NCBI GenBank assembly: GCA_028279685.1
Contig: JANQNG010000059.1
Span: 26,945-90,944, forward strand
Source: Candidatus Nanoarchaeia archaeon
Lineage (GTDB): Archaea; Nanobdellota; Nanobdellia; Woesearchaeales; SKIA01
Length of the DNA stretch: 64,000 nt
Reading direction: 5' to 3'
Shown: positions 1 to 64,000 of the stretch, piece after piece
Position numbering within the stretch: position 1 is the stretch's first letter
Layout: the number at the start of each line of letters is the position of its first letter
Notes under the pieces: generated by a model
The model's input: the letters and a program-made list of their open reading frames with translations, nothing else
Told to the model about the DNA's origin: nothing
Database searches by the model: none
Position numbers and translations under genes: made by a program

Positions 1-323
1 CTCATATAGCTCCATTGAAAGTTGCAGTATTTCCTCTGATGAAGAAACCTGAATTACAAAAAGTTGCGAAAGAAATCTATGATGATCTCATGAAATCATT
101 TGTTTGTTTCTTTGATGAAGCAGGCAGCATAGGAAGGAGATATCTCCGAGCAGCAGAATTTGGCATACCTTATTGTATTACCATAGATTATGACAGCGTT
201 GAGAAAGGCGATGTTACTATTCGTGATAGAGATTCTGAAGAACAGAAACGCGTAAAGATAACTGACCTCAAAGAGAAACTCACAAAGCTTATTGATGATG
301 AGTTGAGTTTTGAGCAGTTATGA
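1..323 (+). CDS. glyS: Glycyl-tRNA synthetase, C-terminal anticodon-binding domain (partial, runs off window start)
   Basis: KVAVFPL...GSIGRRY...GIPYCITIDYDS...VTIRDRDS, HGTP anticodon-binding domain of the GlyRS type. Confidence 0.85.
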   Translation, partial: HIAPLKVAVFPLMKKPELQKVAKEIYDDLMKSFVCFFDEAGSIGRRYLRAAEFGIPYCITIDYDSVEKGDVTIRDRDSEEQKRVKITDLKEKLTKLIDDELSFEQL

Positions 324-1517
324 ACCTCTTATTTCTGATTTGAATTTTGAAAGTATTTCTTCAGAAGGTTTGATGCCTGAAAGTTTCTCCAGCATTTCTA
401 TATGTCTTAATGACTTTTTAACAATATCTGCATTATATGTGTATTTTGTATAACCTTTATACATTTCTTGTGCAGTCTCGTATGAAATGGGAATACCGAC
501 GAATTCGATTAAATCTTTTAGTTCTCTAAGATCTTCATAAAAAGGCTGGCTATGCAAGGCTGTTAAATATTTTTTGTATTGTTCTTGGACTTTATCATTT
601 ATTTTTTTTGAATCCAGTGCTATAGGATCGATACCAGTTAATTCTTTTAAATATTTAATATCCCAATATTTTTCACCACCAATATAATTAATAATATTTT
701 TTTCCAATACTTCTTTGGGAGCGTAAATGTTTAATTTTTTTTCTAGACTACTAATATTTCTGGAAAGTTCATTATACCTAAAAATATCCCCATAAACTGT
801 GTTTATCAATTCTTCATAATAATTCTTTTTTTTGCTTTCTTCCAGAATTTTTTTCATTTTTTTATACTTTTTTCTATTAGAGAACCAATTACAACGACTC
901 AATTTACATCCCATCTCGATGAACAATTCAATATTCTTATTTTTAGCATTTCTTTTGATGGATTTTTCGGATTGCTTAGATTTTATCTCAATCAGTCTCT
1001 CCAGATTTTCTATTCTATCGAATTGATTATATTCATAGAAAAAATCAAACCGTTTCTGGATTTTATCAGGATCTAATGTTTTTGGCTTTATACCTGTTAT
1101 TTCTTTGAAACTCAAAAGATTTTCTAATGAAAATCTCCATAAAAAATCATCATCTTTATAGATTGCCCCTTCGTATATCTTTTGAACTTTTTTACAAGGA
1201 AATTTTGGCTTGACTTTAACAGTATTGTATGTTTGTATTATCATAGTCACGAGTTTATGTTTCAAGAATTTGGAATAGATTTCTTGAATTATTTCTTCCT
1301 GTATTTCAGGTATTTTCAATCCTGCTCTTGTTAATTTCTCATTCAGACCTCTTGCATTTTTATTCCTCAAGGCAGCTATATATCCTTCTCTAATAGCATG
1401 AGGAGAGGGATCTACTCCTAAATTCGACTTAAGAGTCAGAATGTCATTAACACTATATAATCTCCCTCCAGCAATATATTCAATGAATAATCTGTCAATG
1501 TTTTCTGTCATTTTCAT
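318..1517 (-). CDS. Hypothetical protein with repeated L-x-E/K-L-T/S-G-I-x-P motif
   Basis: Probable start MKMTEN at 1517; the longer ORF-track start overlaps the TrmB gene; motif recurs about 8 times. Confidence 0.6.
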   Translation of the reverse strand: MKMTENIDRLFIEYIAGGRLYSVNDILTLKSNLGVDPSPHAIREGYIAALRNKNARGLNEKLTRAGLKIPEIQEEIIQEIYSKFLKHKLVTMIIQTYNTVKVKPKFPCKKVQKIYEGAIYKDDDFLWRFSLENLLSFKEITGIKPKTLDPDKIQKRFDFFYEYNQFDRIENLERLIEIKSKQSEKSIKRNAKNKNIELFIEMGCKLSRCNWFSNRKKYKKMKKILEESKKKNYYEELINTVYGDIFRYNELSRNISSLEKKLNIYAPKEVLEKNIINYIGGEKYWDIKYLKELTGIDPIALDSKKINDKVQEQYKKYLTALHSQPFYEDLRELKDLIEFVGIPISYETAQEMYKGYTKYTYNADIVKKSLRHIEMLEKLSGIKPSEEILSKFKSEIRGS

Positions 1518-1572
1518 CGTTTCTATATGCAACGCAATGTAACCATAATATTTAAATACTACTCCCCCCTTA

Positions 1573-2328
1573 ATGGAGAGTATGAAGAATTTGAAGGAAA
1601 TATTGAAGAAAATAGGTCTTACAGAGGGTGAGAGCCAAGTATACAATGCTTTGATAGAATTAGGCCAAACTACGGCCGGGAAGATTATCAAGAAAGCAAA
1701 TATAGCAAGTTCAAAAGTGTACGATGTTCTGCATAAACTGCAAGTCAAAGGATTGGTTGGCTATGTTATCAAAGAATATGTTAAATACTATGATGCGACA
1801 CCGCCTGAAAGATTAATTGATTTCTTAGAAGAAAAGAAAAGTAATATTTCTCAAGCACAGAATAAAATTAAAGAGATAATTCCTTTGATCAAAGCAAAAA
1901 GAGAAGAAAAAGAAGAAAAGAATAACGTTACTGTGTATACAGGAATTCAAGGACCAAAGATAGTTTTGAAAGAAACGATTGAAGCAGGACGTAGAGGGGA
2001 GAAACTTATAGGGTTTGGAACAGATGAGGATCCTTACAAAGATTATTTGCCAGCAGATATTGAAGATCATTTCAGAGATCAGAAAAAATACAAAGTGAAA
2101 TGGTACTTATTATTTACAAAGGGAAAATGGTCTTCTCCTAGTCCATACGCTGAAATACGATTCCTTCCTAAAGGCCAAAGTCTTCCTGTAAGAACAATGA
2201 TCTATGGAAATAAAGTTGCAATAGTAGATTTCAATAAGCCATTCACAACAGTCATAATAGAGAAGAAGGAAATAGCAGAAGCTTATAGGAATCAATTTGA
2301 AACATTATGGAAGATAGCTAAGAAATAA
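1573..2328 (+). CDS. TrmB-family transcriptional regulator
   Basis: LKKIGLTEGESQVYNAL wHTH, VYDVLHKL, C-terminal IYGNKVAI...FETLW. Confidence 0.9.
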   Translation: MESMKNLKEILKKIGLTEGESQVYNALIELGQTTAGKIIKKANIASSKVYDVLHKLQVKGLVGYVIKEYVKYYDATPPERLIDFLEEKKSNISQAQNKIKEIIPLIKAKREEKEEKNNVTVYTGIQGPKIVLKETIEAGRRGEKLIGFGTDEDPYKDYLPADIEDHFRDQKKYKVKWYLLFTKGKWSSPSPYAEIRFLPKGQSLPVRTMIYGNKVAIVDFNKPFTTVIIEKKEIAEAYRNQFETLWKIAKK

Positions 2329-2354
2329 TAGACAGAGATCTGTTGTTTGAGCAG

Positions 2355-2873
2355 TTATGAATCCGAATAAGGTAGGTGGATAATTTCTATATTTGGAAAT
2401 CGATGTTTGTCAAAATCGTCAAGTTCAGTATGGATAACAGAATCATCATCATGGTCAGTTCTTTCATGCTCTAAACCACAATAAGTATTATTGAATGAAA
2501 GTGTATAAACTTTAGTTATCTTTTGTTCTTTAAGATAATTTAAAACTTCTTCGCTTTGGGGTGCGCCAGACTCTGAAAGAGATATAATTTCAATAAGTTT
2601 ATTATTGACTTTTTGATAAAGACAATAGCCTGAACCGAAATGGTCTGTACGTGCTGCCCAACCATCAAAAACTTCAAAGAGAAAATATTCTCCATTATTA
2701 GATATTTCATGAGCTTCTTTTAGTGTATCAAGAATAGTTTCAAGATTTTCTGAGGTATGATTATCAAGCAAATCTTCTTCTTTCATATTTTTGAAGAAAT
2801 TTCTTACTATTTCATATGAGCGAGGATTCTGTGTGAAATATACTGCTAATTCTTCTGTTGTGCCCTTAAACAT
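2355..2873 (-). CDS. Hypothetical protein
   Basis: 172-aa ORF with upstream TATA-like TTTTATATA; no recognisable motif. Confidence 0.6.
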   Translation of the reverse strand: MFKGTTEELAVYFTQNPRSYEIVRNFFKNMKEEDLLDNHTSENLETILDTLKEAHEISNNGEYFLFEVFDGWAARTDHFGSGYCLYQKVNNKLIEIISLSESGAPQSEEVLNYLKEQKITKVYTLSFNNTYCGLEHERTDHDDDSVIHTELDDFDKHRFPNIEIIHLPYSDS

Positions 2874-2947
2874 GAGGAGAGAAATTTTTAGAAGTATATA
2901 AAATCTCAGTAACCTTTATAAAGAAATCTCTTGTTCTAAGCATATTT

Positions 2948-3077
2948 GGGAACGTAGCTCAGACTGGGACGACGCCCAACTTCGGTGTTGCAGCAAAGAG
3001 CACTACGCTGAAGACGTAGGTGAGCAATTCAGAATCTGGATTACCCTAAATCCTGGGTTCAAATCCCAGCGTTCCCA
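2948..3077 (+). tRNA. tRNA-Phe(GAA) with two 28-nt introns (2969-2996 D-loop; 3023-3050 variable loop)
   Basis: Acceptor GGGAACG/CGTTCCC, anticodon arm CTACG-CTGAAGA-CGTAG, T arm CTGGG-TTCAAAT-CCCAG; both inserts fold as bulge-helix-bulge; removal gives a 74-nt cloverleaf. Confidence 0.93.
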
Positions 3078-3201
3078 CTTTTTTTAATTTCTTCGTGTTT
3101 TTTATATCCTGAATATCTTCTGTACTTTGCCAGAATATTTTCAACTTTTTTGGGCAAAGCTCTATTAATAACTTCTTTCATTGCATTATTAAGGTGATAA
3201 T

Positions 3202-3429
3202 GTGAAAGAAATAATATTGACAAAAAATGCGAAAGTAAGAGCTGCTCAAAGAGGAACAACAGAAGCAAAGATCTCTTGGGCATTAAAGAACTCAGATTAC
3301 ACAAAATTAACAATAACTGATGTTAATGTTGCTGTGAAATCATTGCGTGATTCTGTGTTAAGAATATTCTTCAAAGAATTTCCGGAAAAACTGATTGTTC
3401 TTTCGGTAGTGAACAAGATTATCTTGTGA
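3202..3429 (+). CDS. DUF4258-like (RelE-fold) putative toxin
   Basis: IILTKNAKVRAAQRG...IVLSVV pattern; paired with DUF2283. Confidence 0.6.
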   Translation: MKEIILTKNAKVRAAQRGTTEAKISWALKNSDYTKLTITDVNVAVKSLRDSVLRIFFKEFPEKLIVLSVVNKIIL

Positions 3430-3438
3430 GGTGATAAT

Positions 3439-3669
3439 ATGATAACTGAGATAAAAGAAGAAAAGAGTAATATGCTAAGTGTTAAGCATGATAAGGAAGC
3501 AGACACAGTCTACCTTCATTTCAAAAATAAAATCTGCCAGAACGAAGTAATATTGACTTCCCAAGTAGTCGAAGATATTCTCTTGGATTTTGATAGCAGA
3601 GGAAGATTAATAGGACTAGAGATATTAAACGCAGAGAATGTTGTTCATGAGGATATGTTGCAGGAATAA
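3439..3669 (+). CDS. DUF2283 family putative antitoxin
   Basis: HDKEADTVYL...ILLDFDSRGRLIGLEILNA. Confidence 0.85.
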   Translation: MITEIKEEKSNMLSVKHDKEADTVYLHFKNKICQNEVILTSQVVEDILLDFDSRGRLIGLEILNAENVVHEDMLQE

Positions 3670-3686
3670 GGAAAACTTTAAATACA

Positions 3687-3989
3687 ATGACATATTCTAA
3701 TAACGTATGTTTTAAGGGTATGTTAGATGTCCGTTATCAAGAACTAAAGATTGATGTATCCAAAGCTGCAGCAACTGAATTGCTTAAGCATAATATGGAT
3801 CTTTATGATGTTAAAAAAGTTCTTGAGGAAGGCTCTACTAGTCCTAGAAAACGTAAAAAAGAAACTGTAGAGAAATGGCTCAATAAAGGCAATAAGACAA
3901 TTGAAGTTGTTGTTGTCAAAGTCTACGATGAAGTCATAAAACAACACAAGTGGTTATTGATTCACTGTGGGATATTTACTAAAAAATGA
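3687..3989 (+). CDS. DUF4258-like putative toxin
   Basis: Small basic ORF ending WLLIHCG, upstream of a Zn-ribbon/AbrB gene. Confidence 0.5.
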   Translation: MTYSNNVCFKGMLDVRYQELKIDVSKAAATELLKHNMDLYDVKKVLEEGSTSPRKRKKETVEKWLNKGNKTIEVVVVKVYDEVIKQHKWLLIHCGIFTKK

Positions 3990-4036
3990 AACCGGAAAAA
4001 TTGAAAATTTTGGGATTCATTTTTTGAGAAGAAAAA

Positions 4037-4336
4037 ATGAAGTGTCATAATTGTAATAAAGCTATGAAGCGAAGAACTGATCTGAAATTTAATAAACATA
4101 CTGTAAAAGGCTGGAAATGTTCTTGTGGAGAAGAATATTTTGATTCAGAAGATGCACAGAGAATATTATTATTGAATAAATTAAAGAATAAAGGTTTTGA
4201 ACTTAAACTCAATAGAGTAAAAAGTAATCTTATTCTCAGAATACCAAAAGAAGTCGGAAAAGCAATGGGCCTCAATGAGAAAGACATAGTACATTTTTCT
4301 ATGAAGAATGACAAGGAAATAGTGATAAAGACTTAG
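4037..4336 (+). CDS. Zn-ribbon (YgiT/MqsA-like) plus AbrB-like domain protein, putative antitoxin
   Basis: CHNC...CSCGEEYF, then NLILRIPKEVGKAMGL AbrB-like motif. Confidence 0.7.
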   Translation: MKCHNCNKAMKRRTDLKFNKHTVKGWKCSCGEEYFDSEDAQRILLLNKLKNKGFELKLNRVKSNLILRIPKEVGKAMGLNEKDIVHFSMKNDKEIVIKT

Positions 4337-5178
4337 CTCTTCGCTGCAATATACGATGCCAGAATAATCAACATTCCTCCGATTATTTCATTTAATGTAG
4401 GTAATTCAAAGAAAACAATCATAGCGAATATTATGGGAAAGAGAATATCTAATAATATGATTATTCCTCCGAGTTGTGCTTTTATCTTCTCGAGACCCTT
4501 GTAGATCATCACAAATGGTACTGCTGTGAAAACAGTACCTAGACACAGGACAATAAGGGAATCGTGAAGCGTGAATCTGGGTAAATCAATGAAGAGCAGA
4601 GGAAGTACAAAAGGAATTGCTATGATGTTCTGCCAGCAAGTAAGAGACAACTTATTATAATGCTTGAATGTCTTTGAGAGAACATACACCAATCCAAAAC
4701 CCATTCCTGCAAGCAATCCTGCTATTGAACCGATGAAGCTTTCAGTAACAAAGAATGATTGGGGAGAGAGCACTACAACGATTCCAATGATTGCAATCAA
4801 TAAGGCAATAAAAGTTTTTTTTGTTATCTTTTCTTTCAGTATAAGATGTGCGAATACAATCATCCATATGGAAGAGGAATACATAAGTAACACAGCAGAT
4901 GGAATTGATATGAACTGAATTGACAGGAAATACCCCAGTATAATGAAACCGTGGATTGCCCCGAAGAACAGTAATTTGCCTTTCTCCTTCTTTAATGGAG
5001 ATAGTTTTGATCGTGTGAGCTTTATCCAGATATATAATGCTATTGCAGCAATGGTTACTCTGAAGAATGACAGATTATATGCTCCAAAATTGCTTCCCCA
5101 TCTAACAATTAAAGGAATAAATCCTATCAGTGCACCAGCAATAATTATTTGCATCAATCCTTTCGTCTGTTGTTTCAT
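4333..5178 (-). CDS. EamA/DMT family transporter
   Basis: About 10 hydrophobic segments, AHLILKEKI, E-x-P...IIGGMLII. Confidence 0.9.
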   Translation of the reverse strand: MKQQTKGLMQIIIAGALIGFIPLIVRWGSNFGAYNLSFFRVTIAAIALYIWIKLTRSKLSPLKKEKGKLLFFGAIHGFIILGYFLSIQFISIPSAVLLMYSSSIWMIVFAHLILKEKITKKTFIALLIAIIGIVVVLSPQSFFVTESFIGSIAGLLAGMGFGLVYVLSKTFKHYNKLSLTCWQNIIAIPFVLPLLFIDLPRFTLHDSLIVLCLGTVFTAVPFVMIYKGLEKIKAQLGGIIILLDILFPIIFAMIVFFELPTLNEIIGGMLIILASYIAAKS

Positions 5179-5196
5179 GATAATGTCCTCTCAAAT

Positions 5197-5889
5197 CTAA
5201 TTATGTTCATAATAACAGTTAAACAATTTTTCCATGAACCTAATGAATGGTTTGTCTTTGATGAGCATGATGGTATTTGATTGTCTCATAACGAACAAGA
5301 GTTCCTTTCCATCATGAATAGACATAACAACGCCTTCGTTTTCTATAGGTTTTACCGTTCCTTGTAATTTCTTCCATTTTTCGAAGTTCTTTTTTGTTTC
5401 TTCATCGTAGCGGCCTAATGTCTTCATCTCTACATTCTTCTTTTTTCTTTCATTTAATATTCTGATAAATTCAGGATCGGTCTTGAAATCATATTTGACA
5501 TTATAATTATATTTTTTTGAGGAAATCATGCTTTTGATTATTCTTTTGAAATTACGCTCGCCTTTAACAATCTGAACGTTTTCATGTTCGTGACTTTCAT
5601 AAATTGCTTTGAATTGCTTTATTTGTTGCTCTGTTTTATCTAATACTTGTTTCTTCTTCTGTATATATTCGTTCAATGATTTTGGGTCTGAAGGAACGTA
5701 TTTCCTTGTTTTTTCTGGGATTGTTTTTGCTAGTCCTTTCTCTTCTAATGATGCCAGAACATCATAGATTCTTCCATAAGGGATTCTTGATTCCTTGCAG
5801 ACATGGGCTGCTGTGGTCTTACCTAGCTTGAGTAATGTTTCGTAAGCTTTAGCTTCATTCTGAGTCAATCCAATCTCGCTTAAATCCAT
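5197..5889 (-). CDS. TrmB-family transcriptional regulator
   Basis: IGLTQNEAKAYETLL...IPYGRIYDVLASLEEKGL. Confidence 0.9.
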   Translation of the reverse strand: MDLSEIGLTQNEAKAYETLLKLGKTTAAHVCKESRIPYGRIYDVLASLEEKGLAKTIPEKTRKYVPSDPKSLNEYIQKKKQVLDKTEQQIKQFKAIYESHEHENVQIVKGERNFKRIIKSMISSKKYNYNVKYDFKTDPEFIRILNERKKKNVEMKTLGRYDEETKKNFEKWKKLQGTVKPIENEGVVMSIHDGKELLFVMRQSNTIMLIKDKPFIRFMEKLFNCYYEHN

Positions 5890-5926
5890 AGTGTGGCTTC
5901 TGTATTGCTAGTTTATAACATTTTCG

Positions 5927-5954
5927 ATTTGCCACCTCGTTTGTGGTGGCAAAT
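5927..5954. promoter_or_regulatory. Palindromic operator between divergent TrmB and orphan genes
   Basis: ATTTGCCACC-N8-GGTGGCAAAT perfect 10-bp inverted repeat. Confidence 0.6.
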
Positions 5955-6020
5955 ATTAATATAATTGTGCCATTGTCAAATAAATATGATAACAGAAAAT
6001 TGTTGTGATGGTGGAAGAAA

Positions 6021-6443
6021 ATGAAAAAAGAAAAAAATAACAGAGTTGTAAAAATGAGGAAGAACTGGGAGAACTATGGTGCTTCCATAAATACAAATGA
6101 TAATTCAGAATGTGCTAATGACAGCTATAAGGAAAGCGCTCTTTCAGTTGATGAATTTTTTGATGATAAAGAAATAGATAAAATGAAGCGCATATGGGGT
6201 AATATTGTAGAGTATTCTGTCACACCCATTGATAAATCTACACAATCGTTGGAAGTGGTTCTACAGAATTGTTTGTGGCAGATGAGACCAAAATGTTGCA
6301 TTGGCAAAAAAAATGGAGATTATCAAATATTAGAATCATATCTTGAAAAATACAAAGGATCCGCGGTTGAAATATGGATGAAACGTAAGGAATTCGTAAT
6401 CAGGGCCATTAACTTTGGAGATGACGCGTTTGAAATTAAATAA
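6021..6443 (+). CDS. Hypothetical protein
   Basis: 140-aa ORF divergent from TrmB. Confidence 0.55.
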   Translation: MKKEKNNRVVKMRKNWENYGASINTNDNSECANDSYKESALSVDEFFDDKEIDKMKRIWGNIVEYSVTPIDKSTQSLEVVLQNCLWQMRPKCCIGKKNGDYQILESYLEKYKGSAVEIWMKRKEFVIRAINFGDDAFEIK

Positions 6444-6493
6444 TAGTTACCACAACAAAAACCTATATAAACATCATTTTTTCTTCACTTTCT

Positions 6494-7132
6494 ATGAAGA
6501 TACTCTGTTTTGCTGATCCTCATGGAGATATGCATGATATAGAAGCTGCTATGAAGAAAGCAAAGAAATGTGATTTCGCACTTTTGGCAGGAGACCATAC
6601 ATGGTTTGGCCAAGAAGAGGCAGATATTCTCAGGATAATCAATAAGTACAAGATCAAGACTTATGTTATCCACGGGAATCATGAAAATGAAGAAGAAACA
6701 GCAGCAATCGCAAAGAAGCTGAAATATGTCGATTTTGTCCATAGGAAAGTCATACGATTAACAGATCATGACAAAAATGCTGTTCTTGTAGCGTATGGAG
6801 GGGGAGGATTCTCAGCAAAAGACCCTGAGTTCGAAGCATTTATCAAAAAATCAAAAAAACAACTGAAAAAGAACGATAAGATTATTCTTCTCGTCCATGG
6901 ACCTCCCTACAAAACTAAGCTTGATCATATGCACAGCAGCTACGTAGGTTGCAAAAGCAGAAGAAACATTGTAAAAAAAGACAAACGCATCAAACTATTA
7001 GTGTGCGGTCATATTCATTTTGATTCATTGCTAGAAGCAGATGAAAACTCTTTCGAACGAGGTATCATCGACGAACTTGGCAACGCTGTTATCATCAATC
7101 CAGGACCTATGGGTGTTATTGTTGAGCTATGA
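6494..7132 (+). CDS. Calcineurin-like metallophosphoesterase
   Basis: DPHG, GD, GNHE, HGPP, CGHIH, INPG motifs. Confidence 0.9.
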   Translation: MKILCFADPHGDMHDIEAAMKKAKKCDFALLAGDHTWFGQEEADILRIINKYKIKTYVIHGNHENEEETAAIAKKLKYVDFVHRKVIRLTDHDKNAVLVAYGGGGFSAKDPEFEAFIKKSKKQLKKNDKIILLVHGPPYKTKLDHMHSSYVGCKSRRNIVKKDKRIKLLVCGHIHFDSLLEADENSFERGIIDELGNAVIINPGPMGVIVEL

Positions 7133-7176
7133 TGTTAATCCAAACATTTTAATACAATCTCTTCTCCACAGCCACT

Positions 7177-8292
7177 ATGTACGAATCTATTATCAAAATA
7201 AGAAATAGTATAATATGGTTTTTCTATAGATTCCTTCTCAAGCCAGTATGCTTTTCATTTGATCCAGAAGGTGTTCATAACTCATTTGTCAAGATAGGAT
7301 CTTTCCTAGGCAGCAATCCTATTACAAGAGGATTAGTCGCACTCAAATTCGGCTATCAGAACAAGATGCTTGAACAAACAGTATTGGGAATTAAATTCAA
7401 GAATCCTCTAGGATTAGCAGCGGGATTTGACAAAAACGCAGAACTGGTTAACATCATTCCCAGCGTAGGATTTGGCTTTGAGGAAATAGGTTCTATAACA
7501 GGAGAGCCTTGTGAAGGGAATCCTAAACCAAGGCTCTGGAGAATTCCTAAAAGGAAAACATTAGCAGTCTACTACGGATTAATGAATGATGGCTGTGAAG
7601 TGTTAGCAAAAAGACTAGAAAGAAAGAGGTTCAAAATTCCTATAGGAGTTAGTATTGCAAAGACGAATTGCAAAGCAACAGTAAGCACTCAACGAGGTAT
7701 TGATGATTATGTCAAAGCATTCAAGACAATGAAAAATATAGGGAAATATATCACTATCAATATCAGTTGTCCTAACGCTTATGGAGGGAAACCATTTACA
7801 GACGCAAAAAAACTAGATAAACTCTTAGCGGCAACTGATAAGATAAAGGTAAAGAAACCTGTCTTTCTTAAAATAGCACCAGATCTTTCGACAAAAGAGA
7901 TTGATGCTATAATACGTGTTGTGAAAAAACATAATATTCAAGGGTTTATCTGTTCTAACTTGACGAAAAAAATCAAAGATAAAGAATTAAAACAATTATC
8001 TAAACACACACAAGGAGGCCTCAGTGGTGTTCCTGCAAAAAAACAATCAACGGAACAAATAGCATACATTTACAAGAAAACAAAAGGCAAATATATCATC
8101 ATTGGCTGTGGAGGAATCTTCTCGGCAAAAGATGCTTATGAAAAGATCAAAGCAGGCGCTACATTATTGCAATTAATAACTTCTATGATCTATGAAGGAC
8201 CTCAGAATATTTCAGGAATCAATCAAGGATTGCTTAAACTTTTGAAAAGAGATGGATATAAAAACATCAAACAAGCAATTGGTACAAAATGA
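7177..8292 (+). CDS. pyrD: Quinone-dependent (class 2) dihydroorotate dehydrogenase
   Basis: DPE-x-H N-terminal helix, NPLGLAAGFDKN, GNPKPRL, NISCPN, LKIAPDL, GGLSG, IYEGP. Confidence 0.92.
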   Translation: MYESIIKIRNSIIWFFYRFLLKPVCFSFDPEGVHNSFVKIGSFLGSNPITRGLVALKFGYQNKMLEQTVLGIKFKNPLGLAAGFDKNAELVNIIPSVGFGFEEIGSITGEPCEGNPKPRLWRIPKRKTLAVYYGLMNDGCEVLAKRLERKRFKIPIGVSIAKTNCKATVSTQRGIDDYVKAFKTMKNIGKYITINISCPNAYGGKPFTDAKKLDKLLAATDKIKVKKPVFLKIAPDLSTKEIDAIIRVVKKHNIQGFICSNLTKKIKDKELKQLSKHTQGGLSGVPAKKQSTEQIAYIYKKTKGKYIIIGCGGIFSAKDAYEKIKAGATLLQLITSMIYEGPQNISGINQGLLKLLKRDGYKNIKQAIGTK

Positions 8293-8322
8293 GAATAAGA
8301 TAAAAAAATAAGAAAAAAGGGC

Positions 8323-8754
8323 TTATCGCCTCTTCTTCTTTCTCTTGACTTTCTTTTTGGCCTTCTTCTTTTTCTTTACTTTCTTCTTAGGTTTCTTTTT
8401 AGCCTTTTTCTTCTTTTTTGCTTTTTTCTTTTTCTTGGCTTTCTTTTTCTTCTTCTTTACTTTCTTCTTTTTCTTCACTTTCTTCTTAGCTTTCTTTTTG
8501 GCCTTTTTCTTTTTCTTTCTTCGTCCGCCGCCACCGACTTTCATCTTGGCACGGGCGATGTGACCGTGTTTGTCAATAAAGTACAGATAACCTGCTTCTT
8601 TCTTCACGCCGACTTTTGCGACAACTTGCTGTTTTGCTTTGCCTCTGCTTTTACCGCGGGCCATCTTTGACCTAGCCACATTACCTCTTCTGTCGACAAA
8701 ATAGAGATAACCAGGCTCTTTTTTCACTCCAACTTTTGCAACGACTTGCGCCAT
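8323..8754 (-). CDS. Small basic protein: two tandem VAKVGVKKExGYLYF(V/I)D repeats plus histone-H1-like Lys/Ala/Val tail
   Basis: GGAGG RBS before ATG at 8754; C-terminal ~65 aa mostly Lys. Confidence 0.8.
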   Translation of the reverse strand: MAQVVAKVGVKKEPGYLYFVDRRGNVARSKMARGKSRGKAKQQVVAKVGVKKEAGYLYFIDKHGHIARAKMKVGGGGRRKKKKKAKKKAKKKVKKKKKVKKKKKKAKKKKKAKKKKKAKKKPKKKVKKKKKAKKKVKRKKKRR

Positions 8755-8930
8755 TTTCCCTAAACCTCCTTTTTTCAAAAAAGTTATTTTTGATTCTTTG
8801 AGTATCTTCTTATTTATAAAACTTTTCAAAATGTGCTTTTTCCCGTCTTGATCAAGACTTATTAGCAATATTTATAAATATAGGATATGCGTATATTATT
8901 GTAAATGGGAAGAGGTGGATTTCCTTTCTT

Positions 8931-9839
8931 ATGGCAGAGCCTATTCATCTTCAGGACTTTAAGGCGGACTTTGTGCCTAGTATCAAAAGGCTTGAACTCT
9001 TCGCAAAACAATCTATACTCTCTAAGGATCTCGTAGGGAATTGGGTATCTCTCTTCAAGGGGAAAGGGATGGAATTTGCAGGATATAGGCCCTATGTTCC
9101 TACTGATGATGCAAGCAGAATCGACTGGAAAGCAACACTTCGTGCTAGAAGAACGCTTGTTCGGGAGAAGGAGGAAGAGCGAACATTAAAAGTGATGTTC
9201 TTTGTCGATGCAAGCAACAGCATGCTCTTTACCTCTACAGATAAGATCAAAGTAGAGTATGTGGCTGAAATGATAGCTGCAATGAGTTTTGCTATGGTTA
9301 GAACAGGGGATTCTGTTGGACTGGCTATGTTCACCAACAGACTTGTTAATTATTTGCCCGCTCAGACGGGGCAAGAACAGTTCAGAATCATGATCAAAGA
9401 ACTCTCTGACCCTAAGAACTATGGAGGAATGTATAATATCGATCAGGCATTCAATGTACTTCTTTCATCGCTCGATGATAAAGCACTAATTATTATCGTC
9501 TCAGATTTTCTCGGGTTGAAAGGAGAATGGGAGAAACATCTCAAAATTGCATCAGCGTCGAATGAAGTTCTAGGCATTATGATAAGAGATCCAAGAGATA
9601 GACAAATGCCGAAAGGTACGGGTCAATATGTTCTCGAAGATCCATACTCAGGAGAGAAAGCCATTGTAGATGCTAATCAATACAGAGATTTTTTTGAGAG
9701 AGCAGTTACTGCTCAAGAAGAGGAGATTGCAACGCAGTTCAAGAGAACGCGATCGGATTTTTTAAGTATACAGACTAATGAAAGCTTCGTTGATCCCATA
9801 GTAAGATTTTTTAAGAGAAGAAGCTTTACAGGAGGTTAA
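8931..9839 (+). CDS. DUF58 (vWA-like) protein
   Basis: GKGMEFAGYRPY..DDASRIDWKA, VDASNSM, IIVSDF. Confidence 0.92.
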   Translation: MAEPIHLQDFKADFVPSIKRLELFAKQSILSKDLVGNWVSLFKGKGMEFAGYRPYVPTDDASRIDWKATLRARRTLVREKEEERTLKVMFFVDASNSMLFTSTDKIKVEYVAEMIAAMSFAMVRTGDSVGLAMFTNRLVNYLPAQTGQEQFRIMIKELSDPKNYGGMYNIDQAFNVLLSSLDDKALIIIVSDFLGLKGEWEKHLKIASASNEVLGIMIRDPRDRQMPKGTGQYVLEDPYSGEKAIVDANQYRDFFERAVTAQEEEIATQFKRTRSDFLSIQTNESFVDPIVRFFKRRSFTGG

Positions 9840-9840
9840 G

Positions 9841-10803
9841 ATGGTTTTTGAATTAACATTTGAACATCCTGAATATTTGTGGTTGTTATTGTCATTGCCG
9901 CTCGTGGCAGTCTCCCATTTCTTTATGATACAGCATACAAAAAAAAAGGGATTGAAATTTGCAAACTTTGATGCGCTGCGACGAGTTCATGGGTCTGGTG
10001 TGTTAACGAGAAATCTCATTCCGCTGATGATGCGACTGCTCATTCTGTTCTTTCTCATCGTTGCTGTCTGCGGAACTATTTTTTGGTATTCAGGGCAAAG
10101 GCTAGATAATGATGTAGTCATAGCGATTGATACTTCAGCCTCAATGACTACAGAAGATATAGAACCCTCGAGATTTGAAGCATCAAAGAAAGCTGCAGTA
10201 GGATTTGTGCAGAATCTCTCAGGAAAATCCAAGATAGGTGTTGTTGTCTTTTCAGGCATTGCTAAGGTAGTATTACCTCCCTCTGCTTCTAAGACAAGAG
10301 TGCAACAGGCTATTGAATCAATAGAGATTGAATTTGCAGGAGGAACAGATATTGCAGGTGCATTAATTGCATCAACGAATCTTCTCGCTACCTCTCCGAA
10401 AGGCAAGGCGATTGTTCTCTTCACTGATGGCTCTTCAACAGTAGGCGTCTCTGAGAAAGATACGCTTCAAAGAGGGGTAGATTACGCTGTTGCTAATCAT
10501 GTAGTAGTCCATCCTATTGGTCTCGGAAGTGAAGAAGGAACACTAGGTTATATTCCTGCATTGCATAATGTCAGCGCAGCTTATGATAAGGAGAGTATGG
10601 AATTTATTGCCGAGCAAACAGAAGGCAAGCATTATCTTGCAGATAATACAGATAAACTCAATGTTATTTTCGAGGAATTGAATGAAGAGGTACAGGAAGC
10701 GCTTATACCCTTTCCTCTGACTTTCTTTTCGTTGCTCATAGCATTATTGCTGCTGTTTATAGAATGGGGATTGATTAATACGCGATTTAGGGTTATTCCT
10801 TGA
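9841..10803 (+). CDS. BatA-like membrane vWA-domain protein
   Basis: F.HP..LWLL N-terminus, MIDAS DTSAS, GGT, TDG; terminal TM helices. Confidence 0.9.
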   Translation: MVFELTFEHPEYLWLLLSLPLVAVSHFFMIQHTKKKGLKFANFDALRRVHGSGVLTRNLIPLMMRLLILFFLIVAVCGTIFWYSGQRLDNDVVIAIDTSASMTTEDIEPSRFEASKKAAVGFVQNLSGKSKIGVVVFSGIAKVVLPPSASKTRVQQAIESIEIEFAGGTDIAGALIASTNLLATSPKGKAIVLFTDGSSTVGVSEKDTLQRGVDYAVANHVVVHPIGLGSEEGTLGYIPALHNVSAAYDKESMEFIAEQTEGKHYLADNTDKLNVIFEELNEEVQEALIPFPLTFFSLLIALLLLFIEWGLINTRFRVIP

Positions 10804-11203
10804 AAGGATCATATCCTTGTTTGAGAAGATTTTGTATGGGTATAAAAAGGGGACTGGGAAGATTATTCCATGAGAACCATTCCCATCTTTCACACTTATC
10901 AGGTTCTAGAACTTCTGGTTCTCCAGAGTCAAGTTCTGCGAGAATATACAGTGTAATGTAATGTTTATTTTCTTTTTTGAAGACATCATTCGTATAAGGG
11001 CCTGTTTTCATATTTTTAATATTTATTCCTACTTCTTCCATTACCTCTCTTTCAGCACAATCTTTAGGATCTTCATTAAACTCAAGATGTCCTCCGGGAA
11101 AACTCCAAGAACCATCACCATGAGCATTTTTTCTCTTGCCCAATAATATCTTTCCGTCTCTCTTAATGATGACTCCAACTCCAACATTTGGTAATTTCCT
11201 CAT
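10793..11203 (-). CDS. NUDIX hydrolase (NUDT15/MutT-like)
   Basis: PGGHLEFNE...AEREVMEEVG Nudix box; EPDKCERWEWF. Confidence 0.92.
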   Translation of the reverse strand: MRKLPNVGVGVIIKRDGKILLGKRKNAHGDGSWSFPGGHLEFNEDPKDCAEREVMEEVGINIKNMKTGPYTNDVFKKENKHYITLYILAELDSGEPEVLEPDKCERWEWFSWNNLPSPLFIPIQNLLKQGYDPFKE

Positions 11204-11273
11204 GACAGGTAAGATTAGAGGTCTTATTTATAGTTACCGTAAACTTCTTAAATATGTTCTGGGAGAATATCCT

Positions 11274-11681
11274 ATGGATCAGATTGTGCTGAAAGTCATT
11301 ATTTTCACATTAGCTACATGGCTCTTATCAGAAGTGCTGAAACCGGTTTTTCAGAAGGATATTAGAGCTCTTTTCATGAATGGTAAAATGCCTTCATCTC
11401 ATACTGCAGTAACGGTGGCTCTTTTTGTTTGTTTGCTTATCTATGATGGCATAACACTGCTATCGTTCTTTGCATTCATTATGATGATGATTATTGTCAG
11501 AGATGCTTTCAGCGTGAGGAAGGCAGTAGGCACTAATTCAGAATATATTAATACGTTACTCAAGAAAGTAGGTATAAAGAAAAAAGTTCGAGTGGTGCAT
11601 GGACATACCTTCAATGAAGTCGTTGTGGGAGGTATTATAGGGGTTATTATTCCTGTTTTATTGTGGCTTCTTTTTGGGTAG
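11274..11681 (+). CDS. Divergent PAP2 (DUF212) membrane protein
   Basis: GKMPSSHT, DAFSVR, GHTFNEV. Confidence 0.85.
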   Translation: MDQIVLKVIIFTLATWLLSEVLKPVFQKDIRALFMNGKMPSSHTAVTVALFVCLLIYDGITLLSFFAFIMMMIIVRDAFSVRKAVGTNSEYINTLLKKVGIKKKVRVVHGHTFNEVVVGGIIGVIIPVLLWLLFG

Positions 11682-11707
11682 AGATATGACCAAGATTGAA
11701 AAGAATG

Positions 11708-12121
11708 TTATTTTATCTTTGTCAGATCTTGATTGATAATAATTGGCTTTACCGCTTTAATTTCTGTTTTACAATAAGGCATATCAGGAATAGGGTTCCA
11801 GAGAAAGACCTTCTGATTCAACACATGAGCAAACCCTATCTCCATCAGAGTATTGCCTCCGATATAATTTTTGATGTTATGTCTATCAAGGTTCAACACG
11901 AGCACAGCATCAATATGTTGCATTTGCTTCCAAAAATCTCGAATAGCATCTGATTTGTATTTTTTTTGAAGCTTAATTTTTTCTATCTCATCATCAGATT
12001 TGCCAATGAACTCATCAGCAAAAGAAGAAAGAAAGGGGATATGCCCCATTGCTTTGAGTTTGTCCCTTACTTCAAGCATTTTCTCTGTATGGTGCATAGA
12101 GCTGATTATACCTATTTTCAT
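11708..12121 (-). CDS. Nucleoside 2-deoxyribosyltransferase-like protein
   Basis: DAVLVLN...YIGGNTLMEIGFAH. Confidence 0.6.
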   Translation of the reverse strand: MKIGIISSMHHTEKMLEVRDKLKAMGHIPFLSSFADEFIGKSDDEIEKIKLQKKYKSDAIRDFWKQMQHIDAVLVLNLDRHNIKNYIGGNTLMEIGFAHVLNQKVFLWNPIPDMPYCKTEIKAVKPIIINQDLTKIK

Positions 12122-12232
12122 ATTTTTAGAGGTGCATATTCTCTTTTAAACCTTTCTTTAGTCTATAAGCATATCATAACTTTTAAAAACCAAGTTCTCG
12201 TTCTCTTTTTTATGTTCATACCTTCAGTATAT

Positions 12233-12377
12233 GCCCTCGTATCAAAGTCTTCGACTTTGGACGGATGCTCATTGGCATTCGCCTCCGTATCAAAGTCATG
12301 CGACTTTGGACGGATGCTCATTGGCATTCGCCTCCGCAATCAAAATCAGAGATTTTGGGCGGAAGCTCACTACGCTC
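12233..12377 (+). repeat. Three tandem 48-49 nt acceptor-stem minihelix units in the tRNA-Thr(TGT) leader
   Basis: Units at 12233, 12281, 12330: GCCTCCG-like 5' strand, hairpin, CGGA(T/A)GCT, linker. Confidence 0.9.
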
Positions 12378-12466
12378 GCCTCCGTAGCATAGCGGCTATT
12401 GCGGCAGACTTGTAAACAATTGTTCATGAGATCTGCAGGTCGGGGGTTCAAGTCCCCCCGGAGGCT
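12378..12466 (+). tRNA. tRNA-Thr(TGT) with canonical 37/38 intron (12415-12430, 16 nt)
   Basis: Acceptor GCCTCCG/CGGAGGC, anticodon arm GCAGA-CTTGTA^A-TCTGC, T arm GGGGG-TTCAAGT-CCCCC. Confidence 0.93.
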
Positions 12467-12571
12467 TCTTAAATTATTTGGGCTACTCAACTTTATGTTG
12501 AGTAGACCTGAGGTTGATAAGGAGATGTAGCGTAGCGAAGTTTCCTTATGTGGTAGTCCCCCTGGAGGCTT
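12451..12571 (+). repeat. Direct repeat of tRNA-Thr 3' end enclosing a two-hairpin cassette
   Basis: AGTCCCCCCGGAGGCTT (12451-12467) vs AGTCCCCCTGGAGGCTT (12555-12571). Confidence 0.75.
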
Positions 12572-12752
12572 TTTTGTTCTTTATTTTTTTTGAATGTTTG
12601 TTAAAAAACGAGTAGTTTACTTTTATGTATACCATTCATTATTAAGTGAACAAAAATAGTATACAAATTGCTAAACTATTATATCCTCCTCGAGAAAATG
12701 AAACGAAAGGTATATAAATACAGCTTCAGTTTGCTCTTTTGGGTGATAATGT

Positions 12753-13334
12753 TTGGGATGGAAGAAACTTTTGCATTCGCGTGAAACTCTCTCATTTGAG
12801 AAAGTTAAGGATGATGTGAAGGTTATTCTTGAAGCACGTCGCGTTGATGAAGGTTGGCAAGTCGTCAAGAAATATCTTTCTGAAGGCATTAATTTTGCAG
12901 AGCAATACTACGTCGAATCTGCTGATGAACTCAAAAGAGTATTACTGTATTTGAAGAATGAGAAGGATCTCTCATTACAGGAGATTAACAACATCAATAA
13001 ATTCAAAGAGAAAAATATCAAGCTTGATGTTCGCAGAGGTTACAAAGAGAATAATGTAGAGAAGTGGTATTTCTCATTAGGAGACCAATCAAGCAACTTT
13101 TTTGTGATTCGATACAATGATGTTGTTGAGATAGATATTGTGATGAATGAGAAATATAAGTATATTGAAGAGAAATTGATAATCAAGCTGATGAATTTTC
13201 TCGGATTAGATGATTCTGATGCCCATATTAATCAGAATATTTTTTACTATACTAAGAAATCTAATTATTATCTAGAGAATGATTATGACAGTGTTATGCA
13301 GGATGTTAATCTGAGCTATGAAGAGGAAGAATAA
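12753..13334 (+). CDS. Hypothetical protein
   Basis: 193-aa ORF with upstream TATA and GGTGA RBS. Confidence 0.65.
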   Translation: MGWKKLLHSRETLSFEKVKDDVKVILEARRVDEGWQVVKKYLSEGINFAEQYYVESADELKRVLLYLKNEKDLSLQEINNINKFKEKNIKLDVRRGYKENNVEKWYFSLGDQSSNFFVIRYNDVVEIDIVMNEKYKYIEEKLIIKLMNFLGLDDSDAHINQNIFYYTKKSNYYLENDYDSVMQDVNLSYEEEE

Positions 13335-13345
13335 AGCTCATCATG

Positions 13346-13446
13346 GCGCATTACTGCCCAGCGCAGTGTTCTATTTCTTATGCTATTATGCGTGAAAATA
13401 GATATCGAACATCGTATAGATGTAGAAACGGAGCGCAGTAATGCGT
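13346..13446. repeat. Palindromic cGNAg element A
   Basis: GCGCATTACTGC-CCA-GCGCAGT-N61-CGGAGC-GCAGTAATGCGT. Confidence 0.8.
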
Positions 13447-13499
13447 AACTGTATCGGTTCTTGATAATAAATGAAAAAGAAAGAGAAAAAAGTAAAACT

Positions 13500-14138
13500 T
13501 TAACTTACGGCCATAAAGAGTTCGCCTGTAATTCTCTTATCTACAGAGAATCCTTGGACACGGTAAGGAATGTTCAATCTCATTTTTATCTTCTTACCAA
13601 TATCGGAAGCAGTGATTCCTAATGTTGCTGCAGCATCATTGTTTGGATTATTATCTCCTCCTGATTCTGTTTTACAATGGATGTAGATAACATTAGATGT
13701 TTTTGGAGTTATGCTCACAGTAAGGTTTGCAGTGGATGGATCAGCATCATCATCCATGAAGCAGTATGTTGAGCCTGCGCTGCTTGGATTACCTGTGGCA
13801 TCAGTAAATGCAGGATCATCGAAATCAACTTTTACTAATGAAGAAGTTGAGACAGTATCCAAGGCTGTATCATCACCTGTAACGAAGTTTATTTGTTTAT
13901 CTGATGCAAGTAGATTAGTTAGTGTTAATGTGAAGACTTGATCTCCAGCAGCATCATATCGGACAAGTGATGCGTCTTTCTCACATGGAAGCTCTGCACC
14001 AAATCCGCAGCTTTCTGATATGTATCTGCTTGGGTCTAACACACCAAAGTATGCTAATGCGCCGATCATGACTAGGATAACTAAGAATGCCCAGCCATAG
14101 GTTGCTAAGAATTCTAAAGCAGCTTGACCTTTTTTCAT
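13500..14138 (-). CDS. Class III signal peptide (type IV pilin-like) protein
   Basis: MKKG/QAALEFLATYGWAFLVILVMIGALAYFGV. Confidence 0.88.
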   Translation of the reverse strand: MKKGQAALEFLATYGWAFLVILVMIGALAYFGVLDPSRYISESCGFGAELPCEKDASLVRYDAAGDQVFTLTLTNLLASDKQINFVTGDDTALDTVSTSSLVKVDFDDPAFTDATGNPSSAGSTYCFMDDDADPSTANLTVSITPKTSNVIYIHCKTESGGDNNPNNDAAATLGITASDIGKKIKMRLNIPYRVQGFSVDKRITGELFMAVS

Positions 14139-14315
14139 ATTGTTTCACCTCACCAAATATGTATGGTTATAACTTGTTATGGCAATATCGGAATTGAGGG
14201 TTTATAAATCTTTCTCTTTACAGCGCTTCTAGACATCATAAAGAGAGAACATAGGATGCTGTTTTATTGAAGCTCTAACGTAAATATTTAAAAATAGCTT
14301 ATTTTTCTGATAACC

Positions 14316-14468
14316 ATGGCAGCAAATACATCCATGGTTGGAGATTTGGAGACCTATGAGACTGATTGGAAGAAGGATAGAGCAAAGCATATGTTAAAGA
14401 AAATTCTTTCTTTCAAAGACAGAATACTGCGATTATTTAGAAAGAAAAACACCAAATTAAAATGGTAA
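14316..14468 (+). CDS. Small 50-aa protein coupled to alaX
   Basis: MAANTSMVGDLETYETDWKK...KLKW*; stop overlaps the next ATG (TAATG); TATA upstream. Confidence 0.5.
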   Translation: MAANTSMVGDLETYETDWKKDRAKHMLKKILSFKDRILRLFRKKNTKLKW

Positions 14469-15181
14469 TGCCGAAATACATTGAGGATGCATATTTGAAA
14501 GAATTCGTTACAAAAGTAATTTCTGTCAAAGAGGGCAAATTTGTAGTGTTGGAAGATACTATATTCTATCCAAATAGTGGAGGACAGGTTAATGATGAGG
14601 GTAAACTTATTGCTGCTGATGGTGAAGTCAATGTTATTTTTGTGGGAAAGTTTGGAGGTAGCATTAGTCATCAAGTTGAACCTGAGAATGTTTTGAAGGA
14701 AGGAGATGAAGTTACTTGTGTTCTTGATTGGGATCGCAGATACAAATTAATGAGATCCCACACCGCTGCTCATTTGATAAGTTATTTCATAGAAGAAGAA
14801 ATTGGAGCAAAGATAACTGGCAATCAACTAGGATTGGATAAGTGTCGAATAGATTTTTCTTTGGAGAATTTTGATAAAGAACTTTTGATGAGTTTTGAAT
14901 CAAAAGTTAATGCGCTTATCAAAAAAGGCGGTGAAGTTGAGTCAAAAGTTGTTAATAGAGAAGAAGCTGCAGAAATTTCTACGAAATTATCTGCGTTAGC
15001 TAAAGGATTACCTCCTGAAATAAAGGAAGTCAGATTAGTTGGTGTTAAAGGATTGGTCTTAGAAGCATGCGGTGGAACGCATGTTAAAGATATTAAAGAA
15101 ATTAGCAAGGTCAAATTCATTAAATTCAAGAACGCAGGAGCGAATAATAGAAGAATTTACTTTGAGATTCTTGACGAATAA
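14462..15181 (+). CDS. alaXM: Alanyl-tRNA editing protein AlaX-M
   Basis: TIFYPNSGGQ, HTAAH and CGGTH zinc motifs, GANNRRIY. Confidence 0.92.
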   Translation: MVMPKYIEDAYLKEFVTKVISVKEGKFVVLEDTIFYPNSGGQVNDEGKLIAADGEVNVIFVGKFGGSISHQVEPENVLKEGDEVTCVLDWDRRYKLMRSHTAAHLISYFIEEEIGAKITGNQLGLDKCRIDFSLENFDKELLMSFESKVNALIKKGGEVESKVVNREEAAEISTKLSALAKGLPPEIKEVRLVGVKGLVLEACGGTHVKDIKEISKVKFIKFKNAGANNRRIYFEILDE

Positions 15182-15219
15182 TTTTAAAAAGGCTTTTAGG
15201 ATTCTTTTCACTAACGGAT

Positions 15220-15313
15220 GCCTCCGCAATCAAAATCAGAGATTTTGGGCGGAGGCTCGTTCACTTGCCTCCGTATCAAAGTCTTCGACTTTGGACGGAT
15301 GCTCATTTCATTC
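15220..15313 (+). repeat. Two tandem 47-nt acceptor-stem minihelix units in the tRNA-Thr(GGT) leader
   Basis: Same two unit types as at 12233-12377, in different order. Confidence 0.9.
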
Positions 15314-15431
15314 GCCTCCGTAGCTCAGTGGTTAGACCAAAGCTTGCTAAAGAGCGCTTAGAATTGACTTTGTCTTTTCTCGCTTGACCTTGGTAAGGTA
15401 GAGGTCGCGAGTTCAACTCTCGCCGGGGGCT
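15314..15431 (+). tRNA. tRNA-Thr(GGT) with two introns (15333-15350 D-loop; 15359-15386 anticodon stem)
   Basis: Acceptor GCCTCCG/CGGGGGC; spliced anticodon arm CT^ACC-TTGGTAA-GGTAG; BHB helices AGTG/TGCT and AGCG/CGCT; 72 nt mature. Confidence 0.92.
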
Positions 15432-15497
15432 TCTCTTTATAAAAAGATGATATTTTAGGAGAAAGATTAATATAGTTGATGTTGATCTCAGCATTGT

Positions 15498-15980
15498 ATG
15501 GGATGTAATTGTAACGTAGATTTTGAAAAGCTCTCCAGAGATGTTGTACCTTCTTTTGCAATTCACTTTGACTATAAAGATGGTGAAGAATTTCCTTATA
15601 CGGCCTCATACAGTGGAGATATAATGCCGTATATGAAACTTCCAGATCGAGAAGGAGAAATTAGAAATGTTGGGGGTGTAGGACTTGATTTCCTTCTTGG
15701 CAATGTTATGAGCAATATTAGTCAAATGTTTGGATATACAAAACTGAGTTCCAAGGAGGCAATAACATTTTCTAATAAACTGGAATTGACTTTTTCGGAG
15801 AAGATTGACAAAGGTTCTAGAGTAATTGCTAAGAAAACTTTGAAAACGTATATTCGTGAGTATCAAGGAAGGAACTTTAGCAGACTAGGCGAAAATGGAG
15901 AGAAAATTACATCAATGCCTGAAATGCTCTGTGTAAGGAGAGTTTTTTATCCTCTCAAGGAGAAATATAGTGTTCTTTAA
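15498..15980 (+). CDS. Hypothetical protein
   Basis: 160-aa ORF, no motif recognised. Confidence 0.55.
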   Translation: MGCNCNVDFEKLSRDVVPSFAIHFDYKDGEEFPYTASYSGDIMPYMKLPDREGEIRNVGGVGLDFLLGNVMSNISQMFGYTKLSSKEAITFSNKLELTFSEKIDKGSRVIAKKTLKTYIREYQGRNFSRLGENGEKITSMPEMLCVRRVFYPLKEKYSVL

Positions 15981-16956
15981 ACGGGAAGAAATTCAGTTTA
16001 TGTTCTTTTAATATGAGCAAAGAATCGTAGTTTATTATATTTTCAGTAAATTTATTCCTTAATTTGAGCATAAAGCTATGGAATTCGTAGACATTATTAA
16101 CTTCTATATCTAGTTCATAATTCCAAGAACCCATCATCCTTACAACATCCATAACGCATTCAGTTGATTTAGCATATTCGTTAAATGCTTGTTCTTCTTT
16201 TTCTGAGAAAAACCGCGTGTTTAGCAGTATTTTGTAGTAGGTTATTCCAATAAGTTCTTTGTTTAGGATTATTGTAGATCCTTCAATTATGTTTTGTTCT
16301 ATTAGTCTTTTCATTCTGGTGGTAATTTTATCCACACTACATCCTATTTCCCTTGCTATTTCTGTAATTGGTTTTCTTGCGTCTGCACATAATGAAGTTA
16401 AAATCTTTACTTCGTATTCATCAAGATTATATTTTTCTGGTTCAGCACCCCAGTAAGGACTCGCTGTTCCATCTCTTTTTGTATCTGTGAGATATGATTT
16501 TTTCAAATGAGATACATCGATGTAGTTTAGAGGAGTTATTTCTCTAATATATTTGCTGTAATTTCTATTTATTTCATTTAACAATTGATATGCATGAACA
16601 TTATTTCTTGAAACAGGTGCTATAACGATATCATAAGTTCCTTCGCATGTAGCAACCCAAACAATAAATGGATGATTTACGAAGTCTTGAACTATATTTT
16701 GTAGTTTTTCAGCAGTTACATTTTGAAGTTTGATGTAAAATTTGTATGCGACATATCCTAATTTTGGTCCATTAACGAATAATAGTGTTTGTTCTATTAT
16801 TTTACGTTCAATAAGCTTATCTATTCTGTATTTTACGGCCTGCTTTGTGAGGTTAACTTTCTTAGCAATCATTGAAAGGCTAGCTCTTGCATCAAGATCT
16901 AATTCATAGAGTATTTTTCTATCCTTTGAAGTTAGTTTAACAATGTTCTTGGCCAT
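15955..16956 (-). CDS. Double-domain Lrp/AsnC transcriptional regulator
   Basis: Two HTH-RAM units (DRKILYELDLDAR..; KILTSLCADARKP..; GTYD / GSWNYE). Confidence 0.9.
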   Translation of the reverse strand: MAKNIVKLTSKDRKILYELDLDARASLSMIAKKVNLTKQAVKYRIDKLIERKIIEQTLLFVNGPKLGYVAYKFYIKLQNVTAEKLQNIVQDFVNHPFIVWVATCEGTYDIVIAPVSRNNVHAYQLLNEINRNYSKYIREITPLNYIDVSHLKKSYLTDTKRDGTASPYWGAEPEKYNLDEYEVKILTSLCADARKPITEIAREIGCSVDKITTRMKRLIEQNIIEGSTIILNKELIGITYYKILLNTRFFSEKEEQAFNEYAKSTECVMDVVRMMGSWNYELDIEVNNVYEFHSFMLKLRNKFTENIINYDSLLILKEHKLNFFPFKEHYISP

Positions 16957-17064
16957 AATATTTACAAAATATTGTTTTTTTTATAAATTTTCCGTTTTTG
17001 TAAAAATTTTTAATGAAAAGTTTAATAAATGCCAAATTACTATCAAGTAGTTACAAATAGGTGA

Positions 17065-17778
17065 ATGAGAATGAGAGTAATAAAACCAGAATTTCCAGTA
17101 AAAGAACTAATTCAAGATAATCAGGGAACTTATGCTATTTTCGGTCCAAAAAGGTACAGAAAGAATTTAGAAGAAATGAGTGAAGATTTCTCTCATCCAA
17201 TAACAGGGGAAAAAATATCATTCAGACCAGCTACAACTTCTGAATCTATTAGGATTGCTTCTGATGGTTTTGGAGAAGATGGAGAATTTGATGCTAAAAA
17301 AGACATTCATGATTCAAGGTGGAATCAAACAGGTTATATTGTAAGAACTCCAGAAGGAGTATTCACAAATACACAAGAATTAGATGAAAAAACATTAATG
17401 AATATGTTAAATAAAGCAGAAAAAGTTAATGGAATTTATTTAATTAATGATACTATAGCTTTTGCACCTTATGAATCCTTTAAAATAAACATTCATGACG
17501 GAGAGGCAGGAGTGGAATTATTTACCCAAGGAGGACTAGCAAGAGCATTAGAACATACTAAAGAAAAAACAGCTGAAAATCTAGGAAAAATAGCATCTCA
17601 TTACAAAAGGGCTGGGGTTAATGTTTGTTTTTTTGATGATGTTAAAGAACCTGATTTAAGAGTTTTAGGTCTTGGTTCCAGCGAGAACTCTAAAGGGATG
17701 ATAGTTGGCGACAGCTGGAAGGAAAGCTTTGGGGGTTATGCTTTTGGAGTGTTAGAAAACTACGAAGAGGGTAAATGA
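17065..17778 (+). CDS. Hypothetical protein, DGR-target-like family A
   Basis: FRPATTSES, EGVF, C-terminal LRVLGLGS...GGYAFGVL; NNC-rich 3' end. Confidence 0.6.
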   Translation: MRMRVIKPEFPVKELIQDNQGTYAIFGPKRYRKNLEEMSEDFSHPITGEKISFRPATTSESIRIASDGFGEDGEFDAKKDIHDSRWNQTGYIVRTPEGVFTNTQELDEKTLMNMLNKAEKVNGIYLINDTIAFAPYESFKINIHDGEAGVELFTQGGLARALEHTKEKTAENLGKIASHYKRAGVNVCFFDDVKEPDLRVLGLGSSENSKGMIVGDSWKESFGGYAFGVLENYEEGK

Positions 17779-18545
17779 AAATGGCTGGAATACAATTAAT
17801 ATCAAAGAATATACAATCCCCATTAATATCATTCTTAGATAAAGAAGATATATTAAAAGGATATCAAGAAAAAATACAAAAATTCAATGAAAAAGCAAGA
17901 AAAACATTAGATATATTTACTTTTAATGATGGAGTAATAAAAGGTTCAAATGCTTTTGCAAATCAATTATTAACAAAGGATTTAGCTTCTCCAGCAGAAG
18001 TTCTTCAAGCTTCAGAAATAAATCCAGAATATTTCAGAGGATTTTATGTAGATTTAGGCAGTATGTTAAGAACAAATGGAGATTCATATAAAAATAATAA
18101 TCATCTTTCTAAAAATTTATTTAAAGAATTAAAGGCAAGAAACATAATCCCAACATCTGAAGAACCTGTAATGATATGGAACAAAGGATTAATGTCTATA
18201 GATAGTAAAAGTGGAGACAATCCATATGGATTAATATACAGATTAACAGATGATGATTCAATGATAATTCAAGATCATGGATTTAGTCATGAATTTAATG
18301 GAAGACAATTTCTTGAAGTTGATGAAAGATGTGTTCCGAAATACCTTACAGAAGATGAAATTCAAGAATTATCTCAGGGTAAGAAAGCCAAACTAAAAAC
18401 ATTCTATGCGAGAAAAGACGGCCTGTCTGGGTTCTTTTTGAACTGGGACGGGGACTTGATTTCCAGCAGCGGGGATCTTGCTGTCTCCTATTCCATTGGT
18501 AGGATTCATGTCGTAAAAAATTCTAAAGGGGGTAAAACAAAATGA
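17775..18545 (+). CDS. Hypothetical protein, DGR-target-like family B
   Basis: C-terminal GLSGFFLNWDGDLISSSGDLAVSYSIGRIHVV with a sharp GC/NNC-codon shift. Confidence 0.65.
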   Translation: MKMAGIQLISKNIQSPLISFLDKEDILKGYQEKIQKFNEKARKTLDIFTFNDGVIKGSNAFANQLLTKDLASPAEVLQASEINPEYFRGFYVDLGSMLRTNGDSYKNNNHLSKNLFKELKARNIIPTSEEPVMIWNKGLMSIDSKSGDNPYGLIYRLTDDDSMIIQDHGFSHEFNGRQFLEVDERCVPKYLTEDEIQELSQGKKAKLKTFYARKDGLSGFFLNWDGDLISSSGDLAVSYSIGRIHVVKNSKGGKTK

Positions 18546-19234
18546 AAGTTAAAAGAACACCATCAATCATACAAGTTCCACATTTAGAGGGAAACATAAA
18601 AATTCAACATCCATTTTTTCATGGAGACTATTTTGGATTAGCAAAACAGATAGATGAAAATGGTTTGAAAAGACCTACAATGGCAGAAGTAGTATCTTTA
18701 GTTTACGATGCTTACAAAAATCCAGATGATGACAAAGCAATTTCGAATGAAATAAAAGAAATTGAATTGTTATATTCTTTTGAAGGGTTATTAAATTCTT
18801 CAGAGGGCGTGTTCATCCAAGATAATCCAGATTTTAAGAAAAATGCAAAACACTCTAATCATTTAATAATGGATGAAAAGGATTTAAAATTAAGATTAGG
18901 TTCAAGAGAAGAAAATGGAGTTATCTATGGTGATGATGAATTAACAAGATTTGTTCCTAATGGATTTGAAACAAAACAATTAACATCTAAAGAAGTTGTC
19001 AATCATTCTTTTATTATAGGATTAATAGGTAAGGAAGGAGCTGAAAAATTGTCCTATATTATTGATCATAATGAAAATAAAAGCATTGATTTAATGATTT
19101 ACGAAACTAAAGATGATATTAAACGAGTTCCTGTTTTTCAACTAACTCCATCAATCCGTTTTTATGGTATTGGTGCTTGTGTTGATGAACTTGAATCTTT
19201 TGGAATTATAAAGAAATTATGGGAATATCATTGA
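18542..19234 (+). CDS. Hypothetical protein, paralogue of 17065-17778
   Basis: RPTMAE, EGVFIQD, ENGVIY, RFVP, GAEKL, ..SFGI match family A motifs. Confidence 0.6.
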   Translation: MKVKRTPSIIQVPHLEGNIKIQHPFFHGDYFGLAKQIDENGLKRPTMAEVVSLVYDAYKNPDDDKAISNEIKEIELLYSFEGLLNSSEGVFIQDNPDFKKNAKHSNHLIMDEKDLKLRLGSREENGVIYGDDELTRFVPNGFETKQLTSKEVVNHSFIIGLIGKEGAEKLSYIIDHNENKSIDLMIYETKDDIKRVPVFQLTPSIRFYGIGACVDELESFGIIKKLWEYH

Positions 19235-19249
19235 AGAAAAAAGAGGTAA

Positions 19250-20140
19250 ATGAAAATGGAATTTCGAAAATTAGAATCAGAAGGATATAATCCTGGCGAA
19301 TTTGAGGAGACTGGTATTGCTATGCTTAAATATTATTCTCCTGAAGTAAAACTAGCTATTAAAATGATGATATCAGATTTTAAAGGAACATATTTATCAT
19401 CTAGAACTTTTGATCCAAACAACGATCCAACTTTTGAATCAGGACCAGTAAGAGGTTTTGGTTTTCATGGAAAAAATGCTTTTGTTGGAAAACTGAGAGA
19501 GACAGCAGGAGGAGATATTATTTTGCCTAGTTCTCAAATAAGTTTTCATAAAATGTATAAAAGATTCTTTGAATCTTTTGGCAAAAATATAAAACTTAAA
19601 GAACATTTTAATGAGAATATTGGGATTGTTGTGTTTCCAGAAGAATATACTTATCCTCATCTTTGGGATCATATGAGAAATCAGGTTTTTTCAAAAGAGT
19701 TAAGAGTTAAGGATCTCTTTACAGGAGAAAAAATTAATCCAAAACTTCCTTTTGTAGTATCAGGATTAGTTGATATAGCAAAAGATGATAAATTCGAGCA
19801 TGATGTGAGAGCTGATATAGGTGAATTATCACAAGTTTATAATCTTCCAATATTAGATAATGAAGAAGATATTCTAAAAAGTAATAATCCTTTTTTGTTT
19901 TCAGAGAATGCGAGAATTGAAGACAGAGTGAGTCTATTTAATATGCTTACATTTGATAATAAAATTGAATATGGCAGAGTAATAAAATATGATGAAAAAG
20001 AAGGAGCAGGTGTTTGTCCTTTATATCTTATTCAAGGAGAATATATTGCTTATAAAGTGAACTTAGATGTTTCTCAAAAAAATTTTGGAAAATATGCGTA
20101 CAATGAAAATAACAGGGTGCATATAACAAGGATAAAATGA
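19250..20140 (+). CDS. Hypothetical protein, distant paralogue of 17775-18545
   Basis: PHLW, PFVVSGL, GVCPLYL...NRVHI resemble family B motifs. Confidence 0.55.
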   Translation: MKMEFRKLESEGYNPGEFEETGIAMLKYYSPEVKLAIKMMISDFKGTYLSSRTFDPNNDPTFESGPVRGFGFHGKNAFVGKLRETAGGDIILPSSQISFHKMYKRFFESFGKNIKLKEHFNENIGIVVFPEEYTYPHLWDHMRNQVFSKELRVKDLFTGEKINPKLPFVVSGLVDIAKDDKFEHDVRADIGELSQVYNLPILDNEEDILKSNNPFLFSENARIEDRVSLFNMLTFDNKIEYGRVIKYDEKEGAGVCPLYLIQGEYIAYKVNLDVSQKNFGKYAYNENNRVHITRIK

Positions 20141-20238
20141 AATTTTGACGAAAGTATTTTGGAAAGATGGTCTAAATCAGGAAAATAAAATTTTTTCTTT
20201 TTTTCATGGTTTAGTCCACTTAATTTCATAATACATAA

Positions 20239-20715
20239 TCAGAATCCAAAACGCCATTTCTCGCGTTCCCAGAGCTGTTCGGCGGATTCTTTACCTTTAG
20301 AATACAAATGTTGAGTAAAAAAATTGTCTGAGACTGTCCTCGTTTCCAAAGCAACCATTGTTTTATTGTAGAGATCTGTTCGTATGTTTCCTTTGTTATC
20401 AACAATAACATCAGGATGTTCTTCATCGAACATTTTCTTGAAGTATGCTGCTAGATGTTTAGGACCGCAAGCATATATGCAATCGGAATCATCGAAAGGA
20501 CAATCATATCCTACCAGTTCAGGCACGCCATCATCTTCGTTATACTGTCCCATTTTGAAACGTATTGCAAGGATGCTTGCAGGGCTATCACAATCTTCAG
20601 AAAGATTTCTTAAAGATACATTATCGCCTATGTCGCAATCACCACAATAATGCTTCTCAAATACTTCTGTAGGTTCAAACCCAGGAATCCATAATTGATT
20701 TCTAAGACGCGCCAT
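20239..20715 (-). CDS. Hypothetical Cys-containing protein
   Basis: 158-aa ORF with GGAGA RBS. Confidence 0.55.
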   Translation of the reverse strand: MARLRNQLWIPGFEPTEVFEKHYCGDCDIGDNVSLRNLSEDCDSPASILAIRFKMGQYNEDDGVPELVGYDCPFDDSDCIYACGPKHLAAYFKKMFDEEHPDVIVDNKGNIRTDLYNKTMVALETRTVSDNFFTQHLYSKGKESAEQLWEREKWRFGF

Positions 20716-20762
20716 TGTAACTTATCTCCCAAATAATTGCTATCTATTTTCAGTAGAGGTTA

Positions 20763-21509
20763 TTAATCATTGTCAACTCTTGGAGCAAGAATGAATGCTA
20801 ACTGCACCTTGTTCAATATCATGAACTCAAGGCGCAAAGGATAATCTTTGTTGAATTTAATAATAACGTTGTCAGAGATCTTTGATCCGAGCATCATTTT
20901 CTTCAAATACTCGACAGAATACTTTGACTTCACTTTTGTGTTGACATCATCGACAACAATCTTTGTATCATCATCTGCTCCAATTTCCATGTTTGCCTGG
21001 CTGAGATCTCCCATAGCAGATACGGAAAATTTGTTCTGTTCAGCCATGAAACTCACTGATTCTGCAACAATATCAGCGTCTTCAATAGCATTTACGAGAT
21101 TAGATGATGTTGTTGTAACCGTCAAAGGGAAATCCAAAGTAGGAACTCTTTGCTCTTTCTCTTCCAAATCAATAATAGGTAAATGGAAGGTTCTCGTTGA
21201 TTTGTGTTTAAGTGTAACTTTGAGTTTGTTATCAACAGTTTCTAATGTGAGTGTCTCCGAACTAGAAAGTCTTCGTAGAACTTGCTTCAGATTATTAAGA
21301 TTAATTGCTAATTCTTCCTCTCCCTTAACAGAAAAGGTGGAAAACGCGCTTGACACGATCTTGAACAGCACCATAGCCACATTAGCAGGATCCATCGCGA
21401 TAAGTTCAAGGCTGTCTGAGTTGACTTTGAAACGTGCTTCGCTTACTAATTCAGAAATAATGCTAATACTATCTTTCAGAAGTTTTGGATCAGTTAAAGT
21501 CAGTTTCAT
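20763..21509 (-). CDS. pcn: PCNA sliding clamp
   Basis: AMDPANVAMV, KYSVEYL, DYPLRLEF, FILAPRVD. Confidence 0.97.
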   Translation of the reverse strand: MKLTLTDPKLLKDSISIISELVSEARFKVNSDSLELIAMDPANVAMVLFKIVSSAFSTFSVKGEEELAINLNNLKQVLRRLSSSETLTLETVDNKLKVTLKHKSTRTFHLPIIDLEEKEQRVPTLDFPLTVTTTSSNLVNAIEDADIVAESVSFMAEQNKFSVSAMGDLSQANMEIGADDDTKIVVDDVNTKVKSKYSVEYLKKMMLGSKISDNVIIKFNKDYPLRLEFMILNKVQLAFILAPRVDND

Positions 21510-21575
21510 AAGCTCCCCCCAAGTACTATGGTGTGGGAGTAATAAGCTTATTTATAAAGTTTATTGAGCTCAAAA

Positions 21576-22703
21576 CTACCAAAAAACAGACGTTTCAGGA
21601 TTCTCGACAACATACACACCCAACATCACACTTCTTTCTGCCTTCGTAAGAGGTCTATGTCTATGCTGCATTTTTCCTGATTTGCCCTTCACTTTTAATC
21701 TCATAAGCACTTTATTCCTTAAATGCTGATCAACATCAATAACTTCTGAACGATACACAGGAGGAATCCAGTCTTTTGGCATATAAGAACGATGGTCTTC
21801 AGGAGTTTCTGCAAGATAATATGCCACCATGATAATACCTGCTATGCTGTGCTTACAATAGATGTTCTCAAATTCATCCCTCAGATCATAGATATTGTTA
21901 ATAGGATTACCTTTTTTATCAAACTCAGGCCTTGAAAAAGAAACATCTCCTTTTCTTTTTGGACAATTACAAGTTGTTTTTAACTCTTTCCAGAAATCGG
22001 GAGCGATTAATCCTTTTTTATAATTCTGTCTAAGTACTAAAGGCATATTTTTAATTTGAAAAGAATGTTGCTTTTCAACACCAGATATAGATGGTATGGT
22101 TACATCAATACTTCCTCGTTCATAACAAGGAGAATAAAATCCTGAATATAATTTTTTTATTGTTCCCTTCCAAGCTTCAGCAATAATTCTTCCTTCAACT
22201 AAATCAGCATGAGTGATAATTTGCTTTTCTCCTCCTTTATTCTTCCAGGCAATTCCCACAGAAGTATCAAGAGCATTCAAAGAAAATTGACTAACCATAT
22301 GATCGCCTAGTAATGCGGCATTAAACATTCTCAAAGGAGTTGAAGGTTTAAATGGCATCTCTTCAAAACGTTCTCCATAATTTAAAGGAATAATAGGAGT
22401 TTTCTTAATTCCTTTACCCATCTTTTTATATGGAAATAATCCCGTAGAATGATCAAGCACAATAACTCCATCATGATTAATAATTGTTTCAAGAATTTTT
22501 TCCCTATTCTCTCTAATAGTTTTTGCTGACGCAGCAGACTCCATCACATTTTTTGCAAGAACAACTTTAGCATCTTTTTTTTCAGCTTCTTCATCAAGTC
22601 TCATTGTTGTATTAGAAGGCACTTGCTCAAACACATGCTTCAGAATCTCCGTAGTTTTAGGCTGATACAAATACGATCTGAGATGAATTTTTTCTTTTAC
22701 CAT
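21576..22703 (-). CDS. Hypothetical protein with SWIM-like Zn finger
   Basis: CNC...YCKHSIA. Confidence 0.6.
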   Translation of the reverse strand: MVKEKIHLRSYLYQPKTTEILKHVFEQVPSNTTMRLDEEAEKKDAKVVLAKNVMESAASAKTIRENREKILETIINHDGVIVLDHSTGLFPYKKMGKGIKKTPIIPLNYGERFEEMPFKPSTPLRMFNAALLGDHMVSQFSLNALDTSVGIAWKNKGGEKQIITHADLVEGRIIAEAWKGTIKKLYSGFYSPCYERGSIDVTIPSISGVEKQHSFQIKNMPLVLRQNYKKGLIAPDFWKELKTTCNCPKRKGDVSFSRPEFDKKGNPINNIYDLRDEFENIYCKHSIAGIIMVAYYLAETPEDHRSYMPKDWIPPVYRSEVIDVDQHLRNKVLMRLKVKGKSGKMQHRHRPLTKAERSVMLGVYVVENPETSVFW

Positions 22704-22744
22704 AAAAGGAGAGAAATCACTATTGATTTATATGCATTTGTCAG

Positions 22745-24049
22745 TTATTTATAAGTCCAGGTTTTCCCATTCTCGAGAATATGAACTTCCCCATAGCTTG
22801 CACAAGTATCTTTCATCTTTTCCATCTTGTCAAGTTCTGCGTGGATAGGCACAACCATCTTGGGTTTAATCATCTCAAGCATCTTAATATGATCCTTATA
22901 GTACGCATGTCCTGAAACATGAATATCTTTAATAACGGTAACTTCATGCTGATGCAGCTTCTCTTCAAGAATGGCTCTGCTCATGACGCATGTATCTGTT
23001 GGAATGACAAATGAAGAAAATACCACAACATCATCTTTCTCGAACTGAAACCATTTTAAATCTATCATCTTGCTTAGCATAGCATTATGTTCTCCTTGAT
23101 GACCTGTAACAACAAACAAGTATTTGTCTCTATTCTGTTTATTGATTTTCTTGAAGAATCTTCTCACTTTTGATCCAAAACGAATAAACTCAACATTACT
23201 AAAATCAAAAATATTCTCATCCTTTGCAGCGTCGCAATACTTAGCCATACTTCTTCCTATGAAGATTACTTCTCTGCCTATTTTTCTACCAAGTTCCATA
23301 ATGGATTTCAGTCGCGCAGTATGCGAGGCAAATGTAGTAACGACAAGTGCTTTTCCTTTTCGATTATACGTTTGAAAATTCTCTTCGAGCATTGTTCGTG
23401 CATACATTTCTGAATTTTCTGCATCAATTCCAGCATACAATGAATCAAGAAAGAGCACATCTGCATTCTTCAACTCACGGAGCCTTTTTTCATTAGTGAT
23501 AGATCCTAATACAGGGGTGTTGTCAAGCTTGTAGTCAATGGCAAACACTATTTTTCCGTAGGGTGTATGCAGTACAATAACAACGGTCTGTGGAATCGAG
23601 TGTGTAATGTGAATAAATTCTGCTTCAATATGTTTCCCTACTTTGAATGTGCTGTTTGAGTCGTGAATTGTAAGTTTATTATGGAGATCTATTTTTTTAT
23701 CTTCACAGAGCCTTCTGATGATATTACCTGTAAATGCTGTTGCATGTATTGGTGCTTTGATACGATCAGCGAGGAAAGGGATTGCTCCAATATGGTCGAG
23801 ATGAGCATGTGATGCAATGATAGCGCATACTTTACTTAAGTCAACAAAGGAAAGATCAGGAATGGCTTTTGCTGTAAGCAGCTGTTCTGTGCTTGGTACG
23901 GTGAATTCGTCAATCTCTTCCTGAACTGAGATAAATCCTTCCAAGTGCAAGCCCATATCGAGGAGAACAATCTCGTCATCAATAATTACTGCAGTGCAAT
24001 TCTTCCCTACTTCTTGATATCCTCCTAAAGGAAGTATTGTTAATCCCAT
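22745..24049 (-). CDS. rnj: Ribonuclease J (beta-CASP)
   Basis: PLGGYQEVGKN, HAHLDH, HSIP, TGHQGE, HVSGH. Confidence 0.93.
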   Translation of the reverse strand: MGLTILPLGGYQEVGKNCTAVIIDDEIVLLDMGLHLEGFISVQEEIDEFTVPSTEQLLTAKAIPDLSFVDLSKVCAIIASHAHLDHIGAIPFLADRIKAPIHATAFTGNIIRRLCEDKKIDLHNKLTIHDSNSTFKVGKHIEAEFIHITHSIPQTVVIVLHTPYGKIVFAIDYKLDNTPVLGSITNEKRLRELKNADVLFLDSLYAGIDAENSEMYARTMLEENFQTYNRKGKALVVTTFASHTARLKSIMELGRKIGREVIFIGRSMAKYCDAAKDENIFDFSNVEFIRFGSKVRRFFKKINKQNRDKYLFVVTGHQGEHNAMLSKMIDLKWFQFEKDDVVVFSSFVIPTDTCVMSRAILEEKLHQHEVTVIKDIHVSGHAYYKDHIKMLEMIKPKMVVPIHAELDKMEKMKDTCASYGEVHILENGKTWTYK

Positions 24050-24071
24050 AAGCTTAAGAGCAGAGATTGCT

Positions 24072-25190
24072 TTATAAGGATTTTGGAGACTTCATAAGTA
24101 AAAATGGTTTCAGAAGAATAAATTTAGGCTTCTTTTTCTTTGCCTTTACAGCTTTCTTCATCAATTGTTCGATTTTTCGTTGATATTCGGTTGGATCAAA
24201 AGAATACTGATCAAGATAATATTGATAAAAAGGAATTTTCAACAAAAAATCTTGGATTTCTACTTTTGTTGGTTTTTGAGAATACTCTCCGAATTTTTTT
24301 TCCTGAAGATAATATCCATTCATCATTTGTTCAAAATGGTTTTTCAAAGGGATGCTGAAAATAGGCTTTTTGAGATGCAATGCTTCGCTGATCAAGCTGA
24401 ATCCTCCTCCTGTAATAACTGCTTTTGCGGTAGCTAAATGTTTAACAAATTGCGTGTCATTAAATTCATGGAAGATGAGATTCTTCCTGTTTTTTCTTTT
24501 TCCAAATCCGTAGACATGGAATTTCTCTTTTATTCCAGTAAGAAGATCGAGAAGCTTAAGGAATTTTGATGAGGTGTGATAGACAAGAACATGCTCTCCT
24601 TTTTTTGATGTTTTCTTCGCCACAGTTTCGCGAAGAACAGGATGAGTTAAATGAATATTTTTCTTTTTCATTTTCGGAAAGAAGAATGTTGGAATGACGT
24701 AGTGATCTGCTTTGAAACTTACCATTTCTTCTACAGCATGGATCCAAAGTTTAGGATAAAGAAAGTCCAAGGATTTAATGTCAAGGGATCCTTTGCTTGC
24801 CATGCTGACATTGCTTGTTCCTATGACGGGAATGCCAATATATTTTCCAATCACTGCAGTGTAGGATTCTTGATCTGAAATCACACAGTCAGGTTTGATA
24901 TCATAGAACTTTTTTGCTATGATTTGGAGTGCAGAAGGGGTTTTTTGCGGTATCTCTCCTAAAACCCTCATCATAGTTCTTGCAGGTAATATCTTATCAT
25001 CTTTGTAGGTAAGATGAAATCCCGGAATTTTGAAGATATTACTGAATTTTTTTGAGAGGAAATCATATGCTCTTCCGCTTGTAAAGATGTATATTTTGTG
25101 ACCTTTCGAAAGAAGATATCTTATAACAACCTCGCTGCGCGTAGCATGACCCATGCCGTCACTACACACACCATAAGCAATACGAACCAT
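24072..25190 (-). CDS. MJ1255-like GT-B glycosyltransferase
   Basis: YGVCSDGMGHATR, GGGFSLISEAL, HFEQMMN. Confidence 0.88.
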   Translation of the reverse strand: MVRIAYGVCSDGMGHATRSEVVIRYLLSKGHKIYIFTSGRAYDFLSKKFSNIFKIPGFHLTYKDDKILPARTMMRVLGEIPQKTPSALQIIAKKFYDIKPDCVISDQESYTAVIGKYIGIPVIGTSNVSMASKGSLDIKSLDFLYPKLWIHAVEEMVSFKADHYVIPTFFFPKMKKKNIHLTHPVLRETVAKKTSKKGEHVLVYHTSSKFLKLLDLLTGIKEKFHVYGFGKRKNRKNLIFHEFNDTQFVKHLATAKAVITGGGFSLISEALHLKKPIFSIPLKNHFEQMMNGYYLQEKKFGEYSQKPTKVEIQDFLLKIPFYQYYLDQYSFDPTEYQRKIEQLMKKAVKAKKKKPKFILLKPFLLMKSPKSL

Positions 25191-25256
25191 ATGTCGTTAG
25201 TGATTAAGATTTATTTAAATGTTTGTTGTTATGTGTCTTTATGAACAAGATAGGTA

Positions 25257-27425
25257 TTATGCTAATCCTTTCAATATTGTGCCTGCCAAAACATTGAAGA
25301 TTAACATCACGGCGATTGCAATCACACAGTAAATAACAGGGCTTTTCATTAAATTTGTGCCTATTGTGTATCTTTCTGATAGTTTATCTTCGCCATTTTC
25401 AATACCGTTCACAATAACACTCAGAATATAGATCAGTTGGACAACGTACAATCCCACGATGATCTGAAAGTGGTATGTTGGAATACCCAATCCAAACATC
25501 TGTGCAATAGTCACTTGGCTACCTATGGTATTTTCTGTGGTCAACCGAGTCATCAAATCAGAGAGATGACCGAGAATTGTGGTGATCATGCTTGTGATGC
25601 CTATTACAATGCCTGAAATAGCTGGAGATAAGAATTTTATTTGTGTCTTCATAGAACTGATAGTATCTGCAAGTAAGTCTTTCAATCGTTCATCAACACG
25701 ATGCATTTCTTTGATATATTCAGAAATATTAATTAAAGCTAGTGATGCGATGTATGGTCCTTTCTTAGCACTTTCAATAAGTACTTTCATTGAGCCTTCT
25801 ATAAGACTGCTAGGGAAAGAAAGCAGTGCTCCTCGTTCCCTATCGAAAATTGCTTGTTCTACAGACATTCCTTTCATTCTAATATTGTTATCTACTGTTG
25901 TGAAGAAATCTCCTGAGACAGTACCTTCCATTACGTCAGCAACTTTTCCAAATGCAATCTCAACAGGGAGTCCGTCACCTAACCGATTGCCTAGTTGAAA
26001 TAATGCGGATGCAAATTCTTCCTCAAGTTTTTTTGCTTCGTTTCGTATTTTCAATACGTTTTTGCTTCTTAATTTTGCATAGAGACCTATACCAAATGCG
26101 AAGGCTAAAGGAACAAACACAGAGAGTAATGCGGCACCCAAACCATAAGGGCCAACCATTTCACCGTATTTATTTTCTTTGAAGTCTATGAGTTTGAAGA
26201 TGCCAAACTCTATATCGAAGTTAGGAGCCGCACCATGAATCAATAGAGGGAGGAAGCCTATAAAGAGGAGTATTACTCCTACGAAGAGCGCGAAATTAAT
26301 TGGACTGATTTCCATCTCTTGATTTCCAAACTTCCAGATTACATTTCGAAATTTCTTGAGCTCAGGATTGTCTTCTGCTATGTCAGTATCACCATATCCT
26401 GAAGGTCTTGTTGCGAGTATTTTTCTGCCGAGGGCATAGACGCCTACAGGAATAGCAATGTTGTAGATTGCAAACAGATGATACCATTCGACACCTTCTG
26501 CGAAACTCACCACTAAAGGTAAGATCACCAGTCCAAGAACAGGCAATACAATGCCGAGCATGTTTAGCATGGTCAAAGGACTTTTGAGATTTTGTGCATA
26601 ATGCAACATCTTTTCATAAGTTTCTTCAAGAATCACCTTGAGTGACTTTTCTAAAGCATCAATTCTTCTTGCATCAGAACTCTCGTATAGCGATGATTCA
26701 ATAAGATGCATAGCTTCAATGAATTCCATGTTGTATTTTCGCCAACTCATCAAATAGGTATCTAGAGATTCTTTGATGGAAGCTGATTCTCCTGTCTCAA
26801 GATTCCACATCACTTTTTTCAGGTCGAGACTCAAAGGAGGACCAAGATGTTCTGCAGCAAAATCAATAGCTAGTTCAAGATTTGAAGTATGTCTCATGTA
26901 TGTTACAATATAAAACACACAGAGGACCATTTGGTTAGAGGCTCGCATCCTCCAGATTGATGCAAGCATCTTAGGATAATTATTCAATACAGGAATGAGT
27001 ATTAGACCGCAAATAAAAGCGAAGATCACATAGAATAAACTTCCTTTTCCAACTAATACAAAAGTAAAAGTGTAACCAACTATTGCTCCAATGAGCATAA
27101 AAAGAAGAGGTCCTATAAAGGCAAAGCTTGCTACTCCTTCAGGCGTAATATTGAGGTGACACGTTGTGATGGCTTCTTGAAGATCAGGAATTTTTTTTGG
27201 GTCTGGAGAAGTTTTCATAATATTCTCAGCCCAATTACAGGCTTTTTCATACCAAGTCATATGTCTAGGCATATAACTCTCTTTAAAATCTATATACTCT
27301 CTTGAACGATATGTTTCGCCATCACCTGAGAATACTTTTCTATCGAACGCTTTCATGTCTTCGACTATACGTTTCTCATACTTGCCTTTGAACTTCTTCA
27401 GTTCATCATCTGTGATCTTCGGCAA
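25257..27425 (-). CDS. Type IV pilus/T2SS membrane platform protein (TadC/GspF-like, duplicated domain)
   Basis: Multiple TM segments, two platform-like halves; probable TTG start at 27425 after GAGGTG; downstream of the ATPase. Confidence 0.75.
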   Translation of the reverse strand: MPKITDDELKKFKGKYEKRIVEDMKAFDRKVFSGDGETYRSREYIDFKESYMPRHMTWYEKACNWAENIMKTSPDPKKIPDLQEAITTCHLNITPEGVASFAFIGPLLFMLIGAIVGYTFTFVLVGKGSLFYVIFAFICGLILIPVLNNYPKMLASIWRMRASNQMVLCVFYIVTYMRHTSNLELAIDFAAEHLGPPLSLDLKKVMWNLETGESASIKESLDTYLMSWRKYNMEFIEAMHLIESSLYESSDARRIDALEKSLKVILEETYEKMLHYAQNLKSPLTMLNMLGIVLPVLGLVILPLVVSFAEGVEWYHLFAIYNIAIPVGVYALGRKILATRPSGYGDTDIAEDNPELKKFRNVIWKFGNQEMEISPINFALFVGVILLFIGFLPLLIHGAAPNFDIEFGIFKLIDFKENKYGEMVGPYGLGAALLSVFVPLAFAFGIGLYAKLRSKNVLKIRNEAKKLEEEFASALFQLGNRLGDGLPVEIAFGKVADVMEGTVSGDFFTTVDNNIRMKGMSVEQAIFDRERGALLSFPSSLIEGSMKVLIESAKKGPYIASLALINISEYIKEMHRVDERLKDLLADTISSMKTQIKFLSPAISGIVIGITSMITTILGHLSDLMTRLTTENTIGSQVTIAQMFGLGIPTYHFQIIVGLYVVQLIYILSVIVNGIENGEDKLSERYTIGTNLMKSPVIYCVIAIAVMLIFNVLAGTILKGLA

Positions 27426-27466
27426 TGAAACACCTCTTTTGTTGTATGAATAATTTTTGTGCTGAA

Positions 27467-27560
27467 GCAGTACCTCCCAGCGAAGCAATCTTTTTGCTTT
27501 TCCGATGAATATAATTGGATGATTCAACGAATTGCATATTGGGGCGTAGCGAGGTACTGC
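27467..27560. repeat. Palindromic cGNAg element D
   Basis: GCAGTACCTC-CCA-GCGAAGC-N58-CGTAGC-GAGGTACTGC. Confidence 0.8.
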
Positions 27561-27582
27561 CTTAATATGATTTTTTTTATTG

Positions 27583-27687
27583 AGTAACATTACTGCGCTT
27601 CGTATCAAGGCTAGGATCCCGAAAAGGAATCTAATTCGCCACAAATTGACGAGGTACTCGAGTACTTCGCAAGGCAGTAATGTTACT
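27583..27687. repeat. Palindromic cGNAg element C (opposite orientation to D)
   Basis: AGTAACATTACTGC-GCTTCG-N61-ACTTCGC-AAG-GCAGTAATGTTACT. Confidence 0.82.
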
Positions 27688-27805
27688 TGATCCTTTCAAC
27701 ACACCTCTTTAATCTAAACCAAACTACCTAAATCTAGCCTGATTAACCAAATTTCAGCAGAAGACAGTTTTAAATGTTTCTTTTATTAGAATAACTATGT
27801 GCTAT

Positions 27806-27844
27806 TATCTCCACAAAATGAATAAGTTTAAAAATGTGGAGATA
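27806..27844 (+). promoter_or_regulatory. Inverted repeat flanking a TATA box upstream of the Fic gene
   Basis: TATCTCCACA...TTTAAAAA-TGTGGAGATA. Confidence 0.55.
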
Positions 27845-28036
27845 GATAAGTTAGTATTAACGAAAAGCCCTATTCCGTTTTTGCTTCGCAAAAACTTTAA
27901 CAAAGCGACGTTGCGCTTTGAATTGTAAAAACAGGGTTTTTACAACATCTGGCCTTGCCTTCATTTTCTTTGAAAACGAAGGCAAATGAAGGCGCAGACG
28001 GTCTTTTCATTAATACTGGTATTATTGAGGTGAGCA

Positions 28037-28948
28037 ATGGTCCATATAGTGAAGAAGCAAGTAAGTGGGAAACTTCATTATTACTTATCTGCGAGCTACA
28101 GAGATGATGGAAAGCATTACAAAAAAGAGAAGTATATTGGAACAAAGCTTCCAAAAAAAGACAAATTAGACTCTCTCAAGGAACAATTTGAATTACAACA
28201 TAACCTAGAACTTTGTAAAAAGTACAAGATTATTGTTCTAAGGAAAAATGAATTAGAAACAATAGAAAAAGTGAAATTGCATTATCATAGCAATCTCAGG
28301 AAAATACCAAAGAGCATTCTCGAAGATTATTACAAACCATTTGTAATAAATTTCACCTACAACACACATGCTATAGAAGATTCAAAATTATCATTTCATG
28401 AAACAAGAGCATTGCTTAATGATGGCGTTCCCGCAAACAAACCGTTTGATGACCAAATTGAGGCGAAAAATCATAAAAGAGTATTCAATGAATTGCTCAG
28501 AACAAAGCAAGATCTTTCATTGCGATTGATATACAGATGGCATAAATTATTATTCAAAGACACGAAGAACGAAGTAGCAGGTAAATTGAGAAACTGGAAT
28601 GTTGCTGTAGCGCACTTCAAAGCACCTCATTATGTAGACATTCCGAAATTATTGAATCAATTTATTGAATGGTATAAAAAAAATAAGAGAAAATATCATC
28701 CTGTTGAGTTCGCTGCATTAACGCATCTCAAATTCGTTAAAATTCATCCGTTTGGAGATGGCAATGGGAGAATAGCAAGATTATTGATGAATTTTGTATT
28801 GTTGAAAAAACATTATCCTTTATTATCCGTACAGTACGATGATAGATTGAATTACTACAAAGCATTAGATAAATACGATGAAACACAAGAGGAAGAAGTA
28901 TTTCTAAAATATATTGTAAAAGTTTATTTGAAAGAAATAGTTACTTAG
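28037..28948 (+). CDS. Fic-domain protein
   Basis: HPFGDGNGRIAR Fic motif; FTYNTHAIE. Confidence 0.93.
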   Translation: MVHIVKKQVSGKLHYYLSASYRDDGKHYKKEKYIGTKLPKKDKLDSLKEQFELQHNLELCKKYKIIVLRKNELETIEKVKLHYHSNLRKIPKSILEDYYKPFVINFTYNTHAIEDSKLSFHETRALLNDGVPANKPFDDQIEAKNHKRVFNELLRTKQDLSLRLIYRWHKLLFKDTKNEVAGKLRNWNVAVAHFKAPHYVDIPKLLNQFIEWYKKNKRKYHPVEFAALTHLKFVKIHPFGDGNGRIARLLMNFVLLKKHYPLLSVQYDDRLNYYKALDKYDETQEEEVFLKYIVKVYLKEIVT

Positions 28949-31259
28949 CTGTTGTTCGCTTCTTTTCTTCATCTAACTTCATCTGGCGTTTTCTCACTTC
29001 GCGTTGTAGCCACTCATTCCATTCGAAGAAGATACGATCATTATCGACTTTGCTTGTTTCTGTTTTAACTTTATCAACAATTTTATGCATCATATCATTG
29101 CAAAGAATAGTAAATTCAGCTTCTAATAATTCATCATCTTTTGTTTGTTCCCATATCTTCACTTGTGCTTCTTTGCATTTTGCACGAAGCATGATGTTCT
29201 GCCAGGTTGCGTCCCAGTTGCCAGCCCATTCTTTTACATTGCCAGCAACTGCTTTAATCACTTCAGTTTCTCCATTGATTAACTCAGCAGTAGCTTTCAA
29301 TTCATCAGTTTTAGGATCGTACTTCATCAGATCAAGAAAACCTCCTTCAAGATTTGGATCATTGGTCCAATCTTTTCTCACTTCAGTAATTTGCGTTACT
29401 CTTCTGATCTTATGAATACCATCTGCAGATTTAATTGGATTCACAATAATACAAATATCCGTCGCTTTGAATGATGTTTTAGGAACGCCGATATCATTTA
29501 CTACACGATCAAAAATGCCGTATGGACTATCTCCATGAATAGTGCCTGCAACAACATTAGCAGCAGCACCTACACGCATTGCTTCGTACAATGCTTTTGC
29601 TTCACCTGATCGTACTTCACCAACAATCAACGCAGAATCTCCCAGGCGTAAAGTACTTCTTATTCCGTCTTCTGCAGTCATCTCTCCAGTGTTCTTTGAT
29701 AATGCAGCGGCTACTTTCATCGGTTGAACGTTGAAACCTAGTTTTCGCATAGCATTCGTTGGTAATTCTAATGTATCTTCAATAGTTAAAATACGATGAC
29801 GTCTCATGATTTCAATCAATACAGCAGACAATAATGAACTCTTTCCAGAACTTCGCGTTCCACAGATTAACATAGTACGGGTTCCATCAACAAGAAAACT
29901 CAATAATCCAGCAGCTAACGGTGTTATTGTTTTGTATTTGATAAACAAAGGTAATGTCCAGGGACGGTCACGGTGCCTTCGAAAAGAGAACGCTAATCCA
30001 GTAGGATCCAGAGGATAAGTAATAGCAGAGACTCTCACTGATGCGCCGGGCAATTCTAATTCAGTATCGAGTAAAGGATTTGCTTCATCTAATGGTCTTC
30101 CTGAAATCAAACGTAGTTTTGAAGCCCAGCTTTCCGTTTCCATCTTTGTAGGAAAAATATTGGTTTTACAATCATCATAGTCTGCATGTACAATGAACAA
30201 AGGAATCTGTCCAGCAGGACTATTCACTGAAATGTCTTGCATCTTTTCATCTTCTAATAGTACTTCAATCAGCCCGAATCCTACTGTGTATCGCACTAAG
30301 ATTTTAGCTAATGTATCAAGATCTTTTGGTGTCATCTTAATGCGTTTATATCGTGCAAGCTCATCAAGTAAATCTTTTCCTACATTGTAGAAGACCTCTC
30401 TCATTCTTTTTGGATCAACAAATTCTTGTTTCTCAGGTTTATGTTCCGATAATATTCTCCTTGCAGTATCAAGTATCTCGTATTTATCCTCATCAAGTTT
30501 GAATTCAGGAGGAGTCACATGATACAAGTATTGCACAGTATCAGGAAGTTCAAATATCACTACTTCTGTTTCTCCCACATTATAGTTAGCAATTTCCTTT
30601 CCGTGTTCAGGATACTGAGCCATAAGTCTTGTGAACATGAAATCGGGTTTTATGGAAGGAGAGAAAAGTTGCCTATAGACTGATCGATCATCATCTTTAT
30701 ATCCGGAGATTTTATCTTCGAGCAGAAAAATAATTCTTAGTCGTTCCATCTGATGCCTGAGCTCTTCAAGCACGTCAATATATTTATTGAGATATTTACT
30801 CTCTTCAGCATCTTGAAGCTTGTCTAAACGTATCTTCTCTCTTCTGATGTGTCTCGTCAGTTCTACATATGAGCCTACAGGATCCTTTTTCATCGTGTCG
30901 ATGATAGTCTGCAGCGCATTAAACCAGCTTGCAACCCATCGTTCGCATTTTTTGTCGAAATTCAGGGCATTATAGCTGTACGTGTCTTTGTCTCGTTCAG
31001 CTAAGGAGACTAGCTCAGCTACTTCAATCAGCATTTGTACTTGAGGATAATCATATTCATAATCTTGTTTCTGGGCGAAGCTGATTTTTGTGATGCCTTT
31101 GTTTTGGATGAGTTTATCAATAACTAAGGCCATACATTGCGGAGTATCCTCTATTGAAGGGACCATACTCCATTCCTCCGCATTGAACCGCAGAATTGTT
31201 TCTTCCTGTTCGCGGATGACCTCGTAACTAGGCTTTTTTTTACCCCCAAACAGCACCAT
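28941..31259 (-). CDS. Type II/IV secretion (pilus assembly) ATPase
   Basis: Walker A GTRSSGKS, IEDTLEL, LRLGD..IVGEVR, GTIHG. Confidence 0.93.
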   Translation of the reverse strand: MVLFGGKKKPSYEVIREQEETILRFNAEEWSMVPSIEDTPQCMALVIDKLIQNKGITKISFAQKQDYEYDYPQVQMLIEVAELVSLAERDKDTYSYNALNFDKKCERWVASWFNALQTIIDTMKKDPVGSYVELTRHIRREKIRLDKLQDAEESKYLNKYIDVLEELRHQMERLRIIFLLEDKISGYKDDDRSVYRQLFSPSIKPDFMFTRLMAQYPEHGKEIANYNVGETEVVIFELPDTVQYLYHVTPPEFKLDEDKYEILDTARRILSEHKPEKQEFVDPKRMREVFYNVGKDLLDELARYKRIKMTPKDLDTLAKILVRYTVGFGLIEVLLEDEKMQDISVNSPAGQIPLFIVHADYDDCKTNIFPTKMETESWASKLRLISGRPLDEANPLLDTELELPGASVRVSAITYPLDPTGLAFSFRRHRDRPWTLPLFIKYKTITPLAAGLLSFLVDGTRTMLICGTRSSGKSSLLSAVLIEIMRRHRILTIEDTLELPTNAMRKLGFNVQPMKVAAALSKNTGEMTAEDGIRSTLRLGDSALIVGEVRSGEAKALYEAMRVGAAANVVAGTIHGDSPYGIFDRVVNDIGVPKTSFKATDICIIVNPIKSADGIHKIRRVTQITEVRKDWTNDPNLEGGFLDLMKYDPKTDELKATAELINGETEVIKAVAGNVKEWAGNWDATWQNIMLRAKCKEAQVKIWEQTKDDELLEAEFTILCNDMMHKIVDKVKTETSKVDNDRIFFEWNEWLQREVRKRQMKLDEEKKRTTAK

Positions 31260-31320
31260 AACGACCCTCTTTTCTCAAAACGAATTCTTTTTATACTACA
31301 GCATTTATAAAAGTTTTGTG

Positions 31321-31779
31321 ATGGTTAATCAGAAAAATCCAGATGAACAAGTTACGCCCATGGAGCGAATGCTTGGAGTTTCTAAGGAACAGGAAGAGGA
31401 AAAGAAGAAGCTTCCTGCAGACCCTCGATTCGAGGATCTGAATAGTGGTGTAGCTAATCTATCGAGAAGAGTCAAGGTTATTGAGGGCAGATATGCTAAT
31501 ATTCGTAAGAAGACGCAAGTTACTGATCAAAACTTGCTTGAATGGAAACAAACGCTGCAACGTGAAATAGACTCTTTGAATCAAGATATTACTGACTTGA
31601 AAAGAAATCTCAATGAAGTAGCACAGAAAATTGAAGGGATGCTCCAAGAAGTGGGGAAAACAGCAAGTAAGTATGATATTCGAGTGTTGGAGAAATACAT
31701 TGACTTTTGGGAGCCTATGGCTTTTTGTACAGCAGAAGATGTCAAAGAGATTGTGAGGAAATACAATGAAAAGCTTTAA
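31321..31779 (+). CDS. Coiled-coil hypothetical protein
   Basis: Heptad-rich, LEKYIDFWEPM C-terminus. Confidence 0.7.
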   Translation: MVNQKNPDEQVTPMERMLGVSKEQEEEKKKLPADPRFEDLNSGVANLSRRVKVIEGRYANIRKKTQVTDQNLLEWKQTLQREIDSLNQDITDLKRNLNEVAQKIEGMLQEVGKTASKYDIRVLEKYIDFWEPMAFCTAEDVKEIVRKYNEKL

Positions 31780-31809
31780 ATACGCCATCTCATTAGGCAT
31801 ATGTGAGGT

Positions 31810-32394
31810 GTGAGTGTGCCCGAACAGCCAGTTTCTATCGACAGAGTCATCGGCATGAAGAAGCAAGGTTATACTAATAATCAGATTATTCAGATGCTGC
31901 AGCGCGATGGTTACTCAAGCCAGGAAATTTTTGATGCAATCAATCAAGCAGATATGAAACATAGCGTAGAAGCAGGTACTTCGCCAGGAATTACAGGGAA
32001 TGCTTCTCCAGCAATACCACCTCCACCAACCCCAGATGCTACCCCTGCAGTGCCTGCAGAAGAGGATTCTGCTTCTGTTGAAGAGTATGTTGAAGCAGTA
32101 ATTGATGAGAAATGGTCAAGTATAGAGAAAGATATCAAGAAGATTGTTGAATGGAAAAAGCAATCAGAGCAGACACTGGTGCAATTACAGCAGCAATTTG
32201 CTGATCTAAAAGATAACTTTGATAAATTACATAGAGCAGTTGTTGGCAAAGTCGGTGAATATGACAAACACATTCTTGATGTAGGAGCAGAAATCAAAGC
32301 AATGGAAAAAGTATTTTCAAAAGTCCTTCCTTTATTTACTGAAAATGTACATGAATTGAGCAGAATAACAAAAAGTATGAAAGGTGGAGAATAA
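31810..32394 (+). CDS. Coiled-coil hypothetical protein
   Basis: GAGGTG RBS; VEAVIDEKW...KAMEKVF. Confidence 0.75.
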   Translation: MSVPEQPVSIDRVIGMKKQGYTNNQIIQMLQRDGYSSQEIFDAINQADMKHSVEAGTSPGITGNASPAIPPPPTPDATPAVPAEEDSASVEEYVEAVIDEKWSSIEKDIKKIVEWKKQSEQTLVQLQQQFADLKDNFDKLHRAVVGKVGEYDKHILDVGAEIKAMEKVFSKVLPLFTENVHELSRITKSMKGGE

Positions 32395-32424
32395 ATTCTA
32401 TCTTGTTAAGAAGCAAATACTACG

Positions 32425-32748
32425 TTAAGAATATTCTCTCCAGATGTGTTTGCATTTAGTGCATTTTAGGAATTTCGTTTCTGCCTCATCACCCGCACGA
32501 GTTTGCAATAACCAATAATATGCTTGTTTATTTCCGCATTTCGGACAGATTTCTTCGTCGGAAATAGGTAAGGCATCATCAGATTCCTTGACGACGTCTA
32601 CATCCTTAGGAATATTTTTCTTGACATCCTCTTTTAATTCCATCTGTTCGGCTTTTTTCTTTTTGTAACCACAGCTGCACTCAATGATAGTTTTTTTACC
32701 GTCTTTTTTCGGTATAACCATGGATCCACACTTCGGACAAAACATCAT
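32425..32748 (-). CDS. tfs: Transcription factor S (RpoM/TFS)
   Basis: FCPKCG...CPKCG..QTRAGDE...CTKC..WRE. Confidence 0.95.
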   Translation of the reverse strand: MMFCPKCGSMVIPKKDGKKTIIECSCGYKKKKAEQMELKEDVKKNIPKDVDVVKESDDALPISDEEICPKCGNKQAYYWLLQTRAGDEAETKFLKCTKCKHIWREYS

Positions 32749-32802
32749 CGTAGGAATGCAAAAAAATAGCGGTTTAAAAAGATGACGGTTCTAGAAGAAA
32801 TA

Positions 32803-33801
32803 TTATTTTGTGCTTTTTTCAAGTACTTCTTTAGTAAATTTCTTTATGTTAATACCATAGAAAAATGCAATAATCAATCCTGCTAGTGCAACAACTGAAT
32901 CTCTTGCTTTAATTAATAGAGCAAATCCCACACCTATCGTACTATGTAACTTAAGAAGAGAGAAGACAGATACTTGTCCAGCTTCCAATGTTCCGATACC
33001 TCCTGGTGCGGGAAGCAAATACGCAAGACCTACAAAAGAATACATTACGAATATTTGGAGAATTGTCGCATCAATTCCTAACATAAGTAATCCATATTTA
33101 TATTCAGCGAATGCAAAGAACCAAGCAGCCATCGATATCAAAACAGCAAGAAAAAATCTCCCTTTGTTTCTTTTGTAGAATTCAATAAGATATTTTTCAA
33201 AGTGTTCTACTTTCTCTATGAATGAATAATTTTTTAATCCTAAACGTTTTATGATATGAAGGAAAAAGTGTTTTCCTGAAAGCATACGATAATAGAACAT
33301 AGCAACTAAAAAAGTGAATAACACGGCTACAGCAATCATAATGTATTCTGTTTGTTGGGGTAAAGCTAATTTTGTGATAGCGAGGAAACAGCATACAACA
33401 AACATAACACCAAATGATGAGAGCTCTGTTGTTTTGTCAATAACTACTGTTGATAATGCCTTTGAAAATCGAATACCATGTTTTGAAATGAGATATCCTC
33501 TTGCGGGTTCTCCTCCTAGTTTTGGTCCTGGGGTGATAAAACTAATACCTGCGCCAACAAGATAATAGCTGAATGTTCTCCAAAAACCTATTTTTATGCC
33601 GAAAGTGCGAAGTACGATAGTCCACCTTGCAGGATGAACTAATGCTAATAGGATGGAAACGATAATGAATATAATGAGATGTTTTGGATCGCTTGTTGTA
33701 ATGGTATTCCATAATTGGGAAAAAGGAGTCTTTGACAAAATATAGGTAAATGCAAGTATACAGATCGTTACGAATGCTCCTATAATTATTCGTTTTTTCA
33801 T
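32803..33801 (-). CDS. Lysylphosphatidylglycerol synthase TM-like / flippase (UPF0104)
   Basis: ITPGPKLGGEP, PAPGGIGTLEA, multiple TM segments. Confidence 0.85.
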   Translation of the reverse strand: MKKRIIIGAFVTICILAFTYILSKTPFSQLWNTITTSDPKHLIIFIIVSILLALVHPARWTIVLRTFGIKIGFWRTFSYYLVGAGISFITPGPKLGGEPARGYLISKHGIRFSKALSTVVIDKTTELSSFGVMFVVCCFLAITKLALPQQTEYIMIAVAVLFTFLVAMFYYRMLSGKHFFLHIIKRLGLKNYSFIEKVEHFEKYLIEFYKRNKGRFFLAVLISMAAWFFAFAEYKYGLLMLGIDATILQIFVMYSFVGLAYLLPAPGGIGTLEAGQVSVFSLLKLHSTIGVGFALLIKARDSVVALAGLIIAFFYGINIKKFTKEVLEKSTK

Positions 33802-33825
33802 GCATTAATCCTCTATGAAAGTATA

Positions 33826-33993
33826 TAACGGACCTGGGGGGACTTTCGAGAACAATCATTGATCAGTTCATTCGAACAACCCCGATAAACCTATGGTTTA
33901 TCATCCTATATGCGTTTCGCACTACGTGCTCAAGCGCATGCTAACGGACCTGGGGGGACTTTCGAGAACAATCATTGATCAGTTCATTCGAAC
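33826..33993. repeat. 52-bp direct repeat of the tRNA-Arg 3' end including its T-loop intron
   Basis: 33826-33877 identical to 33942-33993. Confidence 0.9.
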
Positions 33994-34123
33994 CCCCGAC
34001 CTACAGCTTAGGAGGCTGCCGCGCTATTTGCCTAACCGCGTGGGGCTAAGCTCCGTTAGGAGCGAACGCCGCACTTTGCGCGTTAACCGAGCGTAACCAG
34101 TTACCAGGCTGCGCCACAGGTCC
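33945..34123 (-). tRNA. tRNA-Arg(CCT) with 76-nt D-loop intron (34028-34103) and 28-nt T-loop intron (33959-33986)
   Basis: Acceptor GGACCTG/CAGGTCC, anticodon arm GCAGC-CTCCTAA-GCTGT; BHB helices GCCT/AGGC and TTCG/CGAA; 75 nt mature. Confidence 0.92.
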
Positions 34124-34176
34124 ATCATGCATTGGAACAAAATAACCTTTATAATGTTTATCATCATTCTTATTTC

Positions 34177-35205
34177 ATGATCTTGAAGTTTAAACCAGAA
34201 GATTTCATCGTAGAGGAAAAATTATCTTTTAAGAAAGTTGATCATGGAAGATATATCATCATTACTGTTGAAAAGAAAGGTTATAGTACAGAATATGCTG
34301 CTTCTGTGTTGACAAAATACTTTCGCATTCAGAGAAAGATGATCGGCTATGCAGGTATGAAAGATCAACAGGCGATAACAACACAATATATGTCTATAGA
34401 TAATAAATACGAGAATGTTTCAAAAGAGAAAATTGCTGCATTCGCATATGGAAGAGACGATCGTTATATTCGTGTTATCTTCCAAGGTTATGCTAATCAG
34501 CCAATATCGTTAGGTGTACTTGATGGAAATTATTTTACTATAACTGCCAGAGATATGGATCTGGAAAAAATAAAGATAGAAAAAGAGATTTTTTTTATCA
34601 ATTATTTTGATGAACAAAGATTTTCAAAGCACAATCTTGATATTGGGTTTGCATTATTGAAAAAGAATTTTGCAAAAGCGTGTTCTTTACTCATTGAAGG
34701 AAACCATCATTTTTCAGAGAAGATGAGAGTTGTGCTTGAGAAAGAACCTCGTAATTTTATTGCTGCATTGCAGATGGTTCCTTTGAAATTATTACTATTA
34801 TTCATTCATGCTGTGCAATCACAAATCTTCAATGAATGCGCTAAGCAAGTAGTTGAACAAGAAACAAATACGTTTGTTGCTTCTTCGTTTGTCTTTCCTC
34901 AAAAGCCATTAGAGAATAGACAATTAATCATGCCTGGATTTGATATGAAATCTGATGAAGGAGGTGTTAAGTCAGTACTACAACAGTATGATGTTACTCC
35001 CCAAGATTTTATTATCAGGCAGATTCCTGGTTTATCTTGTGAATGTTCAACAAGAATGTTTCTGGCGAAAGCATCAGAAATTGCTATAGAGCAATCTCAG
35101 GATGAATGTTTTCCCAATAAGGTGAAATACGTCATTAAATTTTTGCTTCATAAAGGCTCTTATGCCACTATTTTCATGAAATACCTGCTTCTAAGACCGA
35201 ATTAG
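34177..35205 (+). CDS. truD: tRNA pseudouridine(13) synthase
   Basis: PEDFIVEE, GYAGMKD, GNYF, NYFDEQRF, KGSYAT. Confidence 0.93.
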   Translation: MILKFKPEDFIVEEKLSFKKVDHGRYIIITVEKKGYSTEYAASVLTKYFRIQRKMIGYAGMKDQQAITTQYMSIDNKYENVSKEKIAAFAYGRDDRYIRVIFQGYANQPISLGVLDGNYFTITARDMDLEKIKIEKEIFFINYFDEQRFSKHNLDIGFALLKKNFAKACSLLIEGNHHFSEKMRVVLEKEPRNFIAALQMVPLKLLLLFIHAVQSQIFNECAKQVVEQETNTFVASSFVFPQKPLENRQLIMPGFDMKSDEGGVKSVLQQYDVTPQDFIIRQIPGLSCECSTRMFLAKASEIAIEQSQDECFPNKVKYVIKFLLHKGSYATIFMKYLLLRPN

Positions 35206-35295
35206 TTTTTTGCTATTCCGAAACATTTATATATCACAAAGCAGAAAGTTATATCTGTTGTATACTAGTATACTAGTTGGTCTGACTAGTCTGAG

Positions 35296-35895
35296 GTGGT
35301 CTGTTTGCAGAAAAAGAAGGCGGAAATGGGTGTAGGTACCCTGATTATTTTTATTGCCATGCTTCTTGTTGCCGCTATTGCTGCAGGAGTTCTTATTCAG
35401 ACCGCAGGAGCTTTACAGGAAAAAGCGTTGACCACAGGTAGTCAGGCAAAACAGCAGATCAGCACGAATGTTCGTGTTATTGAGGTGAGTGCAAGCAGTG
35501 GATTGGATTCTGATGTGGAGAATTTCTCACTAAATTTAAAGCTAGCACCAGGTTCAGATCCAATTAAATTAGAAGAAACAACGATTACTTTTAATACAAA
35601 AAACACGACGACGACGTTAACATATAATGGTACGGATACAACAGATGGATTCAGTACTGACTCTGCAAATGAGAATGGTACTTATTCTGTTGAGTATCTG
35701 CAGAAGAGTGCCAATTATGTTGTCAATAAAGTACAGCGTGGAGATATTATTAAAGTTAGGTTCAGTGCTCCACGATCAGTAAGCGAAGATGAGACTATAA
35801 GGATAAACATTATCCCGAAATCAGGAAGTCCTACATTAGTGCAGTTTCCAACGCCTGATGTTATTGCTGTCGAAAGAGTATATCTTTACCCATAA
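35296..35895 (+). CDS. flaB: Archaellin
   Basis: KKKA/EMGVGTLIIFIAMLLVAAIAAGVLIQT; APGSDPI. Confidence 0.9.
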   Translation: MVCLQKKKAEMGVGTLIIFIAMLLVAAIAAGVLIQTAGALQEKALTTGSQAKQQISTNVRVIEVSASSGLDSDVENFSLNLKLAPGSDPIKLEETTITFNTKNTTTTLTYNGTDTTDGFSTDSANENGTYSVEYLQKSANYVVNKVQRGDIIKVRFSAPRSVSEDETIRINIIPKSGSPTLVQFPTPDVIAVERVYLYP

Positions 35896-35937
35896 AGTTT
35901 ATAACTTCTTACTCTTTGATGTTATTGAGGTGATCCT

Positions 35938-36609
35938 ATGAAACTTCTCATATTTGGTCCACAGGCATCAGGCAAAGGAACACAGGCAAAAAAGATTGCT
36001 GTGAAGTACAACATGATTCATATTTCTACAGGTGATATTTTTCGTGAGAATATTAAACGAGAAACTACATTGGGAAAGAAGGCGAAAGCAATTATTGATG
36101 CAGGTAATTTAATGCCTGATGAAATAACCGTCGATTTAGTTAGACAAAGATTAGCAGAAGAAGATTGTGTTTCGAAGGGTTATATTCTTGATGGATTTCC
36201 AAGAAATATCGAACAGGCAAAAGCTTTATCTACATTTGCAGATATTGATTGTGCATTGTTAGTTGATGTTTCTGATGAAGATGTGATGAAGAGAATTACA
36301 GGAAGATACATGTCGAAGACTTCAGATATTATTTACAATGTGTATACTGAGCCGAAACCAAAGAAAGTTGAATATGATGCTCACGGTAAATGTGTTGCTG
36401 CGTACGATGATGAAACTAATGAACCTTTGTTTCAAAGAGATGATGATAAAGATGAGAAAGCAGTCAAGCAACGATTAGCAACATATCATAAACTGACGAA
36501 ACCTGTTTTGGATTATTATGAAGAGAAAAAATTGCTGAAGAAGATTGATGGCAGAGGAGGCATTTATGATGTCTTTGAAGAGATAGTTAAAATATTGAAT
36601 GAGCTATAG
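35938..36609 (+). CDS. adk: Adenylate kinase (bacterial-type)
   Basis: GPQASGKGTQA, HISTGD, LDGFPR, QRDDD. Confidence 0.95.
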   Translation: MKLLIFGPQASGKGTQAKKIAVKYNMIHISTGDIFRENIKRETTLGKKAKAIIDAGNLMPDEITVDLVRQRLAEEDCVSKGYILDGFPRNIEQAKALSTFADIDCALLVDVSDEDVMKRITGRYMSKTSDIIYNVYTEPKPKKVEYDAHGKCVAAYDDETNEPLFQRDDDKDEKAVKQRLATYHKLTKPVLDYYEEKKLLKKIDGRGGIYDVFEEIVKILNEL

Positions 36610-37569
36610 AAAGAAATTAAACTTCTGCATTTCTTTTATTCTTAATATTTCATAATCTCTTATTATATCACTGAATTTATTTGTTATTTCCATTGTGAAT
36701 TCATTTAACTGGTCAACATTCTCTACCTCGAGATCTATTTCATAATCCCATTCGCCAGCAACTTTAACGATTGCAATAAGCCTATTGTTTTTCTTTACTA
36801 ATTCAAATAAACTTTGTACTTTTTCCTTAGAAATATTGTCTAAGTACAGCATTATTTTATATTGGTATTGATTTATTTTTTCATTATCGATAAGAAGCAT
36901 GTGGCCTGTGATAAGATTTTCTTTTTTTAATTGTTTTATTCGCTGAATTACTGTATCGTGTGAAACTCCAATTTTTTCTCCAATTTCTACAGAAGATAAT
37001 CTACTGTTTATTGCTAGGAGTTTCAATATTTTTATGTCAGTTTCATCTATTGTTTTTAGTTTGTCTACAGATATTATTTGTTCATTATTATTGGGTATTT
37101 GTTCATTTACTAAGTAATATCTGGGGAAAAATTCTGCCATTAAGTTTACAGAAATAGTTTTTCTCATAATATTATTTCTAAATTTATCATTGAATTCGTC
37201 AATTGCTTTTTGAAATTCGAGCTGATTTCTTGTTTGGAGGATAAATGTCACATCATAATTTCCTTCTGTTTTTGCACACCAAGAGACTTTAAGGTTATTT
37301 TTTAGAAAATCTATTATTGTTTGTTTTGTTTTTTCATTCACATTTCTTAGTTTTATGAAGTATTGATAATGTGATCTTCCTAATAAAGATGAATTTATTA
37401 CTGTTGGAGTGAATTTTATTATTTTATTTTCTATTAAACGGTTCACCCTATATCTTGCTGTCTCTTGTTTTATTCTTGCTTTTTTAGCTAATTGAGTGTA
37501 TGAGATTCTGCTGTCCTTTGATAATTCGAATAATATTCTTTTATTGATTGAATCCATATTTACTAACAT
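36604..37569 (-). CDS. Double-domain Lrp/AsnC transcriptional regulator
   Basis: Two HTH-RAM units; paralogue of 15955-16956. Confidence 0.9.
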   Translation of the reverse strand: MLVNMDSINKRILFELSKDSRISYTQLAKKARIKQETARYRVNRLIENKIIKFTPTVINSSLLGRSHYQYFIKLRNVNEKTKQTIIDFLKNNLKVSWCAKTEGNYDVTFILQTRNQLEFQKAIDEFNDKFRNNIMRKTISVNLMAEFFPRYYLVNEQIPNNNEQIISVDKLKTIDETDIKILKLLAINSRLSSVEIGEKIGVSHDTVIQRIKQLKKENLITGHMLLIDNEKINQYQYKIMLYLDNISKEKVQSLFELVKKNNRLIAIVKVAGEWDYEIDLEVENVDQLNEFTMEITNKFSDIIRDYEILRIKEMQKFNFFL

Positions 37570-37649
37570 TAAGAATATTATTTAAATATTTCGTATATTG
37601 GTAAAATTTTAATGATAAATTTAATATATTTTGATATAGTTATTACTGT

Positions 37650-38051
37650 ATGGTGATTGATGAAATAATGCTCAAAGAGAATTTTAATATGTTCGGATAT
37701 GTTGAAAACAAATCTAAGAAAAAATCTTATCTGGAAAGAAGATATGGTATTAGAGGAAAACAGTCTAAGCAAGATATCATTACAGGTTCTATTCTTGGAA
37801 ATGTGGGTTTGTATGGCTTTTATTATCTTTTTGCTCAATCATTCAAAGGAGCTTTACTTGCTTACGGTATTCACAGGCTAGTTTCTATTGCGTTTCCACC
37901 ATATTTCATATTGCCAGAAGTTATTGGATTTGGAATTGCTCATATTGGAAGAGAAATTAAATCGGATATTGAAGAAAATGCTAAGGAAAAAACTCATGAA
38001 ATGTGTAAATCTTATGAAAAAACAAATATTCCAAATCCTGCTAAAGTGTGA
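37650..38051 (+). CDS. Hypothetical membrane protein
   Basis: Hydrophobic central region; divergent from Lrp. Confidence 0.55.
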   Translation: MVIDEIMLKENFNMFGYVENKSKKKSYLERRYGIRGKQSKQDIITGSILGNVGLYGFYYLFAQSFKGALLAYGIHRLVSIAFPPYFILPEVIGFGIAHIGREIKSDIEENAKEKTHEMCKSYEKTNIPNPAKV

Positions 38052-38513
38052 TTATCCTAAGTACTTTACTTTTCCGTTTTTTTCTTCTTCTATTTTCCAG
38101 GATTGTTCCATTAAGAGAAAGAATTTTCTTAAGTCTTCTTTGGTTTCATCCCACGTTCTGCTTATTTCAGTGATAAGGTGTGCTTCCCCTTCATTATTAC
38201 CTTCCATTTCATAGAAACCTGATTTTCGAATCAAAACCATTAATCGTTTGTAGACGGCAAATATTTCTTTTCGTATACTATCACTAAGATGCATATTATC
38301 GTAGATGCTTGCTAAGTCTTGTTCTGGATGAAGTACTAATGCTAGACGATCGCACGTGGAAACAAGTTTTTCGATCATTTTTCTTCTTATGCATCGCAGC
38401 GGAAAGAAGTCGTTGTATTCTGTGGTTGAGATTTCGAAGTACCAGTCTAAATGCTCCCAGTTTGGTAATCCATATTGGCTTCTTACATCCTCGAAATCTT
38501 TGCGTAATCCCAT
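38052..38513 (-). CDS. Hypothetical protein
   Basis: 153-aa helical ORF ending YLG; GAGG RBS. Confidence 0.7.
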   Translation of the reverse strand: MGLRKDFEDVRSQYGLPNWEHLDWYFEISTTEYNDFFPLRCIRRKMIEKLVSTCDRLALVLHPEQDLASIYDNMHLSDSIRKEIFAVYKRLMVLIRKSGFYEMEGNNEGEAHLITEISRTWDETKEDLRKFFLLMEQSWKIEEEKNGKVKYLG

Positions 38514-38639
38514 TGAAAACCTCTTCTAAACTAAATTCGCTGAATTTAATTTATAAACTTTTCGAGATTTCCGAAAGAAAAAATTCTTTTTTAGGAAACA
38601 AAATAATTAAATATAACTTATTATATATACTTATATAAG

Positions 38640-38888
38640 ATGTTACATAGTCCTACTTTGGAATCGATAAAAATGGTTGAAAGAGCTATTAAGAAATATA
38701 GCCAGGAATGTGGTCCTTATCAACTTTGGAAAAAACTTCCTAAAAAAATGATGTATCAAACATTTCAGGAAATATTACGGTACCTTGAAGAATCAGGTAA
38801 AATTCTTACGGATGAAGGCGTAATAATTTGGGTTTACAACCCACAACGCATAAAAAAACTTATTGAACAAGACCTTACTATACGATGA
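38640..38888 (+). CDS. HTH putative antitoxin
   Basis: PTLESIKMVE...QLWKKLPKKMMYQTF..IL.YLEESGKI; overlaps the toxin start. Confidence 0.7.
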   Translation: MLHSPTLESIKMVERAIKKYSQECGPYQLWKKLPKKMMYQTFQEILRYLEESGKILTDEGVIIWVYNPQRIKKLIEQDLTIR

Positions 38889-39217
38889 GAGAGGTCAATG
38901 TCCAGTTTATTTCTCAGAAACTGAAAGATGATTTTCTTCGTCTTGAGAAAGGGAAAAATGAAGATAAAAGACTTTATGAACAAATAAATAGAGTTTTTGA
39001 TAATCTGAAAAACAATCCTTTCTGTGGGATAAAGATTCCAAAGAAGTTATGGCCTAAAGAATATATTAAGATGTATAAACTTACTAATCTTTGGAAATAT
39101 GACTTACCTGATGCTTGGAGACTCATATATACAGTAGAAGCGGACGAAGTGAGGATAGTGAGCATTGTTCTTGATTGGCTTGATCACAAACATTACGAGA
39201 GGAAATTCAAGTATTAA
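38885..39217 (+). CDS. RelE/ParE-like toxin
   Basis: NLWKYDLPDAWRLIYT...DHKHYERKF. Confidence 0.8.
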   Translation: MREVNVQFISQKLKDDFLRLEKGKNEDKRLYEQINRVFDNLKNNPFCGIKIPKKLWPKEYIKMYKLTNLWKYDLPDAWRLIYTVEADEVRIVSIVLDWLDHKHYERKFKY

Positions 39218-39313
39218 GAGTATTCTGCAATTTTATGACTCCATTCTTCATTAGTAGAAAGCATCTTCAGCAGTTATCGGGAAAAATGCTTCGCGTTTTT
39301 CAGATTACAAAAA

Positions 39314-39389
39314 ACGCGTACTCAGCAGTTACTCCATTCTTCAATGGTCTTGCGACCTCGGATGGTGTTCACTTCATCATAGTACGCGT
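39314..39389 (-). ncRNA. C/D-box sRNA-like gene (inner copy)
   Basis: Stem CGCGTAC, C box ATGATGA, 12-nt guide, D' CCGA, hairpin, C' TGAAGA, 12-nt guide, D CTGA, stem GTACGCG. Confidence 0.7.
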
Positions 39390-39636
39390 AATATGGTAAG
39401 AAGTCATCATTTATAGCGTTTTTTGTAACTCCACTCGTCAACGACTTCGCAGTCTCGGATGGTGTTCATAACAAAAATGCTTTGCATTTTTGAACTGGCA
39501 AACAAGTTTGTCAGCTTCATCACAGGATGCATATAGTGGAGGGTTTCTGTCTTATATAAAGTTGTTTCCGAATTTTTCGGCTGTTCCGAAAAAACGAAAT
39601 ATTTAAATATGGGTGAGATCAAAATAGTCTATAATA

Positions 39637-40065
39637 ATGAAGAGACTAAGAGATATAGTTAAAGTAACGCCGATCAAAGTAGGGTTATTGCTTTTTTCTT
39701 CATGGTTTTTTCTTTCAGGTTGTATTGGAGAAAATGTTCGCGAAGGAAAAGGGGATTTCAATAATGATGGACAGCAAGAATATTATAGAGTTTATGATAA
39801 TTCAACAGGAAATGATTATTTTGTGGTAAGATTTGGAAATAGACAAGAAAAATATGATATAGGGAATCATCGTATTTTCTTTGATTTTGTTTCTGACAAG
39901 AATAGAGATGGGTGTGATGATATTACTTTTACTGCAGGCCAACCTTTTGAAAGTATGAGTACAAGTAACACTCCAAGAATTACATTTTACGGCTCTCCAG
40001 AAAACATTATGAGCAGAAAAAAACCTAGTTCTGAGATGGCGTATGCTTCTGCAAGTCTTAATTGA
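39637..40065 (+). CDS. Putative lipoprotein with DxNxDG-like loops
   Basis: FLSGC lipobox; GDFNNDG, DKNRDG. Confidence 0.6.
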   Translation: MKRLRDIVKVTPIKVGLLLFSSWFFLSGCIGENVREGKGDFNNDGQQEYYRVYDNSTGNDYFVVRFGNRQEKYDIGNHRIFFDFVSDKNRDGCDDITFTAGQPFESMSTSNTPRITFYGSPENIMSRKKPSSEMAYASASLN

Positions 40066-40384
40066 AATTATTTTTGCAGAAGGCTAAAGGTTCACAATTC
40101 TCTATTTGCCCGCAGAACGTACTATCATTGCGATGAATTGCTATTTTCATATAACAAAGATCTCTTTCGAAACTCTCCATAGCACCATGACATTCTTCTT
40201 CTCCTGTTGCTTGCTTTGCAGCGTCAAATGCTTCCTGTTCGTACGTCTCCAGAGATCTTTGTTCGCAGCTAAGATTGAATACGGGCTCAACCACATCCTT
40301 ACGAACGACTTGAGGCATATTCTCGGTGATGATGCAGGAAGAAAAAAAGAGCAACAGCAGACAGATAATCATATATGGCTTCAT
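40058..40384 (-). CDS. Putative Cys-rich lipoprotein
   Basis: Hydrophobic N-terminus with FSSC; RDLCY..IA...C..I motif. Confidence 0.65.
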   Translation of the reverse strand: MKPYMIICLLLLFFSSCIITENMPQVVRKDVVEPVFNLSCEQRSLETYEQEAFDAAKQATGEEECHGAMESFERDLCYMKIAIHRNDSTFCGQIENCEPLAFCKNNFN

Positions 40385-40407
40385 AATAGCCTTAATATGG
40401 TGTGTTT

Positions 40408-41256
40408 TTAATGTTTTTTGGATTTATCCAGACAAGAAGTATAAGCGGATCTTAGGCTATCATAATTGGCATATCTGTATAGAGAATCTTCTGGGTTAAC
40501 TCCATAAGATCTTATGTAAATTAATTCTCCATCAGGTTTGAATGCGCCGGTAACAATATTTTCATTTTTATCAGCGATCGTAACAAGAGAAGCTGCTTTG
40601 GATTCCATAACTTTTACTGTATAATTTCTTAGTTGTGTTTCCGAGTAAGTTGTACTTTTGAAATTTTCATAGAACTCTTTACTTATACTTATCCCGAATG
40701 CTAAAAGCGCAATTGCTGCTGTTGAGACTGCTGTTTTGATTAGTTTGTTTTTTCTTTTTTTCTTTACTATTTTAGAATATTCTTCAATTTCGCCTGCGAA
40801 GGAAAATCTATAATAGTCATCAACAGTACGGATTTTCCAACTTTTTTGATTAGTTATTTTTTTAGTGACTTTAGAAACTAATTCGATTAATTTTTCTTCA
40901 GCTTTTTTTCTACTTGTGCTGACTGCTACAGGAGATCTGTGTAAAATTCCTTCCTTTTTTCCAAAGAGCACTTTGTAAATTCCGTCTTCTGTGTCTATTA
41001 GGAATCTCCCAAATTCTCTGTAATAATTATAACAATTAAGGTCTGTTTTTTCATCCTCAACATACCTACAAGGAAAAAGAGTGATTTGATTATCTCTGTC
41101 TCTTGCTTCAGTCCAATCAAGAAACAAATTACCTGTTAATCCAATGGGATCTGGTTCCCATTTTAACTCAAATATTCTTTCTTCTAATAACGAGTTCATA
41201 TGTTTTTTGGCTTTTCTTGTTCCAAAATGATATTTTAGTAATTTGCTTAGGTTCAT
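40408..41256 (-). CDS. Hypothetical single-pass membrane protein
   Basis: Basic stretch then TM (TAVSTAAIALLAFGISI); GAGG RBS. Confidence 0.6.
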   Translation of the reverse strand: MNLSKLLKYHFGTRKAKKHMNSLLEERIFELKWEPDPIGLTGNLFLDWTEARDRDNQITLFPCRYVEDEKTDLNCYNYYREFGRFLIDTEDGIYKVLFGKKEGILHRSPVAVSTSRKKAEEKLIELVSKVTKKITNQKSWKIRTVDDYYRFSFAGEIEEYSKIVKKKRKNKLIKTAVSTAAIALLAFGISISKEFYENFKSTTYSETQLRNYTVKVMESKAASLVTIADKNENIVTGAFKPDGELIYIRSYGVNPEDSLYRYANYDSLRSAYTSCLDKSKKH

Positions 41257-41373
41257 TTTTTACCTCTTTTGATTTTGTTATCACTGAAAAGTGTGCAGAA
41301 CTACTTAAATATTTATCCTCCTAAAAGAGACTATAATAGAAAATATTAAATAGGGGTGTTGTATTATCAATAT

Positions 41374-42102
41374 ATGGATATATCAATACTTGAAGATTTG
41401 GGGCTTACACAAGCCGAGATCAAGACATATGTTGCTTTACTGGAAATAGGAAGTACAACAGCAGGATCTGTTTTGGAGAAATCTGGATTGCAGAACTCGG
41501 TTGTTCATAGGGCATTGAATTCACTGATAGAGAAAGGTTTGATAAATTTTATTATGGAAGGCAAGAGAAAAATCTATCAAGCTACAGATCCAGAAAACTT
41601 TTACACATATATTGATGATAAGAAAAAGCGATTTGAACAGATTCTTCCTGAATTAAAACAAAAACAAGAACTTGCACATAAGCATGAAGATGCGAGAGTC
41701 TATAAGGGGGTAAGGGGAGTCACAGAAGTGTACAACATTATGGTTAACACAAAAGGAAAAGAATACAATACATTTGGTGGTGGAGAACAATGCGCTTCAA
41801 GAATGGGGATGCATTGGTGGATGAATGTTCATAGAAAGAGAACAGAAAACAATTTACCATCGAGACAAGTGTTCGATGAAACAGTAAGGCCCGAAGCAGG
41901 TCCAATAGAAGCATTGCCAAATTCGAAAATAAAATATTTAGAAAAAGAATTCGCACAATTCCAGGAGACTGTTATAGTTGGCAATAAAGTAGCAATTTCG
42001 GTATTCACAGAGAATCCATACAGTTTCTTAATCGAAGATGCAAAAGTAGCAGAAGGATACTGTAAGTATTTCGAAGTATTGTGGAAGATTGCTAAGAAGT
42101 GA
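41374..42102 (+). CDS. TrmB-family transcriptional regulator
   Basis: LEDLGLTQAEIKTYVALL...FEVLWK. Confidence 0.9.
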   Translation: MDISILEDLGLTQAEIKTYVALLEIGSTTAGSVLEKSGLQNSVVHRALNSLIEKGLINFIMEGKRKIYQATDPENFYTYIDDKKKRFEQILPELKQKQELAHKHEDARVYKGVRGVTEVYNIMVNTKGKEYNTFGGGEQCASRMGMHWWMNVHRKRTENNLPSRQVFDETVRPEAGPIEALPNSKIKYLEKEFAQFQETVIVGNKVAISVFTENPYSFLIEDAKVAEGYCKYFEVLWKIAKK

Positions 42103-42553
42103 CTTGATTGTTCCAAGCACTATACATTTCTTCCAATTCAGATCTGATTTCAGTTATTGTGGTTTCAGTTTCTTTAATTTCGTTAATTAAATTATATGGT
42201 ATTTTATTGTCTCTCCAAATAATTGTGCCAGCATATACTAATGTCATGGCTCCAAGAATTGCAGAAGAGTAATCTTTTACAATCATTCCCCCTATTGTCA
42301 TTGTGGTTCCTATAGTTCCCAGAGCAATTGAGGTACCATATTTTATTGGCTTATCAAGATAGTTCATAAATCTCAATTTATTGATTAACTTTCTTCCATG
42401 CTTTTCAGCAATTGGCAAAGCTTCGATTGCGCTGTCTAGTAACTCAGTATATTCTTCTGGCCTTTCACTATTTGCTAAACAAGTTTCAATGCTTTCTTTT
42501 TCTTCTTTGAGAGATTCAAAACACTGAATGGCTTTTTTTGTTTTCAAATTCAT
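42092..42553 (-). CDS. Hypothetical two-TM protein
   Basis: Coiled coil, TM hairpin, coiled coil. Confidence 0.6.
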   Translation of the reverse strand: MNLKTKKAIQCFESLKEEKESIETCLANSERPEEYTELLDSAIEALPIAEKHGRKLINKLRFMNYLDKPIKYGTSIALGTIGTTMTIGGMIVKDYSSAILGAMTLVYAGTIIWRDNKIPYNLINEIKETETTITEIRSELEEMYSAWNNQVTS

Positions 42554-42609
42554 AACTATTAAGAAGTAATAACATATATTTATATTTGTGCTGTCGTTTT
42601 TATGACAAC

Positions 42610-43338
42610 ATGCTAGAAGAACTTCAGAAATTAGGTTTAAGCAAAGGCTTGGCTACTGTTTACTTAGATCTTATACGCCATGGACAAAGCCAGGTTCATC
42701 AAATTACACAAAGAACAAAGTTTCACAGAACAAGTATTTATGACTATCTTGAAAAATTGATGCAAAAAGGACTAGTAAATTTTCACATTGAAAAGAACAT
42801 TAAAATGTTTAAAGCAACTTCACCAGAGAATTTAACTCATTATTTTGAAGATCTGCAAAATCAAGCTAAAAAAATCATTCCTTCTTTGCTTAAACAACAA
42901 ATTGTTGAAAAAGATGATGTAATAGTTGAAGTTTACAAAGGAATTGAAGGATTGAAGTTTGTTTTGAATGATAGAATTTCTCTAAAAGCAGATATGTTTG
43001 CTTTGAATATTGACGAGGAGATATACACTGAAATATTAGGTGAACCATATATTCTTAATTATTTAGAAAAAATTAAAGAAAATAATGTTAAGGAAAAATT
43101 AATTACTTCACATAAAGCAACAAAGCTATATGAAACATCATTTGTAGATTATAGAGCAGTTTCTGAAGATTTTTTTGATCCTACCTCAACATTGATCTAT
43201 GCGGATAGGGTAGCACATGTTATCTGGGAGCCTTTGACTGTAATTCTTATGAAGAATAAAAATCTTGCTGAAGCACATAAGAAACATTTCGACCATATTT
43301 GGAAGAAAGCAAAGCGCATATCTTCAGGAACAATCTAG
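42610..43338 (+). CDS. TrmB-family transcriptional regulator
   Basis: LQKLGLS...HRTSIYDYLEKLMQKGLV...FDHIWK. Confidence 0.9.
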   Translation: MLEELQKLGLSKGLATVYLDLIRHGQSQVHQITQRTKFHRTSIYDYLEKLMQKGLVNFHIEKNIKMFKATSPENLTHYFEDLQNQAKKIIPSLLKQQIVEKDDVIVEVYKGIEGLKFVLNDRISLKADMFALNIDEEIYTEILGEPYILNYLEKIKENNVKEKLITSHKATKLYETSFVDYRAVSEDFFDPTSTLIYADRVAHVIWEPLTVILMKNKNLAEAHKKHFDHIWKKAKRISSGTI

Positions 43339-44214
43339 TTTTTCTATGATATTAAATGATTCCTTATCAAATCTTGAAAACCCGAACCATTTTTTACCTA
43401 GATCTTTTAATGATGCTCCGAAGTGATATATTATCTTATCGTCGATAATAAGAAATCTATCGTGGGACTTATCAAATTTCTTAATGTCTATATTGTTGTA
43501 TTGTGAGTTATATTTCTCCAGATCTAATTTTAATTGTTTGTAAATATGTTTTGTGAATATTGTAACATTAACATTTTTTCTTCTTTTTGTGAAAAGAGTT
43601 AACACAGAATCATCTATATAATTGTCAATCAGAATTATTGATTTTTTGGCGCTTCGTATAATGTCTGAAACGAATTTGTATGCGTCAAATACTTGTCCAT
43701 CGAAGAAAATTCCTTTGTCAGGCTTTATTTCTTTGCTTTCGATTGCTTCAAAGACTTTATTGAACTTTTCATCGCATTCTATTTTATGTTCGATTTGCTT
43801 TCTTTCCACAGAATCCAATCTTTGAAATATCTGAGCATTTGATGCTATGAATCTTCGCATTGCTACAAAAGCATTTATTACTTGGATGCTAATTTGTACG
43901 GCAGTTTTGCTCTTTAAGACTGCTGAAAGCATAGACACTCCTTGCTCTGTAAACGCATAAGGTAGATATTTTCTATGGGTTCCTCTGCCTCTGTTTAAGA
44001 TCGCATTTTGCGATCTTAGAAACTTGAATTCTGTTTCATTGGTTTGAAATCTAAATTCTGGCGGAAATCTTCCAATATTTCTTTTGACTTGTTCATTAAG
44101 CCTTCGTATCTCTACACCATATAACTCAGCTAAATCCCTATCTAGCATAACCTGCAATCCTCTTATTGTATGGATTTTGTGCTTGATATCTTTGATTATT
44201 GATTTATCACTCAT
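43324..44214 (-). CDS. ORF6N-domain DNA-binding protein with C-terminal PLD-like domain
   Basis: IRGLQVMLDRDLAELYGVE...PYAFTEQGVSMLS; HDRFLIIDD..YHFGASLKDLG. Confidence 0.88.
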   Translation of the reverse strand: MSDKSIIKDIKHKIHTIRGLQVMLDRDLAELYGVEIRRLNEQVKRNIGRFPPEFRFQTNETEFKFLRSQNAILNRGRGTHRKYLPYAFTEQGVSMLSAVLKSKTAVQISIQVINAFVAMRRFIASNAQIFQRLDSVERKQIEHKIECDEKFNKVFEAIESKEIKPDKGIFFDGQVFDAYKFVSDIIRSAKKSIILIDNYIDDSVLTLFTKRRKNVNVTIFTKHIYKQLKLDLEKYNSQYNNIDIKKFDKSHDRFLIIDDKIIYHFGASLKDLGKKWFGFSRFDKESFNIIEKLDCS

Positions 44215-44412
44215 ATTCTTCAGAATTGTGCTTTGTTTAAATATCTCACACAAAAATGTCCAGTGGGTCTTGAAAATTATTCCGATCTCGTCGGAGAATT
44301 TGCAGTATCAGACTAAAATCTTATCATTTTTTTTACAAAAACAGCAATAATTTGGAGGATTTATAAGGCCGTTAATAAAAAACATTATAAACTATTGAGT
44401 TGCAAATATGAT

Positions 44413-45087
44413 ATGAAAGCATTTTTTGTATGGATGATGATGTTAATCTTGCTAGGAGCATTAGCTTTTGCTATACCTCCTCCACCTCCTGTTCCAGACA
44501 TTGTTTTTGGGATACCTGCCTCTCCTCCAGATCCTGGAGAAAATAATAATCCTGGCGGAGGAGACGGAGATGATGGACGGTTTTATCAGCCAGGAGGTTA
44601 TGGCGGACCTGATGATCCTGGTCTAAATAATCAAGATAACCCTGATCCAGGAGATCCAGGTAACAACAATCCTTCTCCAGGCTCGGCAGGGGGAGAATCA
44701 AACGATTTGGATGAATTCGAGGATGAAACAATAGAAAACGAAGATTTATCACTAACAGAACACAATGAGACTTACGATATGAATGCAACAGAGGAAGATC
44801 CTGATGAGCAGACTCCCCTAAATTTATTTTTCAATAAAGAATCATATCTAACACCTTTGTTAATTATTGTTGGTCTTTTTGCAGGAATTGCTATGGTTGG
44901 ATATGGCATTTATATGAAATACAAACCAAAACTAACAGCAGATGACCGTGCAAGGGAGATAAAATACGTAAAAGAATATTTTAGTAAAAATAAAGAATCA
45001 TTTTCAAAAGATGCTCTTGTAAAAGAATTATCTAAAAATGGTTATAGCAAAGGAATAATAAATCAAGCTTTAAAGGAGGTGGACTAA
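44413..45087 (+). CDS. Secreted/membrane-anchored Pro/Gly/Asp-rich protein
   Basis: Signal peptide, low-complexity linker, TM, C-terminal GY...I..AL helix. Confidence 0.7.
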   Translation: MKAFFVWMMMLILLGALAFAIPPPPPVPDIVFGIPASPPDPGENNNPGGGDGDDGRFYQPGGYGGPDDPGLNNQDNPDPGDPGNNNPSPGSAGGESNDLDEFEDETIENEDLSLTEHNETYDMNATEEDPDEQTPLNLFFNKESYLTPLLIIVGLFAGIAMVGYGIYMKYKPKLTADDRAREIKYVKEYFSKNKESFSKDALVKELSKNGYSKGIINQALKEVD

Positions 45088-45812
45088 TGAAACTTGTAGA
45101 TTTAGGAGTTTTGATTATTTTAGTGTTAGCGTTTTCGTCACTTATTATTTTTACAGAGAGACCATCAGGAAATATTGTCGGCCATGCATCTATCCCCGTT
45201 CCTAATGGAATAGTATTAAGTGCAACAACGATTGAAGCAGGAACTGCTTCAATAGATATAACTATGACAAATTTAGAAGATACTCCTTATGCATTATATA
45301 GATATATTTATGTGAATGATATCGAGCAAGCTGACAGAGTAAACAATGAGTTTACAGAGAGTACGGAGATGTATACGTTATTAGTTGATCCTCAATACCC
45401 TTCTGCTACAGGAACATTATCGACGGCAGACCTTCTACCTGGTGTTTATGAAGTTGGATTAACTGCGTATCATTATGATTTTGATCTTGGAGATTGGTTT
45501 ATTGATGACTATTATTATTATTTTGCAGAACTTACGGTCTCAGCTTCTTGTGTTGACGGAGAAACAAGATGTGTGGATGGAAACACAAAAGAAGAATGTA
45601 TAGGAGAAGTCTGGACTTTTTCAGAAGCATGCGAGTTTGCTTGCATAGACAACGACTGTACTGTTTGTGATCCAGATACTGAGTCTTGTGTTGATGAACA
45701 AACATATGGTTATTGTTCATCTGAAGGACAATTGACAACATCGGCTTGTTGGTTCTGCTATGAAAGAAACGCAGATGAAATATACTGTATCGGAGAACCG
45801 CCTACGCCATGA
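45087..45812 (+). CDS. Membrane-anchored Ig-like plus Cys-rich repeat protein
   Basis: N-terminal TM; domain shared with the middle of the 1805-aa protein (LYR.IY..D, L.PG.YEVG..AY.YDFD.GDW). Confidence 0.75.
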   Translation: MKLVDLGVLIILVLAFSSLIIFTERPSGNIVGHASIPVPNGIVLSATTIEAGTASIDITMTNLEDTPYALYRYIYVNDIEQADRVNNEFTESTEMYTLLVDPQYPSATGTLSTADLLPGVYEVGLTAYHYDFDLGDWFIDDYYYYFAELTVSASCVDGETRCVDGNTKEECIGEVWTFSEACEFACIDNDCTVCDPDTESCVDEQTYGYCSSEGQLTTSACWFCYERNADEIYCIGEPPTP

Positions 45813-48800
45813 AAAAGGAAGTGATGATGAAAATTTGGCATTATGGTGTTATAATCGCTGGCGCTCTTGCTATATTGCTTTTTTTATTTTCTTCACCATA
45901 TGTCAAAGAAGAGGACGTGAACATATTTGGGAAAGCAATAACATACGATCAAGTAGCTTATTGCGGTGATCATTCCTGTATCACACCTGAAGATATGCTT
46001 AATTGTCCATTAGATTGTTCAATGCCAACACATACATATTTTGTTTCTACTGACGGGAATGACTTTGGGCAAGGAACGATTGGTGATCCGTTTGAAACTG
46101 TAGAGGCAGCTAGAAGTGCAATAAGAGTTCTAAAAGATAACAATCAATTTACAGGGGCTATAGATGTTTTTCTTAGAGAAGGAGTATATGAAATTAGCGA
46201 ACCAATAACCTTGGATCAACGAGATTCTGGAGAACCTGGAAAACCAATAATATACAGATCATATCCTGGAGAAAAAGCTACGATTATTGGTTCTGAAGAT
46301 TTATCAGTGAGTTGGCAGCAATACAGCGGCAATATTTATATGGCAGATGTTTCCGGGTGGATTGCTTTGCATGGAGATTTTAATACGCTTTTTATCGATG
46401 GTGAGCGAGCAATCAGAGCAAGAACTCCTAACATTGGAGAGTATTTTCAAATTGACAGAGGTTCAAGTTGTGTAAGTCCTGCTGATGTTAATCCAAATTT
46501 TGCTTTCTATTTTTTTGAAGGAGATCTTAATCCTTCTTGGTCGAATTTACAAGATATTGAATTAATTGCGTATAAAGCGTGGCAGGCTTCCAGACATAAA
46601 ATAGAGAGCATTGATGGTGTGAATAATATTGTATACCATGTTGGTAAAACGAAAAGGGGATATTGTGAATGGGCAGGAGGCCGTTATTACGTCGAGAATT
46701 TGCTTGAGGGACTTGACAGTGAAGGAGAATGGTACTTGGATAAGAATACTCAAATAGTTTATTATTGGCCGAAAGCAGGAGAAGATATCCATTCTTTAAG
46801 ATTTCAAATTCCTAAACCTATATCTCTTTTGGAAGTTGAAGCTCAGCAGGAAGTGCTGGATCTTGGTAGACAATTTACCATATCTCATTGGGTAAAAACA
46901 ACTGATGATTCTAATTTAATATATACTGTGGGAAACGCTTTTTCAGCGAAAGGAATTAGATTCGGGATTAGTGAAGGGCAAGTTGCATTCCAGATTGGAG
47001 ATGGTTATTCTGATTTGCAAGGAAATAGTTATACGTCCAGGAGTACTTGTTCAGGAGGAGCAGGTCCTCTAAATGATGGCAATTGGCATTTAATTTCTGC
47101 TGTATTTGATTTGGATGCACAAACAGCGAAATGTTTTGTTGATGATTATTTTCAAAGCGCGACATTTGAATTACCAAGACAATATGATGATATTGGAGAT
47201 ACTTTTCTTGAAATAGGAAATCCTCCTCACGGTTATGAAGGTGGTGTTGATGGTATATTTGCTAATCAATTTGTTGGAGAAATAGATGATTTGAGAATAT
47301 ACAGTACCACATTAAACGCTTTACAAATCAGCAACATTTACAACAAAAATCCTTCGTCAGATAATCTTTTGTTTCATCTGGATTTTGAAAACTTGAATAA
47401 CGTAGTTGATAATTCAGTTAACGGCTATGAGATGGTGGCATATGGTGATAGAATACAGTCTCAAGGACCGACTTCTCTCGGAAATGCGTTCGTGGTGAAC
47501 TCCGAAAATGATAATATAGTTATAGAACCAGAATGGATACATAATGTTCATGTGGCTGGAATCTCGTTTGGACAAACAGAGTGGACTATGCCAGAAGGAG
47601 GATATCGAGGTTCGCAGGCAGGGAGTCGAGTTCATGATCCTCCTGCCGTAAAGTATTCATTTACAAAAGATTCATCATTTATTAACAACGATATATCACT
47701 GACTGGGGCGTGGGCTTTCAAAGGAGATCATAACCATGATCTTCTTATCTCAAGAAATTATTTTAATCATATTGGAGGGGGAGGAATAAGACTTGGAGGA
47801 GAAGCAACAATTGATGAGGAAATGTCTCATGATTGCAGCATGATACATAATAGAATTACCAATCTTGGAGAAGTATACAAAGACATTGCGGTGATCTGGA
47901 CTGGTCTAAACTATAACATGGATGCGTCTCATAACTACGCAGCGTATTGTTCTAACGCAGGAATTTCAATGGGATGGAAATGGGATCCTTATCCTTCAGC
48001 TTGCAGAGACAATACCATGAGCTATAATCACATACATCATATTAAAATGGAACTGCAAGATGGGGGGCCATTATATACTCTTGGAGCACAGCCTGGAACA
48101 GTCATCGAAAATAATCTTGTGCATGATTGTACGTTCACCAGCCATCATACTGAGTTTGTTGGTCTTAAGGGAATTTATCTTGATCAAGGTTCAAAAGATA
48201 TTCTTGTGCAGAACAATGTTGTATATAATATAGGAGGGGGTGCTCTTAATGTTAATGGTGCTTATGATAATATTATAACGAATAATATTTTTGTTGATGG
48301 CGGACTTGTTAATGCAGATTTTGGTGTCAATGCAGAGATGTATTTTCCAGGGCATGGTGATGGAGGATATCCTGGTGGAAATGAGTTAACAAGGAACATA
48401 TTTTACTTTGGGCCTGATAATGATTATTACACATTAGGTAAACCTCAACAATATTATCCTAGTCAGAGTGGATTTATGTATTATGTCTACAATAACGATG
48501 ATCTCAAAGATATTATGGGGCCTGGTAATTATCTCACAAGCATCAGCAATTCAGATTATAATTTATTTTATTCTGTTCATAATGCATATAGATTTAGAGT
48601 GGTTGAACCTATACTTGATTTCGGAGTATGGCAATCACAGTCATCATTTGATCTTAATTCTCTTACTGATCAAGATCCTCTTTTTGTAGATTATGAAGGT
48701 AGAGATTTTACACTGCAGCCGTCAAGCCCTGCATTTGATTTAGGATTCCAGCAGATTGATATATCGGAAGTTGGTCCTTTAGGTGTTGAATGTTGGGATG

Positions 48801-51226
48801 ACGATGATTGCGTAGCAAGATGTGTCCAAAGAATTTGTTCAAACGTAGAAGAGTGTGGAAATAATATTTGTGAAGGAAACGAAGTGCAAACATGCCCTGA
48901 AGATTGTCCTCTAGAGCCTATTGTTGTTCCAGGACAACTTTCATTGAGTTCTTCAATAATAGAGGAAGGAACACCATCTGTTAATGTAAACATGCCTGCT
49001 CAGGCAGGAGAATTCATAGGATTATACAGGAATATCTATCTCGATGATGTTGTTGTTGCAGGAGCAATGACTAATGATTTTATCGGCATGTCAGATACCT
49101 ACACAGTTCTCGTCGAGGGAGCATATGGTGATGCAGTAGGAATATTAGATACATTAAATCTCGCCCCTGGAAGCTATGAAGTTGGAGTGTTAGCATATAG
49201 ATATGATTTTGATATTGGAGATTGGGACAGAACACAATATTTTTACTATCCTACAACGCTTGAAGTAACAGAAGATTTGGTTTGCACACCAAATACATTG
49301 AGATGTAATGGTCTTGATGTTGAACAATGTACGCCAGAAGGAGATGCATGGGCTTTTGTTGAAACGTGTGATACTGCTTGTAGTGGTGGTGTTTGTGAGG
49401 ATTCTGTTTGTGAGGAGAATGAGCTTCGTTGTAATGGTCTTGATGTTGAGCGATGTCAGAACGATAATTGGGTATTTATAGAGACATGCGTCACTGCTTG
49501 TAGTGGTGGTGTTTGTGAGGATTCTGTTTGTGAGGAGAATGAGCTTCGTTGTAATGGTCTTGATGTTGAACAATGTCAAAATAATGATTGGGCTTTTGTT
49601 GAAACGTGTGATACTGGTTGTGATCAAGGGATATGTATAACTTGTGCAACTCCAACTCAATGCGGCACTGGTGAATTTGCAGATATGCTTTACAAATGCG
49701 AAGGAGATACTTATGTTGAGTATGATTGGTGTTTGAGTGGATGTGTAGATGGTGCTTGCAATCCAAATTGTGTTGAAGGAGAATTCTTATGCCATTATCA
49801 AGAGGATTATAATGAAGGAGGAACACTAAGACTCAGATGCGATGAGATTGAAGCATGGAATTACTATGATCAATGTGCTAGTGGGTGCAACACAGCAAAC
49901 AATCAATGTAATAGCCCTTGTTCAGAAGGAAGCTATAGATGCAGTCCTAGTGATGAAAATTTTAGACAAGTATGTAACGGAGATGGTGGCTATGTTGATC
50001 TTGATTATTGTCCTAATGGTTGTGTTTCAGGATCATGTGTAGGATCGTGTATTCAAGGAGAAAGAAGTTGCGTAGGCTCAAATGTTTTGGAATGCAATGC
50101 AATGAACGCGTATGATTTAGTAGAAGAATGTGAATATGCTTGTGTTGATGGAGCTTGCACTGGAATATGTGTTCCTGGACGACAAACATGCAATGGAGAT
50201 GTTCTTATGACTTGTGATAGTAGTGGACAGTATGTTGAAGAACAAGATTGTGCAAATACAGGTCAGATTTGCAAAAATCTTCAATGTGTAGATCAATATT
50301 ATGATCCTCAAATAGATACTTCAAGAGATGGAGAAACACAAGTGCTGACAATGGAAGTGGATGATTCTGTTTATGGATTGATTGACAGACATTATAGAAT
50401 ACATCTTCCTTCAGGGTATACTTCTGCACAAAATTATCCATTGTATTTTGCATTCCATGGTAGAAGCGGAACTGCGACAAACACAGAAGAATATACTGGA
50501 ATGTCTGATGAAGCTGATGAAAAAGGATTTATTGTGGTGTATCCTCAAGCATTAGGGGATAGTGGTGGTGGAGAAACATATATACTTCCAGGAATGGAAG
50601 GATTGCGTCAGGGAGGAAGTATACTCAGCACAGGATGGAATATGGAAATAAGTAGTCTAGTTACATATTATGGAGGATATTTCAAAATTGATGATAAGCA
50701 ATTTATGATAGAACTATTCGAGAAATTAGTTGATGAATTATCTATTGATACGAGTAATGTAGTGATGTCAGGCGTCTCAAATGGAGGAGGATTTGTACAA
50801 TATTTGTCAGCCGTAGATAAAACAGGAGAATTTTCACATGTGTTCCATCAAGGATTTAGGGGGGCAGGATTATGTTCAACAGGAATATGGGGTATTAGAC
50901 AACCAGAAATTCTTCAACAGCTTCCAATTATGATTTTTAGAGGTAGTTGGGATCCAATAACACCGTACCTTGGGGAATTGAATCAAAACGGAAAATACAG
51001 GCTTCCTGCAGAATTAATGATAGAAACATTAGCAGGAGTAAATGATTGTGATCCCGAGCCTGTGAGGGTATATAGATATATTCCTACTGATGATTTGCAT
51101 GTGTTCCGATGGGAATATCAGAATTGTGTGGAGCCAATTGAGTTCTATAAAATAATACATGGAAGGCATAAATGGTATGATTATTGGCAGACTGATTTGT
51201 TCTTGGATTTTGTAGGGATTACTTAA
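45809..51226 (+). CDS. Large surface protein: beta-helix glycosidase/lyase-like domain with LamG insert, Ig-like domain, Cys-rich repeats, C-terminal PHB-depolymerase-like esterase
   Basis: YFVSTDGND..GT..DPF, RARTPN, LDSEGEWY, DGGPLY/GIYLD; DGNWH..G.IDDLRIY; Cys repeats; FHG, VVYPQA, GVSNGG, GSWD, GRH.W. Confidence 0.85.
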   Translation: MKKEVMMKIWHYGVIIAGALAILLFLFSSPYVKEEDVNIFGKAITYDQVAYCGDHSCITPEDMLNCPLDCSMPTHTYFVSTDGNDFGQGTIGDPFETVEAARSAIRVLKDNNQFTGAIDVFLREGVYEISEPITLDQRDSGEPGKPIIYRSYPGEKATIIGSEDLSVSWQQYSGNIYMADVSGWIALHGDFNTLFIDGERAIRARTPNIGEYFQIDRGSSCVSPADVNPNFAFYFFEGDLNPSWSNLQDIELIAYKAWQASRHKIESIDGVNNIVYHVGKTKRGYCEWAGGRYYVENLLEGLDSEGEWYLDKNTQIVYYWPKAGEDIHSLRFQIPKPISLLEVEAQQEVLDLGRQFTISHWVKTTDDSNLIYTVGNAFSAKGIRFGISEGQVAFQIGDGYSDLQGNSYTSRSTCSGGAGPLNDGNWHLISAVFDLDAQTAKCFVDDYFQSATFELPRQYDDIGDTFLEIGNPPHGYEGGVDGIFANQFVGEIDDLRIYSTTLNALQISNIYNKNPSSDNLLFHLDFENLNNVVDNSVNGYEMVAYGDRIQSQGPTSLGNAFVVNSENDNIVIEPEWIHNVHVAGISFGQTEWTMPEGGYRGSQAGSRVHDPPAVKYSFTKDSSFINNDISLTGAWAFKGDHNHDLLISRNYFNHIGGGGIRLGGEATIDEEMSHDCSMIHNRITNLGEVYKDIAVIWTGLNYNMDASHNYAAYCSNAGISMGWKWDPYPSACRDNTMSYNHIHHIKMELQDGGPLYTLGAQPGTVIENNLVHDCTFTSHHTEFVGLKGIYLDQGSKDILVQNNVVYNIGGGALNVNGAYDNIITNNIFVDGGLVNADFGVNAEMYFPGHGDGGYPGGNELTRNIFYFGPDNDYYTLGKPQQYYPSQSGFMYYVYNNDDLKDIMGPGNYLTSISNSDYNLFYSVHNAYRFRVVEPILDFGVWQSQSSFDLNSLTDQDPLFVDYEGRDFTLQPSSPAFDLGFQQIDISEVGPLGVECWDDDDCVARCVQRICSNVEECGNNICEGNEVQTCPEDCPLEPIVVPGQLSLSSSIIEEGTPSVNVNMPAQAGEFIGLYRNIYLDDVVVAGAMTNDFIGMSDTYTVLVEGAYGDAVGILDTLNLAPGSYEVGVLAYRYDFDIGDWDRTQYFYYPTTLEVTEDLVCTPNTLRCNGLDVEQCTPEGDAWAFVETCDTACSGGVCEDSVCEENELRCNGLDVERCQNDNWVFIETCVTACSGGVCEDSVCEENELRCNGLDVEQCQNNDWAFVETCDTGCDQGICITCATPTQCGTGEFADMLYKCEGDTYVEYDWCLSGCVDGACNPNCVEGEFLCHYQEDYNEGGTLRLRCDEIEAWNYYDQCASGCNTANNQCNSPCSEGSYRCSPSDENFRQVCNGDGGYVDLDYCPNGCVSGSCVGSCIQGERSCVGSNVLECNAMNAYDLVEECEYACVDGACTGICVPGRQTCNGDVLMTCDSSGQYVEEQDCANTGQICKNLQCVDQYYDPQIDTSRDGETQVLTMEVDDSVYGLIDRHYRIHLPSGYTSAQNYPLYFAFHGRSGTATNTEEYTGMSDEADEKGFIVVYPQALGDSGGGETYILPGMEGLRQGGSILSTGWNMEISSLVTYYGGYFKIDDKQFMIELFEKLVDELSIDTSNVVMSGVSNGGGFVQYLSAVDKTGEFSHVFHQGFRGAGLCSTGIWGIRQPEILQQLPIMIFRGSWDPITPYLGELNQNGKYRLPAELMIETLAGVNDCDPEPVRVYRYIPTDDLHVFRWEYQNCVEPIEFYKIIHGRHKWYDYWQTDLFLDFVGIT
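49304..49620 (+). repeat. Near-identical ~120-bp intragenic tandem repeats (Cys-rich units)
   Basis: 49373-49449 identical to 49493-49569; GTAATGGTCTTGATGTTGA three times. Confidence 0.9.
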
Positions 51227-52443
51227 CTAATAGAATTAGGTTCTTTCATCCTCCAATAAATAAATGCAGAAGGGATAGCGATAATACCTGCTAAGAAAAT
51301 AGTGTATTTTGCACCAATGACATCAATAAGGATACCTGCTATAATAGGGCTAAAGATTGCGGGAATTGAATATGCCATTGCTTCAATAGAGCCAATAGTT
51401 GCTCTTAATTTATTGGGAATAAATCTGTGGAAATAGACTTTTCCTGCAGGAATCATCATTAGAGGGAATAATACAATGAAGAATAAAATAATGAATGCGA
51501 CAGGGATGGTAAATGCAAAAACAATAGCTAAGGTCGCAATTACATATAAAATAACTGAATTCACTATGAATTTTCGCTCTTTACCTTCTTTTGCAAATTT
51601 CTTTGCAATCCAAGGAGCAATAGCACCAACCACATGCATACCAGACCACATAAAACCAAATGCATAATCTGGGAAATGTAAGCTTTGCATAAAAGGAATC
51701 CACGTTATTCCTTGATTAAGATAAGTAGATATAGCAAAAATAAATCCTGCGATAAGATAGGGGAGTATAACTTTGTGCTTTCTTGAGTAGATCAATGATT
51801 TTCTTGTTTGATCAATTAATGTTTTGTAGGATTCTTTTATCTTCACTTCTTTTTTTGTAAAACGTTCTTTCACGAAAAGTAAAAAACAAATAGAAGCAAG
51901 ATACGATAAGGCACCCATGATCCAGATGACTGATAACCCAAATTGCTTTACCATAAGAGCACCTAAAACACCAGATATAATGAGTGCAATACTGTCAAAG
52001 CTTTGCGTTTTAACAAAAATATCTTGCATGAGGTGTTTATGTTTATGCTTAATGAGATCTACAAACCATGCTTCTGCTGCGCCTGAAGTAAAAGTAGTGC
52101 CAATTCCCCAAAGAGCAAAAATGAATAACATAGCATAATAATCTGTAATAAACCAAAGGAGCAAAAAGCACATACCTTCTATGATAAATCCTAAAATAGT
52201 TGAAAATTTTCTTCCATAAATATCTGCAATAGCTCCTGTAGGGATTTCAAAAAGTAAAGCAGTAAGAGGAATAAGTGCCATGAGTATGCCGATTTGGGTA
52301 AGACTTAACCCAAGATCAATAAAATATACGACAAAGAATATAGGTGCAAAGAACAATATAGGAGAAATCAGTGCATCAATATACACAGCCCATAGTAGCT
52401 TTAATTCATTCTTCTGGAAGAGTGGCATGAGAAGCTGTTGCAT
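51223..52443 (-). CDS. MFS transporter
   Basis: FEIPTGAIADIYGRK, SGA..AW, RATIGS. Confidence 0.92.
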   Translation of the reverse strand: MQQLLMPLFQKNELKLLWAVYIDALISPILFFAPIFFVVYFIDLGLSLTQIGILMALIPLTALLFEIPTGAIADIYGRKFSTILGFIIEGMCFLLLWFITDYYAMLFIFALWGIGTTFTSGAAEAWFVDLIKHKHKHLMQDIFVKTQSFDSIALIISGVLGALMVKQFGLSVIWIMGALSYLASICFLLFVKERFTKKEVKIKESYKTLIDQTRKSLIYSRKHKVILPYLIAGFIFAISTYLNQGITWIPFMQSLHFPDYAFGFMWSGMHVVGAIAPWIAKKFAKEGKERKFIVNSVILYVIATLAIVFAFTIPVAFIILFFIVLFPLMMIPAGKVYFHRFIPNKLRATIGSIEAMAYSIPAIFSPIIAGILIDVIGAKYTIFLAGIIAIPSAFIYWRMKEPNSIS

Positions 52444-52531
52444 TGAGAGTTAATAAATATTCTCTTTCAAAAAGCCCTAAAATCAACATAATAATACCAA
52501 TATTTAAATATATCAGAAAATTCCTAAAATC

Positions 52532-52948
52532 ATGTTTGTTTACAGTCCTGGAATTCAAGCTTCTGAAATGAAGAGAGTAAATGAGATTACAAAGGCCAGA
52601 AACATTATGTCTGCCATGAGTTATTTTGATCTTTTTTCGAATATTGAGCAATATAAAAAGTGGAGAGCTAAACCATTTTTGAAAAGGTGGATGGATGTTT
52701 ACTTATGTGAATCTCCATCTGAAATTAATTATACTGCGGCTAAGCTTGAATTGACAAAGAGACCTTTGTCTCATTTATCAAAAAAAGAATTAGTTGATTT
52801 TAAGGAAATTCTTGAAGAAAAATGTGATCATAAATTATTTTCAAAAAAAGATTTTCATATTGATTATCTTGTAAGCAGAGTTCGTGAAATAGAAGAGCAT
52901 GGTAATGATAGAATTCCAGTGCCTTTTCCTATGTTAGAATTTGCTTAA
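52532..52948 (+). CDS. Hypothetical protein
   Basis: 138-aa ORF with upstream TATA. Confidence 0.55.
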   Translation: MFVYSPGIQASEMKRVNEITKARNIMSAMSYFDLFSNIEQYKKWRAKPFLKRWMDVYLCESPSEINYTAAKLELTKRPLSHLSKKELVDFKEILEEKCDHKLFSKKDFHIDYLVSRVREIEEHGNDRIPVPFPMLEFA

Positions 52949-53985
52949 TTAACCCTAAAATCCGCGCACACTCTCCATGTTCTAGGTGCGTGTTGTCCGC
53001 ACTTGTGGAGTTTGTAGTGTTTGTAGTGCACTTCTGCTCGTTCGCAGGCTTTCTTGACGTGTTCTTCTGCTAAGCCAAAATCTTTCTCATGTAAGAACAT
53101 ATACAAATGTATCCAGGTTCCTTTATCAGCAACAGATATAGCATCGTCTAAGAAATCAGGTGCATTCTTCGGAGCAGGCATCACAATACGATCATATTTC
53201 TTATGCAGTGTAGGTATCACTTTGTGCACATCGCCACAAACTAAGAAAGCGTTTTTTATTTTATTTAATGCAATATTTTTTAATCCATATTCATGGCCAA
53301 TAGGATTTACTTCTATTCCTGAAACATGAGCTGCTTCAGTATTTTTTGCGATCACACAAACAAACGGTGCTGCACCAGAAAACATAACAAGTACTTCCTC
53401 TCCTTTTTTGACTAATTGAGAAATTCTTTTTCTTTCTGTAGATAAGCGAATAGAATAATATACTTGCTCAACATCAACCAGCATACGAATGCCGTTCTCG
53501 ATCACTTGTGTTTCCTTTGTCTTCTCTCCTGCAAGCCATTTCATCTTCTGAGTTCTGAATTGGCCTTCATGAGCATCATCTTTTCTTAGCACAGTATCAA
53601 CATGCTTGGTCATATTCAATAATGTTTCTGCAATCACTTTCTCATATTTCCTTTGTTCAGGATCAATTTCAACAATGGCGATACTTCCTACGGTATCAAA
53701 AGCTGTTTTAATATTAGGGAGAACATCGTCAGGGATCTTGCCTTGTAAAGCTTCACCAAGATTTTTAGGACTTTTTCCCCTAACTTCGTTTGCTTTACGT
53801 TCCTCAAAGCTCACTTTGATTTTATTTTTTTTAGCTAACTCCTTCACTTTGTCTTCATCTAACACAGCAACTAGGAAGCCATCATCTTCTTTTGTCCAAC
53901 GGACATCAGTATTAACGAGTTCAGCCTCTATAAGCTTCTTCCTCAGTGATTCAGCATGCTTTAAAGGTATTTTGACGAATTGCAT
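52945..53985 (-). CDS. trm5: Trm5/Taw2-family tRNA-modifying SAM-dependent transferase
   Basis: FDTVGSIA, VYYSIRLSTER, MFSGAAPF, YDRIVMP, RVCADF. Confidence 0.85.
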   Translation of the reverse strand: MQFVKIPLKHAESLRKKLIEAELVNTDVRWTKEDDGFLVAVLDEDKVKELAKKNKIKVSFEERKANEVRGKSPKNLGEALQGKIPDDVLPNIKTAFDTVGSIAIVEIDPEQRKYEKVIAETLLNMTKHVDTVLRKDDAHEGQFRTQKMKWLAGEKTKETQVIENGIRMLVDVEQVYYSIRLSTERKRISQLVKKGEEVLVMFSGAAPFVCVIAKNTEAAHVSGIEVNPIGHEYGLKNIALNKIKNAFLVCGDVHKVIPTLHKKYDRIVMPAPKNAPDFLDDAISVADKGTWIHLYMFLHEKDFGLAEEHVKKACERAEVHYKHYKLHKCGQHAPRTWRVCADFRVN

Positions 53986-54026
53986 AAGAATGGAAAGAAA
54001 GAAGGGTTAATAAATATAGTTACTTT

Positions 54027-54515
54027 TCATAACTGTTTTTTTACCCAATCTATAAGATCTTTTGTGACGAATAAGGAAGAATCAAGATATAACTTATTAA
54101 GGATTTTTTTGGTTTCTTTTATTGTTATGAGCTTCATCGCATAAGCTCTTGTTATTATACCTATGGTGCCGTGCACTTTAAATCCTAAATGTTTTCCAAT
54201 GCTTCTTGCTTCTAAGTCATCTGTAAGAAACAATTTGATTTTTTCTTGTTTTCCAAGCGCTATTGCTGCTGATTCTCCAGCACCCAAGCCATATTTATGT
54301 TGGATTGATTTGGCAATATCTTTTGATCTTCCATTTAATTTTACAACAGAAAGTTGAGGCATATCTCTTTTGTTAAAGTTATGTTTCTTTATTTCTTTAT
54401 GTACTTCAGGTGGAATAATGACGCTTTTGACTGTTCTCAAAAGATGTAGGGCACAAACTTCTTTAAGATGAATAAGGGGCCCTGCATCAAGAACAACTAA
54501 GCTAATCTTTTTCAT
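54027..54515 (-). CDS. PIN-domain toxin (DUF3368/VapC-like)
   Basis: VVLDAGPLIHL, GESAAIAL, LTDD..AR, GTIG. Confidence 0.88.
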   Translation of the reverse strand: MKKISLVVLDAGPLIHLKEVCALHLLRTVKSVIIPPEVHKEIKKHNFNKRDMPQLSVVKLNGRSKDIAKSIQHKYGLGAGESAAIALGKQEKIKLFLTDDLEARSIGKHLGFKVHGTIGIITRAYAMKLITIKETKKILNKLYLDSSLFVTKDLIDWVKKQL

Positions 54516-54696
54516 GAAGTCCCCACATCACATCTTCTTTTATTGCAGTTTCAAGTTTTTCTGATTTTGTTCGACGAACAAGTTCTCGTACAGCATCTCG
54601 TATTAATTCGCTCTTGTTAGCATACCATCCTTCTCGTATTAACTCTTCCGATTCGAGCACAAGTTTTTCTGTCATTTTCGCTGGTACTGTAATCAT
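54502..54696 (-). CDS. Ribbon-helix-helix antitoxin
   Basis: GWYANKSELIRDAVR. Confidence 0.88.
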   Translation of the reverse strand: MITVPAKMTEKLVLESEELIREGWYANKSELIRDAVRELVRRTKSEKLETAIKEDVMWGLHEKD

Positions 54697-54708
54697 AGTA
54701 TCACCAAA

Positions 54709-54728
54709 AGTATTACTATGGTAATACT
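54709..54728. promoter_or_regulatory. Palindromic operator of the RHH-PIN TA pair
   Basis: AGTATTAC-TATG-GTAATACT between TATA and start codon. Confidence 0.65.
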
Positions 54729-54934
54729 ATTTAAAGTTTTGGGTTATTATCTATTTTTGGTCTTTAAGCATTTTTTTTGCTCGTATTACTGTTATTTTAG
54801 GATCTTTTAATTATTCTTCCCAATGAAATTCGGATATTTTGCGATCTAATCCGTGATGTTTTTATAATTAATATTTATAGCTTATAAAGGCTAAAAATAG
54901 AAATATTTAAATAGATGTTTAAATTTGCAGTATT

Positions 54935-55243
54935 ATGACAAAAACAGCTTTTCTTGAGGCATTTGGAGATACTCCAACACTCAGAGTATTGGATTTTCTT
55001 GTGGTAAATGAAGATTTTGATTACAGTATGACTGATATAGCTAATCTTTCTAAGGTGGGTTATGCAACATTGAAGTTGTTTTGGAAGAAATTAGAAAGGA
55101 ATAAAATAGTGGAGCAAACAAGGACAGTGGGTAGGGCAAAAATGTATTCATTAAACAACACCAATCCTGTTGTCAAAAAATTCAGAGATTTCTATTGGAC
55201 AGCAACAAAGGTGAAGATACGTGAAAAAGAAATTCTTGCTTAA
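54935..55243 (+). CDS. wHTH transcriptional regulator
   Basis: FGDTPTLRVLDFL..DYSMTDIA...TRTVGRAKMY. Confidence 0.8.
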   Translation: MTKTAFLEAFGDTPTLRVLDFLVVNEDFDYSMTDIANLSKVGYATLKLFWKKLERNKIVEQTRTVGRAKMYSLNNTNPVVKKFRDFYWTATKVKIREKEILA

Positions 55244-55330
55244 AGCAACAATAACGCAATACCTGCAATCATAATGACTGCGAAGATGGCTTTTTCCAAT
55301 ACTTTATGATCATGGAACAATACAATAGTA

Positions 55331-55675
55331 TTATTGATAAACGAGATTAGCGTAAGATAACTCTGGAAGTGTCGTATAATAGAATTTGTTTTTTTGAGTT
55401 TGTACGTAATTGACTATGTCTCTATCATTTGTTTTTTTAGAAAGAGATTTGTGTAGTCTTTCCATAAAATTATCAAATAACGGGATTGTAGGTATTTCGG
55501 TAACTCCTGTTTGATATTTTTTATCATTTTCTAATTCTTGAAGTATCTGAGGTGAATTCTGCTCAATAAAATGTGCAATTCTTTTATTGTATTCTTCTGT
55601 TATTTGATTTGTTAGCTCCATTGTAATATGAGGTTCTTTGGAAATTATAAATTTTGTGAATTTATAGCAAGCCAT
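55331..55675 (-). CDS. Hypothetical protein (island cargo)
   Basis: 114-aa ORF overlapping the PRTase-like gene end. Confidence 0.55.
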   Translation of the reverse strand: MACYKFTKFIISKEPHITMELTNQITEEYNKRIAHFIEQNSPQILQELENDKKYQTGVTEIPTIPLFDNFMERLHKSLSKKTNDRDIVNYVQTQKNKFYYTTLPELSYANLVYQ

Positions 55676-56837
55676 TTAAATTGTTTCTTACCACGTTTTT
55701 TAGCACCCTCTCTATATACCTTAGTTTAGATACTGGTTTTATTGCTAATTCATCATAGTTTATTTTTCGTTCTACTTCCATATCTGTTATTCTTTCAATG
55801 GCTGCGACTTCTATATTCCCTGAATATTCTTTCAACATCTCTTTAATATCAAAAAGAGTGTTGCCTGAGAAAACATTATCATCAACAACCATAATTCTTT
55901 TTCCTATAAGTTCATTAGTTTCACCGATTATTTGTTGCGGGATATATTTTTTTATGGTAGATGGAGAATCATCTTCCCCATATCTTGAATATTTTATAAG
56001 AAAAATATTGTTAATTTTTTCTATATTTTTTATTGAATAAATTGATTTCAACGCATATCCTATTTCAAGAGCACCATATAAAGGATTAACGACAAAATCA
56101 ATCATGTCAGTTTTGTCTTGTCTTAATAATTGACCTGCAAATAATAATATCTGCATGGGATGATCCATTTCTCTTATTAACATTTTTCTTGCTGCAGGTT
56201 CTCCCTCTGGTTTAAATTCAGTTGGATCTTTTGCTTTTGGGAAAATTATTCTTTTTTGGAATATATCAATAATTTCCTCGGAAAAACTACTTTGTTCACC
56301 TAATTCTTGAGTTAATAAGAATTGGTAATAATTTGATATGTCTTTAACACAGTTATTCTTCGCTTCTTCATATAATGACAAATCTAATTCTTTATCTAGC
56401 ATGTGGAAAAAGAATGAATTAAATATTGCCATGTCATAATGTTTTTTATGGTCTAAAATACTGCTCAAAAGAAGTTTTGATTCTAAAGTATCAGCGTAAT
56501 CTGAATTTATATCCATAATTACTTCACTAACTTCGTTAAGATATTTTGTCATAAGAGGAAGAACTTTGTCAAGATTATCTTTTTCAATGATGTTCAAATA
56601 ATATTTTTTTGATCTGAGATATGTTGTTCCATTATTTTTGTTACTTATGCTTTCCAAATATTTTTTTATTCTATTAGGGAATTTATCTAATTGTTTGTTA
56701 AATGAATTCTCTGATATTTTGATTCCGCCAGCATAGTCATAATATTTTAACATTTTTAGAATCTCTTTTGTTTCTTTCGGTGTAAATAAATTATTGAGAA
56801 AGGTAGAAGGAGTTTCTAGATAAGCTATTTCTGGCAT
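55662..56837 (-). CDS. Protein with C-terminal phosphoribosyltransferase fold
   Basis: IMVVDDNVFSGNTL PRPP-binding loop; NPLYGA. Confidence 0.7.
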   Translation of the reverse strand: MPEIAYLETPSTFLNNLFTPKETKEILKMLKYYDYAGGIKISENSFNKQLDKFPNRIKKYLESISNKNNGTTYLRSKKYYLNIIEKDNLDKVLPLMTKYLNEVSEVIMDINSDYADTLESKLLLSSILDHKKHYDMAIFNSFFFHMLDKELDLSLYEEAKNNCVKDISNYYQFLLTQELGEQSSFSEEIIDIFQKRIIFPKAKDPTEFKPEGEPAARKMLIREMDHPMQILLFAGQLLRQDKTDMIDFVVNPLYGALEIGYALKSIYSIKNIEKINNIFLIKYSRYGEDDSPSTIKKYIPQQIIGETNELIGKRIMVVDDNVFSGNTLFDIKEMLKEYSGNIEVAAIERITDMEVERKINYDELAIKPVSKLRYIERVLKNVVRNNLNGLL

Positions 56838-56895
56838 ATTGTTGTTATTGTATGTTTATTTATAAAAGTTTCTTTTTTTAACTACTTATAAGTGC

Positions 56896-57777
56896 TCAAA
56901 GCAACAATAACGCAATACCTGCAATCATAATGGCTGCGAAGATGGCTTTTTCCAATACTTTATGATCATGGAACATTTCATGACCGAAAAAGACATCAAA
57001 TAATGAAGAAACTCTCAGGATTAATCCTGCAATGGCAATTTCTATTACTTTTATGCCTTCGAAATAAAGAAACAAACCTGCATTAAGGCAAACAGCAGCA
57101 AATAATGAATCTTTCCAATCTTTGAATCCTGCTTTAATATCTTGCCAACCATTGAATTTCCATAAAACTAGAATTATCATATTTATCAACATAGCAACCC
57201 TTGTGAAAAATAGAATATCAAAGGAATTCATTGGAGGGATAGATAATCCTAATGATGAAGGAAAAAGGAGTGCTTTGTCAAAACCATAAAGAATAGCAAA
57301 GATTGCTGCAGCAATTAAAAAATGTTTTATGTTGGGATTTTTGAGTATCTGATTTAGCTTGAATTGATGATGTATGAATGATTCCATGAAGTAGAAGGAT
57401 CCAAGAATCAAGATTGCTCCAAATGTTTGTTTCACATCAAGGTGTTCACTAAATATCAATACCCCGACAAGAAGAACAAATAATGGTTGAATAGATGTTA
57501 TTGGTCCAAATTCGGATAATTCTGTCTCTTGAATTGTCTTCATAAAAAAATAGTATCCTGTTGTTGCGAGAATTCCATAAATTACAAGTATTATCCAGAT
57601 TTGGAGAGGATAGTTAAAACTTAGATTTTTAATAAATGGGAGAAGTGTTATCACGACGAAAAACTGTGCGGAAATAATGAACTGAATAGTTTTTTCCCGA
57701 TTTGTTCCTCGCTTGACGAATACATCATATAACGCGAATACTAATGCTGCGAGAATTAATAGTATGTACCCGTTCAT
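56896..57777 (-). CDS. EamA/DMT family transporter
   Basis: About 10 TM segments; two EamA halves. Confidence 0.85.
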   Translation of the reverse strand: MNGYILLILAALVFALYDVFVKRGTNREKTIQFIISAQFFVVITLLPFIKNLSFNYPLQIWIILVIYGILATTGYYFFMKTIQETELSEFGPITSIQPLFVLLVGVLIFSEHLDVKQTFGAILILGSFYFMESFIHHQFKLNQILKNPNIKHFLIAAAIFAILYGFDKALLFPSSLGLSIPPMNSFDILFFTRVAMLINMIILVLWKFNGWQDIKAGFKDWKDSLFAAVCLNAGLFLYFEGIKVIEIAIAGLILRVSSLFDVFFGHEMFHDHKVLEKAIFAAIMIAGIALLLL

Positions 57778-57798
57778 ATGCCACCTCTTTTATAGAGT

Positions 57799-58947
57799 TT
57801 ATTTAACAGCTTCCTTATAAATTTTTTTCAAATCTGCTTTTCGTTTTTTCTCAGAGAACTTTGTTTCAATCAATTTCTTAGAAGCAGCCTGCATCTTCTT
57901 CAGTAACTTCTTATCTTTGATCAATTTTTCCATAGGTTTCTTTAGTCTTTTAATCATAGAAGGATCTTCGACAGAAGAGTAGAATGATTCCTTATTCTGC
58001 TTTGGATCAACGGTGAAATATTCATCTTTCAGACTATAATCCTTATTGTACATATACAAAGGAGCTTTCACTAAATAGCCATTATCATTAATAAATTCAG
58101 GGATGGCATAAACATCAGTGGAAATGATGGCCATATTATTTGCCAGGGCTTCAAGATAGACTAATCCGAAGCTATCTTGTAATGTTGGCTGGACAAAAAC
58201 ATCCACCTTTGAGAAAAACTTTCTATATAATTCTTCTTTCGAAAATTTTGCTGGAAAGAATTTAATTCTTTTATTATTTTTATAAGTTGCAAGATACAGG
58301 GAAGGAGTATTCGATACTATCCAAAGTTCTATGTTCTTGTATCTCTTAGATAATTGATCGAACGCTTCAATAACCCATTTTGTACCTTTCATATAGAATT
58401 TTGTGTTACAGCAGAGAAAGATGGTTTTCTTAGGATCTTTCTTCATTTTTTTGTTCGGTTTTACATAAGGATAAATAACTGCAAGCTTCTTTTTAATAAC
58501 AGCATCTTTGAATGTGCTGATCATCGATTTTTTCGCAGCTTCTGAAATGCAGATAATCTTCTTACAGTATTTTGATTTCAATAATGATTTTATCAATGTT
58601 CCTCCAATTGCACTTTTTAATATTTTAAGGCTATAGAATGATAGGCAAGCAGGATTATCAATTTCAACTACATAAGGAATTTTATTGAGCAGTAATTGAC
58701 CAGGAGTATGGACAAGATCAATGTTTTTCACATCTTTCAGAAAGCGAATATTTGGAATACGAAGAAAATCTATCATCTTAAGCAAAGGGAGAGTGGAGTC
58801 TTTTTTCTTTCGTATGGATATCTTATGGTCTGGCTTCATGGCATTAACAGGAACAAGGGTTTCATATTTGATTCCCTTAGGAGGATGCAGAATGGTTTCT
58901 CTTCTTCTTTGCCTCAGACTTTTTCCAGCATAGAGTACTTTGATCAT
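57799..58947 (-). CDS. GT4 family glycosyltransferase
   Basis: KG, DVFVQPT..DSFGLVYLEAL, IPEFI..NGYL. Confidence 0.9.
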   Translation of the reverse strand: MIKVLYAGKSLRQRRRETILHPPKGIKYETLVPVNAMKPDHKISIRKKKDSTLPLLKMIDFLRIPNIRFLKDVKNIDLVHTPGQLLLNKIPYVVEIDNPACLSFYSLKILKSAIGGTLIKSLLKSKYCKKIICISEAAKKSMISTFKDAVIKKKLAVIYPYVKPNKKMKKDPKKTIFLCCNTKFYMKGTKWVIEAFDQLSKRYKNIELWIVSNTPSLYLATYKNNKRIKFFPAKFSKEELYRKFFSKVDVFVQPTLQDSFGLVYLEALANNMAIISTDVYAIPEFINDNGYLVKAPLYMYNKDYSLKDEYFTVDPKQNKESFYSSVEDPSMIKRLKKPMEKLIKDKKLLKKMQAASKKLIETKFSEKKRKADLKKIYKEAVK

Positions 58948-59024
58948 GGGGATGTGAAGAGATGAGATTATTTAAATGTGATGGGCGGTTAAGATATTCA
59001 GATATGCTATATTATTCATGATAC

Positions 59025-59121
59025 GCACCACTGCGCTTCGTGTTATATGCGCAATTTAATAGATCCTTCGCGGTTATAACAATTCTATATATGTTTAGAG
59101 TACTTCTCTAGGTAGTAGTGC
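59025..59121. repeat. Palindromic cGNAg element B (degenerate)
   Basis: GCACCACTGC-GCTTCG-N61-ACTTCTC-TAG-GTAGTAGTGC. Confidence 0.7.
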
Positions 59122-59171
59122 TCTGAGTTGAAAATAATAATCCTTATTAAGGGAAGTTTCTTAAGAATACT

Positions 59172-59699
59172 ATGAACAAAAGAGGATATTTCTTTGTGAT
59201 TGACGCACTCTTAGCTTCAGTCATTATTATTTCCTCTATTCTACTCATGACTAGTTTTCGTACTACACAGCATAATACGATGCAGGTAGATGCTATTGTC
59301 AATGATTATCTCCAGCTTCTTTTCACAATGGAGTGCAAAGATCTTGATAACACATTTTATGATCAAATGGTCTATGAAGGGCTTATTACCTATGAAAACA
59401 ATACGATTATTGAGCAGGTAGGAGAACTTGTTTACTATTATCACAAAGAAGGAGATAAATTGTACTTAGATAATGCATCAGGGTTCATTGCAAATATTAC
59501 AGGGCCTTTACTTCTTGATACCTACAATATCAATGTTACCATAGATGATGGTACAAATCTCGAATTACTCTACAATTTGACTTCGATTCCTATCGAGGAT
59601 GCACGCTTGGTCTACGGTCAGAAAAAGGTTGCAATCTCAAGAATTCCTGAAGGAGGGATGTATGGTCCATTCACAGTAGAGGTGAAACTATGGTCTTGA
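59172..59699 (+). CDS. Class III signal peptide (minor pilin-like) protein
   Basis: MNKRG/YFFVIDALLA. Confidence 0.75.
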   Translation: MNKRGYFFVIDALLASVIIISSILLMTSFRTTQHNTMQVDAIVNDYLQLLFTMECKDLDNTFYDQMVYEGLITYENNTIIEQVGELVYYYHKEGDKLYLDNASGFIANITGPLLLDTYNINVTIDDGTNLELLYNLTSIPIEDARLVYGQKKVAISRIPEGGMYGPFTVEVKLWS

Positions 59700-61195
59700 A
59701 TAAGAATGCTATGTTTTTTTCAGTTCTGAGTATTCTTATTGTTGTGGGTTTTTCATTCTTTTATTTTCAACACATTCCTGCTACATCAACCTATGATGCT
59801 GAAGAGATGGTTCAAAAGGCCCAATTTCTTAATAATCAAGTCAGCGACCTTAATGAATTGTACATTCCGAGATTACTTGAAGCAAGCGCGCAATCAGGAC
59901 TTGATACAGCGGCGTATTGGATCAAGAATAATGCTGACAATCTCTTTCTGGAAGATCAGTGTGACCTCGAAGCAGCTGTTATTCAAGGAGGTTTTGATGT
60001 CAGTACTATTGGGGCACCTAGTAGCTTTGTCATTTGTGATTATGGAAGTCCTTTTGTGGCTTGCAATGATAACACAGACATATCCATAGAAGGCAATAAC
60101 AGATTTTTTTTCAAACCTGATATTTCATCAGCATTAAGATTAGATCCTGGACTGGTTCTGATTCAACAGTTCACGCCCGCTGCGGATGATGAATATCGTA
60201 ACTTTACTTTTCTTACAAATGATGGAGATGGCACGAGAAATTTTAACGTAGGATTACGTACGTATCACTGCAATGATGCAGGATCGTACAGCATTCTTTC
60301 CCATGTTGATACAGCAAAAATTAAAGCAGGTACATTAACTATCGATTTCGGAGAAAATATTTCGCTCAAGGAAGGAAGATCTTATCTCTTGATTCTTCAA
60401 GTAATAGATGCTCCTATCTCTCTTATTCTTGCGGATAGCTCTGAGCAGGGGGCTGCTTTCTATAACATGAATTTTACTTCCATGCTAGAACCTCTTGCAG
60501 GTAATTCCTCAAGCCACAATGCTTCTGTTTACGGCCTTCTTGATAAGGTTTTTGCGATGATGGAAGAAGAAATGAACTTTAATGTAGACTTCAATATTTC
60601 TGAAATAAATATTTTTCATATTTCTCCTTACGATATTAATATCTCACTTAATTTTTCGTACAGTATAGAGCATGTTTTTTCTGATTGGCATGTCGATGAA
60701 ACAATTCTGGAAGAAACGGTTAGCATTATTGGATTGAGTGATCCTTTTTATGAAAGAAATATAACCCAACCAACATTAAGATGGTGTGATCCATTCATCT
60801 CTGGTGTAAATGTCAGAAGAATTCAACAGTTTTCTGATGTTCAATTTGATATTGACAATTTCACTGCACTAGTCCAATCAGGAAATTATACACATTCTAC
60901 AAATGCCCCAAGTTTTCTTCAACGTTTTTTTGCAAATGTAACTCCAAGCGCATATGGTATTTATTCTATAATCAATGATAGCTGCAAGATCCCTGGAAAT
61001 GATAACATGTCTTTTGTGGATTATAAGTTCCTTGCGAAAGAAGATGCTTCAGGACTCTGCCTGTATGATGCTTCTACATTAGATAATATTGATAATGTGA
61101 TCTTAACAGGAGCAGAAGTAACACACTATGGTATTGGTCCTCTGGACCTCTATGCGGATCATACAGGAGGAACCTGTGCAGATCCGGGGCCATAG
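59690..61195 (+). CDS. Class III signal peptide-like surface protein
   Basis: NKNA/MFFSVLSIL; GLSDP, APSFLQR, GIYSII. Confidence 0.7.
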   Translation: MVLNKNAMFFSVLSILIVVGFSFFYFQHIPATSTYDAEEMVQKAQFLNNQVSDLNELYIPRLLEASAQSGLDTAAYWIKNNADNLFLEDQCDLEAAVIQGGFDVSTIGAPSSFVICDYGSPFVACNDNTDISIEGNNRFFFKPDISSALRLDPGLVLIQQFTPAADDEYRNFTFLTNDGDGTRNFNVGLRTYHCNDAGSYSILSHVDTAKIKAGTLTIDFGENISLKEGRSYLLILQVIDAPISLILADSSEQGAAFYNMNFTSMLEPLAGNSSSHNASVYGLLDKVFAMMEEEMNFNVDFNISEINIFHISPYDINISLNFSYSIEHVFSDWHVDETILEETVSIIGLSDPFYERNITQPTLRWCDPFISGVNVRRIQQFSDVQFDIDNFTALVQSGNYTHSTNAPSFLQRFFANVTPSAYGIYSIINDSCKIPGNDNMSFVDYKFLAKEDASGLCLYDASTLDNIDNVILTGAEVTHYGIGPLDLYADHTGGTCADPGP

Positions 61196-61292
61196 AACCA
61201 CTTATTAATTATGATAAAGATTTATAAACATTCTTTGGTATTTTTTACTCGTTAATAGCTATTGCTCTCTTAATGGAGAGAAGGGGTGAACG

Positions 61293-61739
61293 ATGACTGA
61301 CGATGATTTGATCAAAACAGGAGTTGATGGGCTGCTCGAACTGGTAAAGAGTGTCGAAAAGATATCCATTCCTGATGCGGCGAAACAACTCAATATTCCC
61401 CAGGATACGGTACAAGCATGGGTAGATTTCCTTGTTGAAGAGAAAATTCTTGGCATAGAATACAAGTTCACTGTTCCTTTTATCTTCTTCAATGAAGAGG
61501 TTGACATTGAGAAATCAGAAGAAGAAAGTATTGATATAGGGTTTTTCAAGAGAGCATTTTTTGAAAGAGCCAAACTTAAGAAAATCCCTGATGAGAAAGT
61601 TGAATTCCTTTGGAAAAAACATCTTCTCGGGATACTGAATAGAAAGCGCATGTTTTTTCTTAATGAATGCAGAAAGAAAAATATCAAAGATGCAGCAAAA
61701 CTCTTCAATGAATTCAAAACGAGTGTGATGATAGAGTGA
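61293..61739 (+). CDS. Hypothetical wHTH-like protein
   Basis: IKTGVD.LLELV...DAAKQL...WVDFLVEE. Confidence 0.7.
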   Translation: MTDDDLIKTGVDGLLELVKSVEKISIPDAAKQLNIPQDTVQAWVDFLVEEKILGIEYKFTVPFIFFNEEVDIEKSEEESIDIGFFKRAFFERAKLKKIPDEKVEFLWKKHLLGILNRKRMFFLNECRKKNIKDAAKLFNEFKTSVMIE

Positions 61740-63307
61740 ATGTCGAACAATTCATAGAGAAACGAATGATGAAGTATATTGATGAGTATCTGGCAGGGAC
61801 GTTCGTGACAAAAGATGAGATACCGAGAGAGGAGGAGTATGCAATCTTTACCTCTAGAGAAAATTTCAGCAAAGACGTCAAGATGTTTCTGGAAAATAAT
61901 AATCTTGAAGAGGCTAAACGAACATTTGAAGAAATGAAGGAGAATTACAAAAATACAGAATTCAAAGATGAGAAGCAGCGCCGCCAATATCTTAAAGCAA
62001 TCAATGATTCACTTAAAAAAATAAAGACTTATATCAAAGAACAAAAAGACATTGAGACGCTGCTTGAAGATGAATCACATTTTACAAACAATGTCTTTAA
62101 TCTGAAAGGGAATTCGGAAACGGATATTGAAACGGAGGAAGTCAATATCAATGCGAAATCAGTCAACATGCCAAGGGAACAAGGTCCTCAATCAGGCTAT
62201 ATGCCTGAGAGCGATATTAGCTCGAGGAATATGATGATGCCTGCTGCACAGGTTGTTGTTGTACAACAAAGAGCTCCAGGAGTGCAGCCGCCTGCTGATG
62301 AAGGAGAAGAATATTCTCAAGAATATTCTCAAGAACAATCTCAAAAGGCATCTCAGAAAGAATCACCCATAACAACTCCTTTAGCAACATCTCTTCCTCA
62401 GCAACCAATATCTACAGGATCACCTACATTCATACTTCAAGATTCAGATATTGCTCCTCAAGATCAGAAAGCATTTTCAACATTTTTGCGAAAACTTTCA
62501 ACAGAAGTTCTTCATCATAGAGGGGGAAATGTGAGATATCGTGAAACAATGAGAAAATTGAAAAAGAAACAGGATGAGATTGATAAAAAACTTGAAAAGC
62601 TATTGAAAAAAGAACCTCGCGCTAAATATCTTGAACTTGCAAAGAAAATAGAAAGTCGCCAAGAAGAACAAGATAACAAGATTCGGAAACTTACTGATAA
62701 ATTAGCAACTATTACTGAATTACTTGATTCCCTTCAGAAGAACACAAGCGAAAATACGAGAGTGTCGAAACTTCTTATCGAGATGAATGAAAGTACAAAT
62801 AAAGTATTTCAACAAATCGATAGAAAGATTGATTCATTCAGTACTCGAGAAAAATCAAACACTCAAGAAAAACGAACAGAAAATAGTGCTGTTGAATATC
62901 AGATTTATCAGAAAAAGATAAATGAATTGATTGATCGTTGCAGAAAGAGTGTTCAACACAATAGAATTGTTGAGGCGAGATTCAGTTTCATGAAGGCATC
63001 TAATCTTATTTATGTTCTCCCTGATGATTCTGCAATGAAACGAGAGGCGCTTGCAGAACTTGCTGAGTTGAAAAAGAAGCTCGTTCAACTAGACAATATA
63101 GGATCGACGACGAAGCTCTACAAAAGAGGACTATATCATCTGACAAGAGGAAATCTCAATAAAGCTGTGGAGTACTTTCAAAGGGTCCTTGCTCTACAAC
63201 CAAGCAATGTTGCAGCAAAGATCAGACTCTCAGAAGCTATGCAAGGACTCTATCCTGGAGAGAAAACAGATATGTTACCTGAACAAGCGGAGGTAGACCA
63301 TGGCTGA
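61736..63307 (+). CDS. Coiled-coil protein with C-terminal TPR
   Basis: LYKRGLYHL..GNLNKAVEYFQRVLALQPSN. Confidence 0.7.
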   Translation: MNVEQFIEKRMMKYIDEYLAGTFVTKDEIPREEEYAIFTSRENFSKDVKMFLENNNLEEAKRTFEEMKENYKNTEFKDEKQRRQYLKAINDSLKKIKTYIKEQKDIETLLEDESHFTNNVFNLKGNSETDIETEEVNINAKSVNMPREQGPQSGYMPESDISSRNMMMPAAQVVVVQQRAPGVQPPADEGEEYSQEYSQEQSQKASQKESPITTPLATSLPQQPISTGSPTFILQDSDIAPQDQKAFSTFLRKLSTEVLHHRGGNVRYRETMRKLKKKQDEIDKKLEKLLKKEPRAKYLELAKKIESRQEEQDNKIRKLTDKLATITELLDSLQKNTSENTRVSKLLIEMNESTNKVFQQIDRKIDSFSTREKSNTQEKRTENSAVEYQIYQKKINELIDRCRKSVQHNRIVEARFSFMKASNLIYVLPDDSAMKREALAELAELKKKLVQLDNIGSTTKLYKRGLYHLTRGNLNKAVEYFQRVLALQPSNVAAKIRLSEAMQGLYPGEKTDMLPEQAEVDHG

Positions 63308-64000
63308 TGTTATTGATGAATATCAAATTAATGTGAATGATATTCTTGTTGATGTTGTCATTGAAATAGATGCTGAAGAACCAGTTCCTAAGTATATGCT
63401 TTCTATTATTAACATCAGCGATACAACAAAAGTTATTCTCGAGAAAATCAGAGAAGAATTTATCTCAAAAGCAGCATTTAAAGATATCGAACGAGAGGAT
63501 GAAGAAACTATTCATGATATCAAGAAGAACTTTGAAATAGAAATCACTAAACTTCTCAGGAAGTATTTTCCGCAGATCGATAGGAAAACGCAATCGATGT
63601 TGATCAACTACATTCTCGAAGAGAATATAGGATTAGGCAAGATTGAGATTATGTTGAAAGATCCTTCTCTTGAAGAGATTGTTGTGAACAATCATCAAGA
63701 GCCCGTATGGGTTTATCACAAAAGACATGGATGGCTCAAAACCAATGTCATCATGGTTTCAGAGAACAGAATAAGACATCTTGCTACAATTATAGGAAGA
63801 GAGAAAGGCAAAGAAATCACTTTGCTTAATCCTTTAATGGATGCTAGTCTCATAACAGGAGATCGTGTCAATGCAACATTGATGCCAATTTCAACAGCAG
63901 GTAATACGATCACCATAAGGAAGTTCGCTTCAGATCCTTGGACTATTACGAAATTCATCAAAACAGGCACCATCTCTTTTGCTGCTGCCGCACTTCTCTG
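63300..64000 (+). CDS. Second type II/IV secretion ATPase (partial, runs off window end)
   Basis: GLGKIEIMLKDPSLEEIVVN, PLMDASL..GDRVNA, ITIRKF; GGAGGT RBS. Confidence 0.88.
   Translation, partial: MADVIDEYQINVNDILVDVVIEIDAEEPVPKYMLSIINISDTTKVILEKIREEFISKAAFKDIEREDEETIHDIKKNFEIEITKLLRKYFPQIDRKTQSMLINYILEENIGLGKIEIMLKDPSLEEIVVNNHQEPVWVYHKRHGWLKTNVIMVSENRIRHLATIIGREKGKEITLLNPLMDASLITGDRVNATLMPISTAGNTITIRKFASDPWTITKFIKTGTISFAAAALL

Follow-up and report, generated by a model that had tools for sequence, protein, structure and literature searches.

Arrays of acceptor-stem-like units in tRNA-Thr leaders of a Nanoarchaeia genome, a proposed small recombining passenger

Repeat units in the leaders of two tRNA-Thr genes

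Two tRNA-Thr genes lie in the window, i.e., the whole stretch of 64,000 nucleotides analysed here, and each is preceded by an array of short repeat units. The tRNA-Thr(UGU) gene follows three units of 48-49 nt (array 1, 12233-12377), and a second, two-intron tRNA-Thr gene follows two units of 47 nt (array 2, 15220-15313). In each unit, the first 7-9 bases of the tRNA are followed by a hairpin rich in A and U, by the complement of these bases, and then by a U and a linker of 9-11 nt. The features of the locus are the following.

12181..12189, + strand: TATA-like box of array 1, 52 nt before unit 1, farther than the 29-38 nt typical of 19 of 24 arrays
12233..12280, + strand: unit 1, alpha type, with a degenerate 5' strand (GCCCTCG), inner hairpin, CGGATGC, T and an 11-nt linker (sequence, repeat finder, fold)
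12281..12329, + strand: unit 2, alpha type, with a hairpin loop of 4 nt (sequence, repeat finder; minihelix register in the minimum-energy fold)
12330..12377, + strand: unit 3, beta type, complement CGGAAGC (sequence, repeat finder, fold)
12378..12466, + strand: tRNA-Thr(UGU) with a 16-nt intron (Rfam, 56.6 bits; ARAGORN with introns)
12480..12570, + strand: structured trailer element, a 12-bp hairpin and conserved core, then a copy of the tRNA 3' end (12556-12570, 1 mismatch), then a long T run
14468..15181, + strand: alaX, a free-standing editing protein of AlaRS/ThrRS type (Pfam, C-terminal part of tRNA-synt_2c and tRNA_SAD)
15182..15190, + strand: TATA-like box of array 2, 38 nt before unit 4
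15214..15221, + strand: remnant of an alpha-type complement strand joined to the start of unit 4 (direct sequence reading)
15220..15266, + strand: unit 4, beta type, with a perfect complement (CGGAGGC; sequence, repeat finder, fold)
15267..15313, + strand: unit 5, alpha type (sequence, repeat finder, fold)
15314..15431, + strand: second tRNA-Thr with two non-canonical introns (Rfam, 36.7 bits; inserts of 19 and 41 nt)

The arrays that the initial annotation had placed ahead of both tRNA-Thr genes were recovered by reading the sequence and by a repeat finder, which returned the units as one family (D1) of five copies spaced 49, 49, 2890 and 46. The 3' strands of units 1 to 5 read CGGATGC, CGGATGC, CGGAAGC, CGGAGGC and CGGATGC, with a T after each, and the TTTTAAAA boxes were located at 12181 and 15182. 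The alpha and beta types both occur at two genes whose remaining flanks do not match, and the modular shuffling between the two loci that had been proposed for them holds. The alpha complement remnant fused to the start of unit 4 suggests an internal deletion in array 2. Besides, the inner hairpin of unit 3 has a 15-nt core and a loop in common with a unit of another genome (G392). For the second tRNA-Thr, the anticodon is probably GGU, with the anticodon and the intron borders read by eye.

The units do not form the tRNA cloverleaf of Rfam (RF00005), since each has one inner hairpin, and they lack the identical repeats and unique spacers of a CRISPR array, there being two unit types, no unique spacer and no Cas1. 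A split or permuted tRNA gene, or an intron of the bulge-helix-bulge kind, was rejected by eye. A full-length tRNA-Thr follows the units, and the unit junctions, inspected by eye, form 2x1 or 3x2 internal loops and not two 3-nt bulges 4 bp apart.

The stop codon of alaX abuts the TATA-like box of array 2, and a functional tie between this gene and the units had been suggested initially. While alaX itself is real, as judged by Pfam, the tie found no support: the two closest alaX loci elsewhere have no adjoining tRNA, so that the adjacency is not kept and the link was rejected. Leader units of other genomes also sit after genes other than alaX.

In 19 of 24 arrays, the first unit follows a TATA-like hexamer at a distance of 29-38 nt, and the same spacing was found ahead of ordinary tRNAs of this genome. 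Because of this position, the units are probably co-transcribed as part of the tRNA leader, in line with the initial annotation. No T run of 5 or more was read inside the arrays of the window. An internal promoter within the units was also considered, since in some genomes the inner hairpin has its T-rich strand 25-33 nt ahead of tRNA +1, at the place expected for a TATA box; in the window this strand is not TATA-like, and the reading was not adopted. The minimum-energy fold of leader plus tRNA places four of the five units in the minihelix register, with z-scores of -4.5 and -4.6 and none of 200 shuffles folding as well. The acceptor-like stems of the units almost always carry 1-2 mismatches whereas the tRNA's own stem is perfect, for which reason the tRNA fold is predicted to win.

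It is very improbable that the arrays are an assembly artefact of collapsed or chimeric repeats. Repeats of 47-49 nt do break a de Bruijn graph, and the contigs of the one public sequencing run found to contain this DNA, no RNA run being listed for the locus, are split at each unit; however, these contigs overlap and tile both arrays with zero differences at an even depth of 12-14, although the run is possibly the source sample and thus not independent. In addition, loops and linkers tell the units apart, and the same architecture was found in 20 independently assembled genomes. The possibility of mis-assembly raised at the outset is countered by the agreement with that run, subject to its possible identity with the source.

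Distribution, co-variation and turnover of the units

Searching the genome (1.9 Mb, 92% complete) with a loose motif for the hairpin core gave 20 loci, 11 of them within 150 nt of a tRNA called by program and 3 more beside tRNAs recognised by eye. With 14 of the 20 loci beside tRNAs (3 by eye), the hairpin core is not scattered over the genome without a link to tRNAs, as had been considered at first for the units. Two of the three tRNA-Thr genes of this genome have the 5' copy, the third being without it, and in five genomes the copy precedes 3/3 tRNAs readable as Thr versus 1/27 others.

A DNA-level comparison with other genomes matched nothing of the query except the tRNA, and pattern searches were therefore used to find relatives. 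In a sample of 400 further genomes of the same order, 20 (~5%), belonging to 15 families, have similar units ahead of tRNA-Thr genes, and a stricter pattern was found in 4 of the 400. A draw at the phylum level gave nine other matching genomes, eight of which belong to the same order. Among ~120 genomes outside the order no convincing unit was detected, the lone match resembling a coding repeat. The spread across the order is patchy, and the number of units per array varies from 1 to 3, with an exact tandem duplicate in one genome (G282).

When the units are aligned across genomes, the copy matches each genome's own tRNA and the complement tracks the copy. In 24 aligned units, 80% of the cells pair, versus 25-49% with the partners slid; two-sided changes occur at pairs 4:69 and 6:67, and none of 500 shuffles reached the observed score (0/500). 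Units that co-vary with the adjacent tRNA, for which the initial annotation had proposed to look in relatives, were thus found in some genomes of the order. Eight of the 24 units, found in 7 genomes, share a C.U mismatch at pair 3:70, and different families keep the linker motif.

Comparison of genomes of the same genus revealed a rapid turnover. In one such pair (G145 and G273), flanks are 97% and the tRNA 99% identical, with the unit at 85%, i.e., the unit of this pair evolves faster than its flanks. In another pair (G242 and G180), flanks are 76-80% identical and the units just 53% alike. On the other hand, two further pairs (G336 with G397 and G191 with G252) have flanks that cannot be aligned (44-46%) and units that are 70-80% alike. 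Like units are thus found in unrelated contexts and unlike units in conserved contexts.

Trailer elements and comparison with known systems

The trailer element at 12480..12570 has relatives beside at least seven other tRNAs of this genome, and also at tRNAs of three other genomes (G017, G020 and G044). The hairpin of the units, here called H2, and the motif of the linker, which is the loop of H1, recur in trailers of Glu, Ser, Cys, Gly, Ile and Gln tRNAs of this genome and of G087, G088 and G113. H1, the second hairpin of the trailer elements, corresponds to the complement of a unit together with the linker and the next copy. Besides, a duplicate of the tRNA 3' end, from the T-loop onwards and into the terminator, lies 40-225 nt downstream of 8 of the 32 tRNA calls of this genome; in five other genomes, 12 of 30 tRNAs have one. 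No ORF or integrase lies between these repeats, and inverted copies of tRNA segments are common in tRNA flanks. A repeat of the 3' part, of the att type, is found in the trailers of other tRNAs and not in the leader units, where the repeated bases are 1-7 to 1-14. That the trailer element is a tRNA on the opposite strand was rejected, as the arms misfit and a U.G pair would turn into C.A. Four matches to the trailer pattern were discounted, one (G099) that resembles an ordinary tRNA on the other strand and three (G142, G029 and G067) that lie inside a protein-coding gene.

With Rfam 15, no match other than tRNA was obtained in window positions 11000-17000 at E <= 1, in the whole window at the gathering score, or in 10 related loci at E <= 0.1; a weak mascRNA match in 11000-17000 falls on the tRNA itself. 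A literature search turned up no such element. Both searches agree with the initial statement that this is not a described element.

Several known systems nevertheless share features with the units. The mascRNA at the 3' end of MALAT1 and tRNA-snoRNA dicistrons are tRNA-like processing elements with a full cloverleaf and a documented product. The units likewise have a tRNA-like fold within a longer transcript that could be excised by RNase P and RNase Z, but they consist of an acceptor-like stem only and their product is putative. REP-like repeats and MITEs are non-coding imperfect palindromes of 40-60 nt with a variable copy number and a patchy occurrence. All of this is also true of the units, which differ in that they lie at tRNA ends only, have outer arms made of the target's own sequence, and have no matching transposase among the enzymes searched in this genome (Y1, TnpB and Cas1). 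The insert lies between direct repeats, and the unit itself is palindromic. IS200/IS605-type hairpin transposons, casposons and retroelements were rejected because Y1 transposase, TnpB above the cut-off, Cas1 and reverse transcriptase were all missing from this 92%-complete genome. The genome has 4-5 tyrosine recombinase genes; none lies beside these tRNAs, and an integrase-linked element was therefore rejected as well.

Fragments of tRNA next to intact tRNA genes are described in two papers as leftovers of integrating elements (PMC9897764, PMC3293823). As in those cases, partial tRNA copies adjoin the intact gene here, and the trailers copy the T-loop to the 3' end and beyond; unlike them, a leader unit takes up just the first 7-14 bases together with their complement, there is no element or integrase in between, and the inserts are 40-100 nt long with common conserved hairpins. 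Acceptor-stem minihelices are treated in a review as substrates for laboratory work and as a model for the ancestor of tRNA (PMC4033280). The units resemble them in having a 7-bp acceptor-like stem, a discriminator base and a second stacked hairpin. However, the known minihelices are synthetic or hypothetical, whereas the units are encoded in a genome and in a leader, have an A/U-rich hairpin for the T arm, and usually contain mismatches; the passages of this review on minihelices and leaders describe no natural minihelix gene. The same source mentions leader sequences of split tRNA genes in Nanoarchaeum (PMC4033280). These share with the units a DPANN host and a tRNA-adjacent sequence that pairs with a complementary stretch, but they have no full-length copy and are joined at a bulge-helix-bulge, whereas here the tRNA is full-length and that motif is absent by eye.

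Interpretation of the units

In the reading that we propose, with a probability of about 0.5, the units are a small insertion module that recombines, is associated with tRNA-Thr at its 5' end, folds back on itself and is taken off by RNase P. The units would be the tandem-amplified form of a small DNA module that occurs at tRNA-Thr 5' ends in a DPANN-type order and that is made of the first 7-14 tRNA bases, the A/U-rich hairpin H2, the complement, and a U with a linker containing the conserved motif. We infer how the module may recombine, be transcribed and be processed as follows. Because direct repeats of the tRNA 5' end flank it, the module could be amplified, lost and transferred between Thr genes by recombination, and it has apparently been swapped between genomes as well. 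The RNA would start at about the first unit, and each unit, once made, would fold on itself and so keep its complement off the tRNA's own 5' strand. RNase P, which is RNA-based here as the RNase P RNA was found in this genome, would then cleave at tRNA +1 and the leader would be thrown away, while tRNase Z may cleave past each U. A leader that folds on itself and is discarded would be tolerated, and the module is taken to have little if any function of its own. The initial annotation had left two alternatives, tRNA mimics without an anticodon and a tiny element at tRNA 5' ends that is processed away; the latter is the better fit, considering the mismatch between units and contexts, the patchiness, the copy number and the trailer modules. 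In behaviour the units resemble a tiny passenger that recombines, and not additional tRNAs.

Some observations count against this recombining module. An enzyme able to move it was not found among the families searched in this 92%-complete genome, the strong Thr specificity has no explanation under it, and the C.U mismatch at 3:70 and the conserved linker motif hint at constraint. The exact start of the copied segment at tRNA +1 is explained more easily by selection on an RNA than by DNA insertion. The units might instead be functional Thr-specific RNAs, i.e., minihelices of ~38 nt (G1-C72, C2-G71, U73) freed by RNase P and tRNase Z and acting in trans, with ThrRS, an editing factor, the CCA-adding enzyme or a nuclease that targets tRNA-Thr as proposed partners. 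We consider this unlikely. It would account for the Thr specificity of the 5' copies, their start at +1 with a U after the complement that resembles the discriminator base of a tRNA, the co-variation with the tRNA, the recurrent C.U mismatch (8 of 24 units), the conserved linker motif and the stable predicted folds, and minihelices are known as substrates of tRNA enzymes, as the review relates (PMC4033280). Yet only ~5% of the sampled genomes of the order carry units, the third tRNA-Thr gene of this genome has none, the units evolve faster than their flanks and are replaced within a genus, stem mismatches accumulate uncompensated, many other tRNAs have the same modules in their trailers, and the alaX adjacency is not kept. 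A more elaborate version, to which we give only a slim chance, holds that these are natural minihelix genes whose ~38-nt RNA, cut by RNase P and tRNase Z, carries a deliberate C3.U70 flaw and acts in trans as a decoy or regulator of threonine translation, by way of ThrRS, its editing partner or a nuclease or toxin directed against tRNA-Thr, the trailers being sister devices made from the same two hairpins.

The units could also act in cis, as a folding switch that tunes tRNA-Thr maturation, in which the complement pairs either with the upstream copy, leaving the tRNA free, or with the real tRNA 5' end, hiding the RNase P site. The alignment backs both registers equally, with 80% and 78% of the cells paired; the conserved linker motif forms the loop of the hairpin that would block the tRNA, and this hairpin, H1, is kept in the trailer elements as well. 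However, no ligand or factor is in sight, minimum-energy folds favour the register with the free tRNA, copy number is variable with a fast turnover, and the spread is patchy, which together make a switch improbable. Little more probable are relics left at tRNA genes either by site-specific integration or by error-prone template-switch (quasi-palindrome) repair, in which case the units would not be an element in themselves. The downstream duplications of tRNA 3' ends (8/32 here and 12/30 in five other genomes) and the inverted copies in the flanks speak for such relics, and duplication of the 3' end is a known signature of integration at tRNA genes in the papers cited above (PMC9897764, PMC3293823). 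Still, the leader units repeat the 5' end and not the 3' part, and the gaps between the repeats are short (40-100 nt), without genes or integrase. The same hairpins and loop motif also recur across genomes and at different tRNAs, which random repair would not produce.

If the units are recombining modules, they would represent very small, enzyme-less passengers that mimic their target and persist through the tRNA processing of the host, and a new way for tRNA genes to gather insertions besides introns, splits and integration scars. If they are minihelices, genome-encoded acceptor-stem minihelices would offer a testable object for the operational RNA code and the origin of tRNA. The C3.U70 mismatch and the conserved linker motif are concrete biochemical handles under either reading. 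In several of these genomes, about one-third to one-half of the tRNAs have partial self-echoes, which may mislead tRNA finders and callers of integration sites.

Leader arrays of the two tRNA-Thr genes

The initial annotation had described rows of tRNA-Thr acceptor-stem minihelices ahead of both tRNA-Thr genes of the window, and this observation is confirmed and generalised here. Each leader unit consists of a copy of the tRNA-Thr 5' end, an A/U-rich inner hairpin, the complement of the copy, a U/T and a linker. Direct reading and a repeat finder placed the units as follows.

12233-12280, 12281-12329 and 12330-12377: three units of array 1, abutting the tRNA at 12378-12466
15220-15266 and 15267-15313: two units of array 2, abutting the tRNA at 15314-15431

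The repeat finder returned one five-copy family, with spacings of 49, 49, 2890 and 46 nt. The first gene (Rfam, 56.6 bits) was called by ARAGORN, with introns allowed, as a tRNA-Thr(UGU) whose intron measures 16 nt. For the second (36.7 bits, with inserts of 19 and 41 nt required), inspection by eye indicated a tRNA-Thr(GGU) interrupted by two non-canonical introns. All units carry the 5' strand GCCTCCG except unit 1 (GCCCTCG), and their complement strand is CGGATGC, CGGAAGC or CGGAGGC, followed by T and a linker of 9-11 nt. The inner hairpin is of one of two types, alpha or beta, and direct reading agrees with the order given previously, in which array 1 runs alpha-alpha-beta and array 2 beta-alpha. 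In array 2, the stump of an alpha complement strand (15214-15221) is fused to the leading unit. According to the repeat finder, the identical two unit types occur at both genes, and the remaining flanks of these genes have no similarity. Mis-assembly, a concern raised earlier, is not borne out, as contigs from the sole public run containing this DNA, possibly the source sample, tile both arrays without any difference at a depth of 12-14. No RNA run was found to contain this locus.

When leader and tRNA were folded together, four of the five units adopted a self-contained minihelix register (z-scores of -4.5 and -4.6). Across 24 aligned units (A2), copy and complement pair in 80% of the cells, compared with 25-49% for slid partners, and two-sided changes occur at pairs 4:69 and 6:67, with an observed score reached by none of 500 shuffles. 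Mismatches in these 24 units cluster at pairs 3:70 and 5:68 (nine unpaired cells each), the former being C.U in eight rows and C.A in one. An alternative register, in which the complement binds the real tRNA 5' end and the linker lies in the loop, gives 78% pairing; as the two registers score alike, these data cannot choose between them. The co-variation is no proof of RNA function either, since the strands could also be kept matched by templated copying or hairpin-directed correction.

In 19 of 24 arrays, a TATA-like hexamer precedes the first unit by 29-38 nt; the window's array 2 (38 nt) is among them, and array 1 has the hexamer at 52 nt. The box of ordinary tRNAs in this genome (G000) is about as far from +1, and the first unit therefore occupies the position of a tRNA. 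Runs of five or more T are absent from both window arrays on direct reading. From these sequence features we infer a single transcript that would start at about the first unit and continue into the tRNA; at the first locus it would probably extend through a trailer element as far as the long runs of T at 12570-12600.

Related elements downstream of other tRNAs

The inner hairpin is linked to tRNA genes. A loose motif for it matched 20 loci in G000; 11 of these are no more than 150 nt from a program-called tRNA, and three more adjoin tRNAs recognised only by eye. Structured trailer elements follow many of the tRNAs. Printed flanks revealed one kind, the T-loop trailer, downstream of tRNA-Glu (two genes), Ser, Cys, Gly, Ile and Gln. 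It opens with the T-loop region copied in reverse, a short loop and a direct copy of the T-stem and first half-loop, continues with an A/U-rich hairpin of the same kind as in the units (H2) and a second hairpin with an 11-12-nt loop (H1), and ends in the rest of the tRNA, from T-loop to discriminator base, often running into a T-rich trailer. The reverse copy in these four-helix trailer elements matches each tRNA's own T-loop variant, e.g., that of tRNA-Cys. The other kind combines a conserved core with a 12-bp hairpin whose arms co-vary, and after these the tRNA 3' end is repeated. It is found beside at least seven other tRNAs of G000 besides the window gene, two on the opposite strand and abutting the tRNA 3' end.

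Four-helix trailer elements (loci L014-L019 and L044), by contig of G000: C18:22379-22460, C18:14933-15016, C18:179979-180068, C79:135473-135560, C79:90755, C6:41034-41116, C24:122875-122960
12-bp-hairpin trailer behind tRNA-Thr(UGU): window, about 12480-12575, ending in a long T run

A search of 150 other genomes detected the T-loop trailer pattern in G087, G088 (three copies, two in tandem) and G113, each copy behind a tRNA and ending in its own 3' end; a match in G099 was discounted since it resembles an ordinary tRNA. Among the matches inspected, the core of the 12-bp-hairpin trailer was found behind tRNAs in G017, G020 (three copies) and G044, and three matches were discounted as coding sequence; the pattern has five matches beyond these. 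Tandem trailer arrays were observed behind a tRNA in G282 (three units of 105 nt, L100) and in G088 (two of 114 nt, L037), each unit closing with the 3' end of that tRNA. In G000, the tRNA-Asn/tRNA-Ile spacer (L019, C24:122529-122670) contains the tRNA-Asn 3' end once more; it also includes a stretch that recalls a hammerhead core at first glance, and no ribozyme is claimed.

In G000, eight of 32 tRNA calls have an exact copy of the 3' acceptor 7-mer within 400 nt downstream (about 0.8 expected by chance) and six of these eight also repeat the last 13 bases. Among the same calls, the 5' acceptor 7-mer is repeated upstream of the two Thr genes of the window and as a 5' fragment before a tRNA-Glu, and a further repeat, upstream of C78:37979, is a paralogous tRNA; no 5' repeat accompanies the third Thr gene (CGU), which lies outside the window. 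Of 30 tRNA loci from five genomes having Thr units, four have a 10-mer 5' copy within 160 nt (one mismatch allowed); three of these four are readable as Thr, the only Thr genes recognised in the set. The fourth, of another isotype in G178, has a leader resembling a hollowed-out tRNA copy. The last 12 bases are repeated within 260 nt downstream in 12 of the 30, some of them in the tandem arrays of G282 and G088. Upstream of tRNA-Glu(CUC), at L014 (C18:22190-22272), a copy of tRNA bases 1-12 is followed by two hairpins, one A/U-rich, and bases 13-24, which looks like a 5' tRNA fragment carrying an insertion. A 5' tRNA copy was also seen upstream of tRNA-Thr at L109 (G087, C3).

Leader units in relatives and their possible origin

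The strict Thr leader-unit pattern occurs in four of 400 other genomes, and a relaxed one, which asks for the Thr 5' end twice at a spacing of 28-58 nt, in 20 of the 400, from 15 families and with one to three units each. A phylum-level draw gave matches in nine other genomes, eight of the same order; the ninth, among about 120 genomes of other orders, resembles a coding repeat. In relatives with units the copy reaches base 11-14 and the complement spans bases 1-11. The beta hairpin of the window shares a 15-nt core and loop with the unit of G392, G191 also has the alpha complement strand, and an identical 10-nt linker is found in G191, G252 and G085. The loop of H1 in the trailer elements has the same motif as the linker, roughly TC-R-C-T ... 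C-G-Y-T-C.

Identity of units, tRNAs and flanks in pairs of related genomes
G145 and G273, same genus: flanks 97%, tRNA 99%, unit 85% with no clearly compensatory change
G242 and G180, same genus: flanks 76-80%, tRNA 57% (first 75 nt), unit 53%
G336 and G397, same genus: flanks 44-46%, unalignable, tRNA 65% (first 75 nt), unit 80%
G191 and G252, same family: flanks 44-46%, unalignable, tRNA 61% (first 75 nt), unit 70%

Rapid drift, like units in unrelated sites and unlike units at one site characterise a recombining or mobile module and not a conserved regulatory RNA. We favour, with a probability of about 0.5, a small recombining module attached to the tRNA-Thr 5' end, which would be built of the two hairpins also used in other tRNAs' trailer elements, would have been amplified in tandem in this genome, and may be transcribed as a self-folding leader and then taken off by RNase P. 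The exact +1 boundary of the copy, the recurrent C3.U70 and the conserved linker speak for a Thr-specific functional minihelix or for a folding switch; we regard the minihelix as unlikely and the switch as less likely still.

Genomic context and tRNA gene set

In G000 (1.9 Mb, 36% G+C, 80 contigs, 92% complete; same-order relatives 0.6-2.7 Mb), no Y1 transposase, Cas1 or reverse transcriptase was found, nor any TnpB above the cut-off, and none of its four or five tyrosine recombinase genes adjoins the element-bearing tRNAs. The alaX gene noted upstream of one array is real (Pfam), but its suggested link to the array is not upheld, since two related alaX loci lack a tRNA and units elsewhere follow other genes. 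The units do appear to be undescribed, as had been supposed: units and trailer elements match no Rfam family except tRNA, and literature searches returned no such tRNA leader units. PMC3293823 and PMC9897764 describe integrating elements that leave tRNA fragments. Split-gene leaders are treated in passages of PMC4033280, which present the minihelix as a laboratory substrate and hypothetical ancestor and mention no natural minihelix gene. Parts of a 2026 preprint on Nanobdellota genomes (10.64898/2026.05.13.725050) give tRNA counts and possible split tRNAs and report no flank elements.

G000 has an archaeal RNase P RNA (128 bits). Rfam detects 26 tRNAs, many intron-bearing, ARAGORN only 22, and at least three more (Ser, Glu-UUC and a long-arm tRNA on C79) are visible by eye only; standard finders therefore undercount the tRNAs of this lineage. 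A third tRNA of the window (2948-3077, 49.2 bits), missed by the default mode of ARAGORN, is about 130 nt long and must therefore carry introns. A small conserved CxxC ORF lies directly upstream of tRNA-Thr at L004, L012, L067, L070 and G000 C24:127400-127625, a gene order conserved in several genomes of the order whether leader units are present or not.

Follow-up and report, generated by a model that had tools for sequence, protein, structure and literature searches.

Background

Among repeats of the kind described here, REP and REPIN sequences and their RAYT enzymes in bacteria are described as abundant extragenic palindromes that are defined by structure and show compensated stem changes, that form doublets in fixed relative orientation, lie between housekeeping genes with enrichment at gene ends and leave no target duplication, all of which recurs in the present family; the partner enzyme can be a single-copy, domesticated one instead of a multicopy IS. 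The roughly 100-bp MITEs, for instance Correia, ERIC and RUP in bacteria and the SM-type MITEs of Sulfolobus, are of similar size to the present element; like it, they end in inverted repeats, lie between genes in tens of copies, insert into one another and are patchily distributed. The folded integron attC site, with its basal stem, extrahelical bases on one strand, internal loop and variable distal part, is similar in that structure rather than sequence is conserved, that the distal part varies in length and that folding of a single strand is implied. IS200/IS605 elements, whose derivatives include PATE-type elements, likewise use irregular ssDNA hairpins near their ends as recognition features and leave no target duplication. 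Small-genome archaea of the DPANN type are thought to be highly streamlined. A published census (PMC11602168) includes a woesearchaeal genome with very high MITE density.

Here we describe a so far undescribed family of hairpin repeats, about 100 bases long, of some tiny-genome (DPANN-like) archaea, which is most likely a selfish mobile DNA element. It was noticed in a first-pass annotation, made from the letters alone, of a window of 64,000 nucleotides of a Candidatus Nanoarchaeia archaeon (Woesearchaeales), the window being the whole stretch of DNA that was analysed.

Results and discussion

Four copies in the window

Covariance model R1 matches the window at the four places where the element had first been reported, with E-values from 4e-17 to 1e-12, and the next match in the window has E = 0.047. 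For the two minus-strand copies, parts are listed in plus-strand coordinates and their sequences as complements.

13346-13446, plus strand: copy 1, 101 nt (73.3 bits, E 3e-16)
Parts of copy 1: 5' arm 13346-13357; CCA bulge 13358-13360; GCGCAGT 13361-13367; 60-nt core 13368-13427; ACGGAGC 13428-13434; 3' arm 13435-13446
27465-27562, plus strand: copy 2, 98 nt (76.7 bits, E 4e-17)
Parts of copy 2: 5' arm 27465-27476; CCA 27477-27479; GCGAAGC 27480-27486; 57-nt core 27487-27543; GCGTAGC 27544-27550; 3' arm 27551-27562
27585-27685, minus strand: copy 3, 101 nt (74.0 bits, E 2e-16)
Parts of copy 3: 3' arm 27585-27596; ACGAAGC 27597-27603; core 27604-27663; GCGAAGT 27664-27670; CTT bulge 27671-27673; 5' arm 27674-27685
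59023-59123, minus strand: copy 4, 101 nt, degenerate (59.2 bits, E 1.1e-12)
Parts of copy 4: 3' arm 59023-59034; ACGAAGC 59035-59041; core 59042-59101; GAGAAGT 59102-59108; CTA bulge 59109-59111; 5' arm 59112-59123

Copy 1, whose core falls in the subfamily with ATGCGTGAAAAT, begins 12 nt beyond the stop codon that closes an ORF at 12753-13334. In copy 2 the covarying Y:R pair discussed below is C:G. This copy is antisense to a minus-strand gene ending at about 27425 and lies upstream of it, some 40 nt from its likely start; copies 2 and 3 are arranged tail-to-tail, with a 22-nt spacer between them. Copy 4 is flanked by a glycosyltransferase gene (57799-58947, minus strand) and an ORF (59172-59699, plus strand) whose N-terminus is pilin-like; it has GAGAAGT in place of GCGAAGT, a C-to-A change, and one wobble and one mismatch in its stem. 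The first-pass annotation was silent on this degeneracy and on the reverse orientation of copies 3 and 4.

Copy number and distribution

The family is far larger than the four copies first reported. The covariance-model scan of the genome and its relatives that had been suggested at that stage finds 78 copies in the window's own genome (G000, 1.9 Mb) and further ones in 9 of the 150 other genomes sampled from its order; for the order sample as a whole the count is 10 of 151, including G000 and the unpublished G117. In a second genome of that sample (G128, 1.12 Mb), nhmmer matches give 72 copies, and the family occupies about 7 kb of about 130 kb of intergenic DNA. The density in these two genomes comes to roughly 40-65 copies per Mb, spread fairly evenly over contigs. 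No copies were found by the covariance model in six genomes of the same family, nor by nhmmer in the fully fetched relative G001, and positive and negative genomes share families, with one of two genomes positive in f123 and in f131 and one of five in f80.

The fold

The unit is 96-103 nt long. The layout first drawn from the window, namely stem, CYW bulge, GCGNAGY, core, RCGNAGC and complementary stem, is kept in 72 near-full-length G000 copies, and the N of GNA is variable, as had been noted, in the 65 anchored ones. The terminal stem measures about 12 bp (10-14), and the arms, which begin with variable bases, are homogeneous in G128 and diverse in G000, where their sequence varies from copy to copy while pairing is kept. 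That the stems differ yet stay paired is reflected in a pairing of 97.7% over 640 cells, as opposed to 79.6% in shuffles, none of 500 of which reaches the observed value, and 15-47% in slid controls. Changes are seen on both sides in 13 of 16 pairs, with double changes in 127 cells, and RNAalifold independently predicts the same 16 pairs. The covariation is Watson-Crick only: wobble pairs are not tolerated, and mismatches do not favour one strand (G.U in about 4 and A.C or C.A in about 6 of the 640 cells). Moreover, G000 copies have diverged to 63% mean column identity with stems still perfect, and two duplicated loci differ by a compensated G-C to A-T change.

Two G-C pairs lie between the CYW bulge, which is in the 5' half of the hairpin, and the GNA motifs, and beyond the latter is a covarying Y:R pair, which is UA in 36 and CG in 4 of 40 copies and unpaired in none; in a set of 65 copies it is T:A in 52, C:G in 8 and T:G in 3. 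In the predicted fold GCGNAGY and RCGNAGC pair with each other, forming a two-fold symmetric 3x3 GNA/GNA internal loop, in which an unpaired N/N is presumably flanked by two sheared G.A pairs. The motifs had initially been taken for cGNAg mini-hairpins, but closure of these would be G.T and A.C in 36 of 40 copies, and the Y:R covariation and the RNAalifold pairs do not support two separate d(GCGNAGC) hairpins. Because the G.A-forming purine loop is confined to one of the two strands, what folds could just as well be a transcript, a point against reading the element as DNA.

Comparison with known RNA motifs excluded several candidates. A K-turn has a 3-nt bulge directly followed by tandem G.A/A.G pairs, while here the bulge and the G.A positions have two G-C pairs between them; box C/D (C being RUGAUGA and D CUGA) and H/ACA sRNAs were rejected since there are no such boxes at the element ends; and the archaeal bulge-helix-bulge, with two 3-nt bulges on opposite strands 4 bp apart, does not fit GNA triplets that are directly opposite each other and a CYW bulge only 2 bp off. 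A match to a known Rfam family, which had been named as an outcome that would overturn the first reading, was looked for and not found: Rfam 15 at gathering score gives three tRNA matches only in the window, and at the copies, with E up to 10, only chance snoRNA and miRNA rows appear, with nothing at the G128 loci.

One may nevertheless consider a structured non-coding RNA family or module with the same long hairpin, in which a protein would bind to the bulge and GNA/GNA loop and the core would supply a variable segment that may act as a guide or bind protein, the gene copies of the family having multiplied in some lineages. Strong covariation with an RNAalifold consensus, a non-canonical purine loop confined to one strand, a core of fixed length with a conserved central motif (see below), stems kept in diverged copies and a compensated change between duplicated loci would all suit such an RNA. 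Tens of copies are also what archaeal C/D-box sRNA gene families have. On the other hand, it would be an RNA that matches nothing in Rfam, has neither C/D nor H/ACA boxes nor a K-turn, almost lacks G.U pairs and contains a 60-nt core with no conserved helix, and we regard it as an unlikely explanation, for reasons that also include its genomic context (see below).

The core

The first-pass annotation had called the cores fixed in length and unrelated. The length constraint holds in the larger set, with 58-60 nt in 51 of 65 anchored G000 copies (range 53-69) and 59-60 nt in 67 of 68 G128 copies. Their unrelatedness does not: cores can be aligned, split into subfamilies and have a central motif in common, roughly AARAMTCG in G000, GTGACTCC in G128 and GAAGACTCG in G008. 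No conserved helix was found within the core of about 60 nt, and there is little conserved pairing in it. Stems assort independently of cores; loci C24_11409 and C18_174233, for example, have 3 core differences and 5 of 12 stem pairs changed, and C74_17756 and C18_92043 have 4 core differences and 5 stem pairs changed, all stem changes in both comparisons being compensated. Reassortment of stems and cores, or re-templating, would explain such near-identical cores with very different, always complementary arms.

It is here that the specific proposal of integron-attC-like recombination sites, or of scaffolds carrying captured sequences of about 60 nt, can be judged, and we consider it extremely improbable. 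Arms and cores that assort independently, and a loose likeness to the folded attC architecture, are in its favour, but the cores are mutually homologous family members rather than captured foreign 60-mers, and of 46 loci that a pattern search picked out on viral contigs the model confirms none. In addition, copies are single or paired on all contigs and in both orientations, with no R/L boxes and no integrase-family gene beside them, and do not form same-orientation arrays with cassette ORFs, which means that the family is not integron-like.

Genomic context

Genome-wide in G000, and also in G128, copies are intergenic and lie between housekeeping genes of every kind. The position of all four window copies beside type IV pilus genes, on which the first-pass annotation had remarked, is thus an accident of the window. 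Convergent gaps are enriched, 182 of them holding 24 copies, as against 38 copies for 662 co-directional gaps and 7 for 183 divergent ones, and orientation is independent of the genes (sense versus antisense in co-directional gaps, 20 versus 16 in G000 and 22 versus 16 in G128). Nested or compound, abutted and truncated copies occur, and the contig ends C7 and C6 carry copies. In G128 there are at least 10 head-to-tail pairs, at least 7 of them with 0-1 nt between arms, whose members come from different core subfamilies; 13 of 16 adjacent pairs in G000 are tail-to-tail, three are tandem and none is head-to-head. In the G000 flanks neither a promoter-like sequence nor a T-tract recurs at a fixed distance, and no target-site duplication is visible; in G128, where 41 copies could be anchored precisely, their flanks have direct repeats of 2-5 nt no more often than by chance at any tested offset. 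No empty sites were found, nor was insertion or excision polymorphism seen in assembled contigs of the likely source metagenome. The top strand of the element has no GC-skew bias (positive skew in 41 of 69 and 31 of 71 copies, using 5-kb flanks); in these archaea GC skew may reflect the direction of replication poorly. A bias of this kind might be expected of a lagging-strand mechanism like that of IS200/IS605, and the lack of one is a point against mobility.

For a non-coding RNA, flanks in which neither a promoter nor a terminator stands at a constant distance and random orientation relative to neighbouring genes would be unexpected, absence from all six same-family genomes and most of the order would be odd for a functional class, and nested and abutted copies are hard to account for. 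One could also imagine DNA sites that serve the host, such as cruciform or hairpin sites bound by a protein that organises the chromosome, takes part in replication or marks transcription boundaries, and under selection at each locus. The preference for convergent gene ends, the fairly even density and stems that are Watson-Crick only would agree with this, as would perfect stems next to diverged cores in G000; these stems and the compensated duplicated loci also fit selection for a host-serving structure, which is a point against mobility. Such sites are, however, distinctly unlikely to be the explanation, since the family is missing from close relatives and from most of the order, dimers, nested forms and truncated ends accumulate, the asymmetric bulge and purine loop are sensible only on one folded strand, and no co-occurring protein was found.

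Search for a partner enzyme

A co-occurring recombinase or HUH gene, which the first-pass annotation had proposed to look for, did not emerge. Y1_Tnp (HUH, PF01797) has no match in G000, G008, G098, G128 or G139 and one in G136, with no copy of the element within the 4 kb available around it, and TnpB (PF07282) is absent from five of five genomes tested, including G000 and G128. The 101 neighbouring proteins in G128 include no transposase or integrase families, bar one AAA protein that matches IstB_IS21 weakly. A PD-(D/E)XK protein, present in 47 of 151 genomes, and a Cas4-like protein were rejected as co-occurring partners because the former is missing from 6 positive genomes and the latter from G098. 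No protein family in G000 has more than two members at 60% identity or above, and no arm-matched ends 95-6000 nt apart, other than neighbouring elements, indicate an autonomous copy there, a test limited by MAG incompleteness (91.9%). The missing autonomous element is weak evidence, because MAGs are often without IS copies.

A probable mobile DNA family, with a proposed recognition of its fold

We estimate at about one half the probability that these are non-autonomous, structure-dependent repeat elements, REP/REPIN- or MITE-like, that have spread through the intergenic DNA of some DPANN-like archaea. The general idea of a structure-defined recombination or mobility site, already put forward from the window, gains from the patchy distribution, the nested, abutted and truncated copies, the Watson-Crick covariation and an intergenic placement independent of gene orientation, whereas its hairpin, captured-core and integron-like parts find no support.

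The resemblance to described systems is nonetheless incomplete. REP sequences are 20-40 nt long, whereas the present element has 96-103 nt with a core of about 60 nt, lacks the GTAG/CGTC tag, has doublets whose members come from different subfamilies and resides in archaea, not bacteria, with no Y1 HUH gene in G000 or G128. MITE-like terminal inverted repeats are present as 12-bp complementary arms, but neither a target-site duplication nor a related autonomous IS was found, and the G000 repeats vary yet stay complementary, while in MITEs they are conserved as the sequences to which the transposase binds; the constant bulge and GNA/GNA loop suggest that it is the fold that is recognised. As opposed to IS200/IS605, with one hairpin per end, a single hairpin spans the whole element, its orientation has no skew bias, and TnpA (Y1) and TnpB are absent from high-copy genomes.

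The mechanism of spread is one that we infer. A folded strand, more likely ssDNA than RNA, would be recognised by a trans-acting protein through the invariant bulge and GNA/GNA loop and the central motif; the same putative protein would copy or move the unit, preferring promoter-free intergenic DNA and sites beside existing copies, and stems and cores would be reassorted or re-templated on the way. It is also conceivable, if quite improbable, that the elements are substrates of a putative archaeal structure-specific nuclease or recombinase that reads the CYW bulge and GNA/GNA loop of a folded single strand and either nicks beside the stem and re-templates an arm, in a rolling-hairpin-like manner, or exchanges the cores of about 60 nt between hairpin scaffolds, like cassettes. 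This would explain arms that are always perfectly complementary yet unlinked to cores, and, if true, would amount to a new class of mobile element, borne by a hairpin and lacking a HUH, DDE or TnpB partner.

Conclusions

The family is sharply defined, by an invariant and unusual non-Watson-Crick motif, and comes with no recognisable transposase; this one family of repeats attains a density of 40-65 copies per Mb despite the presumed streamlining of these genomes. Since copies break assemblies, as at the two contig ends, the element should be masked or annotated in MAGs, and covariance model R1 provides a marker for tracing exchange between uncultured lineages. If the elements are RNA, they represent a new abundant class of non-coding RNA; if they are mobile DNA, they point to an unknown structure-specific archaeal enzyme.

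Window copies and family size

The hairpin repeats of the window belong to a large family in this genome (G000; 1.90 Mb in 80 contigs, 35.8% G+C, completeness 91.9%, contamination 4.5%). A strict pattern finds 42 copies there, nhmmer gives 76 matches at E < 1e-5, 72 of them near full length, and a covariance model (R1), trained on 40 of the genome's near-full-length copies, finds 78. The four copies that a first-pass annotation had reported in the window are all placed by R1 (E between 4e-17 and 1e-12); the match that ranks after them in the window has E = 0.047.

Element copies in the window (R1 matches)
13346-13446, + strand: copy 1
27465-27562, + strand: copy 2
27585-27685, - strand: copy 3, reverse orientation
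59023-59123, - strand: copy 4, reverse orientation, degenerate

Copy 4 is degenerate in having GAGAAGT in place of GCGAAGT, in addition to mismatched stem positions.

Anatomy of the element

Sixteen pairs, 12 in the terminal stem and four further in, give 640 cells over 40 copies, of which 97.7% are paired; the figure is 79.6% after column shuffling (none of 500 shuffles came up to the real alignment) and 15-47% with the partners slid. Both sides have changed in 13 of the 16 pairs (127 cells), and RNAalifold, unaided, recovered the identical 16. Wobble is nearly missing, with about four G.U and about six A.C or C.A cells among the 640.

The GCGNAGY and RCGNAGC motifs had been read as two separate cGNAg mini-hairpins. 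That reading, which would leave G.T and A.C closure in most copies, is rejected: the motifs pair with each other in a single internal loop, with G-C, C-G and GNA opposite GNA, followed by G-C and Y:R. Covariation is seen at the Y:R position (36 U:A and 4 C:G in 40 copies; T:A 52, C:G 8, T:G 3 and other 2 in 65). No N/N covariation is seen within the GNA/GNA loop, the G000 combinations including A/A 16, T/G 13 and A/G 9, and Watson-Crick combinations occurring in about 9 of 65. In the bulge, G000 copies have CTA, CCA or CTT, and those of a relative that is also rich in copies, G128, have CAA, CCA or CTA.

Most cores keep close to the constant length noted earlier: 51 of 65 in G000 measure 58-60 nt, and 67 of 68 in G128 measure 59-60 nt. 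The cores themselves, previously taken for unrelated captured sequences, are in fact homologous: they can be aligned, fall into subfamilies and have a central motif common across genomes. Alifold gives no conserved helix in the core, and individual folds are mutually inconsistent.

A structured RNA is a possible explanation for such an element, supported by the strand specificity of the G.A-forming loop and by the maintenance of the stems; the restriction of the arms to Watson-Crick pairs is one of our reasons for favouring instead a selfish, non-autonomous element. Rfam has no match for the window copies or for the G128 loci, and the geometry of the element is unsuitable for K-turn, BHB, C/D or H/ACA readings.

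Genomic setting

Element copies are intergenic. By gap classes based on crude ORF calls, 22 G000 copies lie in convergent gaps and 13 in divergent ones, while co-directional gaps hold 20 sense vs 16 antisense copies. The corresponding figures for G128 are 24, 7, and 22 vs 16, against a background of 182 convergent, 183 divergent and 662 co-directional gaps. Thus, the copies are not linked to the transcribed strand, and they are in excess between convergent genes. Neither an orientation bias relative to local GC skew nor a target-site duplication was found; the bases adjoining the arms are A or T.

The first-pass annotation had also associated the copies with type IV pilus-related genes. This link is local chance, since the window neighbours are diverse (among them a secretion-type ATPase, a Fic protein, glycosyltransferases, RNase J and an ORF whose N-terminus is pilin-like) and those in G128 are housekeeping genes, such as fibrillarin, aminoacyl-tRNA synthetases, PolB, GINS and ribosomal proteins. 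Among 101 G128 neighbour proteins there were no transposase or integrase families, save for a weak IstB_IS21 match in a single AAA protein.

Two other features of the window may be recorded here. A Fic/DOC-domain gene (28037-28948, +) and the gene for a 772-aa T2SSE ATPase (28941-31259, -) overlap tail-to-tail by 8 nt. Three tRNA genes probably contain introns, given the 89-130 nt lengths of their Rfam matches, which suggests an archaeal genome; ARAGORN recognises only one of the three, with an odd four-base anticodon reading (gtaa).

tRNA matches in the window (Rfam)
2948-3077
12378-12466
15314-15431

Distribution among genomes

A covariance-model scan of the genome and its relatives, as had been proposed, extends the family well beyond the 78 copies of G000: in the order sample 10 of 151 genomes are positive, G000 and the unpublished G117 included (9 of 150 without G117). 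The relatives have genomes of 0.6-2.1 Mb and fall into more than 130 families within one order; the hosts are probably DPANN-like. None of six same-family genomes has a copy, and nhmmer found none in the whole genome of G001 (960,688 nt). The phylum-level sample added no further positive genomes, and in it negative genomes occur within the families of positive ones.

Element copies per genome in the other positive genomes
G008: 73
G128: 72 (nhmmer, whole genome)
G136: at least 22
G098: 11
G139: 11
G117: 4
G011: 2
G018: 2
G085: 1

A collection of genome contigs contained at least 118 pattern loci. Twelve among the loci listed were scored with R1, which confirmed six, with eight matches in all, in three records: G128, another MAG and a 'Nanoarchaeota' SAG. 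The public record of G128 is titled 'uncultured Methanosarcinales archaeon'; the genome, of 1.1 Mb, is placed in the order of G000 and the title is probably wrong. In viral contigs, 46 pattern loci were found and R1 confirmed none, indicating chance matches only.

Clustering, compound copies and accompanying repeats

Of 16 adjacent pairs in G000, 13 are tail-to-tail, three tandem and none head-to-head, although some sit on duplicated contigs and hence are not independent; two further tail-to-tail pairs occur among weaker R1 matches. In G128, head-to-tail pairs number at least 10, and in seven or more of them the arms are separated by 0-1 nt. Members of these G128 pairs belong to different core subfamilies, and therefore represent adjacent insertions, not duplications. 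Some copies are compound, their 5' arm being separated from the bulge by an insertion of extra hairpins or of whole elements. Truncated left ends and an internally deleted copy are also seen.

A second palindromic family in G128, which we call repeat X (~113-128 nt, arms of ~19 nt, an inner C-GTA-G mini-hairpin), has no Rfam match. It lies 0-42 nt downstream of nine element copies, invariably in the same orientation (for example L061:16903-17030). In G000, a short motif with a consensus near CTCTGTAGAAATGC is found 15-40 nt upstream of several copies.

Flanks with the motif in G000
C24:111904
C24:112111
C79:96069
C79:95862
C18:97311
C40:4388

Some G000 loci are near-duplicates (~91-100% identity) that carry the same element copies: C74:25230-25650 vs C35:5020-5330, and C24:111904-112111 vs C79:95862-96069. 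They probably reflect two strains binned together (contamination 4.5%), and within one such pair a stem position shows a compensated G-C to A-T change. Contigs C7 and C6 each end 11 nt from an element copy. The nested cluster at C74:25230-25650 lies inside a six-gene syntenic cluster (G000 C74:24171-33818; G128 C1:234071-243187) that is absent from G001 and encodes an 1850-aa protein in G128.

Arms versus cores

Arms and cores vary independently of each other. G128 combines almost invariant arms with differing cores; in G000 nearly identical cores are found with very different arms, all changes being compensated (three core differences vs 5 of 12 stem pairs changed in one example, four vs five in another), and the same arm types recur beside different core subfamilies. 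Point mutation followed by slow compensation fails to account for this pattern. We infer that the conserved junction motifs may be points at which arms and cores are reassorted, or that one arm may be re-templated from the other. A search for empty hairpin targets (arms with a loop of at most 45 nt) gave none in G000 and a single locus in G128, read on both strands, whose arms are non-complementary.

Search for a partner enzyme and traces of mobility

A co-occurring recombinase or HUH gene, which the first-pass annotation had suggested looking for, did not emerge. Y1 HUH transposases are missing from G000, G008, G098, G128 and G139, and the one in G136 has no element copy within the surrounding 4 kb. 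TnpB is absent from all five genomes tested. G000 has no multicopy genes and no long arm-matched copy that could represent an autonomous element. In contigs of the probable source metagenome, no joint coincides with any copy.

There are 145 G128 proteins that are common to G000 and absent or weak in G001; a Pfam scan took in 103 of 134 proteins from this set. One candidate, a PD-(D/E)XK protein, is encoded by 47 of the 151 genomes; six positive ones lack it, and so it does not co-occur with copies. A Cas4-like nuclease is present in four of the five positive genomes in which it was sought, the exception being G098, which is 99% complete, and a third candidate, of 205 aa, resembles a Peptidase_M50 (membrane-protease-like) fragment. 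Two G128 proteins (L115:9396-10217, +, and L115:11855-12685, -) have bacterial sigma-70 region 2 (and region 4) domains, with a G000 homologue at C23:7328-8212 and none in G001; their presence in these archaeal MAGs could reflect horizontal transfer or a binning artefact.

Interpretation

The evidence favours a selfish, non-autonomous element of which the fold is recognised and not the arm sequence. Besides the Watson-Crick arms, this rests on the patchy distribution combined with indifference to gene orientation, on the avoidance of divergent (promoter) gaps, on the nested and abutted copies, on copies that form homogeneous bursts in one genome and are old and diverse in another, and on the absence of signals for promoters or terminators. 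We consider a host DNA site less likely. From the initial interpretation there thus remains a structure-defined, probably mobile element, stripped of the mini-hairpins, the captured cores and the pilus link.

As for known systems, assignments to integron attC sites and to IS200/IS605 derivatives both failed when tested. The logic of the element is that of REP/REPIN sequences, but it has no RAYT; some MITEs also have this logic, whereas our element lacks both a target duplication and an autonomous relative. One published census (PMC11602168), at least part of which leaves the families undescribed, reports a woesearchaeal genome in which MITEs are very dense. We found no published description of the family in the literature, and the supplementary MITE lists of that census may include it. 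The element is a new, archaeal variant of the extragenic-palindrome/MITE kind, with putative mobility.
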